Shown: piece after piece, positions 1-64,000 of the stretch
Numbering within the stretch: position 1 is the stretch's first letter
Layout: the number at the start of each line of letters is the position of its first letter
From: a virus
Lineage: Duplodnaviria > Caudoviricetes
IMG/VR virus record: IMGVR_UViG_3300006099_000008
Coordinates: 1,219 to 65,218 of that record
Strand: one strand, 5' to 3'
DNA length: 64,000 bases
The notes under the pieces: model-generated
The model's database searches: none
Seen by the model: only the letters and a program-made list of their open reading frames with translations
Told to the model about the DNA's origin: nothing
Translations under genes and position numbers: made by a program

Positions 1-138
1 ACTGATGAAGAAGGAAGAAGAAGCCAAAGGTTTATTGGCAGAAAAGCAACCGCAAATGTTAATCCTGATAATGGGGTTATAACAACGGTTTGGAAAACCG
101 GACATCGTGATATTAAAAAATATTCAAAGAAAAGGTGA
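1..138 (+). CDS. 3' end of a probable polymorphic-toxin nuclease gene (partial, runs off the window)
   Basis: Frame 1 is open from base 1: TDEEGRRSQRFIGRKATANVNPDNGVITTVWKTGHRDIKKYSKKR*. The FIG-x-KAT-x-x-VNP-x-x-G-x-ITTVW pattern resembles colicin E5-like toxin tips. Its TGA (136-138) overlaps the GTG start of the next gene. Confidence 0.6.
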   Translation, partial: TDEEGRRSQRFIGRKATANVNPDNGVITTVWKTGHRDIKKYSKKR

Positions 139-506
139 AAAACATGTTTACAGAAAAGGAAATAAAACTTATGCGCTCTATAGGCTTAGACTGTGATTTC
201 CAAAATTTATCTGAAGACGATGACTATTGGGCTGAAATAGAAGACAAAGTTGCAGATAAACTTGCAATATCTGGGTTTGATGAAGATTATTACCCAAACG
301 AAATAGGCTGGATTTGTGAAGGAATAATTGACAAGATACCTAAACCAAAGTTAGTGCGCTGGACAGGCCGGACTAAACGCCCTTATCTTACGCATAACGA
401 AGAATACGTTGTTATGTCGGAAAAAGAGGGCGAGTATGAAATTATCGACGACACTGATGAATTTAAATTCTATCCTACAGAAGGCTTTGTTGAGGTTGAG
501 GAATGA
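135..506 (+). CDS. immunity-like protein, tandem paralogue 1 (two-domain)
   Basis: Small acidic ORF coupled by GTGA overlap to the upstream toxin-like gene; near-identical to the next three ORFs. Confidence 0.6.
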   Translation: MKNMFTEKEIKLMRSIGLDCDFQNLSEDDDYWAEIEDKVADKLAISGFDEDYYPNEIGWICEGIIDKIPKPKLVRWTGRTKRPYLTHNEEYVVMSEKEGEYEIIDDTDEFKFYPTEGFVEVEE

Positions 507-871
507 AAAAAGAGATGTTTACAGAAAAAGAAATAAAACTAATGCGTTCTATAGGCCTTGATTTTGACTTCCAAAATATTTCCGGCGATCAATGGGCAGA
601 AATTGAAGAAAAAGTAGGAGACAAATTAGTTATATCAGGATTGGACAAAGACTATTACCCAAACGAAATAGGCTGGATTTGCGAAGGAATAATTGACAAG
701 ATACCAAAATCGAAGTTAGTATGTTGGACTGGCCGAACTAAACGTCCCTATCTTACACATAATGAAGAATATATTGTTATGTCAGAAAAAGAGGGCGAGT
801 ATGAAATTATCGATGACACTGATGAAATTAAATTTTATCCCGCGGAAGGCTTTGTTGAGGTGGAACGATGA
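503..871 (+). CDS. immunity-like protein, tandem paralogue 2
   Basis: Direct repeat of 135..506 with an ATGA overlap. Confidence 0.6.
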   Translation: MKKEMFTEKEIKLMRSIGLDFDFQNISGDQWAEIEEKVGDKLVISGLDKDYYPNEIGWICEGIIDKIPKSKLVCWTGRTKRPYLTHNEEYIVMSEKEGEYEIIDDTDEIKFYPAEGFVEVER

Positions 872-1236
872 AAAAAGAGATATTTACGGAAAAAGAAATA
901 AAACTGATGCGTTCTATAGGTCTTGATTTTGACTTCCAAAATATTTCCGGCGATCAATGGGCTGAGATTGAAGAAAAAGTTGGCGCTGAACTAATGTACG
1001 AAGGGTTTGACGATGATTACCGTGCCAACGAAATAGGCTGGATTTGCGAAGGAATAATCGACAAGATACCAAAATCGAAACTAGTGCGCTGGACTGGCCG
1101 AACTAAACGTCCTTATCTTACGCATAACGAAGAATACGTTGTTATGTCGGAAAAAGAGGGAGAGTATGAAATTATTGACGATACTGACGAGATTAAATTT
1201 TATCCCGCAGAAGGCTTTGTTGAGGTGGAGGAATGA
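868..1236 (+). CDS. immunity-like protein, tandem paralogue 3
   Basis: Direct repeat with an ATGA overlap. Confidence 0.6.
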   Translation: MKKEIFTEKEIKLMRSIGLDFDFQNISGDQWAEIEEKVGAELMYEGFDDDYRANEIGWICEGIIDKIPKSKLVRWTGRTKRPYLTHNEEYVVMSEKEGEYEIIDDTDEIKFYPAEGFVEVEE

Positions 1237-1472
1237 AAAAAGAGATATTTACAGAAAAAGAAATAAAACTAATGCGTTCTATAGGCTTAGACTGTGATTT
1301 CCAAAATTTGTCTGAAGATGATGACTATTGGGCCGAAATAGAAGACAAAGTTGCAGATAAATTGGTAATCGATGGTCTTGAAGTTATAAACGAAGGGCTT
1401 GAAAATGAGGATTATTATTCCAATGAAATAGGCATAATTTGTGATTCAATAATTGACAAGATACCGCATTAG
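1233..1472 (+). CDS. immunity-like protein, tandem paralogue 4 (N-terminal domain only)
   Basis: Same N-terminal domain; stops after IIDKIPH and lacks the WTGRT..LTH domain. Confidence 0.55.
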   Translation: MKKEIFTEKEIKLMRSIGLDCDFQNLSEDDDYWAEIEDKVADKLVIDGLEVINEGLENEDYYSNEIGIICDSIIDKIPH

Positions 1473-1484
1473 GGACAATCCCCA

Positions 1485-1512
1485 AAAGTTTGGTATAATT
1501 TAGGCAATATAT
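1485..1512 (+). repeat. 28-bp perfect inverted repeat, left arm (contains TGGTATAAT)
   Basis: aaagtttggtataatttaggcaatatat; exact reverse complement at 1751..1778. Confidence 0.9.
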
Positions 1513-1519
1513 GGAAAGT

Positions 1520-1546
1520 AATCCCGTATCCGTCCAATACGGGATT
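1520..1546. terminator. GC-rich hairpin, probable intrinsic terminator
   Basis: aatcccgtat-ccgtcca-atacgggatt, 10-bp stem, between convergent genes. Confidence 0.6.
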
Positions 1547-1568
1547 TTGAGTAATATGTTAAGATATG

Positions 1569-1724
1569 TTATGCTGCTGCAAACAGCCAACCGCGTAATA
1601 CTTGTTCAAACTTTTCGCACAAGCAGTTCAAAGATATTTTAACAAGCCTGACCAACGCTTCCGAAAGTTCTTTCCAAACAGCAGTTTTGGTATCTTCCCA
1701 AAGTTTCTGTTTTTCTTTGGTCAT
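1569..1724 (-). CDS. 51-aa small protein (not in the ORF track)
   Basis: MTKEKQKLWEDTKTAVWKELSEALVRLVKISLNCLCEKFEQVLRGWLFAAA, with GAAAGGAG RBS and a sigmaA-like promoter upstream. Confidence 0.6.
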   Translation of the reverse strand: MTKEKQKLWEDTKTAVWKELSEALVRLVKISLNCLCEKFEQVLRGWLFAAA

Positions 1725-1750
1725 AAAATCGCTCCTTTCTAAAATTTTCT

Positions 1751-1778
1751 ATATATTGCCTAAATTATACCAAACTTT
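1751..1778 (-). repeat. 28-bp perfect inverted repeat, right arm; part of a TTGATA-17-TATAAT promoter on the minus strand
   Basis: atatattgcctaaattataccaaacttt; -35 TTGATA at 1792..1787. Confidence 0.9.
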
Positions 1779-1822
1779 GACAAAAATATCAACAACAGCA
1801 GACGCAAAGAGGTGAAGCATTT

Positions 1823-2713
1823 ATGTATATAACAGTGAAGCAAGCAGCCGAAACGTGGGGCATTTCTGACAGAAAAGTAAGGGCTTTATGCGCCGAAGGA
1901 AAAATTGCAGGAGCTGTGAAAAAGGGGAAAATTTGGGAAATACCTGAAAACACTGGGAAACCAAACGACGGAGTAAGTGATGAAATTGAAGATATTTTAA
2001 GCGAAATAGATAAAAAGAAACGCGAGCTGGACAAGAAAAGGCCATTAACTGCCGGAGAAGCGGAAAGACTTTCGGAGGAGTTCGTCGTTGAGTATACTTA
2101 TAATTCCAACGCCATTGAGGGAAACACTCTTACATTAAGAGAAACGGACATGGTTCTGCGCGGACTAACCATTGACAAGAAGCCGCTGAAAGAACACATG
2201 GAAGCGGTTGGCCACAAAGAAGCGTTCGAATTTGTGGGCGATTTGGTGAAGGAAAACACCGAAATTTCAGAAAGTGTTATAAAGCAGATTCACTATCTTG
2301 TGCTTTCGGGGAAAAGAGAAGACCGCGGCGTTTACCGGAAGGTTCCCGTCAAAATTATGGGGGCCTCAAACGATCCTGTACAGCCATATATGATTCAGCC
2401 CAAAATGGAACAGCTTCTTTTGGATTATAAAAAAAGCACAGGGCATATTGTTAAAAGGCTGGCTCGTTTTCATGCAGATTTCGAGGGCGTTCACCCGTTT
2501 ATTGACGGAAATGGAAGAACGGGAAGACTTCTTGTTAATTTGGAATTAATGAAAGCCGGTTATCCGCCAATAGACATAAAATTTACTGACCGCATGGAAT
2601 ACTATAAGGCGTTTGACGAATATTATTCGAGAAACAATATTTGTGCAATGGAAAAATTGTTTGCCATGTATATAAATGGCAGACTTGATTTTTATTTGGA
2701 TATTTTAAAATAA
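1823..2713 (+). CDS. fic: Fic-domain protein with N-terminal excisionase-like HTH
   Basis: Canonical HPFIDGNGRTGR motif; SNAIEG inhibitory motif; N-terminal VKQAAETWGISDRKVR HTH. Confidence 0.92.
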   Translation: MYITVKQAAETWGISDRKVRALCAEGKIAGAVKKGKIWEIPENTGKPNDGVSDEIEDILSEIDKKKRELDKKRPLTAGEAERLSEEFVVEYTYNSNAIEGNTLTLRETDMVLRGLTIDKKPLKEHMEAVGHKEAFEFVGDLVKENTEISESVIKQIHYLVLSGKREDRGVYRKVPVKIMGASNDPVQPYMIQPKMEQLLLDYKKSTGHIVKRLARFHADFEGVHPFIDGNGRTGRLLVNLELMKAGYPPIDIKFTDRMEYYKAFDEYYSRNNICAMEKLFAMYINGRLDFYLDILK

Positions 2714-2740
2714 CAAAGCGGGGTGAAAAACAGAAAGGAC

Positions 2741-3100
2741 ATGGAAAGCATACTTACATCAATAAAAAAGCTGTTGGGGATTGCGGAGGAATATGAACAC
2801 TTTGACGCGGATTTGATTATACACATCAATTCCGCGTTTTCTATTTTAACACAGCTGGGAGTCGGGCCGGCAGAAGGGTTTTCGATACAAGACGAGGACA
2901 CCATTTGGACAGACTTTATACCGGCAGGAGGCAAGCTGGAGTTTATTAAATCCTACGTACATTTGAAGGTAAAGCTTCTTTTCGATCCTCCGCTTAACTC
3001 GGCGGTTATAGAGTCGATAAACAGAACTCTTGGAGAGCTGGAATGGAGAATTAATGTTGAAGCTGACTGCGGAAGAAGGGAGGAAAATCAAAATGGATAA
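2741..3100 (+). CDS. probable head-tail connector / head completion protein
   Basis: MESILTSIKKLLGI..FDADLIIHINSAF..LTQLGVGP pattern; position in the head module; GAAAGGAC RBS before ATG 2741. Confidence 0.55.
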   Translation: MESILTSIKKLLGIAEEYEHFDADLIIHINSAFSILTQLGVGPAEGFSIQDEDTIWTDFIPAGGKLEFIKSYVHLKVKLLFDPPLNSAVIESINRTLGELEWRINVEADCGRREENQNG

Positions 3101-3503
3101 TATTGCTTTAAAGCATCATGGAATCAAAGGCATGAAATGGGGGATAAGAAGAACTCCGGCACAGCTTGGACGGCAAAGCGGCAGTTATAAAAAAGCCGCG
3201 GACAGAAAGGAGAAAACAAGCAGAAAAGCCGCCGTTAAGAACAGGCGTACTCTTTCCGACGTTGATCTTGAAAAAAAGGTAAAGCGACTGAAGCTGGAAA
3301 AGGAATTTAAAGAGCTTACATACTCGGATATTGCTCCAGGGAAAAAATTTGTTTCAGACGTTATGGCTTCAGCCGGAAAGAAAGCGCTTACAGTTGCCGC
3401 CGCCGGCGCGGTTTCCTATGGCGTAAAAGTGGCCATGACAAAGGAGTTCAGCATCAAGGAAGCGGCAAGCTATATTGCGGCTAACCCTAACAAAAAGAAA
3501 TAA
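3093..3503 (+). CDS. small basic protein with LKH-HGIKGMKWG leader (probable virion/head protein)
   Basis: GGGAGG RBS before ATG 3093; leader shared with other proteins in the window. Confidence 0.7.
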   Translation: MDNIALKHHGIKGMKWGIRRTPAQLGRQSGSYKKAADRKEKTSRKAAVKNRRTLSDVDLEKKVKRLKLEKEFKELTYSDIAPGKKFVSDVMASAGKKALTVAAAGAVSYGVKVAMTKEFSIKEAASYIAANPNKKK

Positions 3504-3517
3504 GGAGGAGATGAGAT

Positions 3518-5263
3518 ATGGCGTTATCAAATACCGCCGTTCCAAAATATTACGGCATGTTTCGGGACGCCGTAATAAGGGGAGAAATACCCATATGCAA
3601 GGAAATTTCAATGGAAATGAACCGCATAGACGCGCTTATTGCAAACAAGGAATATTATTATGACGATCAGGCTGTTGAGGGGTTTATACATTACTGTGAG
3701 AGGGAACTGACACTGACAGACGGAGCCGATCTCAACCTTCTTGACACATTCAAGCTTTGGGCCGAGGAGATTTTTGGCTGGTATTACTTTGACGAAAGAA
3801 GCGTTTATGAGCCTTTCCCAGATGGGCATGGAGGACATTATGTGACTAAAGTGATTAAAAAAAGGCTTGTGAACAAGCAGTATCTTATTGTGGCAAGAGG
3901 CGCGGCAAAATCCATGTACGGTTCATGCATTCAAAGCTACTTCCTTAATGTTGACACAACCACGACACATCAAATAACAACGGCGCCGACAATGAAGCAG
4001 GCGGAGGAAGTATTGTCGCCAATTCAAACGTCAATAACACGTTCACGAGGGCCGCTGTTTAAATTCCTTACGGAAGGGTCTTTACAAAACACTACAGGCT
4101 CAAAGGCAAACCGAATGAAGCTGGCCTCTACGAAGAAAGGAATTGAAAACTTTTTAACCGGCTCGCTGCTTGAAATAAGGCCCATGAGCATTAACAAGCT
4201 GCAAGGGCTTAGAACAAAGGTGGCAACCATTGACGAATGGCTTTCCGGCGACATAAGGGAAGACGTTGTGGGCGCTATCGAACAGGGAGCCTCAAAGGTG
4301 GACGACTATCTGATAGTGGCCATGAGTTCGGAAGGAACTGTCCGCAACGGCAGCGGAGATACAATCAAAATGGAGCTTATGGACATACTGAAAGGCGACT
4401 ATGAAAATCCGCATGTGTCCATATGGTACTATAAACTGGACTCCGTTGACGAGGTGCCAAACCCCGATCTCTGGTTAAAGGCCAATCCTAATATAGGAAA
4501 GACAGTTAGCTATGAAACGTATCAGCTTGACGTGGAAAGGGCCGAAAAAGCGCCTGCCACGCGCAATGATATTCTCGCAAAGCGCTTTGGCATTCCGATG
4601 GAGGGATATACATATTTCTTCACATACGAGGAAACGCTGCCCCACAGAAAAAGAAATTACTGGCAAATGCCATGCGCGCTGGGGGCGGACTTATCACAGG
4701 GGGACGACTTTTGTGCATTTACATTTTTATTTCCACTTGCAAACGGCGAGTTTGGCATTAAGACGCGGAACTATATTTCATCGCTGACATTAATGAAGCT
4801 TCCGGCGGCTATGAGGATTAAATACGATCAGTTTATGGCTGAGGGAAGTCTTATTGTTTTGGAAGGAACTGTTCTGGACATGATACAGGTTTATGAGGAC
4901 CTGGACAACCATATTGTAAAGTACGGATATGACGTGCGCTGCTTTGGATATGACCCTTACAATGCAAAGGATTTTGTTGAAAGATGGGTTTCCGAAAACG
5001 GGCCATTTGGCGTTGAAAAGGTTATTCAAGGGGCAAAGACGGAGTCTGTGCCGCTGGGAGAGCTGAAAAAGCTTTCGGAGGAAAGAATGCTTTTGTTTGA
5101 CGAAGAACTGATGACCTTTGCCATGGGCAACTGCATTGCCATGGAGGACACAAACGGAAACAGGAAGCTCTTGAAAAGGCGGTACGATCAGAAAATCGAC
5201 GCGGTTGCGGCCATGATGGACGCTTATGTGGCTTATAAGCTGAATAGAGAAGCGTTTGAATAG
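3518..5263 (+). CDS. terL: terminase large subunit
   Basis: Walker A-like VARGAAKS, Walker B IDE, nuclease GADLSQGDD and C-terminal KIDAVAA motifs; lies upstream of the portal. Confidence 0.9.
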   Translation: MALSNTAVPKYYGMFRDAVIRGEIPICKEISMEMNRIDALIANKEYYYDDQAVEGFIHYCERELTLTDGADLNLLDTFKLWAEEIFGWYYFDERSVYEPFPDGHGGHYVTKVIKKRLVNKQYLIVARGAAKSMYGSCIQSYFLNVDTTTTHQITTAPTMKQAEEVLSPIQTSITRSRGPLFKFLTEGSLQNTTGSKANRMKLASTKKGIENFLTGSLLEIRPMSINKLQGLRTKVATIDEWLSGDIREDVVGAIEQGASKVDDYLIVAMSSEGTVRNGSGDTIKMELMDILKGDYENPHVSIWYYKLDSVDEVPNPDLWLKANPNIGKTVSYETYQLDVERAEKAPATRNDILAKRFGIPMEGYTYFFTYEETLPHRKRNYWQMPCALGADLSQGDDFCAFTFLFPLANGEFGIKTRNYISSLTLMKLPAAMRIKYDQFMAEGSLIVLEGTVLDMIQVYEDLDNHIVKYGYDVRCFGYDPYNAKDFVERWVSENGPFGVEKVIQGAKTESVPLGELKKLSEERMLLFDEELMTFAMGNCIAMEDTNGNRKLLKRRYDQKIDAVAAMMDAYVAYKLNREAFE

Positions 5264-5342
5264 AAGACGATTTATATCATTTCGTTAAATGCCTCCTTAT
5301 AATCGGCGTTTACAGCATACCGCACTTTTTGTGCGAAACAAG

Positions 5343-5369
5343 CGCAAAAAACGCATATTCTTTTATGAA
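5343..5369 (+). promoter_or_regulatory. phage-specific motif copy 1
   Basis: cgcaaaaaac gcatattctt ttatgaa. Confidence 0.7.
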
Positions 5370-5393
5370 AAAGAATTCAAAGGAGGAAACGAA

Positions 5394-5747
5394 ATGAGTA
5401 TTAGCAAAGTGAAATCATTTATAAGAAATAACAAGGAGAAAATCGCAATAGGAAGCGGGATCGTTATAGGAGGCGCGTTACTCGTGATTGCGCAAAGAAC
5501 AAACGGATTTTCAAAGGCAGCGTCATTTGCGGCTACAAAAAATTTGATTAAGGACTTAAATGTACCTGACGGATTTTTGGCTGGAAAGATTACTGAGCTT
5601 TGGGAAGAGGACGGTTGTGTGAACGCAATGGCGCGTAATTTAACAGCTAACGACCTTGGCAAGCTAGGCGAGGAATTTGTTAGAAATGGACTTGTATCTG
5701 ACGGAGCTGAGGCAGCAATAGTCGTTGAATTTTTAAAGAAATCTTAA
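5394..5747 (+). CDS. moron: small single-TM protein between terminase and portal
   Basis: AGGAGG RBS before ATG 5394; preceded by the CGC-N7-GCA-N7-TTATG motif and followed by a hairpin; IAIGSGIVIGGALLVIA hydrophobic stretch. Confidence 0.7.
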   Translation: MSISKVKSFIRNNKEKIAIGSGIVIGGALLVIAQRTNGFSKAASFAATKNLIKDLNVPDGFLAGKITELWEEDGCVNAMARNLTANDLGKLGEEFVRNGLVSDGAEAAIVVEFLKKS

Positions 5748-5758
5748 TCGAAAGGATT

Positions 5759-5785
5759 AGAGCCTTACAAAGGCTCTTTTCTTTT
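5759..5785 (+). terminator. intrinsic terminator of the moron
   Basis: agagcct-tacaa-aggctct followed by a T-run. Confidence 0.65.
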
Positions 5786-5809
5786 GCGGGAAAGGAGGAA
5801 TAATTCAAA

Positions 5810-7444
5810 ATGGAGTTATCAGTCAGTTCCAGGCTAAAGCACGCTTGGAACGCTTTTATGAACAAAGACCCAACAAAGTATTATGGGAACATTGGAGCCG
5901 GGTATTATTACAGGCCGGACAGGCCGAGGCTTACAAGGGGAAACGAGCGTTCAATCGTTACGTCGGTTTATAACCGAATTGCGCTGGACGCGGCGGCAAT
6001 AAACATACAGCATGTTCAGCTTGATGAAAACGACAGATTTTTATCCATAGTTGAGTCCGGATTTAACAACTGCCTTACAATGGAGGCCAATATAGACCAA
6101 ACGGCAAGGGCCTTTATTCAGGACGTGGTTATGTCTATGCTGGACGAAGGGTGCGTTGCCATTATACCAATTGACACAAGCCTAAATCCCGAGGTCACAG
6201 GCTCCTATGACATACTCACCATGAGGGCGGGAAAAATAATCGAATGGCACCCGCAGCATGTGAAAGCAAGGGTTTATAACGAAAAAACAGGGAACAAAGA
6301 GGACATACTTGTGCCCAAAGGCGTGGCGGCTATTATAGAAAATCCGCTTTACGCCGTTATAAACGAGCCTAATTCCACCATGCAAAGGCTTATACGAAAG
6401 CTAAACCTTTTGGACGCGGTGGACGAGCAAAGCAGCTCCGGAAAGCTGGATTTGATTATACAGCTTCCATATGTTATCAAATCGGAGGCAAGAAGACAGC
6501 AGGCGGAAAACAGAAGACGGGAAATGGAGGATCAGCTGGCGGGATCGAAATACGGCATTGCCTATGCCGATGGTACGGAAAGAATAACACAGCTTAACCG
6601 CCCTGTTGAGAACAATCTAATGAAGCAGATTGAATACCTGACGAGTATGCTTTACAGCCAGTTGGGGATCACTCAAAGCATATTAGATGGAACAGCAGAC
6701 GACAAAACTATGTTAAACTATTACAACCGCACGATTGAGCCTATTATTTCGGCCATAGTTGACGAGATGAAGCGAAAGTTCCTCACAAAAACGGCGAGAA
6801 GCCAAAAGAAGTCTATAATGTTCTTCCGCGATCCTTTCAAGCTGGTTCCCGTTGCGGAGCTGGCGGAGATTGCCGACAAGTTTACAAGAAACGAGATTGC
6901 AACTTCAAACGAAATGAGGCAGGCCATAGGCTGGAAGCCTTCCAAGGACCCGAGCGCCGACGAGCTTAGAAACAAGAACTTAAGCGCGCCTAAGGGAGAG
7001 GAAAATGCGCCGAAGGAAAAGGAAGAAGATGAAGACGACAGCCATTTGGAGCACCATGGCATAAAGGGACAAAAATGGGGCGTTAAGAACGGGCCGCCTT
7101 ATCCGATTGGAAGCGGCGGTGAAAAAGAGGTTGCGAAAAGCGGGAAAGGTGATACAATAAAATTAACTGGGCACAAAAGTCCATCTCTACATGGAACACC
7201 CAACACCGTAGTTGACCATTTATCAGATAATGGCGATGTTAAAGCTAGAGTTTTTTATGATAATTTAGGGCACAAAATAAACGAGATACATACTTCAGAT
7301 CACGGCCGTCCTAAGTATCATGATTTTGGAGAGCATGGCGAACATGCGCACGATTACGAATGGAACGAAAATGGTGAAATGATTGATAGAAGCCCGAGAG
7401 AAATTACTTCAAATGAACGAAAGGAGAATAAAGACATATTATGA
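5810..7444 (+). CDS. portal protein with C-terminal LEH-HGIKGQKWG leader plus His-rich toxin-like domain
   Basis: About aa 1-395 is HK97-type portal-like by position and sequence; then an acidic linker, the leader at aa 413-424, and a domain homologous to 33236..33700. Confidence 0.85.
   Translation: MELSVSSRLKHAWNAFMNKDPTKYYGNIGAGYYYRPDRPRLTRGNERSIVTSVYNRIALDAAAINIQHVQLDENDRFLSIVESGFNNCLTMEANIDQTARAFIQDVVMSMLDEGCVAIIPIDTSLNPEVTGSYDILTMRAGKIIEWHPQHVKARVYNEKTGNKEDILVPKGVAAIIENPLYAVINEPNSTMQRLIRKLNLLDAVDEQSSSGKLDLIIQLPYVIKSEARRQQAENRRREMEDQLAGSKYGIAYADGTERITQLNRPVENNLMKQIEYLTSMLYSQLGITQSILDGTADDKTMLNYYNRTIEPIISAIVDEMKRKFLTKTARSQKKSIMFFRDPFKLVPVAELAEIADKFTRNEIATSNEMRQAIGWKPSKDPSADELRNKNLSAPKGEENAPKEKEEDEDDSHLEHHGIKGQKWGVKNGPPYPIGSGGEKEVAKSGKGDTIKLTGHKSPSLHGTPNTVVDHLSDNGDVKARVFYDNLGHKINEIHTSDHGRPKYHDFGEHGEHAHDYEWNENGEMIDRSPREITSNERKENKDIL
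7131..7158 (+). promoter_or_regulatory. sigmaA-like promoter embedded in the portal-toxin linker
   Basis: TTGCGA-16-TACAAT with TGn. Confidence 0.5.
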
Positions 7445-7674
7445 ATGCAGATGAATTACGTCAAGAAATATCGTATGAGTATAATGATGTGAGTTTTTAT
7501 TATAATGGCAAACCATCGGGCATTTCGCCAGAAGTTCATAATTCCATACCAACTTTTTATGTGTGGTATGGCGATGAAGAAAAAGAATATTCTGATGTAA
7601 ATAAATTGATGTCGGATAAATTCTTTGACGGAAAATCGTTGGAAGAAATTGCTGATAAGGTCGACTATTTTTAG
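7441..7674 (+). CDS. probable cognate immunity protein of the portal-fused toxin
   Basis: ATGA overlap with the portal stop; homologous to 33697..33939 (ND..F.Y.G...G.......WYG.E...Y.D.......F..GKS). Confidence 0.65.
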   Translation: MNADELRQEISYEYNDVSFYYNGKPSGISPEVHNSIPTFYVWYGDEEKEYSDVNKLMSDKFFDGKSLEEIADKVDYF

Positions 7675-7688
7675 AAAGAGGAAACTAA

Positions 7689-7901
7689 ATGACTATAGAA
7701 CAATACAGCAAGGTTATTCTAAAAGACGGAAGAACTGCTACCATTGTGGAAATTTTGGAAGATGGGGCTACCTATTTAGTCGATGTGGATTTGCCGGGCC
7801 CAGACTGGGATACTATAGAAATTTTGCAAGATGATATCAAGAGCTTTACTTCATCTATATTTTCTCCAAAAAGATTTTTAATTTGGTTGAAGACGCCATG
7901 A
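7689..7901 (+). CDS. small SH3-like (DUF4926-like) immunity-type protein
   Basis: YSKVILKDGRTATIVEI pattern, similar to 51343..51540; RBS present. Confidence 0.5.
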   Translation: MTIEQYSKVILKDGRTATIVEILEDGATYLVDVDLPGPDWDTIEILQDDIKSFTSSIFSPKRFLIWLKTP

Positions 7902-8193
7902 AAAGCGTTTGAAACATGAAAGAAAATTGCACAGGAAGAAACAAAACAAGCAAGAGCCCTCCTTTCCCAAATAGCTCTTTCCTGTTTTGCGACAGGTTAG
8001 TCATCGAAATGAGCGTAACCTAATTTCTGAATTAGTTTTTGTATTTTTCTAATTCAGATTTATTTTTGCGGCTGCTTTCCGCTTTATAAATCTTAGATTT
8101 TTTATTCATATTACCCCTCTTTCTTGTGTATTTTCTTTCACTATACATCAATAAACAAAAAAATCAAGCAAAAGTTTGAGAGGTGATCATACT

Positions 8194-8334
8194 ATGGAAG
8201 TTCCAGTGAAAATAGACGTTGTTATAAATGTAGACGAAAAGTTGGACGAAACCATTGAAAAAACAAACCGACTTATAATTGCTTTACAGGAGGCAAAAAG
8301 AATTATTAATTCATTTTCATCGGAAGCAATGTAA
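8194..8334 (+). CDS. 46-aa hypothetical protein (not in the ORF track)
   Basis: GAGAGGTG RBS; MEVPVKIDVVINVDEKLDETIEKTNRLIIALQEAKRIINSFSSEAM. Confidence 0.5.
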   Translation: MEVPVKIDVVINVDEKLDETIEKTNRLIIALQEAKRIINSFSSEAM

Positions 8335-8968
8335 AGTTAATTTTATCCAAACCGAAACGAAGGTGATAAATATTATTGATCCTAAAAAAGTGCCGGAGCT
8401 TTCTGAACAGGAAAAATGGGTATGCACAGTAAAATGGTTAAATTCGCTATACAGCGGGCATTATGCCCTGCTTAACGGAGAGTTTACAAATTTAGAGGAA
8501 TATATCGAATATGCCGAAGAAGCAGAGCCATGCTCGAATGAATGCCCATATTATGAAAAATGCCCGAGTACGGCCAGGGAGCCATACAGACCATTTGTTC
8601 CAATTCCAATAATAGAGTGTTGGAGCGGTTTACCGGCGAAGGGAGCGTTGCAGGCCCAAGGTTTCTGGCAATGGGCAATCGGCGTAAGGGCAATGCCGGC
8701 CAGAAATAATAAAATGCCAAAAATTTCAATACCAAGGAGGTCGTACATGTTTAGCGAATACAATTACACATTTGAATACAATCCTAAAATAACGCTTAAA
8801 ATTGCGGGAGAGGAAGAGGTATATAAGCTGATGCGTAAGGCTCGCGATCAATTGCAAGACTTAATGATTACTATGCAAGAACTAACAAAACAAAAACTTA
8901 CGCTTGAAGCGACAATGAATCAGCCGCCAAACAAATCAGCGGCCGAGGATATGTATGACGGTGATTAA
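8279..8968 (+). CDS. hypothetical protein (start uncertain; second in-frame RBS and ATG at 8747)
   Basis: Open frame with a Cys cluster CSNECPYYEKC; AGGAGG precedes the internal ATG 8747. Confidence 0.4.
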   Translation: MLYRRQKELLIHFHRKQCKVNFIQTETKVINIIDPKKVPELSEQEKWVCTVKWLNSLYSGHYALLNGEFTNLEEYIEYAEEAEPCSNECPYYEKCPSTAREPYRPFVPIPIIECWSGLPAKGALQAQGFWQWAIGVRAMPARNNKMPKISIPRRSYMFSEYNYTFEYNPKITLKIAGEEEVYKLMRKARDQLQDLMITMQELTKQKLTLEATMNQPPNKSAAEDMYDGD

Positions 8969-9177
8969 AGATATGGAAATAATTCCTCTTTCTTGTCATC
9001 AGGTATGCGGTAAATTTCAAAGGATCCGCCAAACATTGATGAAAGCTTTGAATCGCCTTCGAAGCTATGCGGTTTTCTACAGCCGGGGCACGTTCTGATT
9101 CCCTCGCTTGTATGATAATCCAACTGACTTTCCTTTATGGAATAGGTACACCCGCATTCACATTTTATTACAAACAT
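8965..9177 (-). CDS. small zinc-ribbon protein
   Basis: CECGC...CPGC; AAAGGAGG RBS before ATG 9177. Confidence 0.6.
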   Translation of the reverse strand: MFVIKCECGCTYSIKESQLDYHTSEGIRTCPGCRKPHSFEGDSKLSSMFGGSFEIYRIPDDKKEELFPYL

Positions 9178-9257
9178 GTTATCAATCCTCCTTTTCATTT
9201 GATTTTATCACACAGTTTAACGGAGGACAATAAAAAACCAAAGGAGGTAAATTCAAA

Positions 9258-11102
9258 ATGAAGTATGATTTCAGCGGCTGGGCCACGAGAAATAATCTCA
9301 AGTGCTCCGACGGCCGCACAATTATGAAGGACGCATTTAAGGAATGCGACGGACAAACCATACCCCTTGTTTGGAACCACCAGCACAATATTCCCGAAAA
9401 CATACTGGGGCACGCAATGCTGGAAAACCGAAACGAAGGAGTTTATGCCTACTGCAAATTTAACGAAACGGAAACGGGCCGAAACGCCAAAATGCTTGTG
9501 GAGCATGGCGACGTATCGGCTCTTTCTATTTATGCAAACCAACTGCGGCAGGAGGGCGGCAATGTTATACATGGAGCAATACGGGAGGTGAGCCTTGTTG
9601 TGGCCGGAGCCAATCCCGGGGCCTTTATAGACTCAATTATGAGCCATGGAGAGGAATCCAGCGAGGAGGCCGTTATATATACCGGCGAAGGTATAAGCCT
9701 TTATCATGCCGACAGCGCAAAACAAGAAGATAAAGGAGAAAAAGCTGAAAGCGGTAAGAGCGAAGAGAAGAAAGACGATGATAAAGATGAAACAATCGAA
9801 GACGTTTTTAACACGCTTAGCGAAAAACAAAAAAATGTTGTTTACGCCATGATAGGACAAATCATTGAAGATGACGATAAAACCGAAAAAGACAATAGCG
9901 AACCTAAGGGAGGAGATAACGACATGAAACACAACATATTCGAAAACGACGAAAAGCAGGACGACTTTCTCAGCCATGCCGACCAGGAAGGTATCATAAG
10001 CATGGCAAAATCCAACAGCGTTGGAAGCCTTCAGGCGGCAATAAGCCTTTACGCCGAAAACAACAAGGGGGTTTTGGCGCATGGAATTGACGATATAGAA
10101 TCGCTGTTCCCGGAATACAAGGACGTTCGTCCTGGAGCGCCGGAGCTTATACAGAGGGATCAGGGCTGGGTTTCAACCGTTATGCAGAAAACACACAAAA
10201 GCCCAATCAGCCGCATACGCACACGCCAGGCCGACGCAACGGGAACCGACCTTAGGGCATTTGGTTATCAGAAGGGCAAAAAGAAGCAGGTTGCCGGAAA
10301 CATTAAGCTGCTTAAAAGGACTACCGATCCGCAGACTGTTTACCGCAAGGACGCGCTGCACAGGGACGACATAATTGACATAACCGATTTCGACGTTGTG
10401 GAATACCAATATGGCATAATGCGGCAAAATCTTAACGAGGAGATCGCGACGGCCATAATGATTGGCGATGGGCGCGAGGACGGAGACGACATGAAGATCA
10501 GTGAGGATCATATCCGTTCCATATGGCATGACGACGATCTTTACACCATACATGCCGACGTGGATATCACAGCCGCGAAACGGGAGCTTCAGGGAACAAA
10601 TACGGGAGCTAATTTCGGAGAGAATTATGTGTATGCCGAGGCCATTATAACAGCGGCGCTTTACTCCCGCGAGAGATATAAGGGAAGCGGAACGCCGGAC
10701 TTCTACTGCACGCCGCATTTGCTCAACGTTATGCTGCTTGCCAGGGATTTGAACGGCCGCCGTATATATGATTCAAAGACTGATTTGGCAGCTGCGCTTA
10801 ATGTTGGGGCAATACACACTGCCGAGCAGTTTGAAGGGAAAACAAGAACAACTAAGGACAACAAGCAAAAGAAGCTGCTGGGCATATTTGTAAATCTTTC
10901 CGACTATCAGATCGGCTGCACAAAGGGCGGCGAAATTACAAGATTCAACCAGTTTGACATCGACTTCAACCAGGAGAAATATTTGATTGAGACACGCATT
11001 TCCGGCGCCCTTACGAGAATTTACTCCGCGATTGCTCTTGAGGAGGACATGACGAAAGCCACTGTTACTACGCCAGGCGAAGGAACAGAGGAAACGGAAT
11101 AA
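9258..11102 (+). CDS. prohead protease - scaffold - major capsid polyprotein
   Basis: N-terminal HK97-type protease (FSGWAT, LVWNHQH, EVSLVVAGANPGA), acidic scaffold, C-terminal capsid domain. Confidence 0.88.
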   Translation: MKYDFSGWATRNNLKCSDGRTIMKDAFKECDGQTIPLVWNHQHNIPENILGHAMLENRNEGVYAYCKFNETETGRNAKMLVEHGDVSALSIYANQLRQEGGNVIHGAIREVSLVVAGANPGAFIDSIMSHGEESSEEAVIYTGEGISLYHADSAKQEDKGEKAESGKSEEKKDDDKDETIEDVFNTLSEKQKNVVYAMIGQIIEDDDKTEKDNSEPKGGDNDMKHNIFENDEKQDDFLSHADQEGIISMAKSNSVGSLQAAISLYAENNKGVLAHGIDDIESLFPEYKDVRPGAPELIQRDQGWVSTVMQKTHKSPISRIRTRQADATGTDLRAFGYQKGKKKQVAGNIKLLKRTTDPQTVYRKDALHRDDIIDITDFDVVEYQYGIMRQNLNEEIATAIMIGDGREDGDDMKISEDHIRSIWHDDDLYTIHADVDITAAKRELQGTNTGANFGENYVYAEAIITAALYSRERYKGSGTPDFYCTPHLLNVMLLARDLNGRRIYDSKTDLAAALNVGAIHTAEQFEGKTRTTKDNKQKKLLGIFVNLSDYQIGCTKGGEITRFNQFDIDFNQEKYLIETRISGALTRIYSAIALEEDMTKATVTTPGEGTEETE

Positions 11103-11119
11103 CCGGAGAAAAATTCAAA

Positions 11120-11443
11120 ATGGCTAAATTTTACGGAGCTATAGGGTATGCGGAAACAAAAGAAACGTCGCCGGGCGTTTGGGAGGAAGAAATTACCGAA
11201 CGGGAATATTTTGGCGATTTAATAAGAAGTTCAAGAAGGCTTCAAGCCTCGGATAATCTCAACGACAATATTGTTATAAACAATGAGATAAGCATTGTAT
11301 CTGATCCATACGCATATGAAAACTTTCATGCCATGAGGTATGTTGTGTTTATGGGGGCGAAATGGAAAATTGCAAGCGTTGAGGCACAGTATCCGAGGCT
11401 TATTATAAGCATTGGTGAGGTATACAATGAGCAAAAGGGCTGA
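11120..11443 (+). CDS. head closure / head-tail adaptor
   Basis: Position after the capsid; GAKWKIASVEAQYPRLII pattern. Confidence 0.65.
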   Translation: MAKFYGAIGYAETKETSPGVWEEEITEREYFGDLIRSSRRLQASDNLNDNIVINNEISIVSDPYAYENFHAMRYVVFMGAKWKIASVEAQYPRLIISIGEVYNEQKG

Positions 11444-11732
11444 GCTGCACAAAATTCTCTGCGGCATTCTCGGAAGCGGCAACGTATATTACCAGCCGCC
11501 GGAGTCGGTTAAGATGAATTACCCGGCTATTGTATATTCAAAATTTGACATAGACAACACGTTTGCGGACAACGGCGTATACAAGCAGCTTACCTTATAC
11601 GAAGTGGCGGTTATAGACAAAAATCCGGACAGCGAAATAGTTTACAAGGTTTCGCGGCTTGAAAGCTGCCGGTACAGCAGACATTTTGTGCATGACAATT
11701 TAAACCACGATATATTTTTAATCTACTATTAA
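11427..11732 (+). CDS. tail terminator / completion protein
   Basis: NVYYQPP..KMNYPAIVY pattern; position. Confidence 0.6.
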   Translation: MSKRAELHKILCGILGSGNVYYQPPESVKMNYPAIVYSKFDIDNTFADNGVYKQLTLYEVAVIDKNPDSEIVYKVSRLESCRYSRHFVHDNLNHDIFLIYY

Positions 11733-11746
11733 GGAGGAATACGAAT

Positions 11747-12406
11747 ATGGCCAGACTTACATGGGACAGTACAGGAGAGCGCTTGTATGAAAGCGGCGTT
11801 GAAAAAGGAGTGTTATACATAGCCGAAAACGGAATATATCCGAAAGGTGTTGCGTGGAACGGGCTTACAGGGGTGACAGAGAGCCCGTCGGGAGCGGAGC
11901 CTTCACCGCTTTACGCGGACAACATAAAGTATCTTAACCTTATCTCGGCGGAGGAGTTTGGCGCAACGATTGAAGCCTACACATATCCCGATGAATTTGG
12001 AAAATGCGATGGCTCGGCGGAGATTACAGTGGGGGTAAGCATTGGACAGCAGACCCGCTCTATTTTTGGATTATCATATGTTACAAAAATCGGAAACGAT
12101 GTTGACGGCGACAGCCATGGGTATAAAATACATCTTATTTACGGTGCAACCGCCTCGCCGTCGGAGAAGGCATATTCCACAATAAACGACTCGCCTGACG
12201 CGATTACATTCTCATGGGAGGTTTCAACAACGCCGGTAATTGTTACCGGGTTTAAGCCAGCGGCTTCGGTTGTTATAAACAGCACTAAGGTCAATCCAAC
12301 GGAATTAAGCGCTTTTGAGGACATTCTTTACGGTTCTGGTGAAAATGAGGCAAGGCTTCCTCTTCCCGACGAGCTGATCACGCTTTTTCCTAACGGAACG
12401 AACTGA
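11747..12406 (+). CDS. major tail (tube) protein
   Basis: LTWD..GERLYESGVEKGVLY, AWNGLT, YADNIKY phi13-like tail tube motifs. Confidence 0.85.
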   Translation: MARLTWDSTGERLYESGVEKGVLYIAENGIYPKGVAWNGLTGVTESPSGAEPSPLYADNIKYLNLISAEEFGATIEAYTYPDEFGKCDGSAEITVGVSIGQQTRSIFGLSYVTKIGNDVDGDSHGYKIHLIYGATASPSEKAYSTINDSPDAITFSWEVSTTPVIVTGFKPAASVVINSTKVNPTELSAFEDILYGSGENEARLPLPDELITLFPNGTN

Positions 12407-12487
12407 TATTGCAGCGACATAGATAATAACGGCAAGAGGCGTATTTGGGTTTCCATTTGCGCCTCTTTTTTGAAAGGAGATTATTAA

Positions 12488-12850
12488 ATGGTTAAAAAGA
12501 CTATCGCTTATACAGACTACAACGGAATGGAAAGGAAAGAGGATTTTTATTTCAATCTGACAAAAGCGGAGCTTACCGAAATGCAGTTAAGCGTCGACGG
12601 AGGCTTTGACGAGAAAATAAAGCAGATAATTGACGCTAAAAACCAGCCGGAGATAATAAAGCTGTTCAAGGAAATATTGTTTAAAGCGTACGGCGAGAAA
12701 AGCCCAGACGGAAGAAGGTTTATAAAATCAGAGGAAATTTCAACGGCGTTTTCACAGACAGAGGCATATTCGATTTTGTTTATGGAGCTGGCCCAAAACG
12801 CTGAACTGGCGGCGGAATTTATAAACGGAATACTTCCGAAAAACGAATAA
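12488..12850 (+). CDS. tail assembly chaperone
   Basis: Position after the tail tube gene; YTDYNG.ER.EDFYFNL pattern. Confidence 0.7.
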   Translation: MVKKTIAYTDYNGMERKEDFYFNLTKAELTEMQLSVDGGFDEKIKQIIDAKNQPEIIKLFKEILFKAYGEKSPDGRRFIKSEEISTAFSQTEAYSILFMELAQNAELAAEFINGILPKNE

Positions 12851-12868
12851 CCGAAAGAGCTGATTAGA

Positions 12869-13411
12869 TTGCTTAAAATAACAATACCGTCCGCCGAGCA
12901 ATGGGACGAATTTCGGGAGGAGTTTGTTAATATACCGGAGAAAACGCTGACGTTGGAGCATTCTCTTGTGTCGGTTTCAAAATGGGAACAAAAATGGCGG
13001 AAGCCTTTTATGACAAAACAGGATAAAACATACGAGGAGTTAATCGACTATATACGGTGCATGACAATTACGCAAAACACAGATGATTCGGTCTACAGCC
13101 GTTTGACAAATAAAAACATAAAGGAAATACAGGAATACATAGACGCGCCTATGACCGCGACATGGTTTTCTGACGAAAAAACAAGAAAGCTGGGAAGGGA
13201 GCAGATTACCAGCGAGATTATATATTACTGGCTTATAGCGTTTAACATACCTCCCGAATTTCAGAAATGGCATCTCAACCGGCTGCTTACGCTTATAAGA
13301 GTGTGCGACATAAAAAGCCGGCCATCAAAATCCATGAGCAAAAAAGAAATAATGAGAAACAATTCGGCGCTTAACAGCGCGCGGAGAAGGAGACTTCACA
13401 CGAAAGGATAG
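12869..13411 (+). CDS. second tail assembly chaperone (gp15-like)
   Basis: Position; LEHSLVSVSKWE..W.KPF and WHLNRLLTLI patterns. Confidence 0.6.
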   Translation: MLKITIPSAEQWDEFREEFVNIPEKTLTLEHSLVSVSKWEQKWRKPFMTKQDKTYEELIDYIRCMTITQNTDDSVYSRLTNKNIKEIQEYIDAPMTATWFSDEKTRKLGREQITSEIIYYWLIAFNIPPEFQKWHLNRLLTLIRVCDIKSRPSKSMSKKEIMRNNSALNSARRRRLHTKG

Positions 13412-13415
13412 GAGC

Positions 13416-13724
13416 ATGGGCTTTAAGCAGGAAAAATGGTATGAAAAGTGGCTTATTACTTTTACTAAAAAGGCGGTTACTTTAATTCTTATTGTGTCGC
13501 TTTTTGATTTACAGCTGTCTTATATTCTTGCGTTTATGGGCAGGGAGCAGATCGCGGAGTCACTGTCCAGCACCATAGCGGAGGTAATAGTGGGCGTTAT
13601 GGCCGGGTATTTTATGAAGGCTTTGTTTGAAACGTTTTTCGAAAAGCGTGAAATAAGGCTTGACAGACTGGCAGGAGCTCCTCGTGGCGGCTTTAATGAA
13701 AAAGGAGATGATTTAAAGGAATGA
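13416..13724 (+). CDS. two-TM membrane protein (lysis-associated)
   Basis: Two hydrophobic helices; adjacent to the holin and amidase. Confidence 0.5.
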   Translation: MGFKQEKWYEKWLITFTKKAVTLILIVSLFDLQLSYILAFMGREQIAESLSSTIAEVIVGVMAGYFMKALFETFFEKREIRLDRLAGAPRGGFNEKGDDLKE

Positions 13725-14026
13725 ACGGCGTTATTGATATATCAGGGCTTATTACGGCTATAGGAATTTTGACGGTTATAACCAACATAATCGTTGAGGT
13801 TGTTAAAACAGCCACATACAATTTTATGCCAACGCAGCTTTTGGCGCTTATTGTATCGGAAGCGCTTACTTTTTCGATGTATAAGGCGTGCTGGAGCTAT
13901 TACAAGCTCACAGCGGAGTGGTACCACAGCGCGGCGGCGGTTGTTGTTGGATTTATGGTGGCCTATGCGGCCATGTTCGGATTTGACACGCTGAAAAACG
14001 CTGTGAGCAAGGCGGTGAAGAAATAA
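13721..14026 (+). CDS. holin
   Basis: Three hydrophobic segments with a basic C-terminus; directly upstream of the endolysin. Confidence 0.7.
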   Translation: MNGVIDISGLITAIGILTVITNIIVEVVKTATYNFMPTQLLALIVSEALTFSMYKACWSYYKLTAEWYHSAAAVVVGFMVAYAAMFGFDTLKNAVSKAVKK

Positions 14027-14697
14027 TGGTGGCTATAAAAAGGAAATTGGCGAACAACAACAATTACGGAGGAAAAAGAAGCACCGGCAACATCAAGTTT
14101 ATAGTTATCCATTACACAGCCAACGATGGGGACACTTCCGAGGCAAACGCGAGATATTTTGCGAAAAACAGGGTTAACGCATCGGCGCATTATTTTGTGG
14201 ACGACGATGTTATATACCAAAGCGTTCCCGATGATTTTGTGGCGTGGAGTGTTGGCGGCAAAAAATATCCCAATACCAGGGGAGCTTCCTTTTACGGAAA
14301 ATGCACAAACGATAACAGCATATCCATCGAACTTTGCGACACCAGGAGAAACGGCAATTATGATTTTACAGAGGAAACTTTAAGAAACGCCGCCGATATC
14401 ACAGGGCTTCTCATGGAAAAATACGGCGTTCCGTTGGCGAATGTTATAAGGCACTATGATGTTAACGGGAAAATATGCCCCAAGCCGTTTGTTGACGATG
14501 AAGCGGCGTGGAAAAGGTTTAAGGCAGGACTGGAGGACGAAATGATTGAAAACAGCACTATAATTATAGACGGAAAAGAAACGGCCGTTAGAAGGATACT
14601 TAAAGACGGAACGAATTTCATTTCGATTAGAGATTTGGCCGAGGCTTTAGGCTACAAGATTGGAAGCAAAGGAAGCATCGCGGTTTTGAGCAAATAA
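14026..14697 (+). CDS. endolysin, N-acetylmuramoyl-L-alanine amidase (Amidase_2) with C-terminal binding domain
   Basis: IVIHYTA, ASAHYFVD, SISIELC, RHYDV.GK.CP motifs. Confidence 0.9.
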   Translation: MVAIKRKLANNNNYGGKRSTGNIKFIVIHYTANDGDTSEANARYFAKNRVNASAHYFVDDDVIYQSVPDDFVAWSVGGKKYPNTRGASFYGKCTNDNSISIELCDTRRNGNYDFTEETLRNAADITGLLMEKYGVPLANVIRHYDVNGKICPKPFVDDEAAWKRFKAGLEDEMIENSTIIIDGKETAVRRILKDGTNFISIRDLAEALGYKIGSKGSIAVLSK

Positions 14698-14721
14698 TCG
14701 GTTGCCGAAGGAGAATGCCAA

Positions 14722-15099
14722 ATGATAAGTTTCAGACAAAAAGGAGATTTTTCAAAACTGACAAAATACTTTGAGCGTATAAGGGAAACGGCGCATTTAG
14801 GGATTCTCGACAAGTATGGAAAGCAAGGAGTTCTTGCCCTGTCGGCCGCAACGCCTGTTGACACTGGGAAAACGGCGGCTTCATGGCGCTACAGCATAAG
14901 CAATAAAAACGGTACCGCCGTTATTTCTTTTTACAACTCAAACATTCAAAATGGAGTTCCGATAGCCATAATACTGCAATACGGGCATGGAACGCGCAAC
15001 GGAGGCTGGGTACAGGGGCGAGATTATATCAATCCTGTTATCCAGCCTGTTTTTGACAAAATGGTAAACGACGTATGGAGGGAGGTTACAAAGCTATGA
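14722..15099 (+). CDS. HK97 gp10-like tail component
   Basis: ATPVDTGKTAASW and LQYGHGT motifs. Confidence 0.7.
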   Translation: MISFRQKGDFSKLTKYFERIRETAHLGILDKYGKQGVLALSAATPVDTGKTAASWRYSISNKNGTAVISFYNSNIQNGVPIAIILQYGHGTRNGGWVQGRDYINPVIQPVFDKMVNDVWREVTKL

Positions 15100-18000
15100 G
15101 CCGAGAAATTGACGAAAGAATTGTTGAAATGCGGTTTGATAACCGCCAGTTTGAAAGCAACGTTCAAACCAGTTTGTCAACGCTTGAAAACCTCAAGCAA
15201 AGCCTGAAGATGGACGGAGCGTCAAAGGGGCTGGAGAATGTTGGAGCGGCGGCAAAGGACTGCGATATGTCGCCGCTTACTAAATCCGTTGAAACAGTAC
15301 GCATGAAATTCTCCGCCTTAGAGGTTATAGCTGTAACTGCTCTCGCAAACATAACAAATTCAGTAATCAACGCTGGAAAACAGCTTGCTAAGACTTTTGC
15401 CATTGATCCGATTGTGGACGGATTTAAGGAATACGAGCTTAAAATGGGCTCCATTCAAACAATGATGATGGGCTCTGGGGCGTCTTTGAGCGAAGTAAAC
15501 GGCTATCTCGACGAATTAAATACATACGCCGACAAAACCATTTATTCCTTTGCGGACATGACCTCCAACATTGGAAAATTTACCAACGCCGGAGTTAGCC
15601 TTAAGGATTCGGTTTTGGCAATACAGGGTGTTTCCAACGCGGCGGCCGTATCCGGGGCCAACGCCAACGAGGCTTCAAGAGCCATGTATAATTTCGCGCA
15701 GGCTTTATCGGCGGGATATGTTAAGCTTATAGACTGGAAGTCTATAGAAAATGCCAACATGGCGACTGTGGAGTTCAAAACACAGCTTCTTGAAGCCGCC
15801 GTTGCGGCGGGAACGGTTGCCAGAACATCAGGCGGAATGTATAAGGTGCTGACGAAAAACAACATGGGGTCTACCATGGGAGAAGCCATTGACGCGACTC
15901 ACTCCTTTAACGACAGCTTGCAGCACCAGTGGCTGACGACTGAGGTTTTGGTAAACACGCTGAGAGATTATGCGGACGAAACAACGGAAATAGGAAAAAA
16001 GGCGTTTGCGGCGGCCCAAGATGTTAAGACGTTCAGCCAGTTAATGGACACTCTTAAAGAGGCTGTTGGTTCCGGCTGGGCCATGACGTGGGAGGTCTTA
16101 TTCGGCGATTTTAACGAGGCAAAAGAGCTTTGGACCGGCATAAGCAACGTTGTGGGAGGATTTATAGACAGTCAGTCCCAAGCACGAAACGATTTGCTTA
16201 AAGCGGGGCTTAGTTCCGGCTGGAAGCAGTTTCTTGATCAGGGCATAAGCGACTCAAAGGCATACGAGGATATAATTGTATCTGTGGCAAAGGAGCATGG
16301 AGTCGCCATAGAGGATATGCTGAAAGAGTGCGGAAATTTTGAGAAAACACTGAAACAGGGCTGGCTGACTTCTGATATTTTATCGGAATCGCTTACGAGG
16401 CTTACTGACAAAACGCGAGGCTTATCTGATGAAGAACTTGAAGCGGCAGGATATACGCGAAAGCAGGCGGAAGAGCTGGAAAAGCTGGAGGCTTCTGTTA
16501 AAGACGGAAGCGTTTCCATTGAGGAGTTTACTGAAAAAATCAACAGAGCCTCGGGACGTGAGAACGTTATAGAGGGACTTAAGAATACGTTTGAGGGGCT
16601 TATAAGCGTTGTTTCTCCTATAAAAAACGCCTTTAACGAAATATTTCCGCCGGCAACGGCAGAGCAGCTTTATATTCTAACGGAAAGGTTCAGAGAGTTT
16701 ACGTCAAAGCTCAAGCTGGGAAAAGAAACAGCCGAAAACCTTAAAAATACATTTAAAGGCGTATTTGCCGTTTTGGATATATTGGGCCGGGCTTTTTCAT
16801 CGCTGTTTAATTTTCTTCCATCGTCATTTGGCGTTTTAGGCACTTTAAGCGGAGGATTTTTAGGCGTTACTGGCGCGATTGGGCAATGGCTTGTTAAACT
16901 TGACGAGGCCATAAAGGAAAGCGATATTTTTAACAAGGCCGTTCAAGGAATTATTACCTTTATAAATAAGGCTAAAAACGCAATTGTGGATTTTGCCGGA
17001 AACATTAAAGAAAAGTTCGGCATACCGGGCTTTGAGGAAGTAAAGGCTTCGTTTGAAGAATTTATAGGCAATTTAAAAGAAAAAATTTCAATTCCCGCTT
17101 TCGAGGGATTTGGCGCTATTCTTGACGGATTAAAAAAGAGAATAGAGCAAGTCAAAAGCGTTGCCGGAGAAATGAAGGCCGGGCTTTTGGATATTTTCAA
17201 GGGAATGGGAGAATCCGTCTCCAACTGCAATTTTGTTCGTATACTGGAAGCGATTTGGAACGCCGTTAAAAGAATTGCCGGAGGAATTACAACTGAGATT
17301 GGCAAACTAGCCGGGAAACTGACAGACGGAATTAGCAACGCCGATTTTAGCGGACTTATCGATCTGTTGAACGGCTTATCCATTGGCGGCATTGCGCTGG
17401 GGATCAACAGATTTTTCAGCGCGGCTAAAAAAGCCGTTGACGAAGGATTAGATTTCAAGGAGCAAATTACTGATATTCTTGACAGTGTGAGAGGCTGCTT
17501 TGAAGCGTATCAAACGCAGCTAAAGGCGGGAGCGCTTCTCAAAATCGCGTCCGCAATGGGGATATTGGCCGCTTCCATACTTGTTATATCTTTGATAGAC
17601 AGCGACAAGCTAAATTCTTCGCTGGGTGCAATGACAGTTTTATTTGCCGATTTAATGGCTTCTATGGCTGTATTCTCAAAGATAAGCGGAATCATAAGAG
17701 GCGTTTTCAAAAGCGTTTTCGCAATGCTTGGCATTTCCGCCGCCGTTTTTATACTGGCAGGGGCTCTGAAAACCATAGGCGATCTTGATTTGGATCAAAT
17801 TGAAAATGGCTTGATTGGGATCGGCGGTTTAACGGCCATTGTAGTGGCCGCGGCAAAAATAATGGGAACTGGTACAAAAGCCATTATAAAAGGCGCCGCG
17901 CAAATGGTTATATTTTCGGCGGCTTTAAAAATTTTGGTTACGGTGTGCGAGGATTTATCGGAGCTTGACTGGGAGCAGCTAACAAAGGGGCTAACTGGCG

Positions 18001-21000
18001 TTGGCGTGCTTTTGGCCGAGGTGGCGCTGTTTTTAAGAATGTCTAAGTTCAGCGGCAAAGCGGTTTCGACCGCCGCCGGAATAGTCGTGTTGTCGGTTGC
18101 TATTGGCCGTTTGGCTGTTGTATGCGGGACCTTTGCGCAAATGCGATGGGAAGAGCTTGGAAAGGGTCTTACGGCCATAGGCGCTCTGTTGGCTGAAATT
18201 TCAGTTTTTACAAGAGCTACTGGAAACGCGAAGCATGTTATTTCCACAGGAGCGGCGCTTTTAATAATCGCACAGGCCATGAAAACGTTCGTTGACGTTA
18301 TAAACCGCCTTGACGACACGCAATGGAACGACATAGCAAAAGGGCTCGCCGTTATAGGAGGGGTTTTAGCTTCTATAGCCGTTTCTTCGAAAGTTATGCC
18401 TAAAAACATGATTGGGATTAGTTTAGGCTTAATAGGCGTTGGAGCGGCGCTTGAAATATTGGCCAACGTCATGCAAAGAATAAACCAAATGGAGCCTGAA
18501 CAGATAGAAAAGGCTTTGATAACTATCGGTGTGGCTCTTGTGGAGTTTGCGGTTGCGCTCAACCTTATGAAAGGAACGCTTTCAGGCTCGGCGGCGTTAA
18601 CTGTCGCCTCATTAGCAATCGCCATGCTTACGCCATCGCTTATCGCCCTGGGGAGGCTTGGCTGGGAGGACATTGCCAAAGGGCTTATAGCTGTTGCCGG
18701 AGCTTTTACCGTTATAGGAATAGCTGGAGCGGTTTTGACGCCCCTTGTTCCGGCTATTTTAGGTCTCGCAGGCTCTTTTGCTCTTATAGGGGTTGGCATT
18801 CTTGGCATTGGCGCGGGGCTTTTAGCCGCTTCCGCCGGTTTATCGGCGCTGGCCGTTGGGTTTGCAGCACTGGCGGCTTCGGGGGTGGCCGGAGCAACTG
18901 CGGTCGTCGCATCGTTAACGGTTATTATTACAGGCATAGCGGCGCTTATACCGGCGGTTATGGAAAAAATCGGAGAAGGAATAATCGCGCTTTGCAAGGT
19001 TATTGCGGAGGGAGCGCCGGCAATTGGAGAAGCGTGCAAAGCCATTGTGATTACATTTATTGACGTTCTTAGAGAATGCGTGCCCGAGATAGCAGACGGG
19101 GTGCTTTTTCTGCTGACGTCGGTATTATCTTCGGTTGTGGAATACACGCCTAAAATTGTGGACCTGCTTATGCAGTTTCTTATAAAAGTTCTTGACGGAA
19201 TTGCCGGAAGGCTCCCGGAACTGATACAATCGGCAGTTGGCGTGATAATGGCGTTTTTCTCCGGCGTTACGGAAGCATTAAGCGGAATAGACGTTGACAT
19301 TCTGCTGAAGGGCATTGTGGGAATAGGACTGATATCCGCTATTATGCTGGCATTAAATGCGGTGGCCTCTTTAGTTCCCGGTGCAATGGTTGGCGTTCTT
19401 GGAGCGGGTCTTATTATAGCAGAGATAGCGCTTGTTTTGGCGGCTGTCGGCGCTTTAGCGCAAATACCAGGGCTGAACTGGCTTATTGGTGAAGGCGGCA
19501 AGCTGCTGGAAAACGTCGGAGTCGCAATAGGCTCGTTTATTGGCGGAATAATCGGCGGGCTTGTTGGCGGCGTTACCGGGCAATTCCCACAAATAGCAAC
19601 CGATCTTTCGAATTTTATGAACAATATCCGGCCGTTTATAGAAGGAGCCGGAAAAATTGACGCCGCTTCCCTTGAGGGAGTCAGGGCGCTTGCGGAAACA
19701 ATACTTATACTAACCGCCGCGGACGTTTTACAGGGGCTTACGTCATGGCTTACCGGAGACAAAGCGTCAATGGCGGAATTTGGCTCGGAACTTGCGGCCT
19801 TTGGGCCATATTTCAATCAATACTACGAATCTGTTAAGGGGGTTAAAGGAGACGTTGTCCAGGCGTCGGCCAACGCGGCAAAAACTCTTGCCGAAATGGC
19901 GGCGATACTTCCAAACAGCGGCGGACTTGCCGGGTGGTTTGCCGGCGAAAACAGTTTATCGGCCTTTGCCGAAGAGCTTGTACTATTTGGGCCGAAGCTA
20001 AAGGAATACGCCGAAAGCGTATCGGGGCTGGACTCCAATGTGGTTGTTAACTCGGCCAACGCGGCGTCGGCCATGGCTGAAATGGCGGGGAAGCTCCCCA
20101 ACAGCGGAGGCGTTTTAGCCGAGTGGATTGGCGACAACACGCTCGCGAGTTTTGCAAACGAGTTGGCAACTTTTGGGCCAAAGCTAAAGGAATACGCCGA
20201 AAGTGTTTCGGGGCTTGACAAAGGAGTCGTTGAAAATTCCGCCGCCGCGGCGCTGACGTTGGCGGAGCTTTCGGACAAGCTGCCAAACAGCGGAGGGGCC
20301 GTAAGCTGGTTTACCGGAGACAACGACTTATCGACATTTGGCGAAAACCTTGTTTCATTCGGAGAAAACTTTGCCGGTTATTCCGCTTATATGGAGGGCG
20401 TTAAACCGGATATTTTAACGGCGACTACATCGGCTGTAAAGGCCATGATTGAAATTCAAAATGGCCTAAAGGAATCGGGAGGAATATTATCCGGAAATAC
20501 AGCGCTTTCGAAATTTGGCTATGACTTATCTTCCTTCGGGTACAGTTTAAGTCTTTACTACAGCTATATCGAAGCTGTTGATCCGACGCATTTAGCGGCT
20601 GTTACGACGGAAACGAACGGACTGGCCGCTATGATAAGAGGTTTGTCCGGGCTGGATACAGCAGGCGCCAGCTCATTTGGGAAAGCAATTGGCGATTTGG
20701 GAAGAAGCGGCGTTGACAAGTTTATAGAAGCCTTTGACGTCGCGGGAGCGCGGGCCGCCGAGGCCGCTTCCAAAATGCTTGCGGCGTTTGCCGAGTCGGC
20801 AAAAGAAAAAGCCAATAATTTATATCCAATCTTTGCTGGAATAGCCGAACATGCGGTTACGGCCATCGAAAGCAGATACAAGGACTTTACGGGCGCCGGA
20901 AGAGAATGCGTCGCCCAGTTTATTGCCGGGGTGAAAAGTCAGGAGGACAGCGCCAGGTCGGCGTTTAATTATAGCTTTAATGCCGTTACTGATGTTGTCG

Positions 21001-23669
21001 GACAGGAATTATATGACAAGTTTTATTCTTACGGCACATCGATAGCGGACAATTTTGCCAAAGGCATTGAAGACAACTCTCACAAGGTGCCGGAAGAGAT
21101 AGCAAAAGCCTTGGATAATGCTAAAAAAGCTATCGCCGATACATATTTCAGTTTCGCCGATAATGGCAGGGAAATTATAGGAGGATTTAAGAACGGGCTT
21201 GAATCTAAAGCTAACGACGTCAAGAAAGCCGGAACGGATATAGCCGGAAGCATAATATTGGCCATTGATGAAAAGAAGGCCGAGATTACACTGGCGGGGC
21301 AAAATATTGTTTCGGGGCTTGTAAACGGCGTGTCCAGCAAAATGCCTGATATTGTTTCGAAAGCGAGAAATTTGGCGACGACTGTTCTCAACACGATGAA
21401 AAGCGAGCTGGACATTCATTCGCCTTCAGGAGAAACCGAGGAACTGGGTGAATATACGGCAGAAGGCTATATTGAGGGAATTACAAAATCCACGCCCAAG
21501 GTTAAGGAAGCCGTTACCGACGCCATGATAGCAGGCGTGTTAAACCCTATGCGAGAGTCCATCGACAGCATATCGAAGGACACGTTGTTTGGCGCGGAAG
21601 CGGCCGACAAGCTGGCAAAGTCATACGCCGAGCTTATGGAGGAATTTGAAGACTCCGGCGGAATAAGAAAAGCCGACAAGCTGATATACGATTATGGAAG
21701 AAGTTTATACAGGGAGTCTAAGCAATACGAAAAGGACACTGAAAACATAGAGAAGCACCGGAAGAAATTAGAAGAGCTTATTGAAAAAAGAACGGAGCTT
21801 CAGGAACAGCTTGAGGAACAGAGCAAGAAGAATACAAAAGAGTCCAAAAAGAAAGTAAAGACTATAGAAAACAATCTTGAGAAGCTTAAGGATTCCATTT
21901 CCGATGCATACGAAACGATAAAAGCCGATGAAGATTCTATGGTTGAGCATATGAAGGAAACGTATTCCGAGTTCAGGAGCACGTTGAGCGACACCATAAG
22001 CGAGTCTATAGATCCGCTTAAAGCGAGCCTTGACAACAGAGTTGAACTGCTGAAATCCGGGCTTGACGAGGAAATAGACATATTCGGAAAATTTGAAAAG
22101 GACGCCGATGTTACGGCGGAAGGTATTCTTTCCAATATGAAAACCCAATTGGAGGGAATTTCCGAATGGAGGGAAAATTTAAACAAGCTGTCCGGAAAAG
22201 GGCTTGACCGAGGTTTGCTTGACAGCCTGGCCGAAATGGGAACCTCCGGAGCCGGGTATGTCGAGGCATTTCTTTCTATGACACAAAGGGAGATAGAGCT
22301 GGCCAACGAAAACTTTCAAAACACAGCCGTTCTTTCAAACGAGATAACCACGCAGCAGATACTTGACAGCATGGAAGCGCAGGTTACGGGCGTAAAGGAA
22401 TGGAACGACAGCTTAAACCAGCTTTCACAAAAAGGCTTTGCCAACGGAATTATAGAACAGCTGAAGGAGCTTGGAACATCAGGCGCAGGCTATGTGCGGG
22501 CCTTTATGAGTATGACCGGCGAGGAAATGCAGAGAGCCAACGCGGCTTTTCGATCCTCATCGAGGCTTACGTCACAGGCGCTTCTTTCTAATTTCGAGGC
22601 AGCTCTGCAATCCACGAAGGACTGGATAAGCAACATACAGCAGCTGGCGAATACAGGCTTAAACAAAGGAATAGTCGACGCTCTTGGGAAAATGGGCGTT
22701 TCGGGAGCCGAATACGTAAACGCGTTTTTAAGCATGACGGCCGAAGAAATAGAGCGGTTTAATGAAAATTATGCCGAATATCTTTCCTTTCCCGACGACG
22801 CGGCGGACACGCTGATAGCCTCTTTCGCTTCGTCCGGAGTTGAGGGAGCGGAGTCGCTCGCGATTGTTCTTGGCGGGGCTATGGAAGAAACAAACGAAAC
22901 GACCGGGGAAAAGGCAACTGAAATAGGAACGGCGGTTGTTACAAATCTCGGAGCTGCTATAGAAAACGGAGGAGATGATTTAGCTGAAAAATCCATGGAG
23001 GCTGGAAGGATTGTTTATGAAGGCATAAACGAGTACGTATCCGAGTCAAAAGGAAGATACCTTGCGATAATGATGTGCGAGGGCATAATAAACGGCATGG
23101 AAAACGAAAAAAGCAATGTTATGCAGATAGCAAGACAAGTGGCCTATGAAGCGTATTTAGCGGCCTGTCAGGAACTGGGAATTGCTTCGCCTTCTAAAAT
23201 GTTTGAGAAAATAGGAGAGTTCTCTATTGCCGGACTGGTTAAAGGACTGTCGCAAAACACCGGAAGGGTTATAAGCGCGGCTGCAAATGTTGGGCGAAGC
23301 GCTATAGATGGTCTTAACTACGTTATAATGAAAATTTCAAGCGCTCTTGACGATAAAATGGACTTTCAGCCGGCAATACGTCCGGTGCTTGATCTCACGG
23401 AGGTTGAAGACGGGGCCAAAAGACTAAGCGACTTATTTATTAATGGCGACAAAATTAAGCTTGACACGTTTAATCATAGAGCCGCTTTTATATCCGCCGA
23501 CTTTTTGGAATCTTCCGCGCGTTCAAGGCGGCCAGGAAACGAGGAACATACGTCGGTATTCAATTTTGAACAAAATAATTATTCGCCTAAATCTTTGTCC
23601 AGAATTGATATTTACAGACAAACGAAAAATCTGTTTTCTATGGCGAAAGGGGTGAATGCTAAAGCATGA
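15096..23669 (+). CDS. tape measure protein (2,857 aa from ATG 15096)
   Basis: Very long Ala/Gly-rich helical protein with a tape-measure domain near the N-terminus, hydrophobic repeats and internal repeats; GGAGGT RBS. Confidence 0.92.
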   Translation: MSREIDERIVEMRFDNRQFESNVQTSLSTLENLKQSLKMDGASKGLENVGAAAKDCDMSPLTKSVETVRMKFSALEVIAVTALANITNSVINAGKQLAKTFAIDPIVDGFKEYELKMGSIQTMMMGSGASLSEVNGYLDELNTYADKTIYSFADMTSNIGKFTNAGVSLKDSVLAIQGVSNAAAVSGANANEASRAMYNFAQALSAGYVKLIDWKSIENANMATVEFKTQLLEAAVAAGTVARTSGGMYKVLTKNNMGSTMGEAIDATHSFNDSLQHQWLTTEVLVNTLRDYADETTEIGKKAFAAAQDVKTFSQLMDTLKEAVGSGWAMTWEVLFGDFNEAKELWTGISNVVGGFIDSQSQARNDLLKAGLSSGWKQFLDQGISDSKAYEDIIVSVAKEHGVAIEDMLKECGNFEKTLKQGWLTSDILSESLTRLTDKTRGLSDEELEAAGYTRKQAEELEKLEASVKDGSVSIEEFTEKINRASGRENVIEGLKNTFEGLISVVSPIKNAFNEIFPPATAEQLYILTERFREFTSKLKLGKETAENLKNTFKGVFAVLDILGRAFSSLFNFLPSSFGVLGTLSGGFLGVTGAIGQWLVKLDEAIKESDIFNKAVQGIITFINKAKNAIVDFAGNIKEKFGIPGFEEVKASFEEFIGNLKEKISIPAFEGFGAILDGLKKRIEQVKSVAGEMKAGLLDIFKGMGESVSNCNFVRILEAIWNAVKRIAGGITTEIGKLAGKLTDGISNADFSGLIDLLNGLSIGGIALGINRFFSAAKKAVDEGLDFKEQITDILDSVRGCFEAYQTQLKAGALLKIASAMGILAASILVISLIDSDKLNSSLGAMTVLFADLMASMAVFSKISGIIRGVFKSVFAMLGISAAVFILAGALKTIGDLDLDQIENGLIGIGGLTAIVVAAAKIMGTGTKAIIKGAAQMVIFSAALKILVTVCEDLSELDWEQLTKGLTGVGVLLAEVALFLRMSKFSGKAVSTAAGIVVLSVAIGRLAVVCGTFAQMRWEELGKGLTAIGALLAEISVFTRATGNAKHVISTGAALLIIAQAMKTFVDVINRLDDTQWNDIAKGLAVIGGVLASIAVSSKVMPKNMIGISLGLIGVGAALEILANVMQRINQMEPEQIEKALITIGVALVEFAVALNLMKGTLSGSAALTVASLAIAMLTPSLIALGRLGWEDIAKGLIAVAGAFTVIGIAGAVLTPLVPAILGLAGSFALIGVGILGIGAGLLAASAGLSALAVGFAALAASGVAGATAVVASLTVIITGIAALIPAVMEKIGEGIIALCKVIAEGAPAIGEACKAIVITFIDVLRECVPEIADGVLFLLTSVLSSVVEYTPKIVDLLMQFLIKVLDGIAGRLPELIQSAVGVIMAFFSGVTEALSGIDVDILLKGIVGIGLISAIMLALNAVASLVPGAMVGVLGAGLIIAEIALVLAAVGALAQIPGLNWLIGEGGKLLENVGVAIGSFIGGIIGGLVGGVTGQFPQIATDLSNFMNNIRPFIEGAGKIDAASLEGVRALAETILILTAADVLQGLTSWLTGDKASMAEFGSELAAFGPYFNQYYESVKGVKGDVVQASANAAKTLAEMAAILPNSGGLAGWFAGENSLSAFAEELVLFGPKLKEYAESVSGLDSNVVVNSANAASAMAEMAGKLPNSGGVLAEWIGDNTLASFANELATFGPKLKEYAESVSGLDKGVVENSAAAALTLAELSDKLPNSGGAVSWFTGDNDLSTFGENLVSFGENFAGYSAYMEGVKPDILTATTSAVKAMIEIQNGLKESGGILSGNTALSKFGYDLSSFGYSLSLYYSYIEAVDPTHLAAVTTETNGLAAMIRGLSGLDTAGASSFGKAIGDLGRSGVDKFIEAFDVAGARAAEAASKMLAAFAESAKEKANNLYPIFAGIAEHAVTAIESRYKDFTGAGRECVAQFIAGVKSQEDSARSAFNYSFNAVTDVVGQELYDKFYSYGTSIADNFAKGIEDNSHKVPEEIAKALDNAKKAIADTYFSFADNGREIIGGFKNGLESKANDVKKAGTDIAGSIILAIDEKKAEITLAGQNIVSGLVNGVSSKMPDIVSKARNLATTVLNTMKSELDIHSPSGETEELGEYTAEGYIEGITKSTPKVKEAVTDAMIAGVLNPMRESIDSISKDTLFGAEAADKLAKSYAELMEEFEDSGGIRKADKLIYDYGRSLYRESKQYEKDTENIEKHRKKLEELIEKRTELQEQLEEQSKKNTKESKKKVKTIENNLEKLKDSISDAYETIKADEDSMVEHMKETYSEFRSTLSDTISESIDPLKASLDNRVELLKSGLDEEIDIFGKFEKDADVTAEGILSNMKTQLEGISEWRENLNKLSGKGLDRGLLDSLAEMGTSGAGYVEAFLSMTQREIELANENFQNTAVLSNEITTQQILDSMEAQVTGVKEWNDSLNQLSQKGFANGIIEQLKELGTSGAGYVRAFMSMTGEEMQRANAAFRSSSRLTSQALLSNFEAALQSTKDWISNIQQLANTGLNKGIVDALGKMGVSGAEYVNAFLSMTAEEIERFNENYAEYLSFPDDAADTLIASFASSGVEGAESLAIVLGGAMEETNETTGEKATEIGTAVVTNLGAAIENGGDDLAEKSMEAGRIVYEGINEYVSESKGRYLAIMMCEGIINGMENEKSNVMQIARQVAYEAYLAACQELGIASPSKMFEKIGEFSIAGLVKGLSQNTGRVISAAANVGRSAIDGLNYVIMKISSALDDKMDFQPAIRPVLDLTEVEDGAKRLSDLFINGDKIKLDTFNHRAAFISADFLESSARSRRPGNEEHTSVFNFEQNNYSPKSLSRIDIYRQTKNLFSMAKGVNAKA

Positions 23670-24568
23670 TTAAGTCTATAAAAGCGACTAATTATCTGAA
23701 CAACAGCGTGACGTTAAGCTTGGCAAATCCTTGGGAAACGGGAATTATTGTCCGGGAAATAACCGGCATTGGGCCTGCAAAGGCAGACATAAATATGACT
23801 GACATTTCCTTTTCAGACGGTGCGGCATACAATTCATCAAGGCTAAGCGCAAGAAATATTGTTTTTCGTTTTGAGCTTTTGCCAAACGACACAGTTGAGG
23901 ATACGAGGCTTATGACGTATACATATTTTCCTGTTAAGAGGAAGGTGACGCTGGAGTTTGAAACCGAAAACCGAAAGGCTGAGATCGAAGGATATGTGGA
24001 GTCCAATGAGCCGGATATATTTTCACAAAATGAAAGCTGTCAAATTTCAATTATATGCCCTGATCCATATTTTTACGGAGACGAAAAAACAACGGCGTTC
24101 AGCGGCGTTATTCCTATGTTTGAGTTTCCATTTTCCAACGAGCACATAACAAGCAAGCTCATTGAAATGGGGCGCATTCTAAGAAAAACGGCCATACCCG
24201 TTCCATATGAGGGAGACGCCGAAACCGGCATTACCATACACATAGCCGCCGTTGGCGAGGTCCGGAATTTGACGATATACAACACAGTTACGAAAGGGTC
24301 TTTTGCCATCAATACGAAACGTCTTGAGGCTATGACCGGCTCGGTTATCACAGACGGAGACGAGATAACGATTGTTACATACAAGGGGCGGAAATCCATT
24401 ACGCTTTTGAGAGGCGGAAAGAAGACGAATATATTGAACTGCATTGGAACAAACGCGGAATGGTTTCAGCTTAAGCATGGAGACAATTATTTTGCCTTTG
24501 AGGCCGACGCCGGAGAATCAAACCTGATTTTTGAAATATCAAACAGACTGGTTTATGAGGGGATATAG
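23666..24568 (+). CDS. distal tail protein (Dit-like)
   Basis: Follows the TMP; ITGIGPAKADIN..  IEGYVESNEPDIFS..CPDPYFY pattern. Confidence 0.75.
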   Translation: MIKSIKATNYLNNSVTLSLANPWETGIIVREITGIGPAKADINMTDISFSDGAAYNSSRLSARNIVFRFELLPNDTVEDTRLMTYTYFPVKRKVTLEFETENRKAEIEGYVESNEPDIFSQNESCQISIICPDPYFYGDEKTTAFSGVIPMFEFPFSNEHITSKLIEMGRILRKTAIPVPYEGDAETGITIHIAAVGEVRNLTIYNTVTKGSFAINTKRLEAMTGSVITDGDEITIVTYKGRKSITLLRGGKKTNILNCIGTNAEWFQLKHGDNYFAFEADAGESNLIFEISNRLVYEGI

Positions 24569-24570
24569 CC

Positions 24571-25638
24571 ATGGAAATATATGTTATGAACGACAAATTT
24601 GACATGATATGCGTTTTGGACACATTTATTTCTTTTATATGGACAGACCGCTACTGCGGGTATGGCGATTTTGAACTGTATACCAAGGCTGGCTCGGGCA
24701 TATTGGAAAGTGTTAAGAACGGATATTATTTGTTTAACAGAGATTCGGAGCATGTTATGGTTGTAGAAAGCATAGAGCTTGAAACCGATATTGAAGAGGG
24801 CGACAATGTTAAAATAACAGGACGGTCGCTGGAAAGCATACTCGACCGAAGGATCGTTTGGCCCTCGGCCGTTATAAGCGGTAATCTCCAGGACTGTATT
24901 AAAAAGCTGATAAACGACAGCTTTATATCCCCATCCATTGCCGAAAGAAGAATTGAAAACTTTATATTCAGGGATTCGTCTGACAAGAATGTTACCAGGC
25001 TGACTGTGGAGGAAACGGAATACAACGGGGACAGCATATATGACGTTATTGCCGGCCTATGCCAGGGCAATGGGATTGGGTTTAAAATTACTTTTGACGA
25101 CAGCTTACGATTTGTATTTTCGCTTTATGCCGGAGCGGATCGTTCGTATTCACAAAGTGAAAATCCATATGTAACATTTTCGCCGGAATTTGACAATCTC
25201 ATAAACAGCAATTACATTGAGTCCAAGCAGGAATATAAAAACGTTGTGCTGGTGGCCGGGGAAAAAGACGAGAGTTCAAAGGCGGTAACTGCCCCGGCCG
25301 GCTCCGCCAGCGGGCTTGAAAGAAGAGAAATGTACATTGAAGCCTCCGATATTTCACACAAACGTGATGAAGGGCCTGATCTGAATGATGCCGAATACAA
25401 AAAGCTCCTGGTTCAAAGGGGCTTGGAAACGCTTAACGAATATGGCATAGCAAAAGCCTTTGACGGGGAATTTGACGCTTCACAGCTTTACACGTACAAC
25501 GAGGACTTTTTTATGGGAGATATCGTTCAGGTTTCGAACAAATATGGCATAACGGCTAAGGCCCGCATAACCGAGTTTATACATTCACAGGACACCAGCG
25601 GGCTTAGCGTTTATCCGGCTTTTTCAATACTAGAATAA
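24571..25638 (+). CDS. tail-tip / baseplate hub protein (Gp37-like)
   Basis: SFIWTDRY..YGDFELY, GLERREMYI, FFMGDIVQV patterns; position. Confidence 0.75.
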   Translation: MEIYVMNDKFDMICVLDTFISFIWTDRYCGYGDFELYTKAGSGILESVKNGYYLFNRDSEHVMVVESIELETDIEEGDNVKITGRSLESILDRRIVWPSAVISGNLQDCIKKLINDSFISPSIAERRIENFIFRDSSDKNVTRLTVEETEYNGDSIYDVIAGLCQGNGIGFKITFDDSLRFVFSLYAGADRSYSQSENPYVTFSPEFDNLINSNYIESKQEYKNVVLVAGEKDESSKAVTAPAGSASGLERREMYIEASDISHKRDEGPDLNDAEYKKLLVQRGLETLNEYGIAKAFDGEFDASQLYTYNEDFFMGDIVQVSNKYGITAKARITEFIHSQDTSGLSVYPAFSILE

Positions 25639-25642
25639 GAAG

Positions 25643-26596
25643 GTGATATATTTGAGTGTAACATACGGATTTTATAACTCTGTTAACGGGGACCGGAAGT
25701 ATGACGCGATACAGGTGTCATCTATATTTGACGGAATAGTGAAGGACGGCATATTTATGTCTATAGGAACATCGTTCAGGGTTAAGGCGGCAAGCGGCAT
25801 GACCGTTAACGTTGGAGTTGGGCGGGCTTGGTTTAACCACACGTGGACATACAACAACGCCATACTTCCGCTGACACTGGGGGCGTCAAGCTCTACGGGG
25901 GACAGAATAGACTCAGTTATATTAGAGGTGAACGCCACAGAGTCGGTTAGGGTTAATTCGATTAAGGTGCTTAAAGGAACGGTTTCGTCTTCGCCAAAGG
26001 CCCCCACCCTAACGAACACAAGCACCGTTCACCAATACAGGCTTGCGAATATTTCGGTTAAGGCAAACGCGAAGGCAATCACACAGTCCATGATAACGGA
26101 TCTTGTTGGAACGGGAAGCGCGCCTTATATAACCGGCATACTGAAAACCGTCAACACTGACGATTTGATTGCGCAATGGCAAAGCGAGTGGGAGGAATAC
26201 ATACGGACACAGGAACAGGACAGCGCGCAATGGGTCGCCGACTTCGAAAACGACCTGGCGCTGTGGAAAACCGCGTTTGAAAGAACAAACAACACGTGGA
26301 GCAACACGCAGAAGGAAAATTTCAGAATATGGTTTGCCGGGATTCAGTCTGCCTTTGGAAGCGAGGACGTTGCCGGGGCGCTTCAGCTTGAAATTGACAG
26401 TTTGAAGTACCGGCAAAATACGTCGGTGACGTTTAACAGCAACGGCTCCATAACGGAAGTGAGCGACGCGGCGACTGTTAACACCGTTTTTAACAGCGAC
26501 GGGAGCATTACGGAGTCTTACCAGTACAAAAACGGCATAAGGAAAACAGTGAAAACTACATTTAGCGCGAACGGCGTGAATTATTCCGTTGAATAG
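25643..26596 (+). CDS. baseplate / tail fibre-associated protein
   Basis: YGFYNSVNGDRKYDA, GRAWFNHTW, RIDSVIL; C-terminal TxFNSxGSIT repeats. Confidence 0.65.
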   Translation: MIYLSVTYGFYNSVNGDRKYDAIQVSSIFDGIVKDGIFMSIGTSFRVKAASGMTVNVGVGRAWFNHTWTYNNAILPLTLGASSSTGDRIDSVILEVNATESVRVNSIKVLKGTVSSSPKAPTLTNTSTVHQYRLANISVKANAKAITQSMITDLVGTGSAPYITGILKTVNTDDLIAQWQSEWEEYIRTQEQDSAQWVADFENDLALWKTAFERTNNTWSNTQKENFRIWFAGIQSAFGSEDVAGALQLEIDSLKYRQNTSVTFNSNGSITEVSDAATVNTVFNSDGSITESYQYKNGIRKTVKTTFSANGVNYSVE

Positions 26597-26610
26597 GAGG
26601 GGGAATATTT

Positions 26611-27180
26611 ATGGCTATATGGGCCGAGATAAAGAAGGCACTGAATAGTACACTGGGGACATCTGGGTTTAAGAGCCTTGATGTTTTGATAACTACAGCA
26701 CAGTCAGCTCTTGCTACAGCTATTTCAACAGTCAACACGACTGCGAACAATATAAAAACGTATACTGCCACCAATAACACGGCAAACAAAACCGGGATTT
26801 TGAGCCAAAAGTCGGCATATATAATTTCACTTCTTGAAAACACTACATATGGGTTAAATTCTATAAAAAACAAATCGGCTGTAAAAAGTATACAGACGGG
26901 TGTTACAACCAACTACCATTATGGCACCGATACAACCGACGCCATGTTTGATGCAGCGTTGAAAGTGACAATAAACTCTGTAAATACTGCAAAATGCCTT
27001 GTCTTTGTATCATCGTTAGAGAAATCTAATTTTGATGGATCGGGTACCGGTGTTTATTCGTATTATCTAAATGGAGCCGGACATTTGGATTCTTCAACAG
27101 TGCTTAGGATACTGCCTACAAGGACTCGTAATGGCGATTATTACTCAAAGGCTTTTTGGCAGGTAATCGAATTCTATTGA
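26611..27180 (+). CDS. tail fibre / receptor-binding-like protein
   Basis: Thr-rich; VKSIQTG and WQVIEFY C-terminal pattern; AT-richer codon use. Confidence 0.55.
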   Translation: MAIWAEIKKALNSTLGTSGFKSLDVLITTAQSALATAISTVNTTANNIKTYTATNNTANKTGILSQKSAYIISLLENTTYGLNSIKNKSAVKSIQTGVTTNYHYGTDTTDAMFDAALKVTINSVNTAKCLVFVSSLEKSNFDGSGTGVYSYYLNGAGHLDSSTVLRILPTRTRNGDYYSKAFWQVIEFY

Positions 27181-27199
27181 AGCCATATTTTAATAGGAG

Positions 27200-27550
27200 G
27201 TGAAAAGAATGGAAGAAAATATAGTTACTGAAAACGAAGAAAGTGTCGAAGCGTTTTATTATGCACAGCTAAATGAAGAAAACGTATGTGTTTGTCTAAG
27301 CAGTCTTTCAGGAGAAGTATCAAATGATAATATGATAAGGATCGACGGTTTTGACAGCGAACTGCTTGGGAAAAAATATAGCAACGGCAAATGGGTCGAA
27401 ATTTATCATGAAGATGAGCTATATGAACCGACTGAAAGCGAGATTCTACGGGCAGAAATACTGTTAAATCAGGCTGAGATAATGGCCAAGCAGAAAGAGC
27501 ATGATGAAGTTTTGGCTGAATTGCTTTTAGGACAGCAAGGGGGAATTTGA
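27200..27550 (+). CDS. tail fibre assembly chaperone-like protein
   Basis: YAQLNEENVC..LLGKKY.NGKW; precedes XkdX. Confidence 0.55.
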   Translation: MKRMEENIVTENEESVEAFYYAQLNEENVCVCLSSLSGEVSNDNMIRIDGFDSELLGKKYSNGKWVEIYHEDELYEPTESEILRAEILLNQAEIMAKQKEHDEVLAELLLGQQGGI

Positions 27551-27551
27551 T

Positions 27552-27677
27552 ATGTTTAAAATTGTGAAAAGATTTTATGATGCTGGAATATACAACGACG
27601 ACAACGTTCGGAAATTTGTTTTAAGCGGAAAAATTACAGCAGAGCAGTACAAGGAAATTACGGGAAGTGAATACTGA
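27552..27677 (+). CDS. xkdX: XkdX-family small protein (41 aa, not in the ORF track)
   Basis: MFKIVKRFYDAGIY..V..FV..GKITAEQYKEITG.EY is the typical XkdX pattern. Confidence 0.8.
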   Translation: MFKIVKRFYDAGIYNDDNVRKFVLSGKITAEQYKEITGSEY

Positions 27678-27704
27678 GCGCTGCGGGAAACAGGGTGATT
27701 ATGT

Positions 27705-28034
27705 ATGGCTGTGAATAAAGTGGTATACAACAAAAAAACATTGATTGATTTAACGGCTGATACGGTTAACGCCGATTCGCTGCTGTATGGTAAAATTGCT
27801 CACACAGCCAGCGGTGAAAGGATAACGGGCGCTATGCGTGTTTATGAGGAATTTATTCCATTGACGGTTACGTTTGGAACGAACACTGTTACTGAGAAAA
27901 ACGGAACTAACACTATAACGACAACATTTAATTCAGACGGAACTGTTACGCAGGTTCGAAAAATCGATGGTACAACGAAAACTATAAAAACAACGTTTAA
28001 CAGCAATGGAAGCATAACAAACGCTGTTACTTAG
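27705..28034 (+). CDS. chimeric tail-tip protein
   Basis: N-terminus paralogous to 29020..29595; C-terminus paralogous to the end of 25643..26596. Confidence 0.6.
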   Translation: MAVNKVVYNKKTLIDLTADTVNADSLLYGKIAHTASGERITGAMRVYEEFIPLTVTFGTNTVTEKNGTNTITTTFNSDGTVTQVRKIDGTTKTIKTTFNSNGSITNAVT

Positions 28035-28048
28035 ATTTAAGAATTGAG

Positions 28049-28369
28049 GTGGAAAATATGGAGCCGTGGTTTCAGATGATAATCGCCATTGTTGGCTCAA
28101 TCCTGACTTCTTCTGGACTGTGGGCCTATTTAGTTAAAAGGGCTGAAAAAAAAGACATTAAAAACGATATGCTTATTGGCCTTGGGCATGACAGAATTTC
28201 ACATTTAGGAATGGTTTATATTGAAAGAGGATACATAACCTCCGACGAATATGAAAATCTTTATGAATATCTATATAAGCCTTATGAAAAGATGGGCGGA
28301 AACGGCTCGGCAAAGCGCATTATGGACGAGGTGAACGAACTTCCTATTCATAAATCAAATTTTAAATAG
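28049..28369 (+). CDS. holin-like single-TM protein
   Basis: N-terminal TM IIAIVGSILTSSGLWAYL; YEKMGGNG motif. Confidence 0.5.
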   Translation: MENMEPWFQMIIAIVGSILTSSGLWAYLVKRAEKKDIKNDMLIGLGHDRISHLGMVYIERGYITSDEYENLYEYLYKPYEKMGGNGSAKRIMDEVNELPIHKSNFK

Positions 28370-28393
28370 ATTATTTTTTGAAGGAGGAACGAA

Positions 28394-28726
28394 ATGAGTT
28401 ACAGCGTTTCCGGAACTACAATTACTCTCACAAGGGGCGACACGTTTTTGGCAGTTGTTTCTATTACCGATTCAAACGGCGATGCTTATATTCCAAAAGA
28501 AGGAGATTCCGTTAGATTTGCCATGAAAAAAACGTATGATACCCCCACGCCTATTTTGGTTAAAAATATTCCGACTGATACCATGAAGCTTGTGCTAGAT
28601 CCCGAGGACACTAAAAGTCTTTCTTTTGGAAAATATGTTTATGATATTCAGCTCACAAAAGCCAATGGAGACGTCGACACATTTATAACAACGGCGGCAA
28701 TCAAAATAACAGAAGAGGTGGATTGA
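28394..28726 (+). CDS. BppU-like Ig-fold baseplate domain protein
   Basis: ITLTRGDT..GKYVYDIQL..GDVDTFI pattern. Confidence 0.6.
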   Translation: MSYSVSGTTITLTRGDTFLAVVSITDSNGDAYIPKEGDSVRFAMKKTYDTPTPILVKNIPTDTMKLVLDPEDTKSLSFGKYVYDIQLTKANGDVDTFITTAAIKITEEVD

Positions 28727-29019
28727 TGAGCGATATTAAAGCGTTGGAGCAGTTGACCGGTTTTTTGTCGGCAAAACGCGCTTTGTCTGGAAATTTATCA
28801 TGCGAAAACGGCTTGACGGGAAAAGTCTCTATAATGAAAGAATACGATCTTTATGAAGGAGAATACAATATTATTCCAAAAGCGTTTTATGCGCAGACGC
28901 TTCCAACGGCCGAAAAGCTCCTGCGTGATGACATTGTTGTTACTGAAGTTCCATATTTTGAAACCAGTAATAATTTTGACGGCGTGACAGTTTATATCGC
29001 AAAGGAGGTTGAGGCTTAA
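28723..29019 (+). CDS. tail-associated hypothetical protein
   Basis: YEGEY.IIPKA..QTLPT.EK.L..DIVV..VPY pattern; lies in the operon. Confidence 0.5.
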   Translation: MMSDIKALEQLTGFLSAKRALSGNLSCENGLTGKVSIMKEYDLYEGEYNIIPKAFYAQTLPTAEKLLRDDIVVTEVPYFETSNNFDGVTVYIAKEVEA

Positions 29020-29595
29020 ATGGCTATTAATAAGATTATTTATGGAGGAAACGTATTAATTGATCTTACAGGCGACACGGTTACTGCTGATAAGCTGCTT
29101 AAAGACCATACGGCGCATGATAAAAGCGGTGAGGTCATAACTGGAGCCTGCACATATGACATTGATTCTACAGATGCAACCGTTGCTGTTGCTGAAATTT
29201 TGAAAGGCAAGACGGCTTATGCGCGTGGAGTTAAGCTAACTGGCACGATGAATAACAACGGCGCCGTTGCCGGCATTATAGCAGTGAAGGCTGGAACTTA
29301 TACCGTGCCACAGGGCTATCATGATGGCTCTGGAACTGTTAAAATTGACACAACAGAGCAGGGGAAGCTTATACCGGCAAATATTAGGAATGGAATAACA
29401 ATTCTTGGTGTGAGGGGCACAATGTCTGGAACAGAGGGGGCAAAACCGCAGGCTAAAAGTGTGATTCCAAGAGCTTCTGCACAGACGGTTTTGCCTGACA
29501 CAGGCTACAACTATCTTTCTCAGGTTACAGTTGCGGCTATTCCGTATGTTGAAAGCAGCAATTCAGCTGGCGGAGCTACGGTTACGATTGGATAA
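29020..29595 (+). CDS. tail fibre-like protein
   Basis: LIDLTGDTVT, ILKGKTAY..G.KLTGTM, IPANIRNGITILGV.G repeats. Confidence 0.6.
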   Translation: MAINKIIYGGNVLIDLTGDTVTADKLLKDHTAHDKSGEVITGACTYDIDSTDATVAVAEILKGKTAYARGVKLTGTMNNNGAVAGIIAVKAGTYTVPQGYHDGSGTVKIDTTEQGKLIPANIRNGITILGVRGTMSGTEGAKPQAKSVIPRASAQTVLPDTGYNYLSQVTVAAIPYVESSNSAGGATVTIG

Positions 29596-29621
29596 TGAAT
29601 GAAAGTGTAATAATTGGGGCT

Positions 29622-29650
29622 AAAGGCCATTTGTGGCCTTTGCTCTTTAT
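29622..29650 (+). terminator. terminator of the late operon
   Basis: aaaggcca-tttg-tggccttt followed by a T-rich run. Confidence 0.65.
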
Positions 29651-29959
29651 TTTTAAAATGTGTATTATTTGCTATTGGTGTTGCAAATATACATAAAATT
29701 TTATAATAGATTTTGTTTTTACTTGTTTTTGACATACATGCTGTAATGGATATGTATTATTTAAAAAATCATTAATTGATTTAGCGATCGAAAAGGTTGA
29801 ATATTTTTGATTGTTGATGTATAATAAACTTAACTGAGGTATAATAAAAAATATACTTCAAGTGGAATAAACTAATTTAAAAATTGATATTAATAAGAGG
29901 AAGTTTTTTGTTTAGAAATAAATAACTTTATGTTTTGTAACGCTAAAAATATTTTCTGA

Positions 29960-30115
<156 letters not shown>

Positions 30116-30241
30116 TTGCCGGGGCTGTGGGAATTTTAGAATAGAAAGTTTATAATTGCTAAACTTTATGATGTGAATAAACCTGGTTTAGTGTGACAAC
30201 GTTTCCTTTGGGTTTATTTGGCATTACGACAATGATAAAAG

Positions 30242-30284
30242 GCCGCTTCTCTTTTGAAATACTGCGAAGAGAGGCGGCTTTTTT
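30242..30284 (+). terminator. hairpin plus T6 abutting the integrase ATG
   Basis: gccgcttctctt / aagagaggcggc 12-bp stem, then tttttt-ATG. Confidence 0.6.
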
Positions 30285-31193
30285 ATGAATTTAGCAGAAT
30301 TGACAGATGAGTATTTATTTGACTGTGAATGCAGGAAGCTATCTAAGAAAACGGTGGAAAATTACAGGAAACAAATTGGATATTTGCTGCAATATCTGAA
30401 AGAGGAATGCAGCGTTACAGACATAGAAGAGATTAAGACCCGGCACATAAAACAGTATTTGCTGGCGAAGCAAAAGGCGGGGAACAAGCCTAATTATATT
30501 AACGACTTGCTCAAGGTTTATAAAACCATGTTCCGATATTTTTATAATGAAGGATATACGGAAACTTTGATTACCGAAAAAATACATAACGTTAAAAAGG
30601 AAAAGGTTATCATCAGAACTTTTACAAAAGAAAATGTAAAAGCCATGATAAATTTTTATAGTGGAAATGATTTTTTAAGTATACGAAATAAAACTATTAT
30701 GATTGTTTTGTTTGACACAGGTATTCGATTGTCGGAATTGCTTAATTTGAAAACCATTGATTTAAAGGAAGACTATATCATTGTTGTAAACGGAAAGGGA
30801 GGGAAAGACAGAGTTGTTCCCAAGAGCCCGTTCCTTTCAAAATGGCTTTTCAAGTATCAAAGCATAAGAAGAAGTTATTTTATAGACAGATATTTGGATA
30901 ACAAAGAGTTGTTTTTGAGCAAAAACTGTAAAAGGCTATCTCGTGAAATGGTGGAGAGGATTGTAAAAGATGTTGGAAAATTTGCCGGGGTATCTAAAGA
31001 GGTAAGAGTTTCGCCACATACTTGCAGGCATACATATGCGCAGATGCAGTTGAAAAACGGCCTAAATATATACAGCTTAAGCAGACTGTTAGGGCATGAA
31101 AATATATCTATTACACAAACATATTTGAACGGGATAAGAGACGAACAAGTTTTGATAGAAGGAAGGATATCAAGTCCGCTTATGAATTTATAG
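30285..31193 (+). CDS. int: tyrosine integrase / recombinase
   Basis: DTGIRLSEL (R), GKGGKDR (K), HTCRH (H-x-x-R), LGHENISITQTY (H, Y). Confidence 0.93.
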   Translation: MNLAELTDEYLFDCECRKLSKKTVENYRKQIGYLLQYLKEECSVTDIEEIKTRHIKQYLLAKQKAGNKPNYINDLLKVYKTMFRYFYNEGYTETLITEKIHNVKKEKVIIRTFTKENVKAMINFYSGNDFLSIRNKTIMIVLFDTGIRLSELLNLKTIDLKEDYIIVVNGKGGKDRVVPKSPFLSKWLFKYQSIRRSYFIDRYLDNKELFLSKNCKRLSREMVERIVKDVGKFAGVSKEVRVSPHTCRHTYAQMQLKNGLNIYSLSRLLGHENISITQTYLNGIRDEQVLIEGRISSPLMNL

Positions 31194-31262
31194 AGGACAA
31201 GCAAGTTATATTGTGATATAATGCTCTTATTTTTAATCTAGGTTAGAAATGGAGCTATTTAT

Positions 31263-31580
31263 ATGATTGATGATGGAATTTTAATTTGCCCTGACTGCGG
31301 CGGAGATTTGATATATTACGACGATGTTTTCAGAATTGTACGGACAAAAGGAAGAAGGACTGAACGAGTTAAAATTAGAAGACTGCAATGCAACAGTTGC
31401 GGCCATATACATAGAGAACTGCCTGAATTTATATTTCCCTATAAGCAGTATGAAGCTGAAATTATTGTTGGTGTTCTCGAAGGATTAATAACTTTCGACA
31501 CTTTGGGATTTGAGAACTATCCTTGCGAAGTGACTATGGCAAGGTGGAAAGACGCGCGAAATAAACACCGTCTCTTATGA
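31263..31580 (+). CDS. zinc-ribbon protein (DUF6431-like)
   Basis: CPDCG..RRLQC..CG.IHRELP.FIFPYKQY pattern. Confidence 0.6.
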   Translation: MIDDGILICPDCGGDLIYYDDVFRIVRTKGRRTERVKIRRLQCNSCGHIHRELPEFIFPYKQYEAEIIVGVLEGLITFDTLGFENYPCEVTMARWKDARNKHRLL

Positions 31581-31581
31581 A
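31555..31581 (+). promoter_or_regulatory. phage-specific motif copy 2
   Basis: cgcgaaataa acaccgtctc ttatgaa. Confidence 0.75.
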
Positions 31582-31601
31582 AAACTTTAGGAGGCGGTTT
31601 T

Positions 31602-31790
31602 ATGTTAAAGGATAATGAAACGGTTGCATTAATGTTTTGGCTGTGCAGAAAGAGTATTGAAGCTGAATATTGGAAAGGGCGCTGCAAAATTAACGGCGCG
31701 GCATTCAAGATTGCGTTAATACTATTACTGGTATCAATGCTGAAGCATGATTACAAAAACATAATGTATCTTTTAGAAAACCAAAAGTAA
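31602..31790 (+). CDS. small TM protein (cassette)
   Basis: Motif at 31555, AGGAGG RBS, hydrophobic AAFKIALILLLVSML, hairpin after the stop. Confidence 0.55.
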   Translation: MLKDNETVALMFWLCRKSIEAEYWKGRCKINGAAFKIALILLLVSMLKHDYKNIMYLLENQK

Positions 31791-31915
31791 AAGACGGAAA
31801 GGAGCCAAAATTATGGCTCTTTTTCTTTTTTTTCACCGACTATGTTTTTACGAATATTATTTTTTAATCTATAATAGCCTTTGAAGCCGGCTATCTATAG
31901 GGAAAGGAGAAAATT

Positions 31916-32341
31916 ATGGAAATGGGAACAGCATTACGTCCAAATTTATCGGAGAGGAACAAGTATTGGATCGATAGACACCGTTACTATGAGTTGAAGC
32001 ATTTTTGCCTTCAGTATCCAACTTGGAAGAAAATCTACAATTCATTGGACGGAATTGGCAAACGGTCCATAGATCAGCCTGTGCTTTCAAAGAATGAACA
32101 TGTAAGCGATCCGACGGGAAAGTGCGTTGAGAAAAGGTCTTATTATTTTGACAAAATGAAGCTTGTGGAACAGGCGGCTATTGAGACTGACAACGAGCTT
32201 GCAGATTATATTTTAAAAGGCGTTACCGAAGGACTTACATACGATAATATTAAACTTAGATTAGAAATTCCATGCGGAAAGGACGTTTATTACGATCGGT
32301 ACAGACGGTTTTTCTGGCTGCTTGACAAGGAGCGAAGATAA
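31916..32341 (+). CDS. RinA/ArpU-like transcriptional regulator
   Basis: RYYELKHFCLQYP..YILKGVTEGLTY..IPCGKDVYYDRYRRFFWLL, C-terminal HTH-like region. Confidence 0.55.
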   Translation: MEMGTALRPNLSERNKYWIDRHRYYELKHFCLQYPTWKKIYNSLDGIGKRSIDQPVLSKNEHVSDPTGKCVEKRSYYFDKMKLVEQAAIETDNELADYILKGVTEGLTYDNIKLRLEIPCGKDVYYDRYRRFFWLLDKERR

Positions 32342-32342
32342 T

Positions 32343-32540
32343 ATGAGGGTTATAAAAGAAGGCGTTAAATTGGTATACCGCTTCAACTGCCCAAACTGCA
32401 AGAGCCGGCTTGAGGCGGAGGACAAAGAACTGGTGGATTTTGGAGGAGGCGTTATTAAATTCTTTTGCCCGGTTTGCCGAAAGGACAGGTATGTTTCAAA
32501 GACGGGGTTGCGCAAAAGGATAATTTACGAGGAAAGCTAA
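32343..32540 (+). CDS. small zinc-ribbon protein
   Basis: CPNC...CPVC. Confidence 0.6.
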   Translation: MRVIKEGVKLVYRFNCPNCKSRLEAEDKELVDFGGGVIKFFCPVCRKDRYVSKTGLRKRIIYEES

Positions 32541-32584
32541 TTTAGATTAGGAAAGAGCCCGGTTCATGGCTCTTTTATGTAAGT

Positions 32585-32857
32585 TTATTTTTTTAGCTTT
32601 GCACCATAAGAATATGAAATACCACAAATTTCACAAGCTTTTTTCAAAGAAATACCCATTGATATTAGAGCTTTTATGTATGGGGCATAATCAGCCTTTT
32701 TGGACAATTTAGGAACATTAGTTATTAATGCTATTCCTAAATCTAAATCTTTGAATGGTTTAATTTCTGTAGAACATATTCTTCTTGAGGATTTTTCGAT
32801 TATTCTAATTACGATTTTAGCCGCAGATGGAATAATTGATAATTTTGTGTTTTTCAT
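32585..32857 (-). CDS. protein with C-terminal HTH (candidate lysogeny regulator)
   Basis: ISLKKACEICGISYSYGAKL; minus strand, AT-rich. Confidence 0.5.
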   Translation of the reverse strand: MKNTKLSIIPSAAKIVIRIIEKSSRRICSTEIKPFKDLDLGIALITNVPKLSKKADYAPYIKALISMGISLKKACEICGISYSYGAKLKK

Positions 32858-32902
32858 AAGCTTTTTCCTTTCATTGTTTATATCAATATTTTAACAGATG
32901 TT

Positions 32903-32929
32903 CGCAAATTTTACAAACTATATTATGAA
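32903..32929 (+). promoter_or_regulatory. phage-specific motif copy 3
   Basis: cgcaaatttt acaaactata ttatgaa. Confidence 0.75.
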
Positions 32930-32957
32930 AAGAATATTCATAGGAGGTTTGATAATA

Positions 32958-33113
32958 ATGAAAGAAAAATTTATGGAGATTGTTTCGGTAATGGGCATTT
33001 TGGGTGTAATTATTATTGCATATCGCCAAGGGCGCATTGACGAACAAAGTCAGGTAATAAGAAATCTTGAAATCGTTTATGAAGAACTTGAAAGAGCGAA
33101 AAAAGAGTCCTAA
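32958..33113 (+). CDS. small TM protein (cassette)
   Basis: Motif at 32903, AGGAGG RBS, IVSVMGILGVIIIAY; the stop lies in the hairpin loop. Confidence 0.6.
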   Translation: MKEKFMEIVSVMGILGVIIIAYRQGRIDEQSQVIRNLEIVYEELERAKKES

Positions 33114-33131
33114 CAAGGGCTCTTTCTTTTT
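33104..33131 (+). terminator. cassette terminator, identical to 36647..36674
   Basis: agagtcctaacaagggctctttct followed by T. Confidence 0.7.
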
Positions 33132-33235
33132 ATTTTTTAAATTTCCCGTACGCAGGTGACGGAAAAGTGTGGTATTTTGATATTTGAAAAATTCCCCAGG
33201 TGGGATTTTTTGAAAAAACGTTTTGGAAGGAGGGT

Positions 33236-33700
33236 ATGCAATTGCGACAATGGCTATACTACTATTGCCTTGAAATTCTAAGGTCTAAAGAGCTTTGTCA
33301 TTATGGCGTGAAAGGCATGAAGTGGGGCGTTAAAAGGACGCCGGAGGAGTTGGGGCGTAAAAGAGAAACTGCTATATCAGTTGAAAAAACAAATAGAGGT
33401 GGTATAATTAAGAAAACTTTTTACGGACATGTGAAGTCGCCAAGACAGGCAGAGCCTAACGCAATTATAGACTATATTTCTCATGAGGGAAAAGTTAATA
33501 AAAGAAGTTATTATGGTCCAGATGGATTCAAAATTAAAGATATTCATACTACGGATCACAAAAACCCCAAAGAACACCCTTATGGAAAAACGGGGGAACA
33601 TGCGCATGATTATACGTGGAATACAGACGGAACCCCGAAAAATAAAACGATAAGAGAACTTACAGAAAAGGAGAGAAAGGAGAATAGCGATATATTATGA
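33236..33700 (+). CDS. LCH-YGVKGMKWG leader plus His-rich toxin-like domain
   Basis: GGAAGGAGG RBS; the domain is homologous to the portal tail (IHT.DH..PK.H..G..GEHAHDY.WN..G...RE.T..ERKEN.DIL). Confidence 0.75.
   Translation: MQLRQWLYYYCLEILRSKELCHYGVKGMKWGVKRTPEELGRKRETAISVEKTNRGGIIKKTFYGHVKSPRQAEPNAIIDYISHEGKVNKRSYYGPDGFKIKDIHTTDHKNPKEHPYGKTGEHAHDYTWNTDGTPKNKTIRELTEKERKENSDIL
33381..33408 (+). promoter_or_regulatory. sigmaA-like promoter embedded in the toxin linker
   Basis: TTGAAA-16-TATAAT with TGn. Confidence 0.55.
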
Positions 33701-33939
33701 CTATAAGATATTTAAAAGATGCAGTAAAAGAGGGAAACGACTTTTACTTTCATTACAAGGGTGAAAACGCTGGTGTAGAATCTGCCGTCAAAGATTCTGT
33801 CGTGAAATATGAAGCTTGGTATGGTGAGGAAATAAGGCAATATGATGACTTTGACGATGTATTGAACGATAGATTTTATTGCGGAAAATCAATTTTAGAA
33901 TTATTAGCAAAAAATATTATAGAAATTAATTTTTCATAA
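33697..33939 (+). CDS. probable cognate immunity protein
   Basis: ATGA overlap; homologue of 7441..7674. Confidence 0.65.
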   Translation: MTIRYLKDAVKEGNDFYFHYKGENAGVESAVKDSVVKYEAWYGEEIRQYDDFDDVLNDRFYCGKSILELLAKNIIEINFS

Positions 33940-33999
33940 ATGAAAATGAAGTATAATGATAGAGCAAAATACTTTAATGGTTGAATTAAGGCGTATTAT

Positions 34000-34158
34000 A
34001 TGAAAGTTAAATGGAAAGGAAAAACTGATTTTTTAATCTTAACGCATGACAAAATATATACAGTTCTTTCGATAGAGAAGGACTGGTATAGATTAGTTGA
34101 TGATAGCGGAGAAGATTATTTATATTCGCCCGAAAAGTTTGAAGTGATTGAAAACTAA
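34000..34158 (+). CDS. 52-aa orphan immunity-like protein (not in the ORF track)
   Basis: MKVKWKGKTDFLILTHDKIYTVLSIEKDWYRLVDDSGEDYLYSPEKFEVIEN aligns with the C-terminal domain of 135..1236. Confidence 0.65.
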   Translation: MKVKWKGKTDFLILTHDKIYTVLSIEKDWYRLVDDSGEDYLYSPEKFEVIEN

Positions 34159-34183
34159 AACATAATTAAATGGGGGTATAATA

Positions 34184-34684
34184 GTGAAGCAAAATACTTT
34201 ACAGACACCATTTGGAACTGTAACTATTTACAAAAATGGTAAGAAAATAGATTTTACAGCAGAAATCTTTGATGAGAGTGTGTGCTTGGAAGATAATACA
34301 ATAAAAAAGCCTGAGGGTTCTTATAAGCTCAATTTTGATACAACAGAACTAAAAGCCGGAGATATTATAATTTGCAAATTTAATGCCGGAAGTCTGCAAT
34401 GCGATGGTGGAAGTGAATCAACAATTAATATTGTTGGTACCTATAAAGGATATACAATTGGAATGGGAACTTATTGTACACAGGAAATTGATTATGAGAA
34501 AAAATTTTTACCTTATGAAACTTATGAATATAGAAAAAGAGGTTTTGAAGCACATATTCTTGATGATTTCCAAAACTATCCCCACATTAAAAGTCTTTTA
34601 AATATTTATTTTGTGGTTGCATGGGAGAAGGGCACTGCTGACGATGAGTGGGATCTGGTTTCATACATAACGAGTCAATATTAA
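34184..34684 (+). CDS. hypothetical protein in the toxin-immunity cluster
   Basis: ORF track; AT-rich; TATAAT directly upstream. Confidence 0.5.
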   Translation: MKQNTLQTPFGTVTIYKNGKKIDFTAEIFDESVCLEDNTIKKPEGSYKLNFDTTELKAGDIIICKFNAGSLQCDGGSESTINIVGTYKGYTIGMGTYCTQEIDYEKKFLPYETYEYRKRGFEAHILDDFQNYPHIKSLLNIYFVVAWEKGTADDEWDLVSYITSQY

Positions 34685-34730
34685 TTTGTATCAAATTTAA
34701 AAGTACATATTTATCCAAGAAAGGAGAAGA

Positions 34731-34961
34731 ATGACAGTGACGATAAGTAAAAGACTTGAAGGAGAAAAAGTAAAGTTAATTAATTATGACAATGATGTGT
34801 TTATTGGTGTAGTTGGGGATTATATTTATCCAGAAGATAATAAACCTGAAGGAATTGACGCGATTATTCTTGATTATCCTATTAAAAACGGCAGTTATAA
34901 ATATAATAATCCTGTCGCATTCAATTCTCCAGACATCAAATCCATAGAAATAATTCAATAA
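34731..34961 (+). CDS. small orphan immunity-like protein
   Basis: AAGGAG RBS; small acidic beta-rich pattern (GVVGDYIYPEDN.PEGIDAIILD); context. Confidence 0.45.
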   Translation: MTVTISKRLEGEKVKLINYDNDVFIGVVGDYIYPEDNKPEGIDAIILDYPIKNGSYKYNNPVAFNSPDIKSIEIIQ

Positions 34962-35019
34962 CGCGCGTACCCGTAGATTTAAAAATCTGTGGGTATTTTT
35001 TATTTTAGGAGATGGTCAA

Positions 35020-35235
35020 ATGATTATCATGTTTGCAACAGGCTTCCTAATAGGCGTGGCGGCGTCTTTTGCTATATTTCGGATTTGTTCGGCCGGCGCT
35101 CTTGTTATTGACGTATCAGATACTTCGGACGGGCCGTATATGTTTTTGAGGATATTCAAAAGTATAGATTTCATAACGAAAAAGAAATACATATGTTTGA
35201 GAGTAAATGCCGAAGGAATTATTCCGCATAAATAA
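35020..35235 (+). CDS. small TM protein
   Basis: N-terminal TM; RBS present. Confidence 0.55.
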   Translation: MIIMFATGFLIGVAASFAIFRICSAGALVIDVSDTSDGPYMFLRIFKSIDFITKKKYICLRVNAEGIIPHK

Positions 35236-35251
35236 CATTCCCTATTATGAA
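35225..35251 (+). promoter_or_regulatory. phage-specific motif copy 4
   Basis: cgcataaata acattcccta ttatgaa. Confidence 0.75.
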
Positions 35252-35277
35252 ACCTATTAATTTACTGAAAGGAGAAA

Positions 35278-35649
35278 ATGAAAATGGAAGAATTGAAAGA
35301 GTTGTTGGAAGAGGAAATAGCAGAAGAAATTCAAGAGCTTTCTTCCTTGGCTACAGGCAGTGAGGAAAAATCTTCGGCGATAGAGGATTTGTCTAAGCTT
35401 TACAAACTGAAAATCGAGGAAACAAAAATGGAACTGGATTTTGACGATGGTCAAATGAAAAAAGAACAGCTTTCAGAGCAGGTTAAAGATCGATATTTTA
35501 AGGTTGGTATAGCGGCGGCAGAGCTTATTTTACCGCTGATGTTCTATGCCGTATGGCTGCAAAAAGGATTTAAGTTTGAAGAAACAGGAGCATTTACCTC
35601 AACAACATTCAGAGGTTTAATCAATCGTTTTAGACCAACAAAGAAATAA
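35278..35649 (+). CDS. coiled-coil plus TM protein (cassette)
   Basis: Motif at 35225; GAAAGGAG RBS. Confidence 0.65.
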   Translation: MKMEELKELLEEEIAEEIQELSSLATGSEEKSSAIEDLSKLYKLKIEETKMELDFDDGQMKKEQLSEQVKDRYFKVGIAAAELILPLMFYAVWLQKGFKFEETGAFTSTTFRGLINRFRPTKK

Positions 35650-35703
35650 GAGGTTTTGAAATGGAGAAGCCGTGAGAATTACATGGCTTCTTCGTTTTTT
35701 TTA

Positions 35704-35730
35704 CGCATAATTTACAAGTTCTTTTATGAA
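35704..35730 (+). promoter_or_regulatory. phage-specific motif copy 5
   Basis: cgcataattt acaagttctt ttatgaa. Confidence 0.75.
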
Positions 35731-35753
35731 ATAAAATCTTATTTTTAGGAGGT

Positions 35754-35987
35754 ATGATTATGACCATTGAACAATTTAACGAAATTAAGGAAGCATTAAA
35801 TTATGTAAGCCCGGAACAATTAAGAAAAATATCATCAGAAATGTGCCATTTTTTTCATGAAACAGTTATGAAAATGAATATTTCAGATGATGATAAAAGT
35901 TTGATAATTGGTCTGGCTCACAATAATTTAAGGCAGGAAAACATATTAATTGAAATGCTTGAAAAGTCAGATCACTTTAAAAAATAA
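35754..35987 (+). CDS. hypothetical protein (cassette)
   Basis: Motif at 35704, AGGAGG RBS, hairpin after the stop. Confidence 0.6.
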   Translation: MIMTIEQFNEIKEALNYVSPEQLRKISSEMCHFFHETVMKMNISDDDKSLIIGLAHNNLRQENILIEMLEKSDHFKK

Positions 35988-36039
35988 GCAAGAAGAAACA
36001 GTCTTTGCAAGGGCTGTTTCTTTTGAACTGTTGAATGTC

Positions 36040-36228
36040 TTATTTATTTTGCAGATAGTTTGCAACGGCAATATTTATATTTGCCCAGTGGTAATCCGCT
36101 TGCATACGATCCTTTAAGGCTTCTTCAAGGGTCATATTGCCATATTTTTCTTTAACTTCTTCAAATGTCCATTCATCACCGATTGAATGCCTTTGTTCAA
36201 TAAATTCATTGATTTCTAAATCTGTCAT
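36040..36228 (-). CDS. small hypothetical protein
   Basis: AAAGGAG RBS on the minus strand. Confidence 0.55.
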   Translation of the reverse strand: MTDLEINEFIEQRHSIGDEWTFEEVKEKYGNMTLEEALKDRMQADYHWANINIAVANYLQNK

Positions 36229-36264
36229 AATATCGTCTCCTTTTTAATTATTATAGGATACATA

Positions 36265-36291
36265 CGCATAATTTACAAGCTCTTTTACGGA
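36265..36291 (+). promoter_or_regulatory. phage-specific motif copy 6 (degenerate)
   Basis: cgcataattt acaagctctt ttacgga. Confidence 0.6.
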
Positions 36292-36376
36292 GATATAAAG
36301 AGCTCTTTTATCTCTTTACTAAACATTGGGAGCGCTGTATAATATGGCTGCTTTGAAATGAAAGGAGATAAAAATT

Positions 36377-36619
36377 ATGAGTGAAATGAGTTTTGACGAA
36401 TATTTTTGCTATGAATGCGGAGCTGTTATGGAGAAGGCAGATGAAGAAGTGTTAGTTTGCCCCAAATGTGGGCACTCGGTGAATATAGATGATTATTTAA
36501 CTGAGGAAGAAGCCTATGAAGAGTTTTATGCCAGCCGCAGCAAATATGATGATGAACTATATTGGAATGATAATGAGGAATTTCCCGGCGAAAAATATGA
36601 AGATATTTACGAGGAATAA
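36377..36619 (+). CDS. zinc-ribbon protein with acidic tail
   Basis: CYECG...CPKCG; RBS present. Confidence 0.65.
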   Translation: MSEMSFDEYFCYECGAVMEKADEEVLVCPKCGHSVNIDDYLTEEEAYEEFYASRSKYDDELYWNDNEEFPGEKYEDIYEE

Positions 36620-36696
36620 AATGAATAACCAATAATTCACTCGGAGAGAGTCCTAACAAGGGCTCTTTCTTTTTTTAATTTAAGAATATACTGAAT

Positions 36697-37068
36697 TTGG
36701 AGAATGTTATGCGATACCACTATGAAAAGCCGGAATTTTGTCTATCGATGTACGGACAAGTTTATATTTGCAATCACCCAATATACAATCGCTGTACGCT
36801 TTTTCAAATAGGCGATAAAGGTTTGGCAATTATACAGCAGCATTTTAATAGTGAAATAAAAAGTACATATTGGAGCGAAATAGATCCTTGGCTTACAGAT
36901 GATTTATATTTGCACAGCGGCTTTAAGGATTATTTTGACAGCCGTGCAGGAAAGTGTACGAACGGCTTATATCCAACGGTTACTATCCGGCAAATTATGT
37001 GGGCGCTTAAAATGAAACCCATGCCTAAGCAGCGATGGGAAACAGTGTTTGACAGACGAGATATTTAA
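36697..37068 (+). CDS. conserved phage hypothetical protein
   Basis: ORF track; Trp/Tyr-rich. Confidence 0.6.
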   Translation: MENVMRYHYEKPEFCLSMYGQVYICNHPIYNRCTLFQIGDKGLAIIQQHFNSEIKSTYWSEIDPWLTDDLYLHSGFKDYFDSRAGKCTNGLYPTVTIRQIMWALKMKPMPKQRWETVFDRRDI

Positions 37069-37072
37069 AGTA

Positions 37073-37099
37073 CGCGAGAATAACATTGTCTATTATGAA
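37073..37099 (+). promoter_or_regulatory. phage-specific motif copy 7
   Basis: cgcgagaata acattgtcta ttatgaa. Confidence 0.75.
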
Positions 37100-37133
37100 A
37101 GAAAAAATTTATTAATCTATAGGAGGTTATATT

Positions 37134-37385
37134 ATGAGAGAATTAAGAATTGAATTACCAGATCATGAAGAAAGGAGAATGGCTATTAACACTATAGCAA
37201 TTATTGCAGAAAAGTATGGCTTGGAATATGATGCGCTGAAGTTTCCTAAGTTAAAGGTTATTGACGAAACAACAGGCGAAATTATATTTGAGTCAAGCGG
37301 CATGGTAAAGTGCTATGTAAGCGGAAATGATTCTGATGTGAAAAATTTCTTGTCTGAAATAAAATCTTTGATTGATGAACGCTAA
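37134..37385 (+). CDS. hypothetical protein (cassette)
   Basis: Motif at 37073, AGGAGG RBS, hairpin after the stop. Confidence 0.6.
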   Translation: MRELRIELPDHEERRMAINTIAIIAEKYGLEYDALKFPKLKVIDETTGEIIFESSGMVKCYVSGNDSDVKNFLSEIKSLIDER

Positions 37386-37419
37386 AAGAAAGAGAGCCAG
37401 CAAACTCTGGCTCTTAGTT

Positions 37420-37770
37420 TTATTTTTCCTTATGGCTTTTTAATATGTATGAAACATATGGCTCCGAAATGTCTAACTCAAAAGCAATATCTTTTTGAAG
37501 CATACCTTGTTTTTTCATTTCTAAAATGTTTTCAATATAGTCTATTTTGCGAGTTTTATTTGGAACAGAAGACACTCGCAATTCACAGTGATTAGTACTA
37601 TATGAAGCGAGCTCGGCAGTCATTATTCCAAGTTTGGAATTATAACGTATTGACATACGGTTTCCTTTTTTGATAATTTCGGTATTCGGATTATCCAATA
37701 TTTGGTTAATTGTAAGATTTCCGATTTCACTTAAAAGAGTGGGTTTATTGGCAGTTAAATCGTCTTTCAT
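37420..37770 (-). CDS. protein with C-terminal HTH (candidate lysogeny regulator)
   Basis: GMLQKDIAFELDISEPYVSYIL; AAGGAGG RBS. Confidence 0.6.
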   Translation of the reverse strand: MKDDLTANKPTLLSEIGNLTINQILDNPNTEIIKKGNRMSIRYNSKLGIMTAELASYSTNHCELRVSSVPNKTRKIDYIENILEMKKQGMLQKDIAFELDISEPYVSYILKSHKEK

Positions 37771-37861
37771 AGATGTCCTCCTTAAACAAATTTATTAAAT
37801 TTAATAAATTTATTATATGCAAGAATGCGCAGAAAGTCAATAAAATTATATTTGCAGATTA

Positions 37862-37888
37862 CGCGAATTTTACAACCCCTTTTATGAA
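37862..37888 (+). promoter_or_regulatory. phage-specific motif copy 8
   Basis: cgcgaatttt acaacccctt ttatgaa. Confidence 0.75.
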
Positions 37889-37922
37889 AACCAATGAGCT
37901 ATATTGAAAGGAGTTAAGGAGT

Positions 37923-38141
37923 ATGGACGAAATGAAGATTGTATCTAAATTCACAAGGAACTTGATTTCCAAATTAGTAAAAATGATGTTGAAGAAGAAG
38001 CTGGGTTACAATATTGATATTCAGCTTAATGAAATGGACATCACTATTATTGATGGAAAAGCACATGTTCATTTGAGTGCAGATGCGGAACTTGAGAAAA
38101 ACGAGCTTATGAAAATTATAAAAAATGTTGGTTTAGATTGA
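37923..38141 (+). CDS. hypothetical protein (cassette)
   Basis: Motif at 37862; RBS present. Confidence 0.6.
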   Translation: MDEMKIVSKFTRNLISKLVKMMLKKKLGYNIDIQLNEMDITIIDGKAHVHLSADAELEKNELMKIIKNVGLD

Positions 38142-38165
38142 GGCTTTACGCGGCCTCTTTCTTTT

Positions 38166-38192
38166 CGCGAAAAATACATATTGTTTTATGAA
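38166..38192 (+). promoter_or_regulatory. phage-specific motif copy 9
   Basis: cgcgaaaaat acatattgtt ttatgaa. Confidence 0.75.
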
Positions 38193-38208
38193 AGGAGGCG
38201 ACAGCTTT

Positions 38209-38367
38209 ATGAAGATAAGTAAAACTACGATTAAAAACATAGGGACTATTATGTCTATAATTGGAAGTGGGGTGACTCTCGCATCTAAGGTTATTGATAA
38301 AATAGAACTGGAGGAGATAATCAAAGAAAAGGTCAATGAAGTGTTAGCCGAAAAAGGATTTAGATAA
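38209..38367 (+). CDS. 52-aa protein (cassette; not in the ORF track)
   Basis: Motif at 38166, AAAGGAGG RBS; MKISKTTIKNIGTIMSIIGSGVTLASKVIDKIELEEIIKEKVNEVLAEKGFR. Confidence 0.6.
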   Translation: MKISKTTIKNIGTIMSIIGSGVTLASKVIDKIELEEIIKEKVNEVLAEKGFR

Positions 38368-38405
38368 GCCCTTGGCAGGGCTTTTTATTTTTTTGGAGGA
38401 ATGCT

Positions 38406-38699
38406 ATGGAAGAGGCTAAAGAACGAATGTTAAGAATGATATACGATTATATAAATGAAGCGCCTGAGGTTATATCTTGCATTAGAAGCCATGACTTTGC
38501 ACAAAGGAGTTATTCAAATTGGGCGGCAAAAGAACTGCTCAGATATATTGAGAGCAGAAAGTCATATCCGCCATTGCTTGCATTAGAGGACTTTAAAGAC
38601 AGAATGGACAAATATTCATGTCTCAATCCTAACACAAGCTATATATTCTCTGTAGCATATGACATGGCCGAATATGTAATAAATTCAATTTTAAATTGA
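38406..38699 (+). CDS. hypothetical protein
   Basis: GGAGG RBS; ORF track. Confidence 0.6.
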   Translation: MEEAKERMLRMIYDYINEAPEVISCIRSHDFAQRSYSNWAAKELLRYIESRKSYPPLLALEDFKDRMDKYSCLNPNTSYIFSVAYDMAEYVINSILN

Positions 38700-38735
38700 A
38701 AATAAATAATTTTTATACCTTAAAGGAGAATTATT

Positions 38736-39503
38736 ATGAAAAAAACAAATTTAACAAAAGCAGCTCGGTTAATGTATATGGCAATTAAAAAAAGAAGTCC
38801 TGAAATATTAACAGGAATTGGAATTGCCGGAATGGTTACGACAACTGTTTTGGCAGTAAAAGCGACTCCTAAAGCGCTGCTTCTAATCGAAGAAAAGAAG
38901 GAAAAAGATGAAGACGACAAGCTTACAAATGTTGAGGTAGTAAAAACAACATGGTTTTGTTATGTTCCGGCAGTTGTTACCGGAGGTATGTCAATACTTT
39001 GTTTAGTCGGGGCAAATTCAATAAACGCACACCGAAGAGCTGCTTTAGCGGCGGCGTATGCTCTTTCGGAATCAGCGTTAAAAGGATATAGGGAAAAAGT
39101 TATAGAGAGTATCGGCGAGAAAAAAGAAATTGCCGTTAGAGATGCTATAGCAAGAGACGAGATTGAGAAAAACACGTTCACAAACCGGGAAGTGATTGTT
39201 TCGGGAAAAGGGAATACCCTTTGCTACGATGCTATATCCGGGAGATACTTCTATTCGGATATTGAAGAGCTGAGAAAAGCGGTAAATGAGCTTAACCGCC
39301 AAATGATTGATGAAATGTATGTATCTTTAAACGACCTTTATTATGAAATAGGTTTGTCTGACATACGCATTGGAAACGACCTTGGCTGGAATGTCGACGA
39401 CTTAATTGAGCTTCGCTTCAGCTCACAGCTTGCAAAGAATGAAACGCCTTGTCTTGTGCTGGACTATATTACGCCGCCTAAATATGCTTATCGCGAAATA
39501 TAG
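38736..39503 (+). CDS. DUF6353-like membrane-anchored protein
   Basis: KKRSPEILTGIGIAG..LAVKATPKA; paralogue of 40965..41897. Confidence 0.6.
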   Translation: MKKTNLTKAARLMYMAIKKRSPEILTGIGIAGMVTTTVLAVKATPKALLLIEEKKEKDEDDKLTNVEVVKTTWFCYVPAVVTGGMSILCLVGANSINAHRRAALAAAYALSESALKGYREKVIESIGEKKEIAVRDAIARDEIEKNTFTNREVIVSGKGNTLCYDAISGRYFYSDIEELRKAVNELNRQMIDEMYVSLNDLYYEIGLSDIRIGNDLGWNVDDLIELRFSSQLAKNETPCLVLDYITPPKYAYREI

Positions 39504-39509
39504 AGGGCA

Positions 39510-39536
39510 CGCGAAAAATACAACGTCTTTAATGAA
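39510..39536 (+). promoter_or_regulatory. phage-specific motif copy 10
   Basis: cgcgaaaaat acaacgtctt taatgaa. Confidence 0.7.
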
Positions 39537-39578
39537 GAAACTATTATATATTTTCTAATTACGAAAGGAGTAATAAGT

Positions 39579-39836
39579 ATGGAAACTAATGAAATCAGAA
39601 ACAATGAAGAAGTTATCGAAATGGCTGCTGAGGAGGTTACAAAAGTAGGTTCCGAAGGAATGTTTACGATGGCGGCGGGAGTTGGTTTAACAATACTTGC
39701 GGGCGTAATCGTCTATAAGTATGTTGGAAAACCGATGATTGCCAAAATCAAAGACCACAGAGAACAGAAAAAGAAAGATCAGGGTGGTTTCGACGGCGAA
39801 ATAATTGAGGGCGAAATAGTATCCGAGAAAGAATAA
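39579..39836 (+). CDS. small TM protein (cassette)
   Basis: Motif at 39510; MAAGVGLTILAGVIVYKYV. Confidence 0.6.
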   Translation: METNEIRNNEEVIEMAAEEVTKVGSEGMFTMAAGVGLTILAGVIVYKYVGKPMIAKIKDHREQKKKDQGGFDGEIIEGEIVSEKE

Positions 39837-39894
39837 AAAAAGAAAATATTATAAAAGCGGAGGCGTCTGTAACAAGGCGCTTTCCCTTTTTTAT

Positions 39895-40098
39895 TTGGAG
39901 GTGACTTTAATGAAGAGATATTTGTATGACGGGCCGGTTATGGGGTTTGAAACGTGCATAGCAAGCCATTGGCAGGCTTCAACTTTTGCTGTATCAAAAA
40001 ATAAGGCAAAAAGTAATTTTTCTTATCAATTTAAGAAAAAGAACAATCGTATACCCAGCGCAAAAATTAGCTTGCCGGGAAAAATAACAGAAGCCTAA
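39895..40098 (+). CDS. hypothetical protein
   Basis: GGAGGTG RBS; probable start at ATG 39910. Confidence 0.55.
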   Translation: MEVTLMKRYLYDGPVMGFETCIASHWQASTFAVSKNKAKSNFSYQFKKKNNRIPSAKISLPGKITEA

Positions 40099-40113
40099 CA
40101 GAAGGAGGAAGAA

Positions 40114-40695
40114 ATGGAGGAATATAAATCTAATTCTCACAAATCAAAAGAAGAACGAAACGAAATAATCCAGGCTAAGAATATCAAAAAGGTTGTACAA
40201 GGCTCGGTGAAGGTTAAAAATAAAAATGGTATCTCAAAGTTAGCCGGTATATTTACAGCTGACGATATAGACGCAGCCAAGAGGTATGTCTTTGAGGACA
40301 TAGTTGTTCCGGCTATAAAAGATGTTCTTTTAGACTCGGTCAAGGTTTTTCTTGGCGTCAATGGAAGCAGAGACAGAACTTCCGCTTCTAAGGTTTCATA
40401 CAGAAGCTATTACGATAAAGAAAACAGCCGAACAAGCTACAGCAATAAATCCAGATATGATTACGACGATGTTGTTTTAAACAGCAGAGGCGAGGCGGAA
40501 GAAGTTTTATCACGAATGGACGAACTTATGTCTGTTTATGGACTGGTGAGTGTTGCGGACTTTTATGATTTAGTTGGCGTTGCCGGAAATTATACGGATA
40601 ACAAATACGGCTGGACAAACATCAGAAGCGCTTCGGTAGTTCGTGTACGCGATGGCTACATGATTAAACTTCCCAGGGCACTTCCATTGAATTAA
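40114..40695 (+). CDS. hypothetical protein sharing a C-terminal domain with the DUF6353-like pair
   Basis: GLVSVADFYDLVGV..NKYGW. Confidence 0.65.
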   Translation: MEEYKSNSHKSKEERNEIIQAKNIKKVVQGSVKVKNKNGISKLAGIFTADDIDAAKRYVFEDIVVPAIKDVLLDSVKVFLGVNGSRDRTSASKVSYRSYYDKENSRTSYSNKSRYDYDDVVLNSRGEAEEVLSRMDELMSVYGLVSVADFYDLVGVAGNYTDNKYGWTNIRSASVVRVRDGYMIKLPRALPLN

Positions 40696-40710
40696 GAAAC
40701 GGAGGTAAAA

Positions 40711-40968
40711 ATGTATAATTCAACTGACGAACAGGTGACGCACCCGAACCATTATCAGTCCGAAACAGGAATTGAGGTTATTGACGTTATTGAGGCGTTC
40801 ACATTTGAGCTCAAGGGAATTGAAGCAACTGATACTGGAAATGCAATTAAGTATATTTGCCGCTGGAAAAAGAAAAACGGCATTCAGGATTTGGAAAAAG
40901 CAATTTGGTATATACAGCATTTAATTAGTCATTTGAAAAAAATTGAAAAGGAGAGAAATCAAATATGA
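40711..40968 (+). CDS. DUF3310 (SaV-like) protein
   Basis: VTHPNHY..IEVIDVI..GNAIKYICRW.KKNG.QDLEKA.WY. Confidence 0.8.
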   Translation: MYNSTDEQVTHPNHYQSETGIEVIDVIEAFTFELKGIEATDTGNAIKYICRWKKKNGIQDLEKAIWYIQHLISHLKKIEKERNQI

Positions 40969-41897
40969 AAAAAACAGAATTTATTAGCAAATTAAGCGCT
41001 TCTTTATACAAAACAGGATTTAAGCTCAAAAAACACAGCCCCGAAATTCTTGTTGTTGCCGGCGTTATTGGAACAGTAGCGAGTGCCGTTATAGCCTGCA
41101 AGGCAACAACTAAAGCCGGGACAATTATCGAAAAGACCAAAGAAAGCATTGAAGCTATACATACCTGCGAATCATCAGAAGAATTAAACGACGAATATAC
41201 GCAGGAAGATATAAAAAAGGATTTGGCGATAGTATATGTTAATACGGGGATTGAATTTGCAAAATTATATGCGCCTTCAATAATACTTGGAACTTTGTCT
41301 ATCACAAGTATTTTAATGTCGCACAATATTATATCCAAACGTTGCATAGCCTTGTCGGCTGCTTATTCAACGGTGGCCAAAGGCTTTAAAGAATACCGCG
41401 GCAGAGTTGTTGAACGTTTTGGAGAAGATGTAGATCGTGAGCTGAAATATAACATAAAGGCGAAGAAACTTGAGGGAACAATTGTAGATGCTGAAACGGG
41501 AAAAGAAAAGAAGGTAAAAGAAACAGTTAATGTTGTTGGTATCGATGGATACAGCGATTATGCACGCTTTTTTGACGAAGGAAGCCCTAACTGGGAAAAA
41601 GATTCGGATTACAACCTTATGTTTCTTAGGGCCGAACAGAATTATGCAAATGACAGACTTAAAGCAAGGGGATATTTATTTTTAAATGAGGTATACGAGA
41701 GACTTGGCATAAAGCAGACTAAGGCCGGTCAGGTTGTTGGCTGGGTATATGATCCTAAAAATCCCGTTGGAGACAATTATGTTGATTTCGGAATTTACGA
41801 TGGAAAACGCGAGGTAAATCGCGATTTTGTGAACGGGTATGAGAATGTAATTCTTTTAGATTTTAATGTTGATGGAAATATACTTGATCTGATTTAA
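40965..41897 (+). CDS. DUF6353-like membrane-anchored protein
   Basis: KKHSPEILVVAGVIG..ACKATTK. Confidence 0.6.
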   Translation: MKKTEFISKLSASLYKTGFKLKKHSPEILVVAGVIGTVASAVIACKATTKAGTIIEKTKESIEAIHTCESSEELNDEYTQEDIKKDLAIVYVNTGIEFAKLYAPSIILGTLSITSILMSHNIISKRCIALSAAYSTVAKGFKEYRGRVVERFGEDVDRELKYNIKAKKLEGTIVDAETGKEKKVKETVNVVGIDGYSDYARFFDEGSPNWEKDSDYNLMFLRAEQNYANDRLKARGYLFLNEVYERLGIKQTKAGQVVGWVYDPKNPVGDNYVDFGIYDGKREVNRDFVNGYENVILLDFNVDGNILDLI

Positions 41898-41916
41898 TTG
41901 CCGGAGGTGTATAAAC

Positions 41917-42450
41917 TTGTTGTTTCGTATACTCTCTTCGTTTGTACTTTGTGTATATTTTATATTTTCATCAGGATTTATGTGCAATACAGACGAAGCG
42001 TTTAAAATGCTCCCAGCTATTACGGTCAGAGGTTTGGCATATGAATCAAATCACCATAAGGAGGAATTGCCAGAAGAAGTTTCAGAAAACAAAAAAGCGA
42101 ATATAAGCAAAAATGATATAGAATTAATCGCTTTAATTACTATGGCCGAAGCTGAGGGAGAATGCGAGGAAGGTAAGCGGCTTGTGATTGACACGATTCT
42201 CAATCGCTTAGACTCGGAATATTTTCCTGATACTATATACGAAGTGATTTATCAGCCAGGGCAATTTTCTTCAGTATGGAACGGACGTGTGGAACGCTGT
42301 GAAGTAAGAACGGATATTTGTGAACTTGTGGAAAAGGAAGCCGAAAAAAGAACAAACAGCGACGTTATATTTTTCACCGCCGGCTGTTACAGCAATTATG
42401 GAAAACCTTTGTTTCAGATTGGTAATCACTGTTTTTCAAGCTATCGTTAA
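41917..42450 (+). CDS. SleB-like cell wall hydrolase with N-terminal membrane/signal segment
   Basis: LIALITMAEAEGE..VIDTILNR...IYQPGQFS..IGNHCF. Confidence 0.85.
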   Translation: MLFRILSSFVLCVYFIFSSGFMCNTDEAFKMLPAITVRGLAYESNHHKEELPEEVSENKKANISKNDIELIALITMAEAEGECEEGKRLVIDTILNRLDSEYFPDTIYEVIYQPGQFSSVWNGRVERCEVRTDICELVEKEAEKRTNSDVIFFTAGCYSNYGKPLFQIGNHCFSSYR

Positions 42451-42464
42451 AAGGAGGTATATTT

Positions 42465-42566
42465 ATGCGTAACATTTTGACTTGTGTATCTTATATGTTT
42501 GCTGTTTTATCAGGAATTTGTTTTGTGAGCGGTATTGCAGTTTTGTCTGGCGGAAAGGAGAACTGA
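42465..42566 (+). CDS. 33-aa hydrophobic peptide (not in the ORF track)
   Basis: AAGGAGG RBS; MRNILTCVSYMFAVLSGICFVSGIAVLSGGKEN. Confidence 0.5.
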   Translation: MRNILTCVSYMFAVLSGICFVSGIAVLSGGKEN

Positions 42567-42568
42567 TT

Positions 42569-42733
42569 TTGAACGGGATTGAAAATATTATATCCATGCT
42601 TGACTATGTGCTTGATACAAAGCGGAAAAGGCATATTACAGGCGGCATTCTTTTGAGTGTTTCAATGTTGTTTGGAGGATTGGCGGTTACTGTAATAACA
42701 ATAAAGAACGAGGAGGATAGCTATGAGCGATAA
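42569..42733 (+). CDS. small TM protein
   Basis: GAAAGGAG RBS before TTG 42569. Confidence 0.5.
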   Translation: MNGIENIISMLDYVLDTKRKRHITGGILLSVSMLFGGLAVTVITIKNEEDSYER

Positions 42734-43298
42734 ACTAATAACGGTTGCAGCGCTTTTTGTTGGCGCGGCTATTGGGTCATTTATTACTTGGAAGTATGTC
42801 GGCAAAAAATACGATCAGATTATCCAGGAGGAAATTGATTCTGTGAAAGAGACGTTTTCTAAAAATAGAAATGCAGAATATGAAGAAATGGGCAAAGAAA
42901 TTTCAAAAGGAATTGAAGATGGTCTTGCAGAAAAAGATTCAGATTTAACATCTAAAATAAAAGATTATTCTGGAAGATTACAGAAGCAGAAGGAAAAATA
43001 TACAAATAATTCTAACTTCAATTCAGGAGCTCCGTACGTTATTACTCCAGAAGAATTTGGAGAATTTAACGATTATGAAAAATTCAGCTTAACTTATTAT
43101 GCCGATAAAGTTTTGGCAGATGAAAACGATGAGCTTATAGACGATGTTGAAGAAATTGTTGGTTTTGATTCTTTAAATCATTTTGGAGAATATGAGAACG
43201 ATTCAGTATTTGTTAGAAATGACGCGAAAAAGTGCGACTATGAAATACTGCTGGATCTAAGAAAGTATTCGGACGTCTATAAAAATATTCCGTATTAA
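42723..43298 (+). CDS. membrane-anchored hypothetical protein
   Basis: N-terminal TM, acidic C-terminal domain. Confidence 0.65.
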   Translation: MSDKLITVAALFVGAAIGSFITWKYVGKKYDQIIQEEIDSVKETFSKNRNAEYEEMGKEISKGIEDGLAEKDSDLTSKIKDYSGRLQKQKEKYTNNSNFNSGAPYVITPEEFGEFNDYEKFSLTYYADKVLADENDELIDDVEEIVGFDSLNHFGEYENDSVFVRNDAKKCDYEILLDLRKYSDVYKNIPY

Positions 43299-43309
43299 AT
43301 GGAGGCAAT

Positions 43310-43858
43310 ATGACAAAAAACAATTTGAAAAATGAGTATTTTAACTGGATATACGATTTTGTCTTCGATAAAAGATATTCCCAAAAGCTATCGTATAACA
43401 GACTTTTGCAAAAGCTTTATAGCATGGATTTTACATACGGCATTCCTATGGACGGCAATCGTGCCGAAGACGGAGTTGATCTAAGATACCGTTTTGGCGA
43501 GGAAAAAGAATATGATGATGCTGTAATTGCTGCGTATTTGGACGATTTCCCTTGCAGCGTTTTAGAAATGATGGTCGCTCTTGCCATAAGATGTGAGGAA
43601 CATATTATGGACGACCCTGAAATTGGGAACAGAACTGGCCAATGGTTTTGGAACATGATTGTTAATCTTGGATTGGGGATTATGAATGACTCAAATTTTG
43701 ATGAAGAATTTGTTGATGAAGTCATTAATAAATTCCTAAACAGAAAATATGAAAAAAACGGAAGAGGCGGTTTGTTTACTGTTAAAAACCACAGACGTGA
43801 TTTGCGTCAAGCCGAGATATGGTATCAAATGTGTTGGTATTTAGATGAGAACGCATAG
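43310..43858 (+). CDS. conserved phage hypothetical protein
   Basis: MDGNRAEDGVDLRYRF..CSVLEMMVALA..GGLF pattern. Confidence 0.65.
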   Translation: MTKNNLKNEYFNWIYDFVFDKRYSQKLSYNRLLQKLYSMDFTYGIPMDGNRAEDGVDLRYRFGEEKEYDDAVIAAYLDDFPCSVLEMMVALAIRCEEHIMDDPEIGNRTGQWFWNMIVNLGLGIMNDSNFDEEFVDEVINKFLNRKYEKNGRGGLFTVKNHRRDLRQAEIWYQMCWYLDENA

Positions 43859-43879
43859 AAGGAGGCGAATAAAATTGCA

Positions 43880-46800
43880 ATGATTGACTTTTTAATGATT
43901 GCAACGCGCAGTACAAAGCGCGGCATAATAGAAGTCTATCCAAAGTTTATTATCAAAAAAAGCTCTGATCTGATGATTAGGGGTGGTGATTTTTATGCCA
44001 TATGGATTGAAGAACGGGGCTTATGGTCTACCGACGAACAAGACGCTTTACAGATAATAGATAGTGAGCTTGATAAATATGCGGAAGAAAACCGGCTGAG
44101 CTTTAGCTCTGATATTAGAGTGCTGCACATGTGGGACGCCGAATCAGGCATGATTGACTCGTGGCATAAATATTGTCAGAAGCAATTGAGAGATTCATTT
44201 CATGCGCTTGACGATAAACTTATATTTTCTAATATGAAAACTAATAAAAAAGACTACGCCAGCAAAAGGTTGAACTATCCACTGGAAGCTGGCGATTTGT
44301 CTGCCTATGATAAGCTCATGTCAACTTTATATTCGGAGGAAGAACGACATAAAATTGAATGGGCAATTGGTTCCATTGTTTCTGGAGACTCTAAAAAATT
44401 ACAGAAATTCATGGTTTTTTATGGCGCGGCCGGAACGGGAAAGTCTACAGTAATAAATATCATTCAACAGTTATTTGACGGATATTACTCGGTGTTTGAC
44501 GCAAAGAATCTCGGCTCATCTAATAATTCATTTGCATTAGAAGCGTTCAGAGGCAATCCGCTTGTGGCAATTCAGCATGACGGAGACTTGTCCCGAATTG
44601 AAGACAATACAAGGCTTAACAGCTTGGTTTCCCACGAGTTGATGACTGTGAATGAAAAATTTAAGTCTACGTATTCCAACCGGTTTAAATGCTTTTTGTT
44701 CATGGGAACAAATAAACCGGTAAAGATTACGGACGCAAAATCGGGTCTTATACGAAGGCTGATTGACGTTACGCCGTCTGGAAATAAATTAAATCCAAAG
44801 GAATACAAAGCAACCGTAAAACAAATTAGTTTTGAGCTTGGTGCAATAGCTTATCATTGCAGGGAAGTATATTTGAATGATCCAGGTAAATATGACAATT
44901 ATATTCCTATAGCAATGCTTGGGGCTTCTAATGATTTTTACAATTTTGTGATGGACTCTTACCACGTGTTCAAGAAGGAAGACGGCACAAGCTTAGAAGC
45001 CGCTTGGAAGATGTATAATGCTTATTGTGAAGAGGCGAAGGTTAAAGTTCCGTTTCAAAAGAGGATTTTTAAAGAGGAGCTTAAGAATTACTTTAGTGAT
45101 TGTCAAAGACGCATTAGTTTGAATGACGGCTCCAGGGTGAGAAGCTATTACACAGGATTCCGGTTTGATAAATTTGGAGAAAATATAATTGGAGAAACAG
45201 AGGGAAAAGAGGAAAGCGGCGTTCAATGGCTTCAATTTAGCAGTACAGATTCTCTATTTGATTTAAAATGCGGAAGCTGTGCCGCGCAATATGCTACAGC
45301 TAAAGAAACGCCGCTAAAAAAATGGAGCGATGTTAAGACAAAATTGGCGGAACTGGATACGTCGAAAGTTCACTATGTCAGGGTTCCTGAAAATCACATT
45401 GTGATAGATTTCGATGTTACAGACGAAAACGGAAATAAATCTCTTGAGAAAAATATTGAGGAAGCCAATAAGTGGCCGGAAACTTATGCGGAGCTTAGCA
45501 AAAGCGGAAATGGAATACATCTTCATTATATTTATACAGGCGACGTTTCTAAACTAAGTCGTGTGTATGACGACAGCATAGAAGTTAAGATATTTACGGG
45601 CAACAGTTCCTTGAGACGAAAACTATCCAAATGCAATAATTTACCTATTGCGACAATAAGCTCCGGTTTGCCGCTGAAAGGAGAAAATAAAATGGTGAAT
45701 TTTGAAGCGATAAAGAGCGAGAAAGGGCTTAGAACGCTGATTAAACGTAATTTGAATAAAGAAATACACCCGGCCACTAAGCCCAGCGTTGACTTTATTT
45801 ATAAAATATTGGAAGATGCATATTCAAGCGGGCTGAATTATGATGTTACGGATATGCGCAACGCTGTATTGGCATTTGCGGCAAACAGCACGCATCAGGC
45901 CGACTACTGTATTAAGCTTGTAAATAAAATGCAGTTTAAGTCGCCGGATATATCAGCAGCGAAGAAAAACGATGACGCTAAATTAGTATTTTATGACGTT
46001 GAGGTATTTCCGAACTTATTTCTTGTAAACTGGAAAATCGAAGGCGAAGGCAAGCCGGTTGTGCGTATGATTAATCCGTCTCCAAACGAAATTGAGGATA
46101 TAATGCGCTTTAGGCTGGTTGGTTTTAACTGCCGCAGATATGACAATCATATTTTGTACGCAAGAATGATTGGCTATACAAACGAACAGCTATATAATCT
46201 TTCTCAGAAAATTATAAATGGGAGCGCTAACTGTTTCTTTGGTGAAGCTTACAATGTTTCTTATACGGACGTATATGATTTTTCCAGCAAAAAGCAATCT
46301 CTTAAAAAATTTGAGATTGAGCTTGGTATTCATCATCAGGAGCTGGGGCTTCCATGGGATCAGCCAGTGCCTGAAGAAATGTGGACAAAGGTGGCCGAAT
46401 ACTGTGACAACGATGTCATCGCAACGGAGGCGGTATTTAGCAATAGAAAGGCTGATTTTACTGCAAGACAGATACTGGCCGATGTGGCTGGAATGACAGT
46501 AAATGATACCACAAATACTCTTACCACAAGAATTATATTTGGAGGAAATAAGAAGCCTCAATCTCAGTTTAATTATCGTGATATGGGAGATATTTCGCTT
46601 AAACACCACACCGGAAATAACTTATATGATCCTGAATTTACAATATTTACAGAAGAAAATAAGCCGATATTCCCGGGATATGTGTTTGAAAACGGAAAAT
46701 CAATATACAGGGGCGAAGAGGTTGGGGAAGGCGGATATGTATATTCTGAACCCGGCATGTACAGCAATATTGCGTTGCTGGATATAGCTTCCATGCACCC

Positions 46801-47836
46801 CAGCAGTATTGTTGCTGAGAATTTGTTCGGAGATGAATACACGCAAAGATTCAAAGAAATTCTTGATGCACGTATTGCCATTAAACATAAGGATTTTGAT
46901 AAGGCGCGAAGTATGCTTGGCGGAGCCTTGGCAAAATATTTGACAGATGAGGAGGCGGCCGCTGATTTGGCGCAGGCTTTGAAAATTGCCATTAATTCGG
47001 TTTACGGTTTGACGTCAGCTAATTTCGAAAATCCATTTCGTGACAATCGCAACAAAGACAATATTGTCGCAAAACGTGGGGCGCTTTTTATGATAAATCT
47101 CAGGCATGAAGTTCAAAGCCGAGGCTTTACTGTTGCCCACATTAAAACCGACTCGATTAAAATTCCAAATGCTACACCGGAGATTATCCAGTTTGTTATG
47201 GATTACGGAAAAGAGTACGGCTACACATTTGAACATGAAGCTACGTATGACAGAATGTGCCTTGTCAACGATGCCGTTTACATTGCCAAGTATAAAGACG
47301 GTAAACATGCCGGCGAATGGACAGCAACGGGAACTCAGTTTCAGGTTCCTTATGTATTCAAGAAATTATTTAGTGGTGAAGAAATTATATTTGAGGATAT
47401 GTGCGAAACCAAATCAGTCAGCAGCGCTTTGTATCTTGACATGAACGAGGGTCTTCCTGATGTATCGGAATATGAAAAGGAATTGACGAAAGCCGAGAAC
47501 GACTACAAAAAAGGTCTGTTGTCTGATATATCTTTTGAACAAATATGTTCTAATGTATCAAAGGAGATTGAAAAAGGTCACAGCTATCGCTTTATCGGAA
47601 AAGTCGGTCGGTTTTGTCCGATCAAAGAAGGCTGCGGCGGGGGTTTACTTATGCGCGAGAAAGACGGAAAGTATTATGCCGCAACCGGTTCAAAGGGATA
47701 TAGATGGCGAGAGGCTGAAATGGTTAGGGAGTTAGGAAAGGAAAGTGATATAGACAGATCATATTACAACAAACTTGTTGATGAAGCCGTCGAAACTATA
47801 TCGCAGTATGGAGACTTTGAATGGTTTGTTTCGTAA
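43880..47836 (+). CDS. fused SF3 helicase - AEP primase - 3'-5' exonuclease - family B DNA polymerase
   Basis: GAAGTGKST Walker A; IDFD and SKSGNGIHLHY primase motifs; FYDVE, GFN..YD and YCDNDV exonuclease motifs; DIASMHPS, KIAINSVYG and HIKTDS polymerase motifs. Confidence 0.85.
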   Translation: MIDFLMIATRSTKRGIIEVYPKFIIKKSSDLMIRGGDFYAIWIEERGLWSTDEQDALQIIDSELDKYAEENRLSFSSDIRVLHMWDAESGMIDSWHKYCQKQLRDSFHALDDKLIFSNMKTNKKDYASKRLNYPLEAGDLSAYDKLMSTLYSEEERHKIEWAIGSIVSGDSKKLQKFMVFYGAAGTGKSTVINIIQQLFDGYYSVFDAKNLGSSNNSFALEAFRGNPLVAIQHDGDLSRIEDNTRLNSLVSHELMTVNEKFKSTYSNRFKCFLFMGTNKPVKITDAKSGLIRRLIDVTPSGNKLNPKEYKATVKQISFELGAIAYHCREVYLNDPGKYDNYIPIAMLGASNDFYNFVMDSYHVFKKEDGTSLEAAWKMYNAYCEEAKVKVPFQKRIFKEELKNYFSDCQRRISLNDGSRVRSYYTGFRFDKFGENIIGETEGKEESGVQWLQFSSTDSLFDLKCGSCAAQYATAKETPLKKWSDVKTKLAELDTSKVHYVRVPENHIVIDFDVTDENGNKSLEKNIEEANKWPETYAELSKSGNGIHLHYIYTGDVSKLSRVYDDSIEVKIFTGNSSLRRKLSKCNNLPIATISSGLPLKGENKMVNFEAIKSEKGLRTLIKRNLNKEIHPATKPSVDFIYKILEDAYSSGLNYDVTDMRNAVLAFAANSTHQADYCIKLVNKMQFKSPDISAAKKNDDAKLVFYDVEVFPNLFLVNWKIEGEGKPVVRMINPSPNEIEDIMRFRLVGFNCRRYDNHILYARMIGYTNEQLYNLSQKIINGSANCFFGEAYNVSYTDVYDFSSKKQSLKKFEIELGIHHQELGLPWDQPVPEEMWTKVAEYCDNDVIATEAVFSNRKADFTARQILADVAGMTVNDTTNTLTTRIIFGGNKKPQSQFNYRDMGDISLKHHTGNNLYDPEFTIFTEENKPIFPGYVFENGKSIYRGEEVGEGGYVYSEPGMYSNIALLDIASMHPSSIVAENLFGDEYTQRFKEILDARIAIKHKDFDKARSMLGGALAKYLTDEEAAADLAQALKIAINSVYGLTSANFENPFRDNRNKDNIVAKRGALFMINLRHEVQSRGFTVAHIKTDSIKIPNATPEIIQFVMDYGKEYGYTFEHEATYDRMCLVNDAVYIAKYKDGKHAGEWTATGTQFQVPYVFKKLFSGEEIIFEDMCETKSVSSALYLDMNEGLPDVSEYEKELTKAENDYKKGLLSDISFEQICSNVSKEIEKGHSYRFIGKVGRFCPIKEGCGGGLLMREKDGKYYAATGSKGYRWREAEMVRELGKESDIDRSYYNKLVDEAVETISQYGDFEWFVS

Positions 47837-47889
47837 AATTTAACCCAACAAGGTCTCTTTATTTATTTTATTAGAAGGGAGAATTTACC

Positions 47890-48372
47890 ATGCCTTACAA
47901 CAATATTAATAACATTATCATCGAAAACGCTCATATAATTTTTAGGAATTTCAGAGGCGAAGAATCTAAGTACAACAGAGCTGGCAGCCGGAATTTTTGC
48001 GTGATTATTGAAGACAGCGAGGAAGCTCAAAGGCTGGCCGAAGACGGCTGGAATATAAGAATACTGGCGCCGAGAGACGAAAACGATGAACCTAGACATT
48101 ATATTCAGGTTGCCGTAAGCTTTTCGAATATTCCGCCGAAAGTTTATATGATAACAAGAAAGGTTAAAACCGCTCTTGACGAAGAGTCAATTGGAACGCT
48201 GGATTTTGCGGAGATTAGAAACGTCGATTTAACAATACGCCCATATAATTGGGAAGTAAACGGAAAAACCGGGGTTAAGGCTTATTTGAAAACAATGTAC
48301 GTTACCATCGAAGAAGATGAATTTGCGGCTAAGTATGCCGAACAGGAAGGCCCTGAAGAGATTCCGTTTTAA
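47890..48372 (+). CDS. ssb: single-stranded DNA-binding protein
   Basis: FRNFRG..YN..G.RNF OB-fold pattern with acidic tail ending EEIPF. Confidence 0.75.
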
Positions 48373-48447
48373 GAAGGACAAGGCAGAAAGCTCTGATTAT
48401 TATTCATGATAATTGGAGCTTTTTTTTATTTAGAAAAGGAGAAAATT

Positions 48448-49173
48448 ATGAAAAAAGATTGTCAAAAAGAATTTATGAAAATTTTTAATCAGCTTGCTTA
48501 TAAGTATAACCGATACGATGTTTGGAGAGATTTTGTTACAACTTTTGCCTGTTCTATCTCAAATTCTTTAGATAAATGTCACTATGAAGAAAGAGAGAAA
48601 CGTTACTTAAAAATTATCGGAAAGTATGAAAAAACAGAGCAAAATATATTTCCGGAACTTGCTGCTCGAACTGTCATAGCCTTGGAAGAAAATCAAGATC
48701 AGGATTTTTTGGGTGATATTTTTATGATGCTTAACCTTGGGAACAATGTGACTGGACAATTTTTTACGCCATATCATATTTGCAGGCTTATGGCTATGAC
48801 TACATTGGGTAATATTTGTAAACAAATTAGAGAAAAAGGTTTTGTAACTATAAATGATCCTTGCTGCGGTGCCGGAGCAATTTTAATAGCGGCAATTAAT
48901 GAAGCGCGAAAACAACTGAAAAAAGAAAATCTCAACTTTCAGAATAGCATATTTTTGGCGGCTCAGGATATAGATGAAACCGTAGTTCTTATGTGTTATA
49001 TTCAGCTATCTCTCCTGGGCATAGCTTGATTTGTAAAGGTTGGAAGTTCGCTATTTGATCCGATTATACAGAACGATAAATTAGATAATTATTGGTTTAC
49101 GCCTATGTATTTTTCTGATATTTGGGTTATGAGAAGAATTTTTGACGAGGTGACGTCTATTGGCCGGAATTGA
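48448..49173 (+). pseudogene. N6-methyltransferase-like gene interrupted by an in-frame TGA at 49027
   Basis: GQFFTPYHI, DPCCGAG, AQDID motifs; the same frame continues FVKVGSSL..WFTPMYF to TGA 49171-49173. Confidence 0.6.
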
Positions 49174-50392
49174 ACTATATGATTACCAATTAGAAGCTGT
49201 GAAAAAAATGAAAAGCGGCTGTATACTTTGCGGAGGAGTGGGAAGTGGAAAATCACGAACGGCGTTAGCGTATTATTATATTTGCGAAGGAGGAAGCCTG
49301 GGAACGGAAAATTACACGACAATGAATGATCCGCCAAAAGATTTATACATAATTACAACAGCGAGAAAACGTGATACTTTGGAGTGGGAGGGAGAACTTT
49401 CGCCCTTCCTTCTTTCTACGAACAAAGAAGTTAATTTATATTTTAATAACGTGGTTGTTGACTCATGGAACAACATTGGAAAATATACGGATATTAAAAA
49501 GGCATTCTTTATATTCGATGAACAGCGGGTTATTGGCTCTGGAGCCTGGGTAAAGTCTTTCCTTAAAATATGTAAATCTAACCATTGGATTTTACTTTCG
49601 GCTACTCCGGGAGACACTTGGCAGGATTATATTCCTGTGTTTCTGGCAAATGGCTTTTATAAGAATAGAAGCGAATTTACAAGGGAACATATCGTTTACA
49701 GCCGCTTCAGCAAATTTCCTAAAGTCGAAAGATATTTGAACACCGGGCGTTTAATACGTTTGCGAAATTCTATTTTAGTTGATATGGACTTTAACCGGAA
49801 AACAATATCCCACCATGAAGATATTTTTGTAGGATATGACACTGATAAATATAAAAAAATCACTAAAAACCGTTGGGATATTTGGAAAGATTGTCCGATT
49901 ACTAACGCCGGAGAACTCTGCTATGCGCTGCGCAAGGCGGTTAATTCAGACGAATCAAGATTAGTGGCTGCTATGGAGATTTTTGAAAAGCGTCACAAAA
50001 TTATTATATTCTATAATTTCGATTACGAATTAGAGTTGCTTAAAAGCGCCTGCTGGCCATTTGACGGCATTAATATTGTAGAAGTTGCCGAATGGAATGG
50101 TCACAAACATCAGCCGGTACCTGATGGGAACTGCTGGATATATTTAGTTCAATACAACGCCGGCGCCGAAGGGTGGAACTGTGTTAAGACTGATACAATT
50201 ATATTTTACTCACAGAACTACAGCTATAAAATTATGGCGCAAGCTTCCGGAAGAATAGACAGGCTTAATACGCCGTATACAGATTTATATTATTATCATT
50301 TAAAAAGCAGAGCCGGTATCGATCTTGCTATTGGAAAAGCGTTGTCTGCTAAAAAGAATTTTAATGAGGGGAGGTTTGTGAGATGGGATTGA
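49160..50392 (+). CDS. SF2 (SNF2-like) helicase
   Basis: GSGKS, FDEQ, LSATP, AGAEGWN, QASGRIDR motifs. Confidence 0.85.
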   Translation: MAGIELYDYQLEAVKKMKSGCILCGGVGSGKSRTALAYYYICEGGSLGTENYTTMNDPPKDLYIITTARKRDTLEWEGELSPFLLSTNKEVNLYFNNVVVDSWNNIGKYTDIKKAFFIFDEQRVIGSGAWVKSFLKICKSNHWILLSATPGDTWQDYIPVFLANGFYKNRSEFTREHIVYSRFSKFPKVERYLNTGRLIRLRNSILVDMDFNRKTISHHEDIFVGYDTDKYKKITKNRWDIWKDCPITNAGELCYALRKAVNSDESRLVAAMEIFEKRHKIIIFYNFDYELELLKSACWPFDGINIVEVAEWNGHKHQPVPDGNCWIYLVQYNAGAEGWNCVKTDTIIFYSQNYSYKIMAQASGRIDRLNTPYTDLYYYHLKSRAGIDLAIGKALSAKKNFNEGRFVRWD

Positions 50393-50429
50393 TTTTTGGC
50401 TCCTTATTTTCATCTTCAAAAGACTTTTA

Positions 50430-50456
50430 CGCAAAAAACACATAGACTTTTATGAG
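50430..50456 (+). promoter_or_regulatory. phage-specific motif copy 11
   Basis: cgcaaaaaac acatagactt ttatgag. Confidence 0.75.
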
Positions 50457-50492
50457 GAATGTAATAAAGTGTTTTAAAGAAGGAGGAATAAT

Positions 50493-50744
50493 ATGATTGA
50501 TTTAAAACTATTATCGGAAGTGCCAGACGACCAGTTAGAGGTTATTGAAAAAAGCATAGCAGCATGGATAAGAGCAGGCAAACCAAAAATATTGGGATTA
50601 ACGGTAGAAGCGAATACCAATGAGACAATCGCAGTATTTGCCTTAATTGCTGTTGCTTCAGTAGCATGGGGATTTGCAACTGGTTATATTTCTGATAGAT
50701 TTGTAGAACGTCATAGAAGGATCAAAAGAAATACAAAAGCATGA
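50493..50744 (+). CDS. small TM protein (cassette)
   Basis: Motif at 50430, AAGGAGG RBS, hairpin after the stop. Confidence 0.6.
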   Translation: MIDLKLLSEVPDDQLEVIEKSIAAWIRAGKPKILGLTVEANTNETIAVFALIAVASVAWGFATGYISDRFVERHRRIKRNTKA

Positions 50745-50864
50745 GACCAAGAATTGAGCCAGGTAATGGCTCTTTTCTTTTTTTATATGTAGATTAATGA
50801 AAGATGTTTCAGGAGGTGAACTAAAATAGAAATAAATAGCAAAGATATTATAAAAAGAGCAAAT

Positions 50865-51350
50865 ATGATAAAGAAATTTTATTTAGATATAGATAATCCA
50901 AAGGGAGGATTATATCATTATGGCGTTAAAGGTATGAAGTGGGGTGTTAGGAGGACGCCAGAACAGTTGGGGCATTTAAAATGTACAGTTGATAAATCAA
51001 AAGAACATAGTATAATGTCAAATGAGACCGTGTTAAGCAAGAAAGGCTTTATGATAAATGGCAGTAAAATTGTTGATTTTTTATTGAAACCAAAGGCTAA
51101 GCATTCACATGAATTTTTTAATGTTGGCTATACACCACAAGACAGCAGGAGGCTTTTTGAAGACATAGAGAAAGGCTATGATTTATCAAAGGCCACCGAT
51201 GTTGTCAAAATAAACGATATAGAAAAGTTTAGCATTTTTATGAATTTGGGAATAACTTCAAAAAGGCCTTTTAGAACAGTATGGCAAATTGATGGGCAAA
51301 ATTCAAAACCAAGATTAATCACAGCTCATAGGGAGGATAAAAATGTTTAA
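50865..51350 (+). CDS. LYH-YGVKGMKWG leader plus DUF6883-like toxin domain
   Basis: Leader, then KIVDFLL...KHSHEFF.VGY and FRTVWQID...PRLITAH. Confidence 0.7.
   Translation: MIKKFYLDIDNPKGGLYHYGVKGMKWGVRRTPEQLGHLKCTVDKSKEHSIMSNETVLSKKGFMINGSKIVDFLLKPKAKHSHEFFNVGYTPQDSRRLFEDIEKGYDLSKATDVVKINDIEKFSIFMNLGITSKRPFRTVWQIDGQNSKPRLITAHREDKNV
50989..51016 (+). promoter_or_regulatory. sigmaA-like promoter embedded in the toxin linker
   Basis: TTGATA-16-TATAAT. Confidence 0.55.
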
Positions 51351-51540
51351 ATTATACGATAAAGTTAAAATAAAGAAAAATGGAATAACTGGCGTAATTG
51401 TAGATATATATAAAGGGAAAAAAGGGATCATGTATACAATAGAAAGTGATACTAAAAGCTCAGACTATTCAGAAGGTGATTATAAATCGCTATGGCCACT
51501 ATATGATTGTATTTCTGATGATCTTGAATGTTTGAAATAA
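51343..51540 (+). CDS. DUF4926-like probable cognate immunity protein
   Basis: Overlaps the toxin stop; FKLYDKVKIKKNGITGVIVDI. Confidence 0.6.
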   Translation: MFKLYDKVKIKKNGITGVIVDIYKGKKGIMYTIESDTKSSDYSEGDYKSLWPLYDCISDDLECLK

Positions 51541-51605
51541 AAAATAACAAAGATAAAATACTTTAATCGCTACACTTTGTGATATGAGGAGAATGAAGAT
51601 ATATT

Positions 51606-51923
51606 ATGATGGAATTGAATTTTGATTACTTTTTTCGCCAATTAAAAGCAGGGCTAAATATAGATGAAACCCGCTTCTACTTCAGAGATGATCCTGAAGA
51701 AGAGGAGCATTATTTAGGGTATTGCAGAGGCTATCCTAAACCATATTGGATTGGATATTGTGATATAAAAGACGGAGCTGATTTTTGGACAGCGGAAGAG
51801 TTGGTAAATGCTCCAATTTTTAATGGAAAAAGTCTAAAAGACAAATGGGAATATGTATGTATATGTGGCATTGAAGGCTTGCCTTTGGACGATTGGTTTG
51901 AATGTATGAATCATGTAGATTAA
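51606..51923 (+). CDS. orphan immunity-like protein
   Basis: Ends ..PIFNGKSLKDKW, echoing the F.GKSL of 7441 and 33697. Confidence 0.5.
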   Translation: MMELNFDYFFRQLKAGLNIDETRFYFRDDPEEEEHYLGYCRGYPKPYWIGYCDIKDGADFWTAEELVNAPIFNGKSLKDKWEYVCICGIEGLPLDDWFECMNHVD

Positions 51924-52014
51924 GGCAATTCTAAATCACGTTAGCAAAAGAGGGATTAAGATGCGTATATGTTTTAATCGCTCTTTTTCTATATAGTTGC
52001 TGCCGTTGATGGAA

Positions 52015-52257
52015 CTAAGCAGGAACAGCTTTATTAGTGCAGATTGGATTATGGGTTTTCAACGAAACTTTGCCACACTTCAGCTCTGTATCGACGCTGT
52101 ATTTTGCATTTGTTGTAATTGTTACACAGTAGCATAATCCGATAACAACAATTACAGTGATGGGGATCAATGAATTGCTATTACCGAGAATATTGCTTTG
52201 AGTAACCTTTGCGGCTAAATTATTATTCATAAATAAATACCTCCTTAGTGAAATCAC
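52015..52257 (-). CDS. small TM moron protein
   Basis: AAGGAGG RBS on the minus strand (probable ATG 52230); hydrophobic core. Confidence 0.5.
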   Translation of the reverse strand: MISLRRYLFMNNNLAAKVTQSNILGNSNSLIPITVIVVIGLCYCVTITTNAKYSVDTELKCGKVSLKTHNPICTNKAVPA

Positions 52258-52452
52258 AGTGCAACATACTAATAAGAGGGGATTAAAATTGATGAAACTA
52301 GGAAGAGCCCCCTACTCTTCTTGCGGTTTATATCAGTTTTAACCTCTCTTTTCTTATATATACTTATATACTTAATAACATTATATAGCATTAAGTATAT
52401 ATAATCAATCAGTATATAGAAATTTGGTTGTTTTGAAAGGAGAAAATTAACG

Positions 52453-52848
52453 ATGAAAGAAAAAATGAAAAATGAAGCTATAGCAAGAATGGAATTTTTA
52501 AACATTCATTCAAGTGCTATAAAGGAATTTGCCGACGAAGATAAACTTAATCTATCCGTCGGTATATTTTTATATCATTTAAACGATGCACAGTTAAGAA
52601 GAGTTCACGAATTTGAAACGGAAACAGACTGTATGGTATATCATGTTATATTAAGCAATACCGCGATTGGACATATGCTGACGTTTCTATATGTTTCTCT
52701 ATATATGGAAGAATGGGAACAGGACCAGAAAGATCTTGAAGAGAAGACGCCGATTGCTTATGTAGCTAATATTGACGATGAGGTTTTATCAGAATTTGGC
52801 GTTGTTGGGATAGAAACATGTTCTGGCGCGGTTATCAGAACGGCTTGA
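52453..52848 (+). CDS. hypothetical protein
   Basis: GAAAGGAG RBS; ORF track. Confidence 0.6.
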   Translation: MKEKMKNEAIARMEFLNIHSSAIKEFADEDKLNLSVGIFLYHLNDAQLRRVHEFETETDCMVYHVILSNTAIGHMLTFLYVSLYMEEWEQDQKDLEEKTPIAYVANIDDEVLSEFGVVGIETCSGAVIRTA

Positions 52849-52866
52849 TATGAAAGGAGATATAGT

Positions 52867-53412
52867 ATGACATTAGTAAATATTGATTCTGTTATCGGAG
52901 CGATAGGTCTTGCCGCAGGAATATTTAGCATTGGCTATGCTATTGGTCAGCACAAAAAACTGAATGATATTAGCAACAAAATTGGAAAATCTATTGAGGA
53001 AATATCAGCTGATATTAATATTGATTTGTCTGATGTAATTGTAAAAAAAGCGGTTGATAAGGCAGTCGAAGAAGAAACTGTATCTGCGGTAAGACATGCT
53101 ACAAAAAAAGCAGTTGAAGATATAGAACTGGATATAAGCAGGCAGATTAAAGAGGCTGTTTCCTCTGCATATTCAGATATAGAAAAAGCCGTTGCCAGTG
53201 AAACAGCTAAAAAGGTTTCGCAAATAAATATACAAAGCTTAAAAAATGAGGTGGTTAAACAGGCCAAAAAAGATGCGGCTAAAAAGCTTGACGATAGTTT
53301 AGATGATATTTTGGAGAAATTTAACAATGATCTAAACCAGGTTTCTTATATTTATAAGTCAATAATAAATACTTTTCCCAAAGAAAAGGAAATAAAATTT
53401 AGTCTTATGTAA
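52867..53412 (+). CDS. TM-anchored coiled-coil protein
   Basis: N-terminal TM followed by heptad-rich helices. Confidence 0.6.
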   Translation: MTLVNIDSVIGAIGLAAGIFSIGYAIGQHKKLNDISNKIGKSIEEISADINIDLSDVIVKKAVDKAVEEETVSAVRHATKKAVEDIELDISRQIKEAVSSAYSDIEKAVASETAKKVSQINIQSLKNEVVKQAKKDAAKKLDDSLDDILEKFNNDLNQVSYIYKSIINTFPKEKEIKFSLM

Positions 53413-53428
53413 AGGAAAGGAGAAAAAT

Positions 53429-53650
53429 ATGATTAAAGACATATTAAAAGAATTGATTCAAATTAGAAAAGAACTCCAAGATATTAAACTTATCCTGAAG
53501 TTCAAATGTTTATACAATTACGAAATAGAAAGAAAAAAAGTTAATGGAGAAACTATTAGAATTCGCCATATTCGGCCAGATCCTTTAGAAGAACTTCGTA
53601 AAGAAGAACGTACTCTTCAACAATGTCGGAGGAACGGATATCGTTCATAA
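53429..53650 (+). CDS. hypothetical protein
   Basis: RBS; ORF track. Confidence 0.5.
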   Translation: MIKDILKELIQIRKELQDIKLILKFKCLYNYEIERKKVNGETIRIRHIRPDPLEELRKEERTLQQCRRNGYRS

Positions 53651-53719
53651 AAAATAACACCCCCTCAATTTATAAAATAATTATATCATAAACTATATGA
53701 AAACTGAAAGGAGAAAAAT

Positions 53720-54352
53720 ATGATTAAAATTGAAAAAACAAAAGTCGTTGGTTTTGAAGAGGCTATTCGCGGAATGAGAAATCCAATGAACAGCTGGGAA
53801 AGAAGCGACAGCAGTTTTTATGTTTCAAATAAAGAATTTTTTGTAACAGGACCAAATGATTATGACCTTATGATGAAGCTTGCTGAAGGCGGAGCGGTTC
53901 ACGCTAAGTACAGACGAATGATTGCGGTTTATGTTGATATTACGGCTCCTCTATATTGGTGGAAGGAATTTGATACATACAAAGTTGGAACGGTGGCAAA
54001 CTCCTGTTCAACCATGCACAAAATTCATGCTAAAGAATTTGAAATTGAGGATTTTTCAACAGAGCATTTAAACGAGTGTAACAAAGAGTTTTTCAAAACG
54101 TTGGTCTGTCTTTTGAATACTTACAGAAATAAATATATTGAATATCATGACAAAACTTATTGGTGGCAAATGATCCAGCTTCTTCCTTCTTCCTACAACC
54201 AGAAACGAACGGTCATGCTTAATTATGAAGTTTTGGTTAATATATACAAAAGCCGTTTAAATCATAAACTTGACGAGTGGCACGAGTTTTGTAAATGGAT
54301 TCAAGGACTGCCTTATTCTGAGGTTATCACTTGCGATAAGAAATATGAATAA
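53720..54352 (+). CDS. divergent ThyX-like protein
   Basis: AIRGMRNPMNSW, H.KY.R, APLYWWKEFDTY, QLLPSSY; the canonical RHRxxSxxxxSxR motif is not present. Confidence 0.5.
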   Translation: MIKIEKTKVVGFEEAIRGMRNPMNSWERSDSSFYVSNKEFFVTGPNDYDLMMKLAEGGAVHAKYRRMIAVYVDITAPLYWWKEFDTYKVGTVANSCSTMHKIHAKEFEIEDFSTEHLNECNKEFFKTLVCLLNTYRNKYIEYHDKTYWWQMIQLLPSSYNQKRTVMLNYEVLVNIYKSRLNHKLDEWHEFCKWIQGLPYSEVITCDKKYE

Positions 54353-54441
54353 AACAAAAATCATGTGGAAACTATGTTGAAAACATGTTAAAATTTTAAA
54401 TAAGAGCTGTTAAATATGTGCCCATTTTTGGAGGTGATTAA

Positions 54442-54807
54442 GTGGCAATTGAAACGCTAACGGCATATCAGTCAAAAATAGATGTTATACTTAAAAGATA
54501 TGTTGAGGACATTAAGCGGATATATGGAGGCTGCTTAAAGTCTGTGATTCTTTATGGTTCTTATGCTAGAGGCGATTTTAGGGAAGATTCAGATATTGAT
54601 ATTATGATTTTGATAGATATGACTGATATTGAAATTAAAGAATTTCGCCATAGGCTTTCAGAAGTTACCTATGATTTTAATGAAAATTTTGATGTTGATA
54701 TTAAACCAATAGCAAAGAGTAGTAATCATTTTTTTAAATGGCTGTCGGTCTATCCTTTTTATGCAACCGTTAAAAGGGAGGGAGTTGTTCTATATGGAAC
54801 GGCATGA
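54442..54807 (+). CDS. MNT nucleotidyltransferase antitoxin
   Basis: LYGSYARGD..EDSDIDI motif. Confidence 0.85.
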   Translation: MAIETLTAYQSKIDVILKRYVEDIKRIYGGCLKSVILYGSYARGDFREDSDIDIMILIDMTDIEIKEFRHRLSEVTYDFNENFDVDIKPIAKSSNHFFKWLSVYPFYATVKREGVVLYGTA

Positions 54808-55219
54808 TGAAGGAAGCATTAAAGACTTGGTATGCCATCGTATAAAAACCGCCAAGAATGATCTAAGAGTAGCTTGTATGCTTTTTAAAGAAAGTGAATA
54901 TCGGACAGCAAATAATAGGGCTTATTATGCGATTTTTCATGCTATATCAGCTATTCATGCTCTTGATGGAAAAGCATATAAACGACATAAAGACACGCTT
55001 GCAAATTTTAATAAAGATTATATACGGACAGAGATTTTCCCAAAAGTTTTCGGACGAAAAATTATGGAAGCAGAGGAAATAAGACACGCAAGCGATTATG
55101 ACGATTTTTATATTGCAACAAAGTCAGAAGCTGAAGAACAGATTGAAACAGCAAGGAAGCTAATTGAGCTTATAGAAGCGTACTGTATAGATAAAATTAA
55201 TGAAATAAATCGGGATTAA
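54794..55219 (+). CDS. HEPN-domain protein
   Basis: ANNRAYYAIFHA..H...R.ASDY; overlaps the MNT gene. Confidence 0.85.
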   Translation: MERHDEGSIKDLVCHRIKTAKNDLRVACMLFKESEYRTANNRAYYAIFHAISAIHALDGKAYKRHKDTLANFNKDYIRTEIFPKVFGRKIMEAEEIRHASDYDDFYIATKSEAEEQIETARKLIELIEAYCIDKINEINRD

Positions 55220-55273
55220 GAGTTGAGATTAAAAATCTGGGCTCTTTTTGAACAGCAACAGCATAATAAAACA

Positions 55274-55300
55274 CGCGAGAAAAACATGCTCTATTATGGA
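55274..55300 (+). promoter_or_regulatory. phage-specific motif copy 12
   Basis: cgcgagaaaa acatgctcta ttatgga. Confidence 0.75.
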
Positions 55301-55316
55301 AAGGAGGTTGAGAATT

Positions 55317-55508
55317 ATGAAAGAACTTAAGGCTAAAAACGCTAAACAGCTGGATATTTGTTTGAGAATGCTGTATGCCGAAAGAGTAATATTTATTGTA
55401 AGAGTTATAGAAAACTCAAATCAAAAAATAGAATACAGAATCAACGTACATGCTGATGAACAAAAATTTGAAATGCTTGAAGAGCGTTACAGAATTCTAA
55501 TTTCATAA
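55317..55508 (+). CDS. small protein A (cassette)
   Basis: Motif at 55274 and AAAGGAGG RBS; paralogue of 56464..56655. Confidence 0.65.
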   Translation: MKELKAKNAKQLDICLRMLYAERVIFIVRVIENSNQKIEYRINVHADEQKFEMLEERYRILIS

Positions 55509-55593
55509 CAAACTATCAAAAGGTAAAAGGGCTTAACAGGTCCTTTTACTCTTTTATCAAATATGCTATAATATTTAAAAAGGAGGGTTTTTC

Positions 55594-55803
55594 GTGAAAA
55601 CAATACACTTTGATGGTTGCGAACCATATAGAAAAAAAGACGGAACATGGGATATAAGACGTTATTCCTATGAAGAAGAATATCCAGACGACCGAATACG
55701 ACATTGCGACATGTGTACGGTATGTGGTTTTCCCGCTTATCCTGAATGCACTAAGACGTGTAATAACGGGGCACTTGATCCTGACAGAAAGGCCGTTAAA
55801 TAA
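55594..55803 (+). CDS. small Cys-rich protein B
   Basis: TTTACT-16-TATAAT promoter; paralogue of 56741..56956. Confidence 0.6.
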   Translation: MKTIHFDGCEPYRKKDGTWDIRRYSYEEEYPDDRIRHCDMCTVCGFPAYPECTKTCNNGALDPDRKAVK

Positions 55804-56033
55804 TGAGAATGGAAATTGTTATTAAAACTACTGAAAGCTGAGATTAAAAATCTTGGCTTTTTATTTTTCTAAGGAGGAAGAAGAAATGAAAGAAAATAAG
55901 AAAAACATAGGAAATGAAAAATTAAAAAAAGCACCGCGTATAAGACTTGAACAAGAAATACAAAAAGAAATTCTTGCCTTTATTAACAAAAAATAATATA
56001 ATTGAGCCAGAACACTCATGAAGAAGGTAAAAA

Positions 56034-56342
56034 ATGAATTTGTTTGATGAAATTTACGATAAATATAAAGGTTCTGGCTTTGAATTTACTTATAAAAATA
56101 AAAAATTAAGTGGATCTAAAACTATATTTAAAAAAGACGTCATTAAAATTGATCAATCAAAACGTAATAATGATGAGATACCGATGTTTATAAAATGTGA
56201 AAACTGTAATAATTATATGGATTTTAAAGTTGGTAAAAATGATAATCTTGATGGGAAATGGGTTTGTCCGTCATGTTCGAGCGAAGTTAAAGAACGGAGT
56301 GTTTATGTTAAGTTAAATAACGAGAACGGAAATTATTATTAA
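56034..56342 (+). CDS. zinc-ribbon protein
   Basis: CENC...CPSC. Confidence 0.55.
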   Translation: MNLFDEIYDKYKGSGFEFTYKNKKLSGSKTIFKKDVIKIDQSKRNNDEIPMFIKCENCNNYMDFKVGKNDNLDGKWVCPSCSSEVKERSVYVKLNNENGNYY

Positions 56343-56420
56343 AAAGCATAAACAATAACTGAAAGCTGGCTGAGATTAAAAATCTCGGCTTTTTTTGAAC
56401 AGTAATAACGATAATAAATA

Positions 56421-56447
56421 CGCTAAAAAAACATGCTCTATTATGGA
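56421..56447 (+). promoter_or_regulatory. phage-specific motif copy 13
   Basis: cgctaaaaaa acatgctcta ttatgga. Confidence 0.75.
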
Positions 56448-56463
56448 AAGGAGGTTGAGAATT

Positions 56464-56655
56464 ATGAATAGTTTTTTAGCAAGAAACGATAAGCAGCTTG
56501 GCATTTGTTTAAGAATGCTGTATGCAGATGGATTTCAAGGAGTTGTTGAAACTGTAAAAAATGATAAAAACAAAATTGAATTTCATATTAGCATAGATTC
56601 TGATGAACAAACATTTAGGCTACTTGAAGAACGCTATGAAACCTTGATTTCGTAA
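56464..56655 (+). CDS. small protein A' (cassette)
   Basis: Motif at 56421; QL.ICLRMLYA..LEERY..LIS shared with A. Confidence 0.65.
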   Translation: MNSFLARNDKQLGICLRMLYADGFQGVVETVKNDKNKIEFHISIDSDEQTFRLLEERYETLIS

Positions 56656-56740
56656 TTGATTTTTCAACGGTAAAAGGCTGTTAAACACAGTCTTTTACTT
56701 TTATATTTTATATGCTATAATCAACTAAAGGAGTGGTAGC

Positions 56741-56956
56741 GTGAAAGTTAAATCAAGAATGGCTTGTCCAGTAAGGCAGAAAGACGGCTCATGGAAAGTT
56801 ATTACAAAGGAGTTTGAAGAGGATATTCCGGATTTAGGAAGACACAGATTAATATGTAATAAGTGTGGATTTTCTTCTTATCCTGCTTGTAAAGAATGGT
56901 GCCCCGTTGAACAAAGTACATTGGCCAAGGAAAAAGAAAAATCGACTGAAAGCTGA
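56741..56956 (+). CDS. small Cys-rich protein B'
   Basis: KDG.W and C..CG...YP.C shared with B. Confidence 0.6.
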   Translation: MKVKSRMACPVRQKDGSWKVITKEFEEDIPDLGRHRLICNKCGFSSYPACKEWCPVEQSTLAKEKEKSTES

Positions 56957-56998
56957 GATTAAAAATCTTGGCTTTTTATTTTTTAGGAGGAAAAGGAA

Positions 56999-57325
56999 AT
57001 GACAATTAACGAATACCAAAGCTTAGCTTTGAGAACGGCAAATCCAAGTGGTGAAAATCTGTCTAATATAGGTCTAGGCATAGCCGGAGAGGCCGGAGAA
57101 GCAGCCGATTTAATTAAAAAGCATCTGCATCAAGGCCATGATTTGGATAAAAATCATTTGGCAAAGGAATTTGGAGACGTAGCCTGGTATATAGCTGTAG
57201 GCTGTTATATTATCGGCTACGATTTAGAAACAGTGCTAAAAATGAATATTGACAAATTGAAGGAGCGGTATCCAGACGGATTCGATTCGGAACACAGTAT
57301 TGATCGAAAAACAAATGATATTTGA
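56999..57325 (+). CDS. MazG-like nucleoside triphosphate pyrophosphohydrolase
   Basis: LGIAGEAGE..DLIKK..EFGDVAWY..NIDKL..RYP. Confidence 0.85.
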   Translation: MTINEYQSLALRTANPSGENLSNIGLGIAGEAGEAADLIKKHLHQGHDLDKNHLAKEFGDVAWYIAVGCYIIGYDLETVLKMNIDKLKERYPDGFDSEHSIDRKTNDI

Positions 57326-57503
57326 GGTGAGACATGAATAAACGAAAACTTTTTAAAAATAGAATATTCTCGATTTTGTTAATTGCCATTGGAGTCATTA
57401 CATTGATATTCGACAACGATGCTACATTTCTTATATTTGCTTTAATGGTTGGAGCGCCTTTATTTTTTGCCAAGAAAAATTTAATCGAATAGGGGATAGA
57501 ATA

Positions 57504-57830
57504 ATGCAGATAAAAAAAGCCGGAGGCAAGATATTCGGAATGACATTAACAGCTTCCGAGCAAAAAGCAATGGATATGGAAATACGAAGGCAGCTTGCCG
57601 ATTACGAACGAAAGCATGAAATTGAGATGGACTCGCTGATTCTTTGGCAGCTGCATAAGCAGCTTGGTTTTGGACCTAAAAGGCTAAGGAAATTTTATGA
57701 TAATTTTGTGCCGGCTATGGACGAGCTGCTTAAACAGTATGAGGCTGAAGATTCCGAATGTTTTTTACTTTGTGCTCAGAAGCTCAAAGAATGCGGGGTT
57801 GACGTTGAGAAGTGGCATAACGAGAGGTGA
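57504..57830 (+). CDS. hypothetical protein
   Basis: LH..LGFG.KRL..F pattern; ORF track. Confidence 0.6.
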   Translation: MQIKKAGGKIFGMTLTASEQKAMDMEIRRQLADYERKHEIEMDSLILWQLHKQLGFGPKRLRKFYDNFVPAMDELLKQYEAEDSECFLLCAQKLKECGVDVEKWHNER

Positions 57831-57842
57831 ATTATATTTATT

Positions 57843-58028
57843 ATGGTAATTATAAGTGTAACCATATCAATATTCTGCATAGCCTACATGATAAAATGGA
57901 AAATAATAACAACGTCATTGTTTTATTACATTGAAAAGAAATATCATGTGCTTCCTGACGATAAAGAAATGAGAGAATGCATTGAATTTGTTATGAAAAA
58001 TATTGTTAAATTTATAACTGCGCGTTAA
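57843..58028 (+). CDS. small TM protein
   Basis: GAGAGGTG RBS; N-terminal TM. Confidence 0.5.
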   Translation: MVIISVTISIFCIAYMIKWKIITTSLFYYIEKKYHVLPDDKEMRECIEFVMKNIVKFITAR

Positions 58029-58074
58029 TCATTGATTTTAAAATGTTAAGGCAATAACGAGAGGTGAGTTATAT

Positions 58075-58281
58075 TTGGCGTTAAAAGTTAAAAACTTAAA
58101 GAAAAACACCGAAGGATATTTTGATCCAACTGCCTATGAGGCTATTAGAAATGTGGATAAAGAAAGCATAAAATTTCACAGACTTCTTGAAACCATATTT
58201 TATATTTGCGATATAGCAGGATTTAAAATCGAAGAGCGTATTGTTGTTAGAAATAAGAAAACCGGAAGGATTTGGAGGTGA
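58075..58281 (+). CDS. hypothetical protein
   Basis: KNTEGYFDPTAYEAI..GF.IEERIV pattern. Confidence 0.55.
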   Translation: MALKVKNLKKNTEGYFDPTAYEAIRNVDKESIKFHRLLETIFYICDIAGFKIEERIVVRNKKTGRIWR

Positions 58282-58365
58282 GTAACTTGACTATATTCAT
58301 ATTTAGTGTTAGAATTTAAAAATGATCAAAAGTATTTTATGAGCTAAAATTGTGAGGCGAAAACT

Positions 58366-59415
58366 GTGATAGATGAGAATTTATTTCAGAATATAAAAGA
58401 AAACGGTGATTTTGAAATATTACCTTGCAACACTATTGCTGATAAAACAGGACTTACAAAATTGGAACTTACTTCGGCGCAAAAGATACAAGTAAGCGCT
58501 TTGTTGCAGCAATTGCCATTAATAGCAGCTTCGGGAACAATGGCCCAAGCATATTCCGTAAGCTTCTACAGAGGAATGCCTCATACGCTAATGCAGCTTA
58601 AAAATGGCGGAGTTGGCAGTCCAATTATAGGCGGCGACGGACGGATTGCGGGAAGCGCCGTATTTAATCCTATGACCACTCAGGCCGCTGTTTTGGGCGT
58701 GTTTAGCGTTATGTCTATTGCTTCTGGACAATATTTTCTGTCACAGATTAACAACGAACTTAAAATGATGAAACTGAATGTTGACAAAATTCTTGAGTTT
58801 CTTTATGGCGACAAAAAGGCGGAGCTTATATCGGAGGTGAGTTTTGCTCAATATGCCTATAAAAACTATAGCTCTATTATGGAGCATGATGAGCAGCGGG
58901 TGGCCACTATAATAGGGCTTCAAAAAGCAAGAAAGGTTGCAATGAAAGATGTTGAGTTTTATATTAGTGATTTAGACTCTGCTGTTAATTCTAAAGCAAA
59001 TTCAGATATAGTGTCCTTGGTTGATAAAGCTTTTCAAATAAAGGAGTGTCTTGAAATATCAACACAGCTTTATATTATGAGCGGCTTGATGGAAGTTTAT
59101 TATGCTCAGAATTATGACGATAATTATATTTCCTATATTAAGGAAGATATGGTTTCTTATATAAGCAAATGCGAAAAACGTATGCTTAGTGATTTTAGTA
59201 TGCTAAGCGGTCAGATACATGGCTTAAAAGAAAAACCTTTGAAAAAAATTGATAAGCCTGCTCTTGAAAAGAAAGTGGATTGTGTTGTTGAGATGCTTAG
59301 CGGAAATTCGGAATCTGAGCTGAGAAAGTCATTAAAAAAAGCATTACCGTACTCAGGCACAAAGAGCGAATATTATCTTGACAAAGCCGGAGATGCATAC
59401 TTGAAAGCTTCATAA
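58366..59415 (+). CDS. 349-aa accessory protein of unknown function
   Basis: Long ORF; hydrophobic hairpin followed by a helical domain. Confidence 0.65.
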   Translation: MIDENLFQNIKENGDFEILPCNTIADKTGLTKLELTSAQKIQVSALLQQLPLIAASGTMAQAYSVSFYRGMPHTLMQLKNGGVGSPIIGGDGRIAGSAVFNPMTTQAAVLGVFSVMSIASGQYFLSQINNELKMMKLNVDKILEFLYGDKKAELISEVSFAQYAYKNYSSIMEHDEQRVATIIGLQKARKVAMKDVEFYISDLDSAVNSKANSDIVSLVDKAFQIKECLEISTQLYIMSGLMEVYYAQNYDDNYISYIKEDMVSYISKCEKRMLSDFSMLSGQIHGLKEKPLKKIDKPALEKKVDCVVEMLSGNSESELRKSLKKALPYSGTKSEYYLDKAGDAYLKAS

Positions 59416-59449
59416 GAGTACAATTTTAGTCTGCATTTTTAATAAATTG

Positions 59450-59760
59450 CGGGCTATTTTTCTGGCCATTTTTGTGATATAAAAGTGGCCAACGCCCACT
59501 TTTAAAATTTTTTCATCAAATTTTTGAAGGATTTTCTTTGCTTGTACGGACAATTTTAATGATTTTAGGCCAATTTTGTGGCCAACTGGCCACTTTCTGC
59601 CCACTTTTAAAATCAAAAGTGGCCACGAAAAACCCAGTATTTATGCGGGTTTGCGGGCTTTCTGGCCACTTTCCCACTTTTTTTACTATTTAATTGTGAT
59701 AAAAAGTTTATATATTTATAATAATATAGCAAATAAAAGTGGCCAACTGGCCACAAGCAC
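59450..59760. repeat. non-coding iteron-like cluster (AAAAGTGGCCA / TGGCCACTTT), candidate replication origin
   Basis: Several direct and inverted copies around an AT-rich stretch at ~59690-59735. Confidence 0.6.
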
Positions 59761-59813
59761 AAAAATGTTGTTTTTTACAAGTTTTGAGATAGACGTTTAA
59801 ACTATTTTAGCCA

Positions 59814-59840
59814 CGCGAAAAATACATAGACTTTTATGAA
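59814..59840 (+). promoter_or_regulatory. phage-specific motif copy 14 (upstream of the nuclease-RNAP operon)
   Basis: cgcgaaaaat acatagactt ttatgaa. Confidence 0.75.
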
Positions 59841-59896
59841 GAGAGAGGAATAAAACGGCCATTTTTAAATATGGCACTCTCTTTTTTTTATTTTCA

Positions 59897-60208
59897 ATGG
59901 AAAGGAGGCTCATTAAAATGTTGGAAAGCGGTTTTCAGTCAAGCCTGATTAAAGAAATAAAAAATATGTTCTCAGGCTGCATTGTCATGAAAAATGATTC
60001 CGGATATATTCAAGGTATTCCCGATTTGCTGGTGCTTTATAAAAATAAGTGGGCCGCCTTGGAATGCAAGAAAAATGCGAGCGCTAAAAAGCAGCCAAAT
60101 CAAGAGTACTATGTTGGACTTATGAACGAAATGTCATTCTCAAGGTTTGTATACCCGGAAAATAAGGAGGAAGTGTTACATGAACTTCAACAGTCATTTG
60201 AATCTTGA
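59897..60208 (+). CDS. VRR-NUC-like nuclease / resolvase
   Basis: ES.FQ..LIKEI..QGIPDLLVL..WAALECK PD-(D/E)XK pattern. Confidence 0.7.
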   Translation: MERRLIKMLESGFQSSLIKEIKNMFSGCIVMKNDSGYIQGIPDLLVLYKNKWAALECKKNASAKKQPNQEYYVGLMNEMSFSRFVYPENKEEVLHELQQSFES

Positions 60209-60737
60209 AGGGCAGCACGCTTTTCTTGGCGCAAGTAAATACCACTGGATTAATTATGATGAAGCAAAGGTAGCCGAGTCGTATTCAAAATTTTTGGCAA
60301 CTCAGAAAGGAACGGTTCTTCATGAGTTTGCGGCTCAGTGTATTGCGCTTGGACAGAAGCTTCCTAAATCGCAAAAGACATTAAACATGTATGTAAACGA
60401 CGCAATTGGCTATAAAATGGTGCCAGAGCAAATACTCTTTTATTCGGAGAACTGTTTTGGCACAGCAGACTCAATTATGTTTCGCAAAGGATTCCTTAGA
60501 ATACACGATTTAAAAACGGGTGCGATTCCGGCCCACATGGAGCAGCTTGAAATATATGCCGCTCTTTTTTGTTTGGAATATAAAATAAAACCGGCAGACA
60601 TTGAAATGGAATTAAGGCTTTATCAAAATAATGAAATTATATTCCATAATCCGACAGCCGAGGACATTGCACCGATTATGGATAAGATCGTTATATTTGA
60701 CAAAGTAATTAATAAGATTAAGGAGCAGGAGGGTTAA
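60180..60737 (+). CDS. PD-(D/E)XK (Cas4/DUF2800-like) nuclease
   Basis: HAFLGAS..GTVLH..FGTAD..IHDLKTG..QLEIYA. Confidence 0.7.
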   Translation: MNFNSHLNLEGQHAFLGASKYHWINYDEAKVAESYSKFLATQKGTVLHEFAAQCIALGQKLPKSQKTLNMYVNDAIGYKMVPEQILFYSENCFGTADSIMFRKGFLRIHDLKTGAIPAHMEQLEIYAALFCLEYKIKPADIEMELRLYQNNEIIFHNPTAEDIAPIMDKIVIFDKVINKIKEQEG

Positions 60738-60740
60738 TGT

Positions 60741-63494
60741 ATGAATCCGATTGCGGAGGAAATTTTAATGCACTATGGAATGCCAAAGCGTTCAGGACGT
60801 TATCCTTGGGGGTCTGGCAAAGATCCATATCAGCACAGCGGCGATTTTTTAAGCCGAGTTCAGGAGCTCAAAAAATCAGGTCTCAGCGAAACGAAAATTG
60901 CCGATACCATGGGATTATCCACAACGCAGCTTAGAACACAGATAAGCTTGGCTAAAGATGAAAGACGTTCTCTTCAGGTTGCGACAGCTAAAGGACTTAG
61001 GGAAAAGGGATATAGTCTAAATGAAATTGCCGAAAAGATGGGCTTTGCCAACGATTCGTCTGTAAGAACTCTTCTTAATGAAAATTCAGAGGCACGTATG
61101 AATCAGGCGAAGAAAACCGCCGAATTTCTTAAAAAGCAGATTGACGAAAAAGGAATGATTGACGTTGGCATAGGCGTGGAGCGCGAGCTGGGCATTTCAA
61201 AAGAGAAATTAAATCAGGCTTTGTACATGCTTGAAATGGAAGGTTATCCGGTTTATGGAGGCCGCGTTGATCAGGTTACTAACCCTGGCAGGAAAACAAC
61301 ATTAAAAGTGATTTGTCCTCCAAACACTGAACATAAAGAGATATACAATTTTGAAAATATTAACTCCTTAAGGGATTATATTTCCCATGATGACGGCGAA
61401 ACATTTGATCCGAAATTTGTTTATCCTAAAAGCATGGATTCAAAGCGGCTTAAAATAAGATACGCTGACGAGGGCGGAGTTGATAAAGACGGCGTTATCG
61501 AAATACGTCGCGGAGTCGACGACCTGTCTTTGGGAAATTCGCATTATGCTCAAGTTCGTATCCTTGTTGACGACACTCATTATATAAAAGGCATGGCCGT
61601 TTATTCAGATGATTTGCCTAAAGGCATTGACGTGCTCTTTAATACAAATAAAAAGAGCGGAACGGCAAAAGAAGACGTTTTAAAACCTATTAAAAACGAT
61701 CCCGACAATCCATTTGGGTCGTTGATTAAAGATGGTATTAACGATCCTGACAGCGGCATTCCTGAAAGGGGAGGACAAAGCTACTACTATGATAAAAACG
61801 GAAAAAAGCAGTTATCTCTTATCAATAAACGCGCGGAAGAAGGCGATTGGGGCGAGTGGGCCGATAAGCTTCCTTCTCAGTTCCTTTCAAAACAGAGCAT
61901 CACATTGATAAAAAAGCAGCTCAACCTTGCAGCGGCAGACAAGCAGTTTGAATTTGATGAAATTTGCTCTCTTACAAACCCTACAGTCAAGAAAAATTTG
62001 TTAAAATCTTTTGCTGATGACTGCGACTCCGCGGCAGTTCACCTACAGGCAGCCGCTTTGCCAAGGCAGAAGTATCAGGTTATTCTCCCTCTTACATCAA
62101 TTAAGGATAATGAAGTGTACGCTCCAAACTACAACGATGGCGAAACAGTTGCTTTAATTCGTTATCCGCATGGCGGCACGTTTGAGATTCCTATTCTTAA
62201 AGTAAATAATAAACAGGCGGAAGGACGGAAGATTTTAGGGAATACTCCAGCTGACGCCATAGGCATTAATAAAAAGGTTGCTGACAGGCTTTCTGGAGCT
62301 GATTTCGACGGCGATACTGTTATGGTTATTCCATGCAATTCATCAAGAAGCAAAGTGAAGATTACATCTACTTCGCAACTAAAAGGGCTTGAAGGCTTCG
62401 ATCCAAAGATGGATTACGGAACTGTACAGAACGGAGACAATTACTATAACAACGCTGGACACAAGATAAAAGTAATGAGCAATACCCAGACAGAAATGGG
62501 AAAGATTTCAAACTTAATTACTGACATGACACTTAAGGGTGCTACACAGGACGAGCTGGCGAGAGCGGTGCGGCACAGTATGGTTGTCATTGACGCTGAG
62601 AAGCATAAGCTTGACTATAAGCAAAGTGAACGTGACAATGGTATCACTTCTTTGAAGAAAAAGTATCAGGCTCATGAAGACAATGACAGATACGGAGGAG
62701 CGTCTACTTTGATTTCAAGGGCAAAGTCCGAGGTTTCTGTTTTAAAAAGAAAGGGCAGCCCTACCATTGACAGGGAGACAGGAGAGCTGAGCTGGAAGAC
62801 TGTTAACGAGGAGTATGTTGACAAGACGGGGCGCGTTAAAACAAGAATGCAAAAGAGTACCCGTATGGCTGAAACAAAAGACGCCCGTACTCTCATATCA
62901 GACGCCGACACTCTGGCTGAAAGGGCTTATGCAGATTATGCCAACAAAATGAAAGCACTTGCCAATCAAGCCCGCAAAGAGATGGTCACTACCGGCAAAA
63001 TAAAATACTCGGCCTCTGCTAAAAGTACATATCAGCAAGAGGTAGACTCCCTTATGGCAAAGCTAAACGTAGCTTTAAAGAACGCTCCGCGCGAACGCCA
63101 TGCTCAGACTATGGCTAACTCTGTTGTAGACGCTAAGAAAAAACAAAACCCTGATATGACAAAGGCCGAGATTAAAAAAACCAGTCAGCAGGCATTAACA
63201 GCGGCGCGTACAACTGTTGGAGCTAAAAGAACTCCTGTTAATATAACGGACCGCGAATGGGAAGCGATTCAGGCTGGCGCAATAAGTGAAAACGTACTTA
63301 CGCAAATTCTTAATAACGCAGATATTGATGCTGTTAGACAAAGAGCAACGCCGCGTGCGGCAAATACTCTAAGCGTTGCTAAAACAAACCGCATTTCAGC
63401 ATTAAATGCGTCTGGATATACAACTTCTGAAATAGCCAAAGCCCTTGGAATATCGGCTTCAACTGTATCAAAGTATCTAAATGGAAAGGAGTGA
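60741..63494 (+). CDS. single-subunit two-barrel RNA polymerase homologue (YonO / cellular-RdRP-like) with HTH domains and LMH-YG leader
   Basis: QVR....IKGMAV, RYPHGG..EIP.L, ADRLSGADFDGD motifs; two N-terminal HTHs and one C-terminal HTH. Confidence 0.75.
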   Translation: MNPIAEEILMHYGMPKRSGRYPWGSGKDPYQHSGDFLSRVQELKKSGLSETKIADTMGLSTTQLRTQISLAKDERRSLQVATAKGLREKGYSLNEIAEKMGFANDSSVRTLLNENSEARMNQAKKTAEFLKKQIDEKGMIDVGIGVERELGISKEKLNQALYMLEMEGYPVYGGRVDQVTNPGRKTTLKVICPPNTEHKEIYNFENINSLRDYISHDDGETFDPKFVYPKSMDSKRLKIRYADEGGVDKDGVIEIRRGVDDLSLGNSHYAQVRILVDDTHYIKGMAVYSDDLPKGIDVLFNTNKKSGTAKEDVLKPIKNDPDNPFGSLIKDGINDPDSGIPERGGQSYYYDKNGKKQLSLINKRAEEGDWGEWADKLPSQFLSKQSITLIKKQLNLAAADKQFEFDEICSLTNPTVKKNLLKSFADDCDSAAVHLQAAALPRQKYQVILPLTSIKDNEVYAPNYNDGETVALIRYPHGGTFEIPILKVNNKQAEGRKILGNTPADAIGINKKVADRLSGADFDGDTVMVIPCNSSRSKVKITSTSQLKGLEGFDPKMDYGTVQNGDNYYNNAGHKIKVMSNTQTEMGKISNLITDMTLKGATQDELARAVRHSMVVIDAEKHKLDYKQSERDNGITSLKKKYQAHEDNDRYGGASTLISRAKSEVSVLKRKGSPTIDRETGELSWKTVNEEYVDKTGRVKTRMQKSTRMAETKDARTLISDADTLAERAYADYANKMKALANQARKEMVTTGKIKYSASAKSTYQQEVDSLMAKLNVALKNAPRERHAQTMANSVVDAKKKQNPDMTKAEIKKTSQQALTAARTTVGAKRTPVNITDREWEAIQAGAISENVLTQILNNADIDAVRQRATPRAANTLSVAKTNRISALNASGYTTSEIAKALGISASTVSKYLNGKE

Positions 63495-63756
63495 ACTAAA
63501 TAATAAGATGACGAAATATGCTTTAACAACTTTTGACAATCCTTATAATCCATTTGAACAGTTCACTTTATGGTTTCTGTTTGATGAAGAAAAGGGTTAT
63601 CATTCTTCCGCTTATTTGGGGAGAATTGCGAGAACTTCAGATGAACTTTCTGAAGAAGAGAATAATTCCGAGATAGAAAGAGCAATTGACGAGATTATTA
63701 AGTATGATTTTCGAAATATTTATAAAAAAGTTAAAATGCAAGCAACAAATGCGTAA
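63481..63756 (+). CDS. small conserved protein downstream of the polymerase
   Basis: LTTFDNPYNPFEQF..W..FD..KGY pattern. Confidence 0.6.
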   Translation: MERSELNNKMTKYALTTFDNPYNPFEQFTLWFLFDEEKGYHSSAYLGRIARTSDELSEEENNSEIERAIDEIIKYDFRNIYKKVKMQATNA

Positions 63757-64000
63757 ATCAAACAAATAGCTTTGTTTTATGCAAATACTTAGCTATTGTC
63801 ATTGGCGCTAAATGATTGGATTTGTTCACTTTACCACAAAATAGGATAAATGTTTTATGTTTTAATTTATTGATTTTATGCTGTGGCACAGGCTTTGCGG
63901 CAAGTTTAAGCTTAAGACTTAGTTTATTGAATGCTGTGCTTATACATAGAATATTTAATTACGTTTTAAAGCTTGTGAACAACAAACCGCAATTGAGGAA

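Follow-up and report, generated by a model that had tools for sequence, protein, structure and literature searches.

A short tag with capsid-precursor-like L-x-H sites on toxin-like proteins, the portal and an RNA polymerase of a gut siphovirus: a candidate protease-gated head-cargo system

Head maturation in phages HK97 (gp4/gp5) and lambda (gpC/gpNu3) involves an S78-type protease that rids the capsid precursor of its scaffold or delta segment; in lambda, the portal, too, is known to be processed. The site of the T4 protease gp21 is L/I-x-E, and that of herpes assemblin is V/L-x-A↓S (the arrow marks the cut). Phage RNA polymerases may also be packaged in virions, as is the case for N4 vRNAP and the two-barrel gp66 of crAss-like phages. 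In T4, the capsid-targeting sequence (CTS) found on the internal proteins IPI-III and Alt is removed by gp21 (PMC3012670). Temperate phages encode MuF polymorphic toxins (Jamet et al. 2017, PMC5576092), with Ntox50 among their listed toxin domains. A fusion of protease and capsid protein has been noted in Arthrobacter phages (PMC5513430).

We analyzed a window of 64,000 nucleotides (positions 1,219 to 65,218 of IMG/VR record IMGVR_UViG_3300006099_000008), which covers almost the entire 65-kb genome of a siphovirus belonging to the Lactococcus-1706 / Faecalibacterium-Oengus / actinophage supercluster; the source habitat of the phage is the gut. The comparison set comprised 83 genomes, namely 80 IMG/VR relatives, phages 1706 and ReqiPepy6, and the studied genome. 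A six-frame scan of the window located [LMIV]-x-H-[HY]-G at 3108, 7046, 33293, 50910 and 60765, all on the plus strand, exactly where a preliminary description had placed five leaders. The remaining matches to a looser pattern were only H-F-G, at 43173 (+), 37477 (-) and 2413 (-), and the KGxKWG part is missing after each of them.

By profile match, the leader is Pfam DUF7211 (PF23847), a family of unknown function on which our literature search found no publication. The model matches four of the five window sites and one copy 5' of the window but does not cover the polymerase variant, which Pfam missed. Against a cut-off of 27 bits, the scores were 32.2 (ORF 3030-3503), 39.6 (33200-33700) and 42.9 (50865-51350), and the portal copy scored 22.9 bits in one Pfam search and 27.4 in another. 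The tag consensus spans roughly 20 residues, L-x-H↓[HY]-G-x-[KL]-G-[MQ]-K-W-G-x-[RK]. We selected 69 loci by their capsid gene and retrieved 129 motif copies from them with a search pattern that did not contain L-x-H. P3 is L/I/V in 127 of these, P1 is His in 123 and P2 is variable; as judged from these copies, L-x-H is an integral, near-invariant portion of the tag. The leader profile retrieved 50,184 cluster representatives at E <= 1e-3, from phages of Firmicutes and Actinobacteria. The best 150 of these matches contain 343 copies, 213 of them internal and all hydrophobic-x-His, a tally biased to perfect motifs because the profile itself contains L-x-H; a single protein holds up to five of them, at a median distance of 214 aa. 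The tagged proteins have a polyprotein-like architecture, and orf7 of phage 1706 carries two copies. For 77 of the 80 viral loci selected by the leader, the TerL of this lineage lies <=10 kb away, and the protease domain is present in 57; in ReqiPepy6, eight tagged genes surround TerL and the portal gene.

The protease, scaffold and capsid are encoded by a single fused gene (9258..11102, +), which consists of an S78 protease (aa 1-129; Peptidase_S78, 26.3 bits, cut-off 21), an acidic linker (aa 130-275) and the capsid domain (aa 276-614). Protease residues H41, S90 and E110 are invariant among the homologues and H105 nearly so. The linker has five His residues, H130 (nt 9645), H150 (9705), H225 (9930), H240 (9975) and H275 (10080), all in the [LM]-x-H context (shuffle p = 0.0003). 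Four of these sites had been proposed earlier and were recovered, M-S-H↓G (9639), L-Y-H↓A (9699), L-S-H↓A (9969) and L-A-H↓G (10074), and M-K-H↓N (nt 9924-9935, aa 223-226) is an additional fifth; a putative cut at H275 would indeed leave the 339-aa capsid protein suggested before. In the 72 distinct linkers of 83 homologous fusions, P3 is L/I/V/M at 409 of 467 His residues (88%, compared with a background of 18.5% and 5% in the capsid domain), and P1' is S/G/A/N. Two sites are invariant in 83/83 homologues: H130, where the protease domain ends, and H275, immediately ahead of the capsid N-arm. P3 of H275 is Leu in 82/83, with the rest of the surrounding linker variable. Phages Lactococcus 1706 and Rhodococcus ReqiPepy6 show the same pattern, so that the leader-like sites punctuate domain boundaries across the whole lineage. 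In an AF2 model, the protease is folded, the capsid body is HK97-like, and aa 130-179, 200-238 and 270-291 are disordered; the His sites map to disordered or junction segments. Given this conservation and the leader Pfam E-values of 1e-8 to 1e-11, chance cannot explain either set of sites.

Hydrophobic-x-His sites fit the enzyme family because hydrophobic-x-P1 is the known site logic of related prohead proteases. As far as we could trace, His at P1 of a prohead maturation protease has not been described. The same tag, with a linker-like L-x-H, occurs on the conserved basic protein encoded beside TerL, on toxin-like domains, at the C-terminus of the portal in the studied genome and, shortened, on the polymerase. 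Therefore, the tagged proteins are probably loaded into the particle via the tag and cut at L-x-H by the head protease, a reading to which we assign a probability of roughly 0.6.

Another reading, which we regard as unlikely, is that DUF7211 is a virion-incorporation tag whose L-x-H is structural and remains uncut, with only the capsid-precursor linker sites being cleaved. It would account for several features that we count against cleavage of the leaders: their P1' is aromatic (H/Y/F/W), in contrast to the small residues (G/S/A/N) of the linker; the conserved [HY]GxKGxKWG peptide lies downstream of the proposed cut and would therefore stay on the mature cargo; and some N-terminal pre-peptides are as short as 4-5 residues, so that trimming them serves no obvious purpose. 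Yet both sets of sites show a variable P2 between a fixed P3 and P1, and all 213 internal copies of the multi-tag proteins retain hydrophobic-x-His, with unit-like spacing.

The portal bears on the same question. The 5810..7444 gene (+) encodes a portal core (aa 1-395; Phage_portal, E 7e-15), a leader, L-E-H↓H-G-I-K-G-Q-K-W-G (nt 7046-7081), and an all-beta cargo domain of ~120 aa that we call GEHAHD (nt 7082-7444). Portal homologues cover only aa 1-392, and the region past the core is 149 aa, compared with 12-60 aa in most related portals; a few of those have a 232-aa extension. The leader-portal fusion was found only in the studied genome among the 83 compared. Retention of the entire tag on a portal, which needs no targeting, favors an uncut tag; conversely, ahead of the portal extensions of locus L045 and its relatives stand M-L-E-H↓S and L-K-H↓Y, His sites that lack the KGxKWG remainder of the tag. 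The portal tail shares 46% identity with the cargo domain of the 33200 protein and 45% with the C-terminus of a MuF-like protein of Streptococcus phage MissB1.

The leader is real and swappable over unrelated C-termini, as had been proposed: 105 tagged proteins fall into 23 unrelated C-terminal clusters. The variable toxin-like C-termini anticipated behind such a leader are found, with partners that include Ntox50, glutamine deamidase, DUF6883, DUF4258, a P-loop NTPase and an acetyltransferase of the GNAT type. The label of toxins given to the window proteins stands only in part: toxin-like modules do occur on the tag, but the sole Pfam family above cut-off in the leader proteins of the window is DUF7211. 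The tagged cargo is thus only putatively toxic. At least three modules are shared with MuF-type head proteins: GEHAHD is carried by MuF (PF04233), Phage_min_cap2 (PF06152), VG15 (PF25310) and DUF7211 proteins, DUF6883 by DUF7211, MuF and VG15 proteins, and Ntox50 also occurs behind DUF7211. A search for PF04233 and PF06152 in the studied genome found neither, in agreement with the earlier statement that no MuF gene is visible. Duplication could yield several copies per genome, and the copies might then be mere paralogues with a duplicated N-terminal segment and no common function. We find this scarcely credible, given the unrelated clusters, the independent homologues of the C-terminal modules on other carriers and the breadth of the family in two bacterial phyla's phages. 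Homology of all the C-terminal regions is contradicted.

The core leader gene (3093..3503, +) lies between the connector gene and TerL. Its product starts with M-D-N-I-A-L-K-H↓H-G-I-K-G-M-K-W-G, continues with a basic region and ends in a hydrophobic C-terminus; it matches phrog_7021 (E 8e-30), belongs to the largest C-terminal cluster (66/105) and corresponds in position and sequence to orf7 of phage 1706. The 33200..33700 gene (+; start likely the ATG at 33236) encodes E-L-C-H↓Y-G-V-K-G-M-K-W-G at 33293 and a GEHAHD domain whose homologues are fused to PF04233, PF06152, PF25310 or DUF7211, and which also gives a match (E 1.6e-5) to the C-terminal part of phrog_18811, whose annotation is 'toxin'. 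The 50865..51350 gene (+) encodes G-L-Y-H↓Y-G-V-K-G-M-K-W-G at 50910 and a DUF6883-like domain (E 7.5e-4, below the Pfam cut-off); its homologues combine PF23847 with PF21814, and this domain is also found by itself or in fusion with MuF or VG15. Just upstream of the window is a sixth canonical leader gene (G000:C1:943-1353; L092:943-1350), with DUF7211 at 42.2 bits and DUF4258 at 25.8 bits (cut-off 25). No fold was recognizable for GEHAHD, and this, together with the sub-threshold DUF6883 match, we count against the preferred reading.

Every toxin-like cargo gene of the studied genome is immediately followed by one or more small, mostly acidic ORFs, and the pairing of cargo and partner is conserved across three carrier contexts. 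Three tandem paralogous ORFs of about 122 aa (135-506, 503-871 and 868-1236, +; pairwise identity 83-90%, D+E 28-32 against K+R 15-17) look like an immunity gene array 3' of the sixth leader gene. The start codon of a 77-aa acidic ORF (7441..7674, +) overlaps the stop codon of the portal gene (ATGA), and this ORF resembles an immunity partner of the portal-borne domain. Its product is 36% identical to that of the 33697-33939 ORF (E 1e-15) and 42% identical to that of the ORF that follows the MuF gene of MissB1 (E 8e-10), and the pairing recurs in three related loci (L027, L029 and L032). The 80-aa acidic ORF at 33697..33939 (+) overlaps the stop of the 33200 gene and similarly looks like the immunity partner of its cargo. 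A 65-aa ORF (51343..51540, +) that overlaps the 50865 gene at its stop codon might be a candidate partner: it is called in three independent contigs with an identical leader protein, and a family search with it gave no match.

The 33200 and 50865 genes are remote from the structural module, amid small accessory genes, which we also count against head loading. This location would suit a tag unrelated to the particle, marking proteins for lysis release, export or host-factor binding, its resemblance to the linker being incidental; an identical 50865 protein is encoded next to bacterial genes where a contig of 199,735 bp ends, which would fit prophage expression. We nevertheless consider such a role quite improbable. 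There is no hydrophobic signal segment, the tag sits on the portal and on a DNA-dependent enzyme, which would be of no use outside a cell, the core tagged gene keeps a fixed place between connector gene and TerL, and the partner modules are shared with MuF head proteins. Moreover, the depositors of the phage 1706 record (EU081845) labeled both orf7 and the polymerase, orf75, 'structural protein'. The label makes no distinction between head and tail. It presumably rests on mass spectrometry.

The polymerase gene (60741..63494, +) encodes a single-subunit two-barrel RNAP of the YonO/QDE-1-like type, with the D-F-D-G-D motif at aa 521-525, a C-terminal HTH, a phrog_4291 match (E 0) and a weak PF05183 match; its lineage has been described (10.1101/842583). 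The variant leader (nt 60765-60812) reads I-L-M-H↓Y-G-M-P-K-R-S-G-R-Y-P-W-G. Across related loci it is [LI]-x-H-Y in 26/26, with L-M-H-Y in 24; phage 1706 has L-Q-H↓Y and ReqiPepy6 has L-A-H↓Y.

If the tagged proteins are indeed loaded and cut, the S78 protease would cleave after the His of hydrophobic-x-His sites. Cuts in the linker would free the protease domain, chop the linker and yield the mature capsid protein. The tag would draw cargo into the assembling procapsid, and cleavage at L-x-H would release the portal-borne domain, split the units of multi-tag polyproteins and trim the short N-terminal peptide; the cargo could then exit together with the DNA at infection. Of the elements on which this scheme builds, the motif with its statistics and conservation, the exchange of domains with MuF carriers and the gene neighborhoods were observed directly.

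Compared with HK97 gp4/gp5 and lambda gpC/gpNu3, protease, scaffold and capsid are here one polypeptide. As with the T4 CTS, diverse proteins share a short N-terminal peptide and a processing site with the same hydrophobic-x-P1 logic as the scaffold and capsid precursor sites; encapsidation and injection, established for the T4 proteins, are proposed here. The two are unrelated in sequence, P1 is His rather than Glu, and the conserved peptide follows the proposed cut and would be kept on the cargo. The tag described here is found internally, in tandem units and at the portal C-terminus as well, and protease and capsid protein form one fusion. The polymerase resembles N4 vRNAP and crAss-like gp66 in being a single-subunit phage enzyme, here with a DxDGD two-barrel catalytic loop, and its relative, 1706 orf75, is listed as a virion component; however, the studied lineage is siphoviral, and its polymerases of about 900-1,030 aa bear a processing/tag motif. 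A further parallel, in gene organization, is with MuF toxins, in which a constant, head-associated N-terminal module likewise precedes variable toxin domains, including the literally shared ones, with small partner genes 3' and a location in the packaging module beside the portal. MuF proteins use a folded domain, about 110-360 residues long, as the carrier, whereas here it is a 20-residue peptide, present on several genes per genome and on an RNA polymerase, and tied to a protease-site motif. If our reading is correct, this tag would fill the role that MuF-domain carriers play in other phages, by a MuF-independent route.

The source record (65,218 bp; CheckV completeness 100%), of which the window spans bases 1219–65218, carries every large gene on the + strand and, in protein searches, groups with Lactococcus phage 1706, Faecalibacterium phages and an actinophage supercluster (Arthrobacter, Gordonia, Streptomyces, Rhodococcus). 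The grouping of 1706-, Faecalibacterium- and actinophage-type phages was already known, with an HTH-flanked YonO-like polymerase as a signature gene of the group (10.1101/842583). The head module, all on the + strand, comprises a connector (Phage_connect_2; 2723–3100) and TerL (3518–5263), each identified by profile match, and between them a tagged basic protein (3093–3503; DUF7211 and phrog match). These are followed by a portal with a C-terminal tail (5810–7444; profile match and homologue coverage), a small acidic ORF (7441–7674; homologous to the ORF at 33697) and a protease-scaffold-capsid fusion (9258–11102; Peptidase_S78 match). The module had no megablast match among cultured phages. 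An ORF of 2,864 aa occupies the tape-measure position (15075–23669); by the usual rule of 1.5 Å per residue, it would imply an unusually long tail. A tyrosine-recombinase-like ORF lies at 30285–31193, and given this ORF, the phage may be temperate.

A six-frame scan recovered all five leader peptides of the preliminary description, in the genes starting at 3093, 33200, 50865 and 60741 and in the portal tail from 7046. The leader corresponds to Pfam DUF7211 (PF23847), a 25-position profile with a gathering score of 27 bits. It scores 32.2 bits in the first of these genes (ORF from the earlier start, 3030), 39.6 in the 33200 ORF, 42.9 in the 50865 ORF and 42.2 in a further copy upstream of the window, and is borderline in the portal (22.9 bits in one search, 27.4 in another). 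A PF23847 profile search gave no match in the polymerase ORF (60741–63494), whose N-terminus has in common with the tag only L-x-H-Y-G and a G-R-Y-P-W-G-S-G segment resembling the "KWGxKNGPPYP" tag variants. In this variant tag, [LI]-x-H-Y is conserved in 26 of 26 polymerases and reads L-M-H-Y in 24; phage 1706 has L-Q-H|Y and ReqiPepy6 has L-A-H|Y, where | marks the proposed cut. The Gram-positive KxYKxGKxW signal-peptide motif was considered as the identity of the tag and rejected: the motif is in a different register, and the tag is not followed by a hydrophobic segment.

For comparison, 80 related loci were fetched via the fusion protein, and 83 fusions, those of phages 1706 and ReqiPepy6 among them, were aligned. 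Searching the same related loci for G-x-x-G-x-[KRQ]-[WF]-G, a pattern that does not require L-x-H, returned 129 copies from 69 loci. The position four residues before the first Gly (P3) is L, I or V in 127 of them, and the position two before it (P1) is His in 123, while the residue between the two is free to vary. As judged from these copies, L-x-H is part of the tag. The nearest Met lies 4–16 residues upstream and the pre-peptide is variable; therefore, only a short pre-peptide could be removed, and the mature protein would retain the conserved part of the tag. The earlier reading of a swappable loading tag thus stands as far as L-x-H belongs to the tag, but needs amending in that the conserved peptide would stay on the cargo after the cut. 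A cut one residue further on (H-[HY]|G) was discarded, because P3 would then vary and P1 would not always be His.

DUF7211 is a very large family. A profile built from 47 leaders and searched against 1.84 billion proteins matched 50,184 representatives at E ≤ 1e-3 and 21,632 at E ≤ 1e-10, and the family amounts to about 50,000 clusters at 50% identity. We found no mention of DUF7211 in the searchable literature.

The fusion protein provides the second set of sites. Translation reproduced the four scaffold sites and the 339-aa capsid remainder originally proposed; the list of sites was correct for these four but had missed a fifth, M-K-H|N (aa 223–226). In the source phage, L or M stands two residues upstream of each of the five linker His residues (5/5; shuffle p = 0.0003). 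In a set of 72 distinct linkers, L, I, V or M occupies P3 of 409 of 467 His residues (88%), compared with a background of 18.5% and with 5% in the capsid domain of the same fusions. The residue after the cut, P1', is S, G, A or N. Two sites are invariant in all 83 fusions: H130, at the end of the protease domain, and H275, before the capsid N-arm, the latter with Leu at P3 in all but one fusion (82 of 83) and Gly at P1' in most (79 of 83). Around these sites the linker is acidic and otherwise varies in sequence. In an AF2 model of the fusion, the protease domain (1–129) and the capsid body are folded and residues 130–179, 200–238 and 270–291 are disordered, which places each of the five sites in a disordered segment or at its edge. 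Taken together, these features suggest that the linker His sites serve in processing. The protease belongs to Peptidase S78 (PF04586, 26.3 bits; cut-off, 21); H41, S90 and E110 are invariant and H105 is nearly so among 40 sequences, a pattern that fits an active S78 enzyme with catalytic roles assigned by inference. The fusion protein had no match among PDB sequences. Papers on Arthrobacter phages, Streptomyces phages and the capsid dendrogram contained no proteomic or cleavage data on this lineage, and a CBASS-protease preprint contained nothing on His sites. The hydrophobic-x-His core is common to the cargo tags and the capsid-precursor linker, whereas P1' is unlike between the two sets, with an aromatic residue in tags and a small one in the linker. 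In sites cut by T4 gp21 and herpesvirus assemblin, likewise, P3 (hydrophobic) and P1 are fixed and P2 is free to vary. The portal N-terminus, R-L-K-H|A-W-N (5831–5845, aa 8–12), could be a further site but was not counted for lack of conservation: L-x-H is present in only 56 of 77 portals, and the others have N, S, R or K in place of the His.

The tag also occurs inside proteins. The best 150 of the 50,184 leader matches contain 343 copies, of which 213 are internal, and every copy is preceded by hydrophobic-x-His; as the leader profile itself contains L-x-H, these best matches lean to perfect sites. A single protein can hold as many as five copies; the proteins reach 1,569 aa in length, and the median distance between copies is 214 aa. 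Some members of this set (P0241–P0390), up to 1,569 aa long, carry 3–5 copies at intervals of about 214 aa and resemble cargo polyproteins. Two copies are present in orf7 of phage 1706, DUF5662-DUF7211-cargo proteins occur, and in the source genome the tag links the portal core to a cargo domain. The multi-copy and portal-junction layout is that of a polyprotein cut at unit boundaries. The tagged portal fusion was found in the source genome only, among 83 genomes compared, and probably represents a recent joining of a cassette that lies just upstream of the portal in three related loci (L027, L029, L032). Three other portals (L045, at 8103–9983; L046; L050) have a basic, coiled-coil-like C-terminal extension of 232 aa. 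M-L-E-H|S and L-K-H|Y stand ahead of this extension, but KGxKWG is absent.

What follows the tag is diverse. The C-terminal regions of 105 tagged proteins from related loci fall into 23 clusters, one large (the basic TerL-side protein, here 3093–3503) and many singletons. The variable, toxin-like C-termini anticipated in the preliminary description were found: Ntox50 (many times), Gln_amidase, GNAT and DUF6883 are DUF7211 partners in wider searches, and DUF4258 occurs in the source genome. Within related loci and homologues, Ntox50 lies on the tagged protein L037:6866–7345 (E 2.7e-16), and a P-loop NTPase and a weak glutamine-deamidase toxin match were also seen. Variable C-terminal toxin domains are a trait in common with other polymorphic toxin families.

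In the source genome, each cargo gene is followed by one or more small ORFs. The copy upstream of the window (G000:C1:943–1353 of the whole record, equal to L092:943–1350) is a sixth canonical leader, E-L-F-H|Y-G-V-K-G-M-K-W-G, on DUF4258, a BECR/RelE-superfamily toxin family (PMC11980606). Three tandem acidic paralogues follow at 135–1236 of the window, 122 aa each and 83–90% identical, an arrangement that resembles a toxin gene followed by an array of immunity genes. The portal tail (7046–7444) bears an all-beta domain of about 105 aa, here GEHAHD, and a 77-aa acidic ORF overlaps its stop. The protein at 33200–33700 bears the same domain, 46% identical to that of the portal tail, and is followed by an acidic ORF of 80 aa, a homologue of the 77-aa ORF. 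At 50865–51350, a DUF6883-like domain is followed by a 65-aa ORF. The partner ORFs had no match to any immunity family. The AF2 model of GEHAHD is all beta (pLDDT 83); Foldseek against the PDB returned no match at E ≤ 0.001, the best Z in a wide VIA-align search was 4.7, the weak matches being to beta-hairpin repeat proteins (such as Rhs cores and fibres), and an Atlas search yielded "hypothetical" clusters and a 12% Ntox24 lead only. Because the model is confident but has no fold match, GEHAHD is a putative toxin by context only. The two tagged genes at 33200 and 50865 sit among accessory genes. A protein identical to the 50865 product is encoded at the end of a 199,735-bp contig (L090; JGI 3300006139), beside SecDF and HD-domain genes; the contig end may represent either a prophage junction or a chimeric assembly. 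Given this copy beside bacterial genes, expression from a prophage is conceivable.

The tagged polymerase (60741–63494), for which no partner ORF was noted downstream, belongs to the YonO/QDE-1-like two-barrel family, having D-F-D-G-D at aa 521–525 and matching phrog_4291 with E 0; its match to PF05183 is weak (E 0.007). The family has been analysed previously (10.1101/842583). No large gene follows the polymerase gene in the record. Of 80 leader-selected loci, 38 have the polymerase gene no more than 10 kb upstream of the packaging module, and it therefore adjoins the late genes across the genome ends, in a circular or concatemeric form.

Domain swapping is the strongest argument that tagged proteins would be loaded into the particle. 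GEHAHD, together with its downstream partner gene, is found at the C-terminus of MuF (PF04233), Phage_min_cap2 (PF06152) and VG15 proteins, for example in the head-morphogenesis protein of Streptococcus phage MissB1. One cargo-partner pair is conserved in three carrier contexts. DUF6883 is likewise found behind DUF7211, MuF or VG15, and Ntox50 is listed as a MuF toxin domain (PMC5576092). MuF-type proteins are portal-associated head proteins, of which SPP1 gp7 is the example, and Phage_min_cap2 is the "MuF2" of Jamet et al. (PMC5576092). The source phage has no MuF gene, as had been noted: PF04233 and PF06152 had no match at E ≤ 1 across the 65-kb genome. In the record of phage 1706, the depositors label orf7, which has two tags, and orf75, the polymerase, as "structural protein"; the ReqiPepy6 record has the same labels, by similarity. 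The core tagged gene lies between the connector gene and TerL. Among 80 loci picked by the leader alone, 77 contain the TerL of this lineage and 57 its protease, and in one of the three loci without TerL the fusion lies at another place on the contig. Around its TerL and portal genes, ReqiPepy6 has eight tagged genes; as it is an actinobacterial phage, the system spans two bacterial phyla. These eight are consecutive (gp13, gp15–gp21; 10681–19935) and flank TerL, each beginning D-x-F-L-A-H|Y-G-V-K-G-M-K-W-G.

We therefore favour a mechanism in which the tag would load cargo into the particle and the head protease would cut at L-x-H, and give it, from sequence comparisons, a probability of roughly 60%. 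The role of virion cargo tag, taken alone, appears likelier than the complete mechanism, and a cut at L-x-H within the tag less so. A more specific version, which we regard as unlikely, makes the capsid-fused protease domain itself the cargo receptor. Tagged proteins would dock in the protease active site via L-x-H and the basic GxKGxKWG, enter the procapsid in this bound state and be set free there by cleavage, whether the cargo is single, hung on the portal or a polyprotein of up to five units. Complex prediction for the protease domain (aa 1–124) and the leader (45 aa) scored 0.02 against a mark of 0.32, which counts neither for nor against binding. If true, such capture would constitute a general, programmable protein-delivery route, shared by over 50,000 protein clusters from Firmicutes and Actinobacteria phages, by which toxins and a ready-made RNA polymerase would be injected through a siphoviral tail.

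If the favoured mechanism of tag-directed loading and cleavage by the head protease holds, DUF7211, a very large family without literature, would gain a function, and a prohead-protease specificity with His at P1 would be new. The mechanism would also explain how a siphovirus supercluster of gut, dairy and soil could deliver toxins and its own RNA polymerase with the DNA, free of MuF, and would make a 20-residue tag a candidate tool with which to load foreign proteins into phage heads. The group has members in culture, namely 1706, ReqiPepy6 and, from SEA-PHAGES, hundreds of Arthrobacter, Gordonia and Streptomyces phages.

Two known systems offer themselves for comparison. As with the T4 CTS, the cargo site matches the scaffold and capsid-precursor site, but P1' differs between the two sets here; moreover, the T4 targeting peptide is N-terminal of the protease site and is removed, whereas the peptide conserved here is C-terminal of L-x-H. 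With MuF polymorphic toxins the system has variable C-terminal toxin domains in common, but it lacks the N-terminal MuF-superfamily domain. The system would thus work like both T4 CTS/gp21 and the MuF polymorphic toxins and is a member of neither.

Follow-up and report, generated by a model that had tools for sequence, protein, structure and literature searches.

A rigid signal of 28 bases, which this mouse-gut phage genome repeats 14 times ahead of its non-structural genes, is very probably a promoter. We think it likely that this promoter is read by the putative single-chain two-barrel RNA polymerase of the phage itself and not by the host sigma-A holoenzyme, the phage enzyme being the most likely reader because motif and enzyme occur jointly in phages whose bacterial hosts differ widely. 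All positions refer to the window, which is the whole stretch of 64,000 nt that was analysed.

Motif Sequence and Placement

Exact matches to CGC-N7-ACA-N7-TTATG numbered 11 in the 64,000-nt window, all on the plus strand, against 0.05 expected from shuffles. Allowing one mismatch added the three other sites named in the sequence-only reading, at 5343 (GCA for ACA), 36265 (TTACG) and 39510 (TAATG), together with three unrelated matches at 14391, 32152 (minus strand) and 47654. When a 30-nt weight matrix trained on the 14 sites was scored over the window, the sites reached 30.4-37.4 bits and the next best position 15.4 bits, so that all 14 plus-strand copies of that reading were recovered. No further copies were detected on the minus strand of the window or in the 1218 genome bases outside it. 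The spacing of the blocks is invariant in 14 of 14 copies, just as had been claimed, and the architecture is indeed fixed; the description as three blocks proved to be a simplification, since the information content reveals four conserved blocks, namely CGC(G), an A/T tract, (A)ACA and CT-N-TWATG, and then an obligatory purine run. Across 411 unique sites, purines account for at least 99% of the bases at positions +2 to +4 past the G of TTATG, which fits the expectation for a transcription start region. The copies at 55274 and 56421 are not independent, as both lie within a tandem duplicated module. A paper describing this motif was not found in the literature searched.

With 11% of the window being non-coding (coding fraction 0.89), 12 of the 14 copies lie entirely between genes, and two overlap the final codons of the upstream ORF: copy 2 (31555-31579) covers the 3' end of ORF 31263-31580, 22 nt 5' of ATG 31602, and copy 4 (35225-35249) the last codons of ORF 35020-35235, 28 nt 5' of ATG 35278. 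The earlier statement that most copies are followed by an RBS is borne out by the distance from the end of TTATG to a start codon with an RBS, which is 18-44 nt in 12 copies and 79 and 87 nt in the other two. Copies 3 (32903-32927), 7 (37073-37097), 8 (37862-37886) and 10 (39510-39534) precede ATG 32958, 37134, 37923 and 39579 by 30, 36, 36 and 44 nt, respectively, and copy 11 (50430-50454) lies 3' of a helicase gene and 38 nt 5' of ATG 50493; for copy 6 (36265-36289), which is followed by a palindrome, the next ATG is 87 nt downstream. The neighbour of copy 8 is a divergent minus-strand HTH gene (37420-37770) with its own sigma-A-like promoter.

Four copies follow right behind terminator-like hairpins, as copies do likewise in relatives. 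Copy 5 (35704-35728) stands immediately 3' of a hairpin and T-run and 31 nt 5' of ATG 35760, copy 9 (38166-38190) 9 nt 3' of the terminator at 38140-38157, copy 12 (55274-55298) 3' of a hairpin and T-run, and copy 13 (56421-56445), the duplicate of the copy-12 module, 3' of the terminator at 56368-56390; the RBS begins 3 nt past TTATG at copy 9 and 4 nt past it at copy 12. The head-tail region contains a single copy, copy 1 (5343-5367; 34.0 bits), in agreement with the claim that the head-tail genes lack the motif apart from the moron at 5394. Between terminase and portal, this copy forms the promoter-like part of a cassette that stands alone; it lies 26 nt 5' of ATG 5394, which opens a plus-strand, moron-like gene of 117 aa without a family match (5394-5747), followed by an intrinsic-terminator-like hairpin on the same strand (5759-5777). 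Both the copies behind terminators and this promoter-gene-terminator cassette imply that fresh initiation is needed at those places. The units end in ordinary hairpin and T-run terminators, a kind known to act on host RNA polymerase, which speaks against the phage enzyme as reader.

The invariable location on the sense strand, shortly 5' of an RBS, would also suit a motif that works at the RNA level in polycistronic transcripts, whether by directing processing, by stabilising a 5' end or by enhancing translation. We regard such a role as extremely improbable, since secondary structure is no greater than in shuffles (mean z +0.09 over the 14 copies), copies occur downstream of terminators and in the insulated cassette, and the start codon lies anywhere from 18 to 87 nt away.

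Copy 14 (59814-59838), with the top score of 37.4 bits, lies in front of the polymerase operon, as had been noted before. On the plus strand, the operon begins with a RuvC-like endonuclease (59918-60208; phrog_93) and continues with an exonuclease (60180-60737; phrog_3953, E 5e-84) and a 917-aa homologue of two-barrel RNA polymerases, flanked by HTHs, which is our candidate for reading the motif (60741-63494; phrog_4291, E = 0). The position of copy 14 is kept in relatives, in prophages and in Arthrobacter phage Arcadia, and upstream of the operon in 10 relatives the flanks are unalignable while the motif and the presumed first transcribed bases are conserved. With the polymerase gene setting the orientation, the motif matched 109 times on the plus and 0 times on the minus strand in 1.28 Mb of relatives. 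A sigma-A-like site at 59694-59722 is present in only some relatives, and a conserved host-type promoter for the polymerase operon was not found among the relatives compared. The metatranscriptome contigs checked for starts were thin and of a kind unable to show them. The motif is conserved, asymmetric, repeated, co-oriented with genes and located just upstream of them, as is characteristic of promoters specific to a phage-encoded RNA polymerase.

The Polymerase Homologue and Its Family

ORF 60741-63494 is predicted to be a two-barrel (double-psi beta-barrel) RNA polymerase with HTH modules, on the basis of its modelled fold and its DxDGD metal-binding loop. The loop, ADFDGD, occupies residues 520-525 of the 917-aa protein, and none of D521, D523, G524 and D525 varies among 66 diverse homologues with 47-59% identity. 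The protein model (pLDDT 86.9) matched QDE-1, the non-virion RNAP of P23-45/P74-26 and RDR2 at a probability of 1.00, with QDE-1 at E 1e-8, P74-26 gp62 and gp64 of the P23-45 group at E 4e-6 to 7e-6, then RDR2 and, after these, beta-prime subunits. HTH modules are located at the N- and C-terminus, the C-terminal one weakly matching sigma-70 region 4 models. The suggested pairing of three blocks with three HTHs is putative: the protein does have three HTH recognition helices, conserved between phyla, but additional helical modules are seen in the model, and the conserved blocks of the motif number four.

The family comprises more than 1000 clusters (50% identity) at E <= 1e-30, including prophages of common gut Lachnospiraceae and hundreds of isolated actinophages. 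In the searchable literature it appears only as "putative RNA polymerase / HTH protein", and no promoter or biochemical report was found there. The N-terminal leader of the polymerase, HYG...SGRYPWGSG, is disordered yet invariant; it resembles the HYG-x-KG-x-KWG leader of the portal C-terminal extension and of two toxin-like proteins of the same phage. The homologue in Lactococcus phage 1706 is annotated as a structural protein.

Distribution of the Motif and Its Probable Reader

Arthrobacter phage Arcadia and Lactococcus phage 1706 both encode a homologue of the 917-aa DFDGD protein. Arcadia, whose host belongs to a different phylum, displays the same motif architecture at the same position ahead of the polymerase operon, with a polymerase 51% identical, and phage 1706, with a polymerase 40% identical, carries a motif variant with an altered upstream block. 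Among the IMG/VR matches listed, the polymerase gene was found in 65 of 91 records with a strict motif match and in 31 of the 33 that are at least 90% complete. Of the two exceptions, one contig stops 560 nt past an operon-type copy, being cut at the polymerase operon, and the other is an unrelated provirus with a single chance match. The proposed co-occurrence of motif and DFDGD gene was thereby borne out, and, among the complete genomes listed, the motif was not common in phages lacking the polymerase. In five lysogen genomes (22 Mb), 34 of 44 motif matches fell within prophages, and the 10 outside equal the count for a reversed-pattern control (10). Motif and polymerase gene therefore co-occur, and the motif is not present in host DNA beyond control level, within carriers of one lineage. 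This co-occurrence is confounded by shared ancestry, as all carriers form one phage lineage sharing many other genes, and the motif tracks that lineage as much as the polymerase. Of the earlier claim that these are promoters read by the phage RNAP, co-occurrence, absence from host DNA and the lack of a sigma-A fit stand in favour; the reading enzyme itself is one that we infer.

Sigma-70 promoters consist of a -35 TTGACA and a -10 TATAAT, 16-18 bp apart, with a start about 7 nt past the -10. A plain sigma-70/sigma-A promoter was rejected: no conserved -35 lies 16-18 bp upstream, and the commonest 3' hexamer of the window copies, TTTTAT, has no A at position 2. At 38166, 55274 and 56421, moreover, the RBS follows 3-4 nt past TTATG, so that a start about 7 nt past the -10 would cut it. 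Geometry, hexamer and RBS distance all uphold the earlier remark that the motif does not match sigma-A.

A subtler involvement of the host enzyme is that a phage factor redirects host RNA polymerase in the style of T4 middle promoters, with TWAT(A/T)T as the -10 and, in place of the -35 contact, the CGCG...TACA box bound by a phage protein that may be the 917-aa protein itself, through its HTH modules. In actinophages, the 3' block of the motif is a perfect TATAAT, the universal -10 hexamer; the distance from CGCG to the hexamer would place the box at about -30, the units close with host-type intrinsic terminators, and the weak sigma-70 region 4 matches of the C-terminal HTH would suit such a contact. 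We nevertheless consider this arrangement fairly unlikely, because most window copies read TTTTAT and miss the essential A at -10 position 2, because a start about 7 nt downstream would land in the RBS at the three copies just named, and because the motif is nearly unchanged between phages of Actinobacteria and Firmicutes hosts. The DFDGD catalytic core, invariant in the 66 diverse homologues, also argues from sequence that the 917-aa protein polymerises.

Another role to be weighed is that of an operator for a phage regulator, the candidates being the tyrosine recombinase (30285-31193) or the minus-strand HTH protein (37420-37770). A precedent is SPBRE of SPbeta, a 15-bp repeated element through which the recombinase-like master repressor MrpR binds at some ten promoters (PMC10516654), and like the motif it is a multi-copy asymmetric element ahead of early transcription units (about ten of them) in a temperate Firmicutes phage. 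The temperate mouse-gut phage encodes an integrase and has relatives among prophages, and copy 37862 adjoins the promoter of the candidate repressor. SPBRE, however, is a repressor site overlapping host-type promoters, whereas no other promoter was found beside the 14 copies, and the motif, which is asymmetric, always points the same way as the genes and leads into the obligatory purine run. It is, moreover, not confined to temperate phages with a recombinase-like repressor: the same motif stands in the same places in Arthrobacter phages of cluster AM, a lytic group with neither integrase nor repressor in its record. The presence in lytic actinophages without an integrase weakens the operator reading, which we judge very unlikely.

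Comparison with Known Phage Transcription Systems

T7/T3/SP6-class promoters are rigid and asymmetric, with an upstream recognition part, an AT-rich melting part with a TATA-like end and a G-purine start; they occur in many copies per genome, and their variants track polymerase divergence. The motif resembles them in being a rigid signal (~23-28 bp in all) of the same layout, in many copies and with variants following the polymerase. It differs in that their Pol-I-like fold is unrelated to the two-barrel fold and in that it would serve non-structural, not late, genes.

Thermus phage P23-45 possesses a gp96 virion RNAP with an AT-rich motif and a gp64 non-virion RNAP with a GC-rich motif, the motif-enzyme link having been established by ChIP-seq, cappable-seq and enzyme assays (PMC10770324). 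Both systems combine a phage single-chain two-barrel enzyme with its own multi-copy motif before early genes, presence and absence covarying among relatives, and the 917-aa protein finds some of its best structural matches in gp64 and the P74-26 homologue of gp64. In contrast, the motif sequences are unrelated, we infer the motif-enzyme link in the mouse-gut phage, the 917-aa enzyme has HTH modules at both termini, and its family extends over phages of Firmicutes and Actinobacteria, many of them temperate. The late promoter consensus of the phiKZ non-virion multisubunit RNAP is (-3)TATG(+1) (PMC7618050), and here, too, a two-barrel-type enzyme goes with a TATG element overlapping the start, an overlap that is putative for our motif. 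The phiKZ consensus comprises 4-5 bp without upstream blocks, and its multisubunit enzyme has a separate sigma-like subunit; the TATG resemblance could be a coincidence. YonO of Bacillus prophage SPbeta (PMC5467207) is likewise a single-chain two-barrel RNA polymerase encoded by a Firmicutes prophage; it gave no sequence match to the 917-aa protein at E 1e-5 in the phage collection, and, in contrast to the YonO system, the mouse-gut phage has 14 motif copies, which avoid the head-tail genes.

Proposed Mechanism and Implications

With the phage polymerase as reader, the 14 copies would act as promoters of non-structural (early/middle) transcription units. The upstream half (CGCG, A/T tract, TACA; about -24 to -12) would be recognised as duplex and bound by the HTH modules of the polymerase, the downstream half CT-N-TWAT would melt, and RNA would begin with the invariant G of TTATG or a base adjoining it and run on into the purines, giving leaders of ~20-45 nt, RBS included. 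Copy 5343 would drive the insulated moron-like cassette inside the late region and copy 59814 the endonuclease-exonuclease-polymerase operon, by which the enzyme would renew its own supply, as the earlier suggestion of positive autoregulation has it. Since no strong plus-strand terminator follows this operon, its transcript may extend into late genes across the joined genome ends. A prophage at induction starts without the polymerase, which is a difficulty for the phage enzyme as reader.

More tentatively, and with some doubt on our part, the polymerase may be a virion passenger, injected with the DNA and firing the motifs as immediate-early promoters without a host factor, by means of its built-in sigma-like HTH modules. 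If true, this would constitute a self-contained transcription system of ~100 kDa, unchanged across hosts of different phyla.

A defined candidate promoter makes the polymerase directly testable by run-off transcription, reporters and start mapping in cultured lysogens. If confirmed, the system would explain early gene expression in hosts as unlike as Arthrobacter and Lachnospiraceae and would account for expression despite a large G+C mismatch with actinobacterial hosts. The two-barrel polymerases would gain a promoter-specific single-chain member, and a compact orthogonal transcription module would be at hand for Gram-positive and gut bacteria.

Genome organization

The window spans bases 1219-65218 of an IMG/VR virus record (65,218 bp) that is rated complete, and mouse gut metagenomes contain nearly identical DNA. 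The plus strand carries nearly every gene: the terminase (3518-5263) is followed by the portal, a gene in which protease and capsid are fused, the gene of a 2857-aa tape measure protein, and then tail and lysis genes that extend to roughly 29600, with a terminator (29621-29642) behind them. The tyrosine integrase (30285-31193) is followed by a stretch of roughly 30 kb occupied by small genes and by genes for replication, the latter including a DNA primase-polymerase (43880-47836) and a helicase (49160-50392), and the right end carries the polymerase operon, namely a RuvC-like endonuclease (59918-60208), an exonuclease (60180-60737) and a 917-aa protein with the sequence ADFDGD (60741-63494), here called the polymerase. 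The G+C content is 33-37% in the non-structural half, compared with 42-50% in the structural half, and no nucleotide match to 43000-50500 was found among isolated phages. The clearest minus-strand gene of the window (37420-37770) encodes a 116-aa protein with a weak, repressor-like HTH, a candidate lysogeny repressor.

Architecture and placement of the motif

Exact CGC-N7-ACA-N7-TTATG was matched 11 times in the window, only on the plus strand, where 0.05 matches were expected, and permitting one mismatch recovered the three further sites listed in the sequence-only reading (5343, with GCA for ACA; 36265, with TTACG; 39510, with TAATG). Scored with a 30-nt weight matrix built from these 14 sites, they reached 30-37 bits and the best other window position 15, so that the claimed fourteen strictly spaced copies were recovered in full; the remaining 1218 bases of the genome outside the window held none. 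The extended consensus is approximately (Y)N-CGCG-AAAAWW-ACA-N4-CT-N-TTATG-RRR, with at least 99% purine at the three bases 3' of the G (411 unique sites in 2.36 Mb of relatives). The picture of three blocks one helical turn apart is a fair one but simplified, CT-N-TTATG-RRR being a single long 3' block.

Despite a coding density of 0.89, 12 of the 14 copies are entirely intergenic and two touch only the final codons of the preceding ORF. A start codon preceded by an RBS follows the 3' end of the motif after 18-44 nt in 12 copies, and after 79 and 87 nt in two, and the genes concerned are mainly small and of unknown function, in agreement with the initial impression that most copies precede an RBS and a small gene. 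The copies are spread over the non-structural half of the genome, apart from one in a cassette within the late region; the head-tail genes themselves have none, as had also been noticed at first reading. That cassette, between terminase and portal, consists of copy 5343, a 117-aa gene (5394-5747) and a hairpin (5759-5777), and by its layout would be a complete inserted promoter-gene-terminator cassette.

Copies 55274 and 56421 belong to one tandemly duplicated module (55220-57000: terminator, motif, 63-aa gene, gene of about 70 aa, terminator), which shows putative promoter-gene-terminator cassettes being duplicated as units. Contigs from a DNA run link 33130, just past the terminator 33102-33125, either to 36654 or to 35700, which lies 4 nt 5' of copy 35704; with short joint sides of only 22-26 nt, these give a weak hint that strains differ by entire cassettes with terminators and motif copies at their boundaries. 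Directly 3' of copy 36265, a near-perfect palindrome centred on GAGCTC (36290-36320) is followed by a sigma-A-like site (36315-36343), a region that may encode a small RNA or act in regulation.

Evidence for a promoter and against a host signal

Terminator-like hairpins with T-runs directly precede copies 35704, 38166, 55274 and 56421 and, in many relatives, also the polymerase-operon copy, so a transcript from upstream would have stopped before reaching them. When the region upstream of the polymerase operon was compared among ten relatives, the flanks could not be aligned and the motif and the following dozen bases were almost invariant. Among relatives taken in the orientation of their polymerase gene (1.28 Mb), 109 matrix matches lay on the sense strand and 0 on the opposite one. 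The motif does not fold into an RNA structure (mean z +0.09), and this disfavours an element acting at the RNA level. The motif is thus very probably a promoter. An operator for a phage regulator, best modelled by the SPBRE/MrpR system (PMC10516654), would be a quite improbable alternative, and the presence of the motif also in lytic phages counts against an operator of that type. Two mouse-gut metatranscriptome runs contain 7-9% of the sequence words; over 31000-50999 their reads form short contigs of depth 2-6, in which starts, ends and strand are unreadable and DNA carry-over is possible.

As for the kind of promoter, the initial statement that the motif does not match the sigma-A -35/-10 elements held up, and a sigma-A promoter was rejected on three grounds: the copies checked have no conserved -35 element 16-18 bp 5' of a TWAT(A/T)T hexamer; TTTTAT, the commonest hexamer of the window copies, has no A at position 2; and the RBS starts 3-4 nt past TTATG in three copies, so that a start about 7 nt beyond a -10 would delete it. 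A sigma-A scan gave counts just modestly over those of shuffles and no site at a fixed offset from the copies. Host-type promoters are present in the genome but unlike the motif. One of them, TTGACT-17-TATAAT (37840-37812), is the strongest sigma-A match of its region; it stands before the minus-strand HTH gene and divergent from copy 37862. In five bacterial genomes with related prophages (22 Mb), 34 of 44 pattern matches fell within the prophages, in the orientation of the polymerase gene, the last about 0.9 kb 5' of that gene; the 10 outside equal the reversed-pattern control count, so the motif is not a signal of a host regulon.

Around copy 59814, which precedes the polymerase operon, further sequences were observed. 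Between a 349-aa gene without family (58366-59415) and this copy, 260 bp of non-coding DNA (59483-59744) contain seven copies of AAGTGG(C/G)C in both orientations, with 2.7 expected window-wide, flanking a sigma-A-like TTGTGA-17-TATAAT (59694-59722). The cluster was found in only some relatives (the window, L038 and L086) and could represent origin iterons, or operator sites at a promoter from which the host enzyme would transcribe the polymerase operon. Behind the copy (59838-59890), GAAGAGAGRGG ... CATTCTCTTTT and a T-run are kept in ten relatives (L009-L086), and attenuator-like pairing is possible. An attenuator (GAAGAGAGAGG ... CTCTCTTTT plus T-run) was rejected, its fold being no better than shuffles (z -1.1); the alignment of the ten relatives gave 7 pairs with zero compensatory changes, and the leader is best regarded simply as conserved sequence.

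The predicted RNA polymerase and its co-occurrence with the motif

The 917-aa protein is a member of PHROG 4291 (E = 0). In a preprint, this family is presented as a "putative RNA polymerase" of RdRP-like type with flanking HTHs, and as the marker of a supercluster made up of actinophages, Lactococcus 1706-like phages and Faecalibacterium phages; the preprint text nowhere mentions a promoter. Since a sequence search of solved structures gave only chance-level HTH matches, a fold search was needed. With an AlphaFold model based on an alignment of 66 diverse homologues (pLDDT 86.9, pTM 0.79), it returned QDE-1, the P23-45/P74-26 non-virion RNAP and plant RDR2 at probability 1.00, then beta-prime subunits. 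Residues D521, D523, G524 and D525 are invariant in the 66 homologues, and the recognition helices of the HTHs, two N-terminal and one C-terminal, are conserved across the window phage, Arcadia and 1706. The protein is a predicted RNA polymerase.

The motif architecture recurs alongside other homologues. Arthrobacter phage Arcadia (45% G+C), syntenic with the window and with a polymerase 51% identical, has CGCG-TAAAW-TACA-NGGG-CTATAAT(G/A) before its post-tail small genes and again before the RuvC-exonuclease-polymerase operon. Lactococcus phage 1706 (polymerase 40% identical) carries 12 sense-strand copies of [C/G]CACAWG-TTTTACA-N4-CTATAGTAG, the spacing unchanged and the upstream block altered. 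When IMG/VR was scanned with the strict 14-base motif and 91 distinct records among the matches listed were tested, 65 encoded the polymerase, with identities as low as 47-55% in some of them. As to whether the motif is common in phages lacking the gene, 31 of the 33 listed records at least 90% complete had it, the exceptions being G002, whose contig ends 560 nt past an operon-type copy with about the length of the operon missing (its weak polymerase match is a 162-aa ORF adjoining the terminase), and G072, an unrelated provirus with a single GC-rich chance match and no lineage genes.

Other apparent counter-examples were likewise set aside: G061 and G094 are single GC-rich chance matches without lineage genes, G070 ends 3.9 kb past the DNA polymerase gene, short of the operon, and the contig of G026 looks scrambled, its DNA polymerase and capsid genes being truncated. 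The lineage DNA polymerase was found in 8 of the first 10 polymerase-negative records, at least five of which stop too early after that gene to include the operon. In one record, G006, which is 51% complete, the polymerase gene is missing from some 29 kb of downstream sequence. The motif carriers all belong to a single lineage, and their co-occurrence with the gene therefore does not count as several independent events. Altogether, the motif is probably read by the phage's own predicted polymerase. Close relatives (L216-L265; polymerase identity 76-85%) are prophages of cultured Lachnospiraceae and relatives. Two belong to Cuneatibacter caecimuris from the mouse caecum, and others to [Ruminococcus] torques ATCC 27756, Hungatella hathewayi and Clostridium leptum DSM 753; such bacteria are likely hosts and usable lysogens.

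Proposed mode of action and comparison with known systems

The promoter would consist of a recognition part, an AT-rich part ending in TAT, and a G followed by purines, with the start placed at the G of TTATG or at most one base away. In size and layout the motif is similar to T7-class promoters, and its TATG start element recalls (-3)TATG(+1), the promoter consensus of the phiKZ non-virion polymerase (PMC7618050). From the polymerase gene to the end of the genome, and in the first kilobases, no strong plus-strand terminator was found. Transcription initiated at 59814 may therefore, speculatively, run across the joined ends and reach the late genes, in the way that the lambda late transcript crosses cos.

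Two observations hint that the polymerase travels in the virion. GenBank lists the 1706 homologue (orf75) as a structural protein, and the N-terminus of the polymerase, disordered in the model yet with invariant H11, G13, S18-G19-R20, G24 and G26, resembles the HYG-x-KG-x-KWG leader of the portal C-terminal extension and of two toxin-like proteins. The leader, L-x-H-[HY]-G-x-K-G-x-K-W-G, occurs in four proteins, at 7050-7100 (portal residue ~415), 33299, 50915 and, as HYG-x5-G-R-Y-P-W-G-S-G, at 60770 in the polymerase, and suggests a common packaging or cleavage signal of virion cargo. Delivery in the virion combined with HTH-mediated, factor-independent recognition is a tentative proposal that we consider somewhat doubtful. 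If the polymerase does travel in this way, the motif copies would be immediate-early promoters; a prophage would still require a host-read route to the polymerase, and no conserved one was found upstream of the operon in the aligned relatives.

The nearest parallel known in detail is Thermus phage P23-45, which has two single-chain two-barrel polymerases with a separate motif each, the pairs having been established via ChIP-seq, cappable-seq and presence or absence among relatives (PMC10770324). YonO of SPbeta differs in serving a single late operon from a single start, its promoter being undefined (PMC5467207). In papers on Arthrobacter, Microbacterium and Rhodococcus phages, and likewise in the preprint on the supercluster, we found neither the motif nor promoters of the family described, and no other paper describing the motif was found. 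The motif can reasonably be taken as the likely promoter set of a phage-encoded predicted RNA polymerase.

Follow-up and report, generated by a model that had tools for sequence, protein, structure and literature searches.

Does the portal gene of this phage end in a toxin, and is the small gene overlapping its 3' end the matching immunity gene? The window analysed here, a stretch of 64,000 nucleotides, corresponds to a complete 65,218-bp viral record minus its first 1,218 bases. Our preferred reading, to which we assign a probability of about 0.6, is that this phage, in which MuF proteins are missing, has acquired a toxin/immunity cassette of the head-borne (MuF-type) kind known in phages and carries it at the C-terminal end of its portal. 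The features on which this reading is based are the following:

5810..7444, + strand: portal-toxin fusion ORF; the same fused frame is found in phage L013, and frames with another tip in L009-L011 and P0188-P0190
5954..6928, + strand: HK97-type portal core, aa 49-373 (HMM match and comparison with portals lacking an extension)
6986..7045, + strand: acidic low-complexity linker, aa 393-412, where related portals terminate in acidic tails
7031..7087, + strand: DUF7211 junction motif, aa 408-426, LEHHGIKGQKWGV... (Pfam PF23847)
7142..7441, + strand: His-rich all-beta C-terminal domain (the tip), aa 445-544 (homologue search, alignment and predicted structure)
7421..7426, + strand: AAGGAG, Shine-Dalgarno sequence for the immunity gene, coded by K-E codons of the conserved ERKEN tail
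7441..7674, + strand: cognate immunity-like gene (the partner), 77 aa, acidic, alpha/beta, of no known family (homology and linkage)
7689..7901, + strand: extra small gene within a low-GC insert, with no steady link to the toxin
9258..11102, + strand: prohead protease (S78)-scaffold-major capsid fusion, directly after the portal in relatives
33200..33700, + strand: stand-alone paralogue with DUF7211 leader and His-rich domain (alignment and Pfam)
33697..33939, + strand: immunity-like paralogue, 80 aa, with ATGA overlap (homology to gene 7441)

The portal fusion and its genome

The sequence-only reading had placed a portal, an acidic linker, a leader and a His-rich domain in one ORF, and the frame 5810..7444 is indeed single and uninterrupted over 544 aa. 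Its N-terminal part can be assigned to the HK97-type portals, as PF04860 matches aa 49-373 with 55.4 bits for a cut-off of 39.1; the PHROG portal family phrog_12 matches the same core with an E-value of 7e-46, and TIGR01537 gives a partial match only (49.7 bits, cut-off 112). Portals sharing 62-84% identity with this core are encoded by gut phage contigs and by phages of Gordonia, Streptomyces and Arthrobacter, and the gene lies between TerL (3518..5263) and the S78 protease-MCP fusion, in synteny with its relatives. The motif that follows the acidic linker reads LEHHGIKGQKWG and corresponds to Pfam DUF7211. Linker and motif are both predicted by AlphaFold2 to be disordered, the linker with a pLDDT of about 50, and a Pfam scan of the C-terminal stretch beyond DUF7211 retrieved no family.

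Because the record comes from a metagenome with short reads, and DUF7211-toxin genes also occur as stand-alone genes, an assembly or frameshift artefact joining the portal gene to a separate DUF7211-toxin gene had to be considered, as the sequence-only reading itself had cautioned. We regard it as extremely improbable. A 4,479-nt contig from an independent mouse-gut study spans positions 6796-7900 with 0 differences, and contigs from two further studies bridge the passages from core to motif and from motif to tip; with the junction bridged by independent mouse-gut contigs, the fusion is not an assembly artefact. In addition, other phages have fused portal frames as well, 540-549 aa long and 68-78% identical, L013 having the complete portal-DUF7211-tip arrangement in 549 aa, and a separate DUF7211 gene downstream of the portal was found at none of 80 related portals.

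A tyrosine integrase encoded at 30285..31193 indicates that the phage, which comes from the mouse gut, is temperate, and related prophage copies are present in Eubacterium and Clostridia MAGs. Neither the fusion protein nor the complete genome contains a MuF domain detectable at E<=1 with PF04233 and PF06152. The portal fusion thus does not possess the N-terminal MuF domain that characterizes the MuF family; it does possess a shared variable C-terminal tip, a small gene immediately downstream, and a location in the packaging/head module of a temperate tailed phage, as members of that family do.

The extension, its partner gene and their carriers

Gordonia phage Duffington and the two nearest relatives that are annotated or readable have portals that stop 25-65 aa past the core, with the protease-capsid fusion gene directly behind. 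Among the 80 closest portals in IMG/VR (78-84% identity), the complete ones have acidic tails of just 8-58 aa, two have an unrelated Lys-rich tail of 252-254 aa, and none carries DUF7211. DNA homology to the phages lacking the extension ends at ~6950-6972 and restarts at ~9240, and the GC content falls from ~47% to 33-36% between ~7200 and ~8400. These comparisons support the view that the portal extension is an accessory, variable module, an insert rather than a part of the portal. The variability expected by the sequence-only reading was therefore recovered, both in the 80 closest portals, which are devoid of the tip, and in sister phages with a different one.

These sister phages, L009-L011 (from one JGI metagenome and two MAGs) and P0188-P0190, encode portals of 540-544 aa with the same linker and DUF7211 junction, followed from ~aa 450 by an unrelated tip that also ends the MuF protein P0192. 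The breakpoint of the swap relative to L009 lies near position 7159. The alternative tip is followed by an unrelated acidic gene of 77 aa and by one of 71 aa, behind which lies an orphan immunity homologue, 68% identical to gene 7441. The exchange of a tip and its partner that leaves old immunity genes behind is a hallmark of polymorphic toxin loci. At the level of gene arrangement, tip and partner are shown to move between carriers as one unit. The gene 7689..7901 adjoins the cassette in only 3 of 80 loci, and a companion role for it finds no backing in these data.

An exhaustive HMMER search with the last 100 residues of the fusion protein found the tip in 439 cluster representatives, invariably at the extreme C-terminus of proteins of 57-636 aa. 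Pfam annotation of 73 long carriers yielded Phage_Mu_F (25), Phage_min_cap2 (MuF2; 23), VG15 (4), DUF7211 (3) and portal (1), and the architectures found in IMG/VR were portal-DUF7211-tip, DUF5662-DUF7211-tip, MuF1-tip, MuF2-tip and DUF7211-tip. In pneumococcal prophages, including IPP40 and Spn1, the tip ends a protein annotated as "head morphogenesis (SPP1 gp7 family)", and it is also terminal on proteins of S. mitis and S. suis phages and of C. difficile phiCDKH02.

The partner is nearly as constant as the terminal position of the tip: a homologue of gene 7441 directly follows the tip gene in 153 of 159 independent loci of the viral and genome sets. In the viral set (IMG/VR) a partner of 74-81 aa comes after the tip in 79/80 loci, the single locus without it being a contig end, and the two genes overlap by 4 nt (ATGA) in most cases and by 13 nt in six. 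In the bacterial genome set it is present in 74/79 loci, with the 4-nt overlap in 60; in one 309-kb bacterial contig the pair sits on a truncated MuF remnant surrounded by unrelated genes. Moreover, two tip subtypes pair with two partner subtypes, the partners differing by a 3-residue indel. The polymorphic-toxin layout proposed from the sequence alone, with a tip that is always C-terminal on many carriers and a partner behind it in both sets, has in this way gained ground.

The window itself contains the cassette twice. The product of 33200..33700 opens with its own DUF7211 motif and is 45% identical to the C-terminal part of the fusion over 136 residues (E 1e-33), in agreement with the homology already perceived by the first reading; its start is ambiguous (GTG at 33200, ATG at 33236, or the start in the public gene call, which makes the product 152 aa long). 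Both genes run into their partners through the junctions ...gatatattATGA and ...gacatattATGA, which have the same 4-nt stop/start overlap with genes 7441 and 33697. Between the products of 7441..7674 and 33697..33939 the identity is 36% (E 1e-15), and the PHROG families matched by both are of unknown function; the claim of a common ATGA junction into homologous small acidic genes holds as well. Taken together, these agreements exceed by far what chance would give and bear out each detail that the first reading had observed. At the portal locus, the AAGGAG at 7421-7426 falls within the conserved ERKEN codons, and a similar Shine-Dalgarno-like core is present in 18 of 22 diverse loci; the ERKENxDIL end, coded as ...AAGGAG...ttATGA, therefore also provides the ribosome-binding site and the start codon of the partner.

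A predicted complex of tip and partner reached an ipSAE of 0.40, compared with 0.00 for the best control, a weak pass given that, in calibration, the mark was reached by 58/80 solved complexes and 2/110 mismatches, and that at values <=0.60 it was passed by just 7 of the 80 solved complexes and by both mismatches. At least 96% of the contacts are common to the runs, and the partner has a pLDDT of at least 78. The modelled complex thus lends weak support to binding between the two proteins.

The pair might instead act inside the lysogen or the producing cell, as a TA-like addiction module or in abortive infection or superinfection exclusion, with no delivery by virions and with the fusion as a tolerated by-product of cassette insertion. 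A temperate phage whose duplicated pairs lie in low-GC, moron-like inserts would suit such a role, as would the possible internal promoter and the fact that no sign of release from the portal was found. As for that promoter, the site at 7131-7158, from which immunity could be expressed in lysogens, offers nothing beyond an ordinary 9/12 match, and 12 such sites occur in its region for 6.6 +/- 2.3 expected. Nevertheless, the in-frame fusion has been kept in several diverged lineages and with two different tips, the same tips are overwhelmingly found on late-expressed head proteins, and the order of the pair, toxin before partner, together with the lack of a DNA-binding domain, sets it apart from classical type II TA systems. 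We consider action confined to the cell quite improbable.

Fold and candidate activity of the tip

The tip is a His-rich, all-beta domain of 95-100 aa in which R480, Y483, H498, H504, G507, G510, E511, H512, H514, Y516, D542 and L544 are invariant. Its AlphaFold2 model, built with 150 homologues, shows a six-stranded beta domain followed by a short C-terminal helix, with a pLDDT above 90. With its His and Glu residues, this invariant cluster may form a metal or general-base site. Searches with the model by Foldseek and, exhaustively, by VIA-align retrieved no structural match above noise; the sole recurring resemblance, a weak one, was to the YD hairpins of Rhs/teneurin proteins. One RHS protein does match the tip query through its repeats, and RHS_repeat (PF05593) is matched by 2 of 150 tip relatives. 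A PDB sequence-profile search with the tip returned nothing, and the matches of the immunity protein to superoxide dismutase in the same kind of search were spurious and were discarded. The NCBIfam scan provided no useful names, and one single-protein scan of genome contigs returned no relatives.

The sequence-only reading had suggested from the His pattern a nuclease, possibly Ntox24-like. The second half of this suggestion is not supported: Ntox24 (PF15529) has no match in the fusion protein at E<=1 or across the 65-kb genome at E<=10, and any kinship would have to be remote. The traces of Ntox24 in the vicinity of the family are weak: 3 of 150 tip relatives match it at E ~0.01, it occurs in 12% of the members of one ESM Atlas neighbour cluster of the tip, and no Ntox24 members were found in 401 Bacillota genomes. 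The tip resembles Ntox24 and RHS/YD repeats (PF05593) in being all-beta with conserved Tyr and His; it differs from them in that neither HMM matches it and no structural match is significant. As to the nuclease itself, Foldseek, VIA-align and the PDB profile search found neither a nuclease fold nor any other known fold above noise. A metal-dependent enzyme acting on nucleic acid is still the most likely activity that we infer for the tip, mainly on the base rate of MuF tips, more than half of which are nucleases (PMC5576092), and also on the His cluster.

The same domain could alternatively be a non-toxic accessory internal to the head (a metal-binding or DNA-binding protein, an ejection helper or an anti-defence effector), the small acidic protein then acting as its inhibitor or as a chaperone during assembly. 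The tip could be assigned to no toxin fold and no catalytic family, its beta sheet is YD-repeat-like, many C-terminal extensions of MuF proteins are of unknown function (PMC5576092), and Iyer et al. interpret fusions to MuF and portal proteins as injected counter-defence effectors (PMC5512222), all of which is compatible with such an accessory. It accounts poorly, however, for a near-obligate and translationally coupled partner, the signature of a harmful protein that needs neutralisation, and for the swapping of cassettes that leaves orphan partner genes. The second, stand-alone copy outside the structural module, and the bacterial-chromosome copies that keep the partner on truncated MuF remnants beside unrelated genes, also speak against it. 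On balance we think a harmless accessory unlikely.

If the tip is a grafted toxin, as we favour, the late-expressed fusion would place tips on the portal crown within the head, as many as 12 of them, and the small protein would neutralise the tip by binding it, both in lysogens and in the producing cell. The figure of up to 12 copies per virion is given by textbook portal stoichiometry only. The tip would probably work as a metal-dependent enzyme through its invariant His/Glu cluster, most likely on nucleic acid, in a newly infected or competing cell. Being covalently tied to the portal, it needs cleavage to leave the head; proteolytic release would take place near the DUF7211 junction, with LEH as the hypothetical cleavage site, and ejection into the target cell might then follow. 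The same covalent tie makes the stoichiometry and location of the tip predictable.

Known systems and the DUF7211 motif

An established family is formed by MuF proteins whose C-terminal toxin domains vary and have immunity genes next to them (Jamet et al. 2017 PMC5576092; Zhang et al. 2012 PMC3482391), and three of the tips, Apk2, Bxa and EFV, proved to be toxic enzymes (PMC11699363, PMC10083569). The locus studied here resembles them in its position in the head/packaging module of a temperate Firmicutes phage, in its variable and shared tip and in the small immunity-like gene downstream; its own tip sits on MuF1 or MuF2 proteins in most other phages. It departs from them in that the carrier is the portal, in a genome without a MuF domain, and in that DUF7211 marks the junction. 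Furthermore, its tip and partner belong to no named toxin or immunity family, and there would be 12 copies per virion where 1-2 are reported for SPP1 gp7.

Effector fusions to MuF or portal proteins (PBECR, 2H, InPase, Nudix and ART) were noted earlier by Iyer, Burroughs, Aravind et al. (PMC5512222, PMC9503650), and the present fusion is therefore not a new category. As in those cases, the portal ends in an enzymatic or effector domain for which packaging inside the head is predicted. By contrast, those fusions were read mainly as counter-defence or takeover effectors, with no cognate immunity genes described, whereas the tip in the window behaves as a polymorphic toxin cassette with an immunity gene and orphan immunity genes. 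What is new here is the unnamed tip/immunity family, the swappable portal tip with its orphan immunity genes, and a possible role for DUF7211. Only three tips of head-borne phage toxins have so far been characterised, although such toxins are common in the prophages of the gut and of pathogens. This gives interest to an unnamed pair that comprises hundreds of clusters, some of them with MuF proteins from prophages of pneumococci, S. suis and C. difficile, and that offers clear candidate active-site residues.

DUF7211, with the consensus LxH[HY]G[IV]KG[MQ]KWG, is in our opinion a more novel lead than the portal fusion itself. Five matches lie above the cut-off in the genome. The portal copy is borderline with respect to the 27-bit cut-off (22.9 bits in the whole protein, 27.4 bits in the genome scan), and the other four score 35-45 bits. 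Besides the two copies associated with the His-rich tip, they are, with neighbouring genes:

Just outside the window: DUF7211 copy 1, a DUF4258-type toxin, followed by three tandem 122-aa paralogues at 135..1236
3030..3503, + strand: DUF7211-headed protein of 157 aa with a coiled-coil/hydrophobic tail, just upstream of TerL, a conserved member of the head module
50865..51350, + strand: DUF7211-headed gene of 161 aa with an unrelated tip and a weak DUF6883 match (Pfam)
51343..51540, + strand: 65-aa gene overlapping the previous one, its downstream neighbour

The five copies share 33-57 of 72 nt, with exact runs of at most 13 nt, and a function of the motif as a mere DNA recombination handle was rejected on these grounds. 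Its conservation as peptide and not as DNA argues that the peptide itself is functional. MuF-borne tips lack DUF7211 and the genome lacks MuF, so that DUF7211 and MuF look like alternative prefixes. A literature search for DUF7211 or GMKWG found nothing relevant.

DUF7211 is probably a head-targeting and/or processing tag shared with the other cargo proteins of the phage. A more specific version, which we put forward tentatively and hold to be doubtful, is that the motif would serve for head targeting and/or processing by the prohead protease, comparable in function to the T4 capsid-targeting sequence or an encapsulin cargo-loading peptide, and would let MuF-less gut phages load several different effectors into the virion. 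The portal fusion would be the most extreme case, in which twelve tethered tips are set free at the tag. The cargo may then include three toxin types, the conserved head-module protein and perhaps a 917-aa RNA-polymerase-like protein. DUF7211 may accordingly be the missing packaging/processing signal for cargo in MuF-less phages and, if this is true, the tag would define a new trafficking class of phage polymorphic toxins.

There are precedents for short peptides of both kinds. Short and conserved, DUF7211 separates a constant carrier from a variable tip, as do the junction motifs of polymorphic toxins (VENN in CdiA, PT-TG, and DPxGL in Rhs); like the T4 CTS and the cargo-loading peptides of encapsulins, it also heads diverse cargo, here several proteins encoded by one genome. 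It is also flanked by disorder, as junction and targeting motifs are, although it has no sequence relation to VENN, PT-TG, DPxGL, the T4 CTS or the encapsulin peptides. Related phages have 3-6 DUF7211 copies each, even where the portal is plain, and a DUF7211 gene lies within 3.5 kb upstream of the portal in 70 of 80 relatives.

Portal core and its C-terminal variants

In phages of Gordonia, Streptomyces and Arthrobacter, the portal shows 62-63% identity to the portal core of the window (5810..6985), and the protease-capsid fusion gene is present as well. Such conservation of a head module across host phyla is unusually high. Among the IMG/VR relatives, the portals of L132 and L139 carry another C-terminal extension of 252-254 aa, rich in lysine and devoid of DUF7211, which would be either a DNA-binding tail or cargo of another type attached to the portal. 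The His-rich C-terminal tip is also found outside portals, in a recurrent DUF5662-DUF7211-tip architecture (293-344 aa; IMG/VR loci L015-L036), in which DUF5662 may serve either as a further carrier or as an additional effector domain.

Immediately before the tip of the window's portal, the linker contains a possible regulatory site:

7131..7158, promoter-like site TTGCGA-16-TACAAT with a TG extension

This site could drive expression of the immunity gene in lysogens. The match is an ordinary one, 9/12, and the surrounding region holds 12 such sites versus 6.6 expected. Farther along the insert that follows the portal core, positions 8541..8695, part of the ORF 8279..8968, share 67% DNA identity with an ORF of the sister phage L009 located between terminase and portal. 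Small genes seem to change places near the portal.

Genes at the left edge of the window

The region upstream of the terminase, extending just beyond the window, encodes:

943..1356 of G000 (L008), shortly before the window, protein that begins with DUF7211 and ends in a DUF4258 (BECR-type toxin) tip
135..506, 503..871 and 868..1236, three tandem, overlapping paralogues of ~122 aa
1823..2713, Fic/DOC-domain protein with an N-terminal HTH
2723..3100, Phage_connect_2 connector protein

The three paralogues lie downstream of the DUF7211-DUF4258 gene, and the whole looks like a fourth toxin locus equipped with a poly-immunity array. A 52-aa gene elsewhere in the window (34000..34158) resembles the C-terminal part of these paralogues.

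RNA-polymerase-like protein and occurrence in mouse gut

One large protein is encoded near the right end of the window:

60741..63494, 917-aa protein with an RdRP-like match and an HTH

Its match to PF05183 (two-barrel RdRP family) is weak (E 0.007) and the HTH is C-terminal. Its counterparts in related phages are ORFs of 907-965 aa with N-terminal DUF7211 matches below threshold, and the protein is possibly an RNA polymerase of the YonO-like kind that is associated with the virion.

DNA near-identical to window positions 6600..7900 occurs in mouse-gut metagenomes from at least four separate studies, implying that this phage is a common member of the microbiota of laboratory or wild mice.
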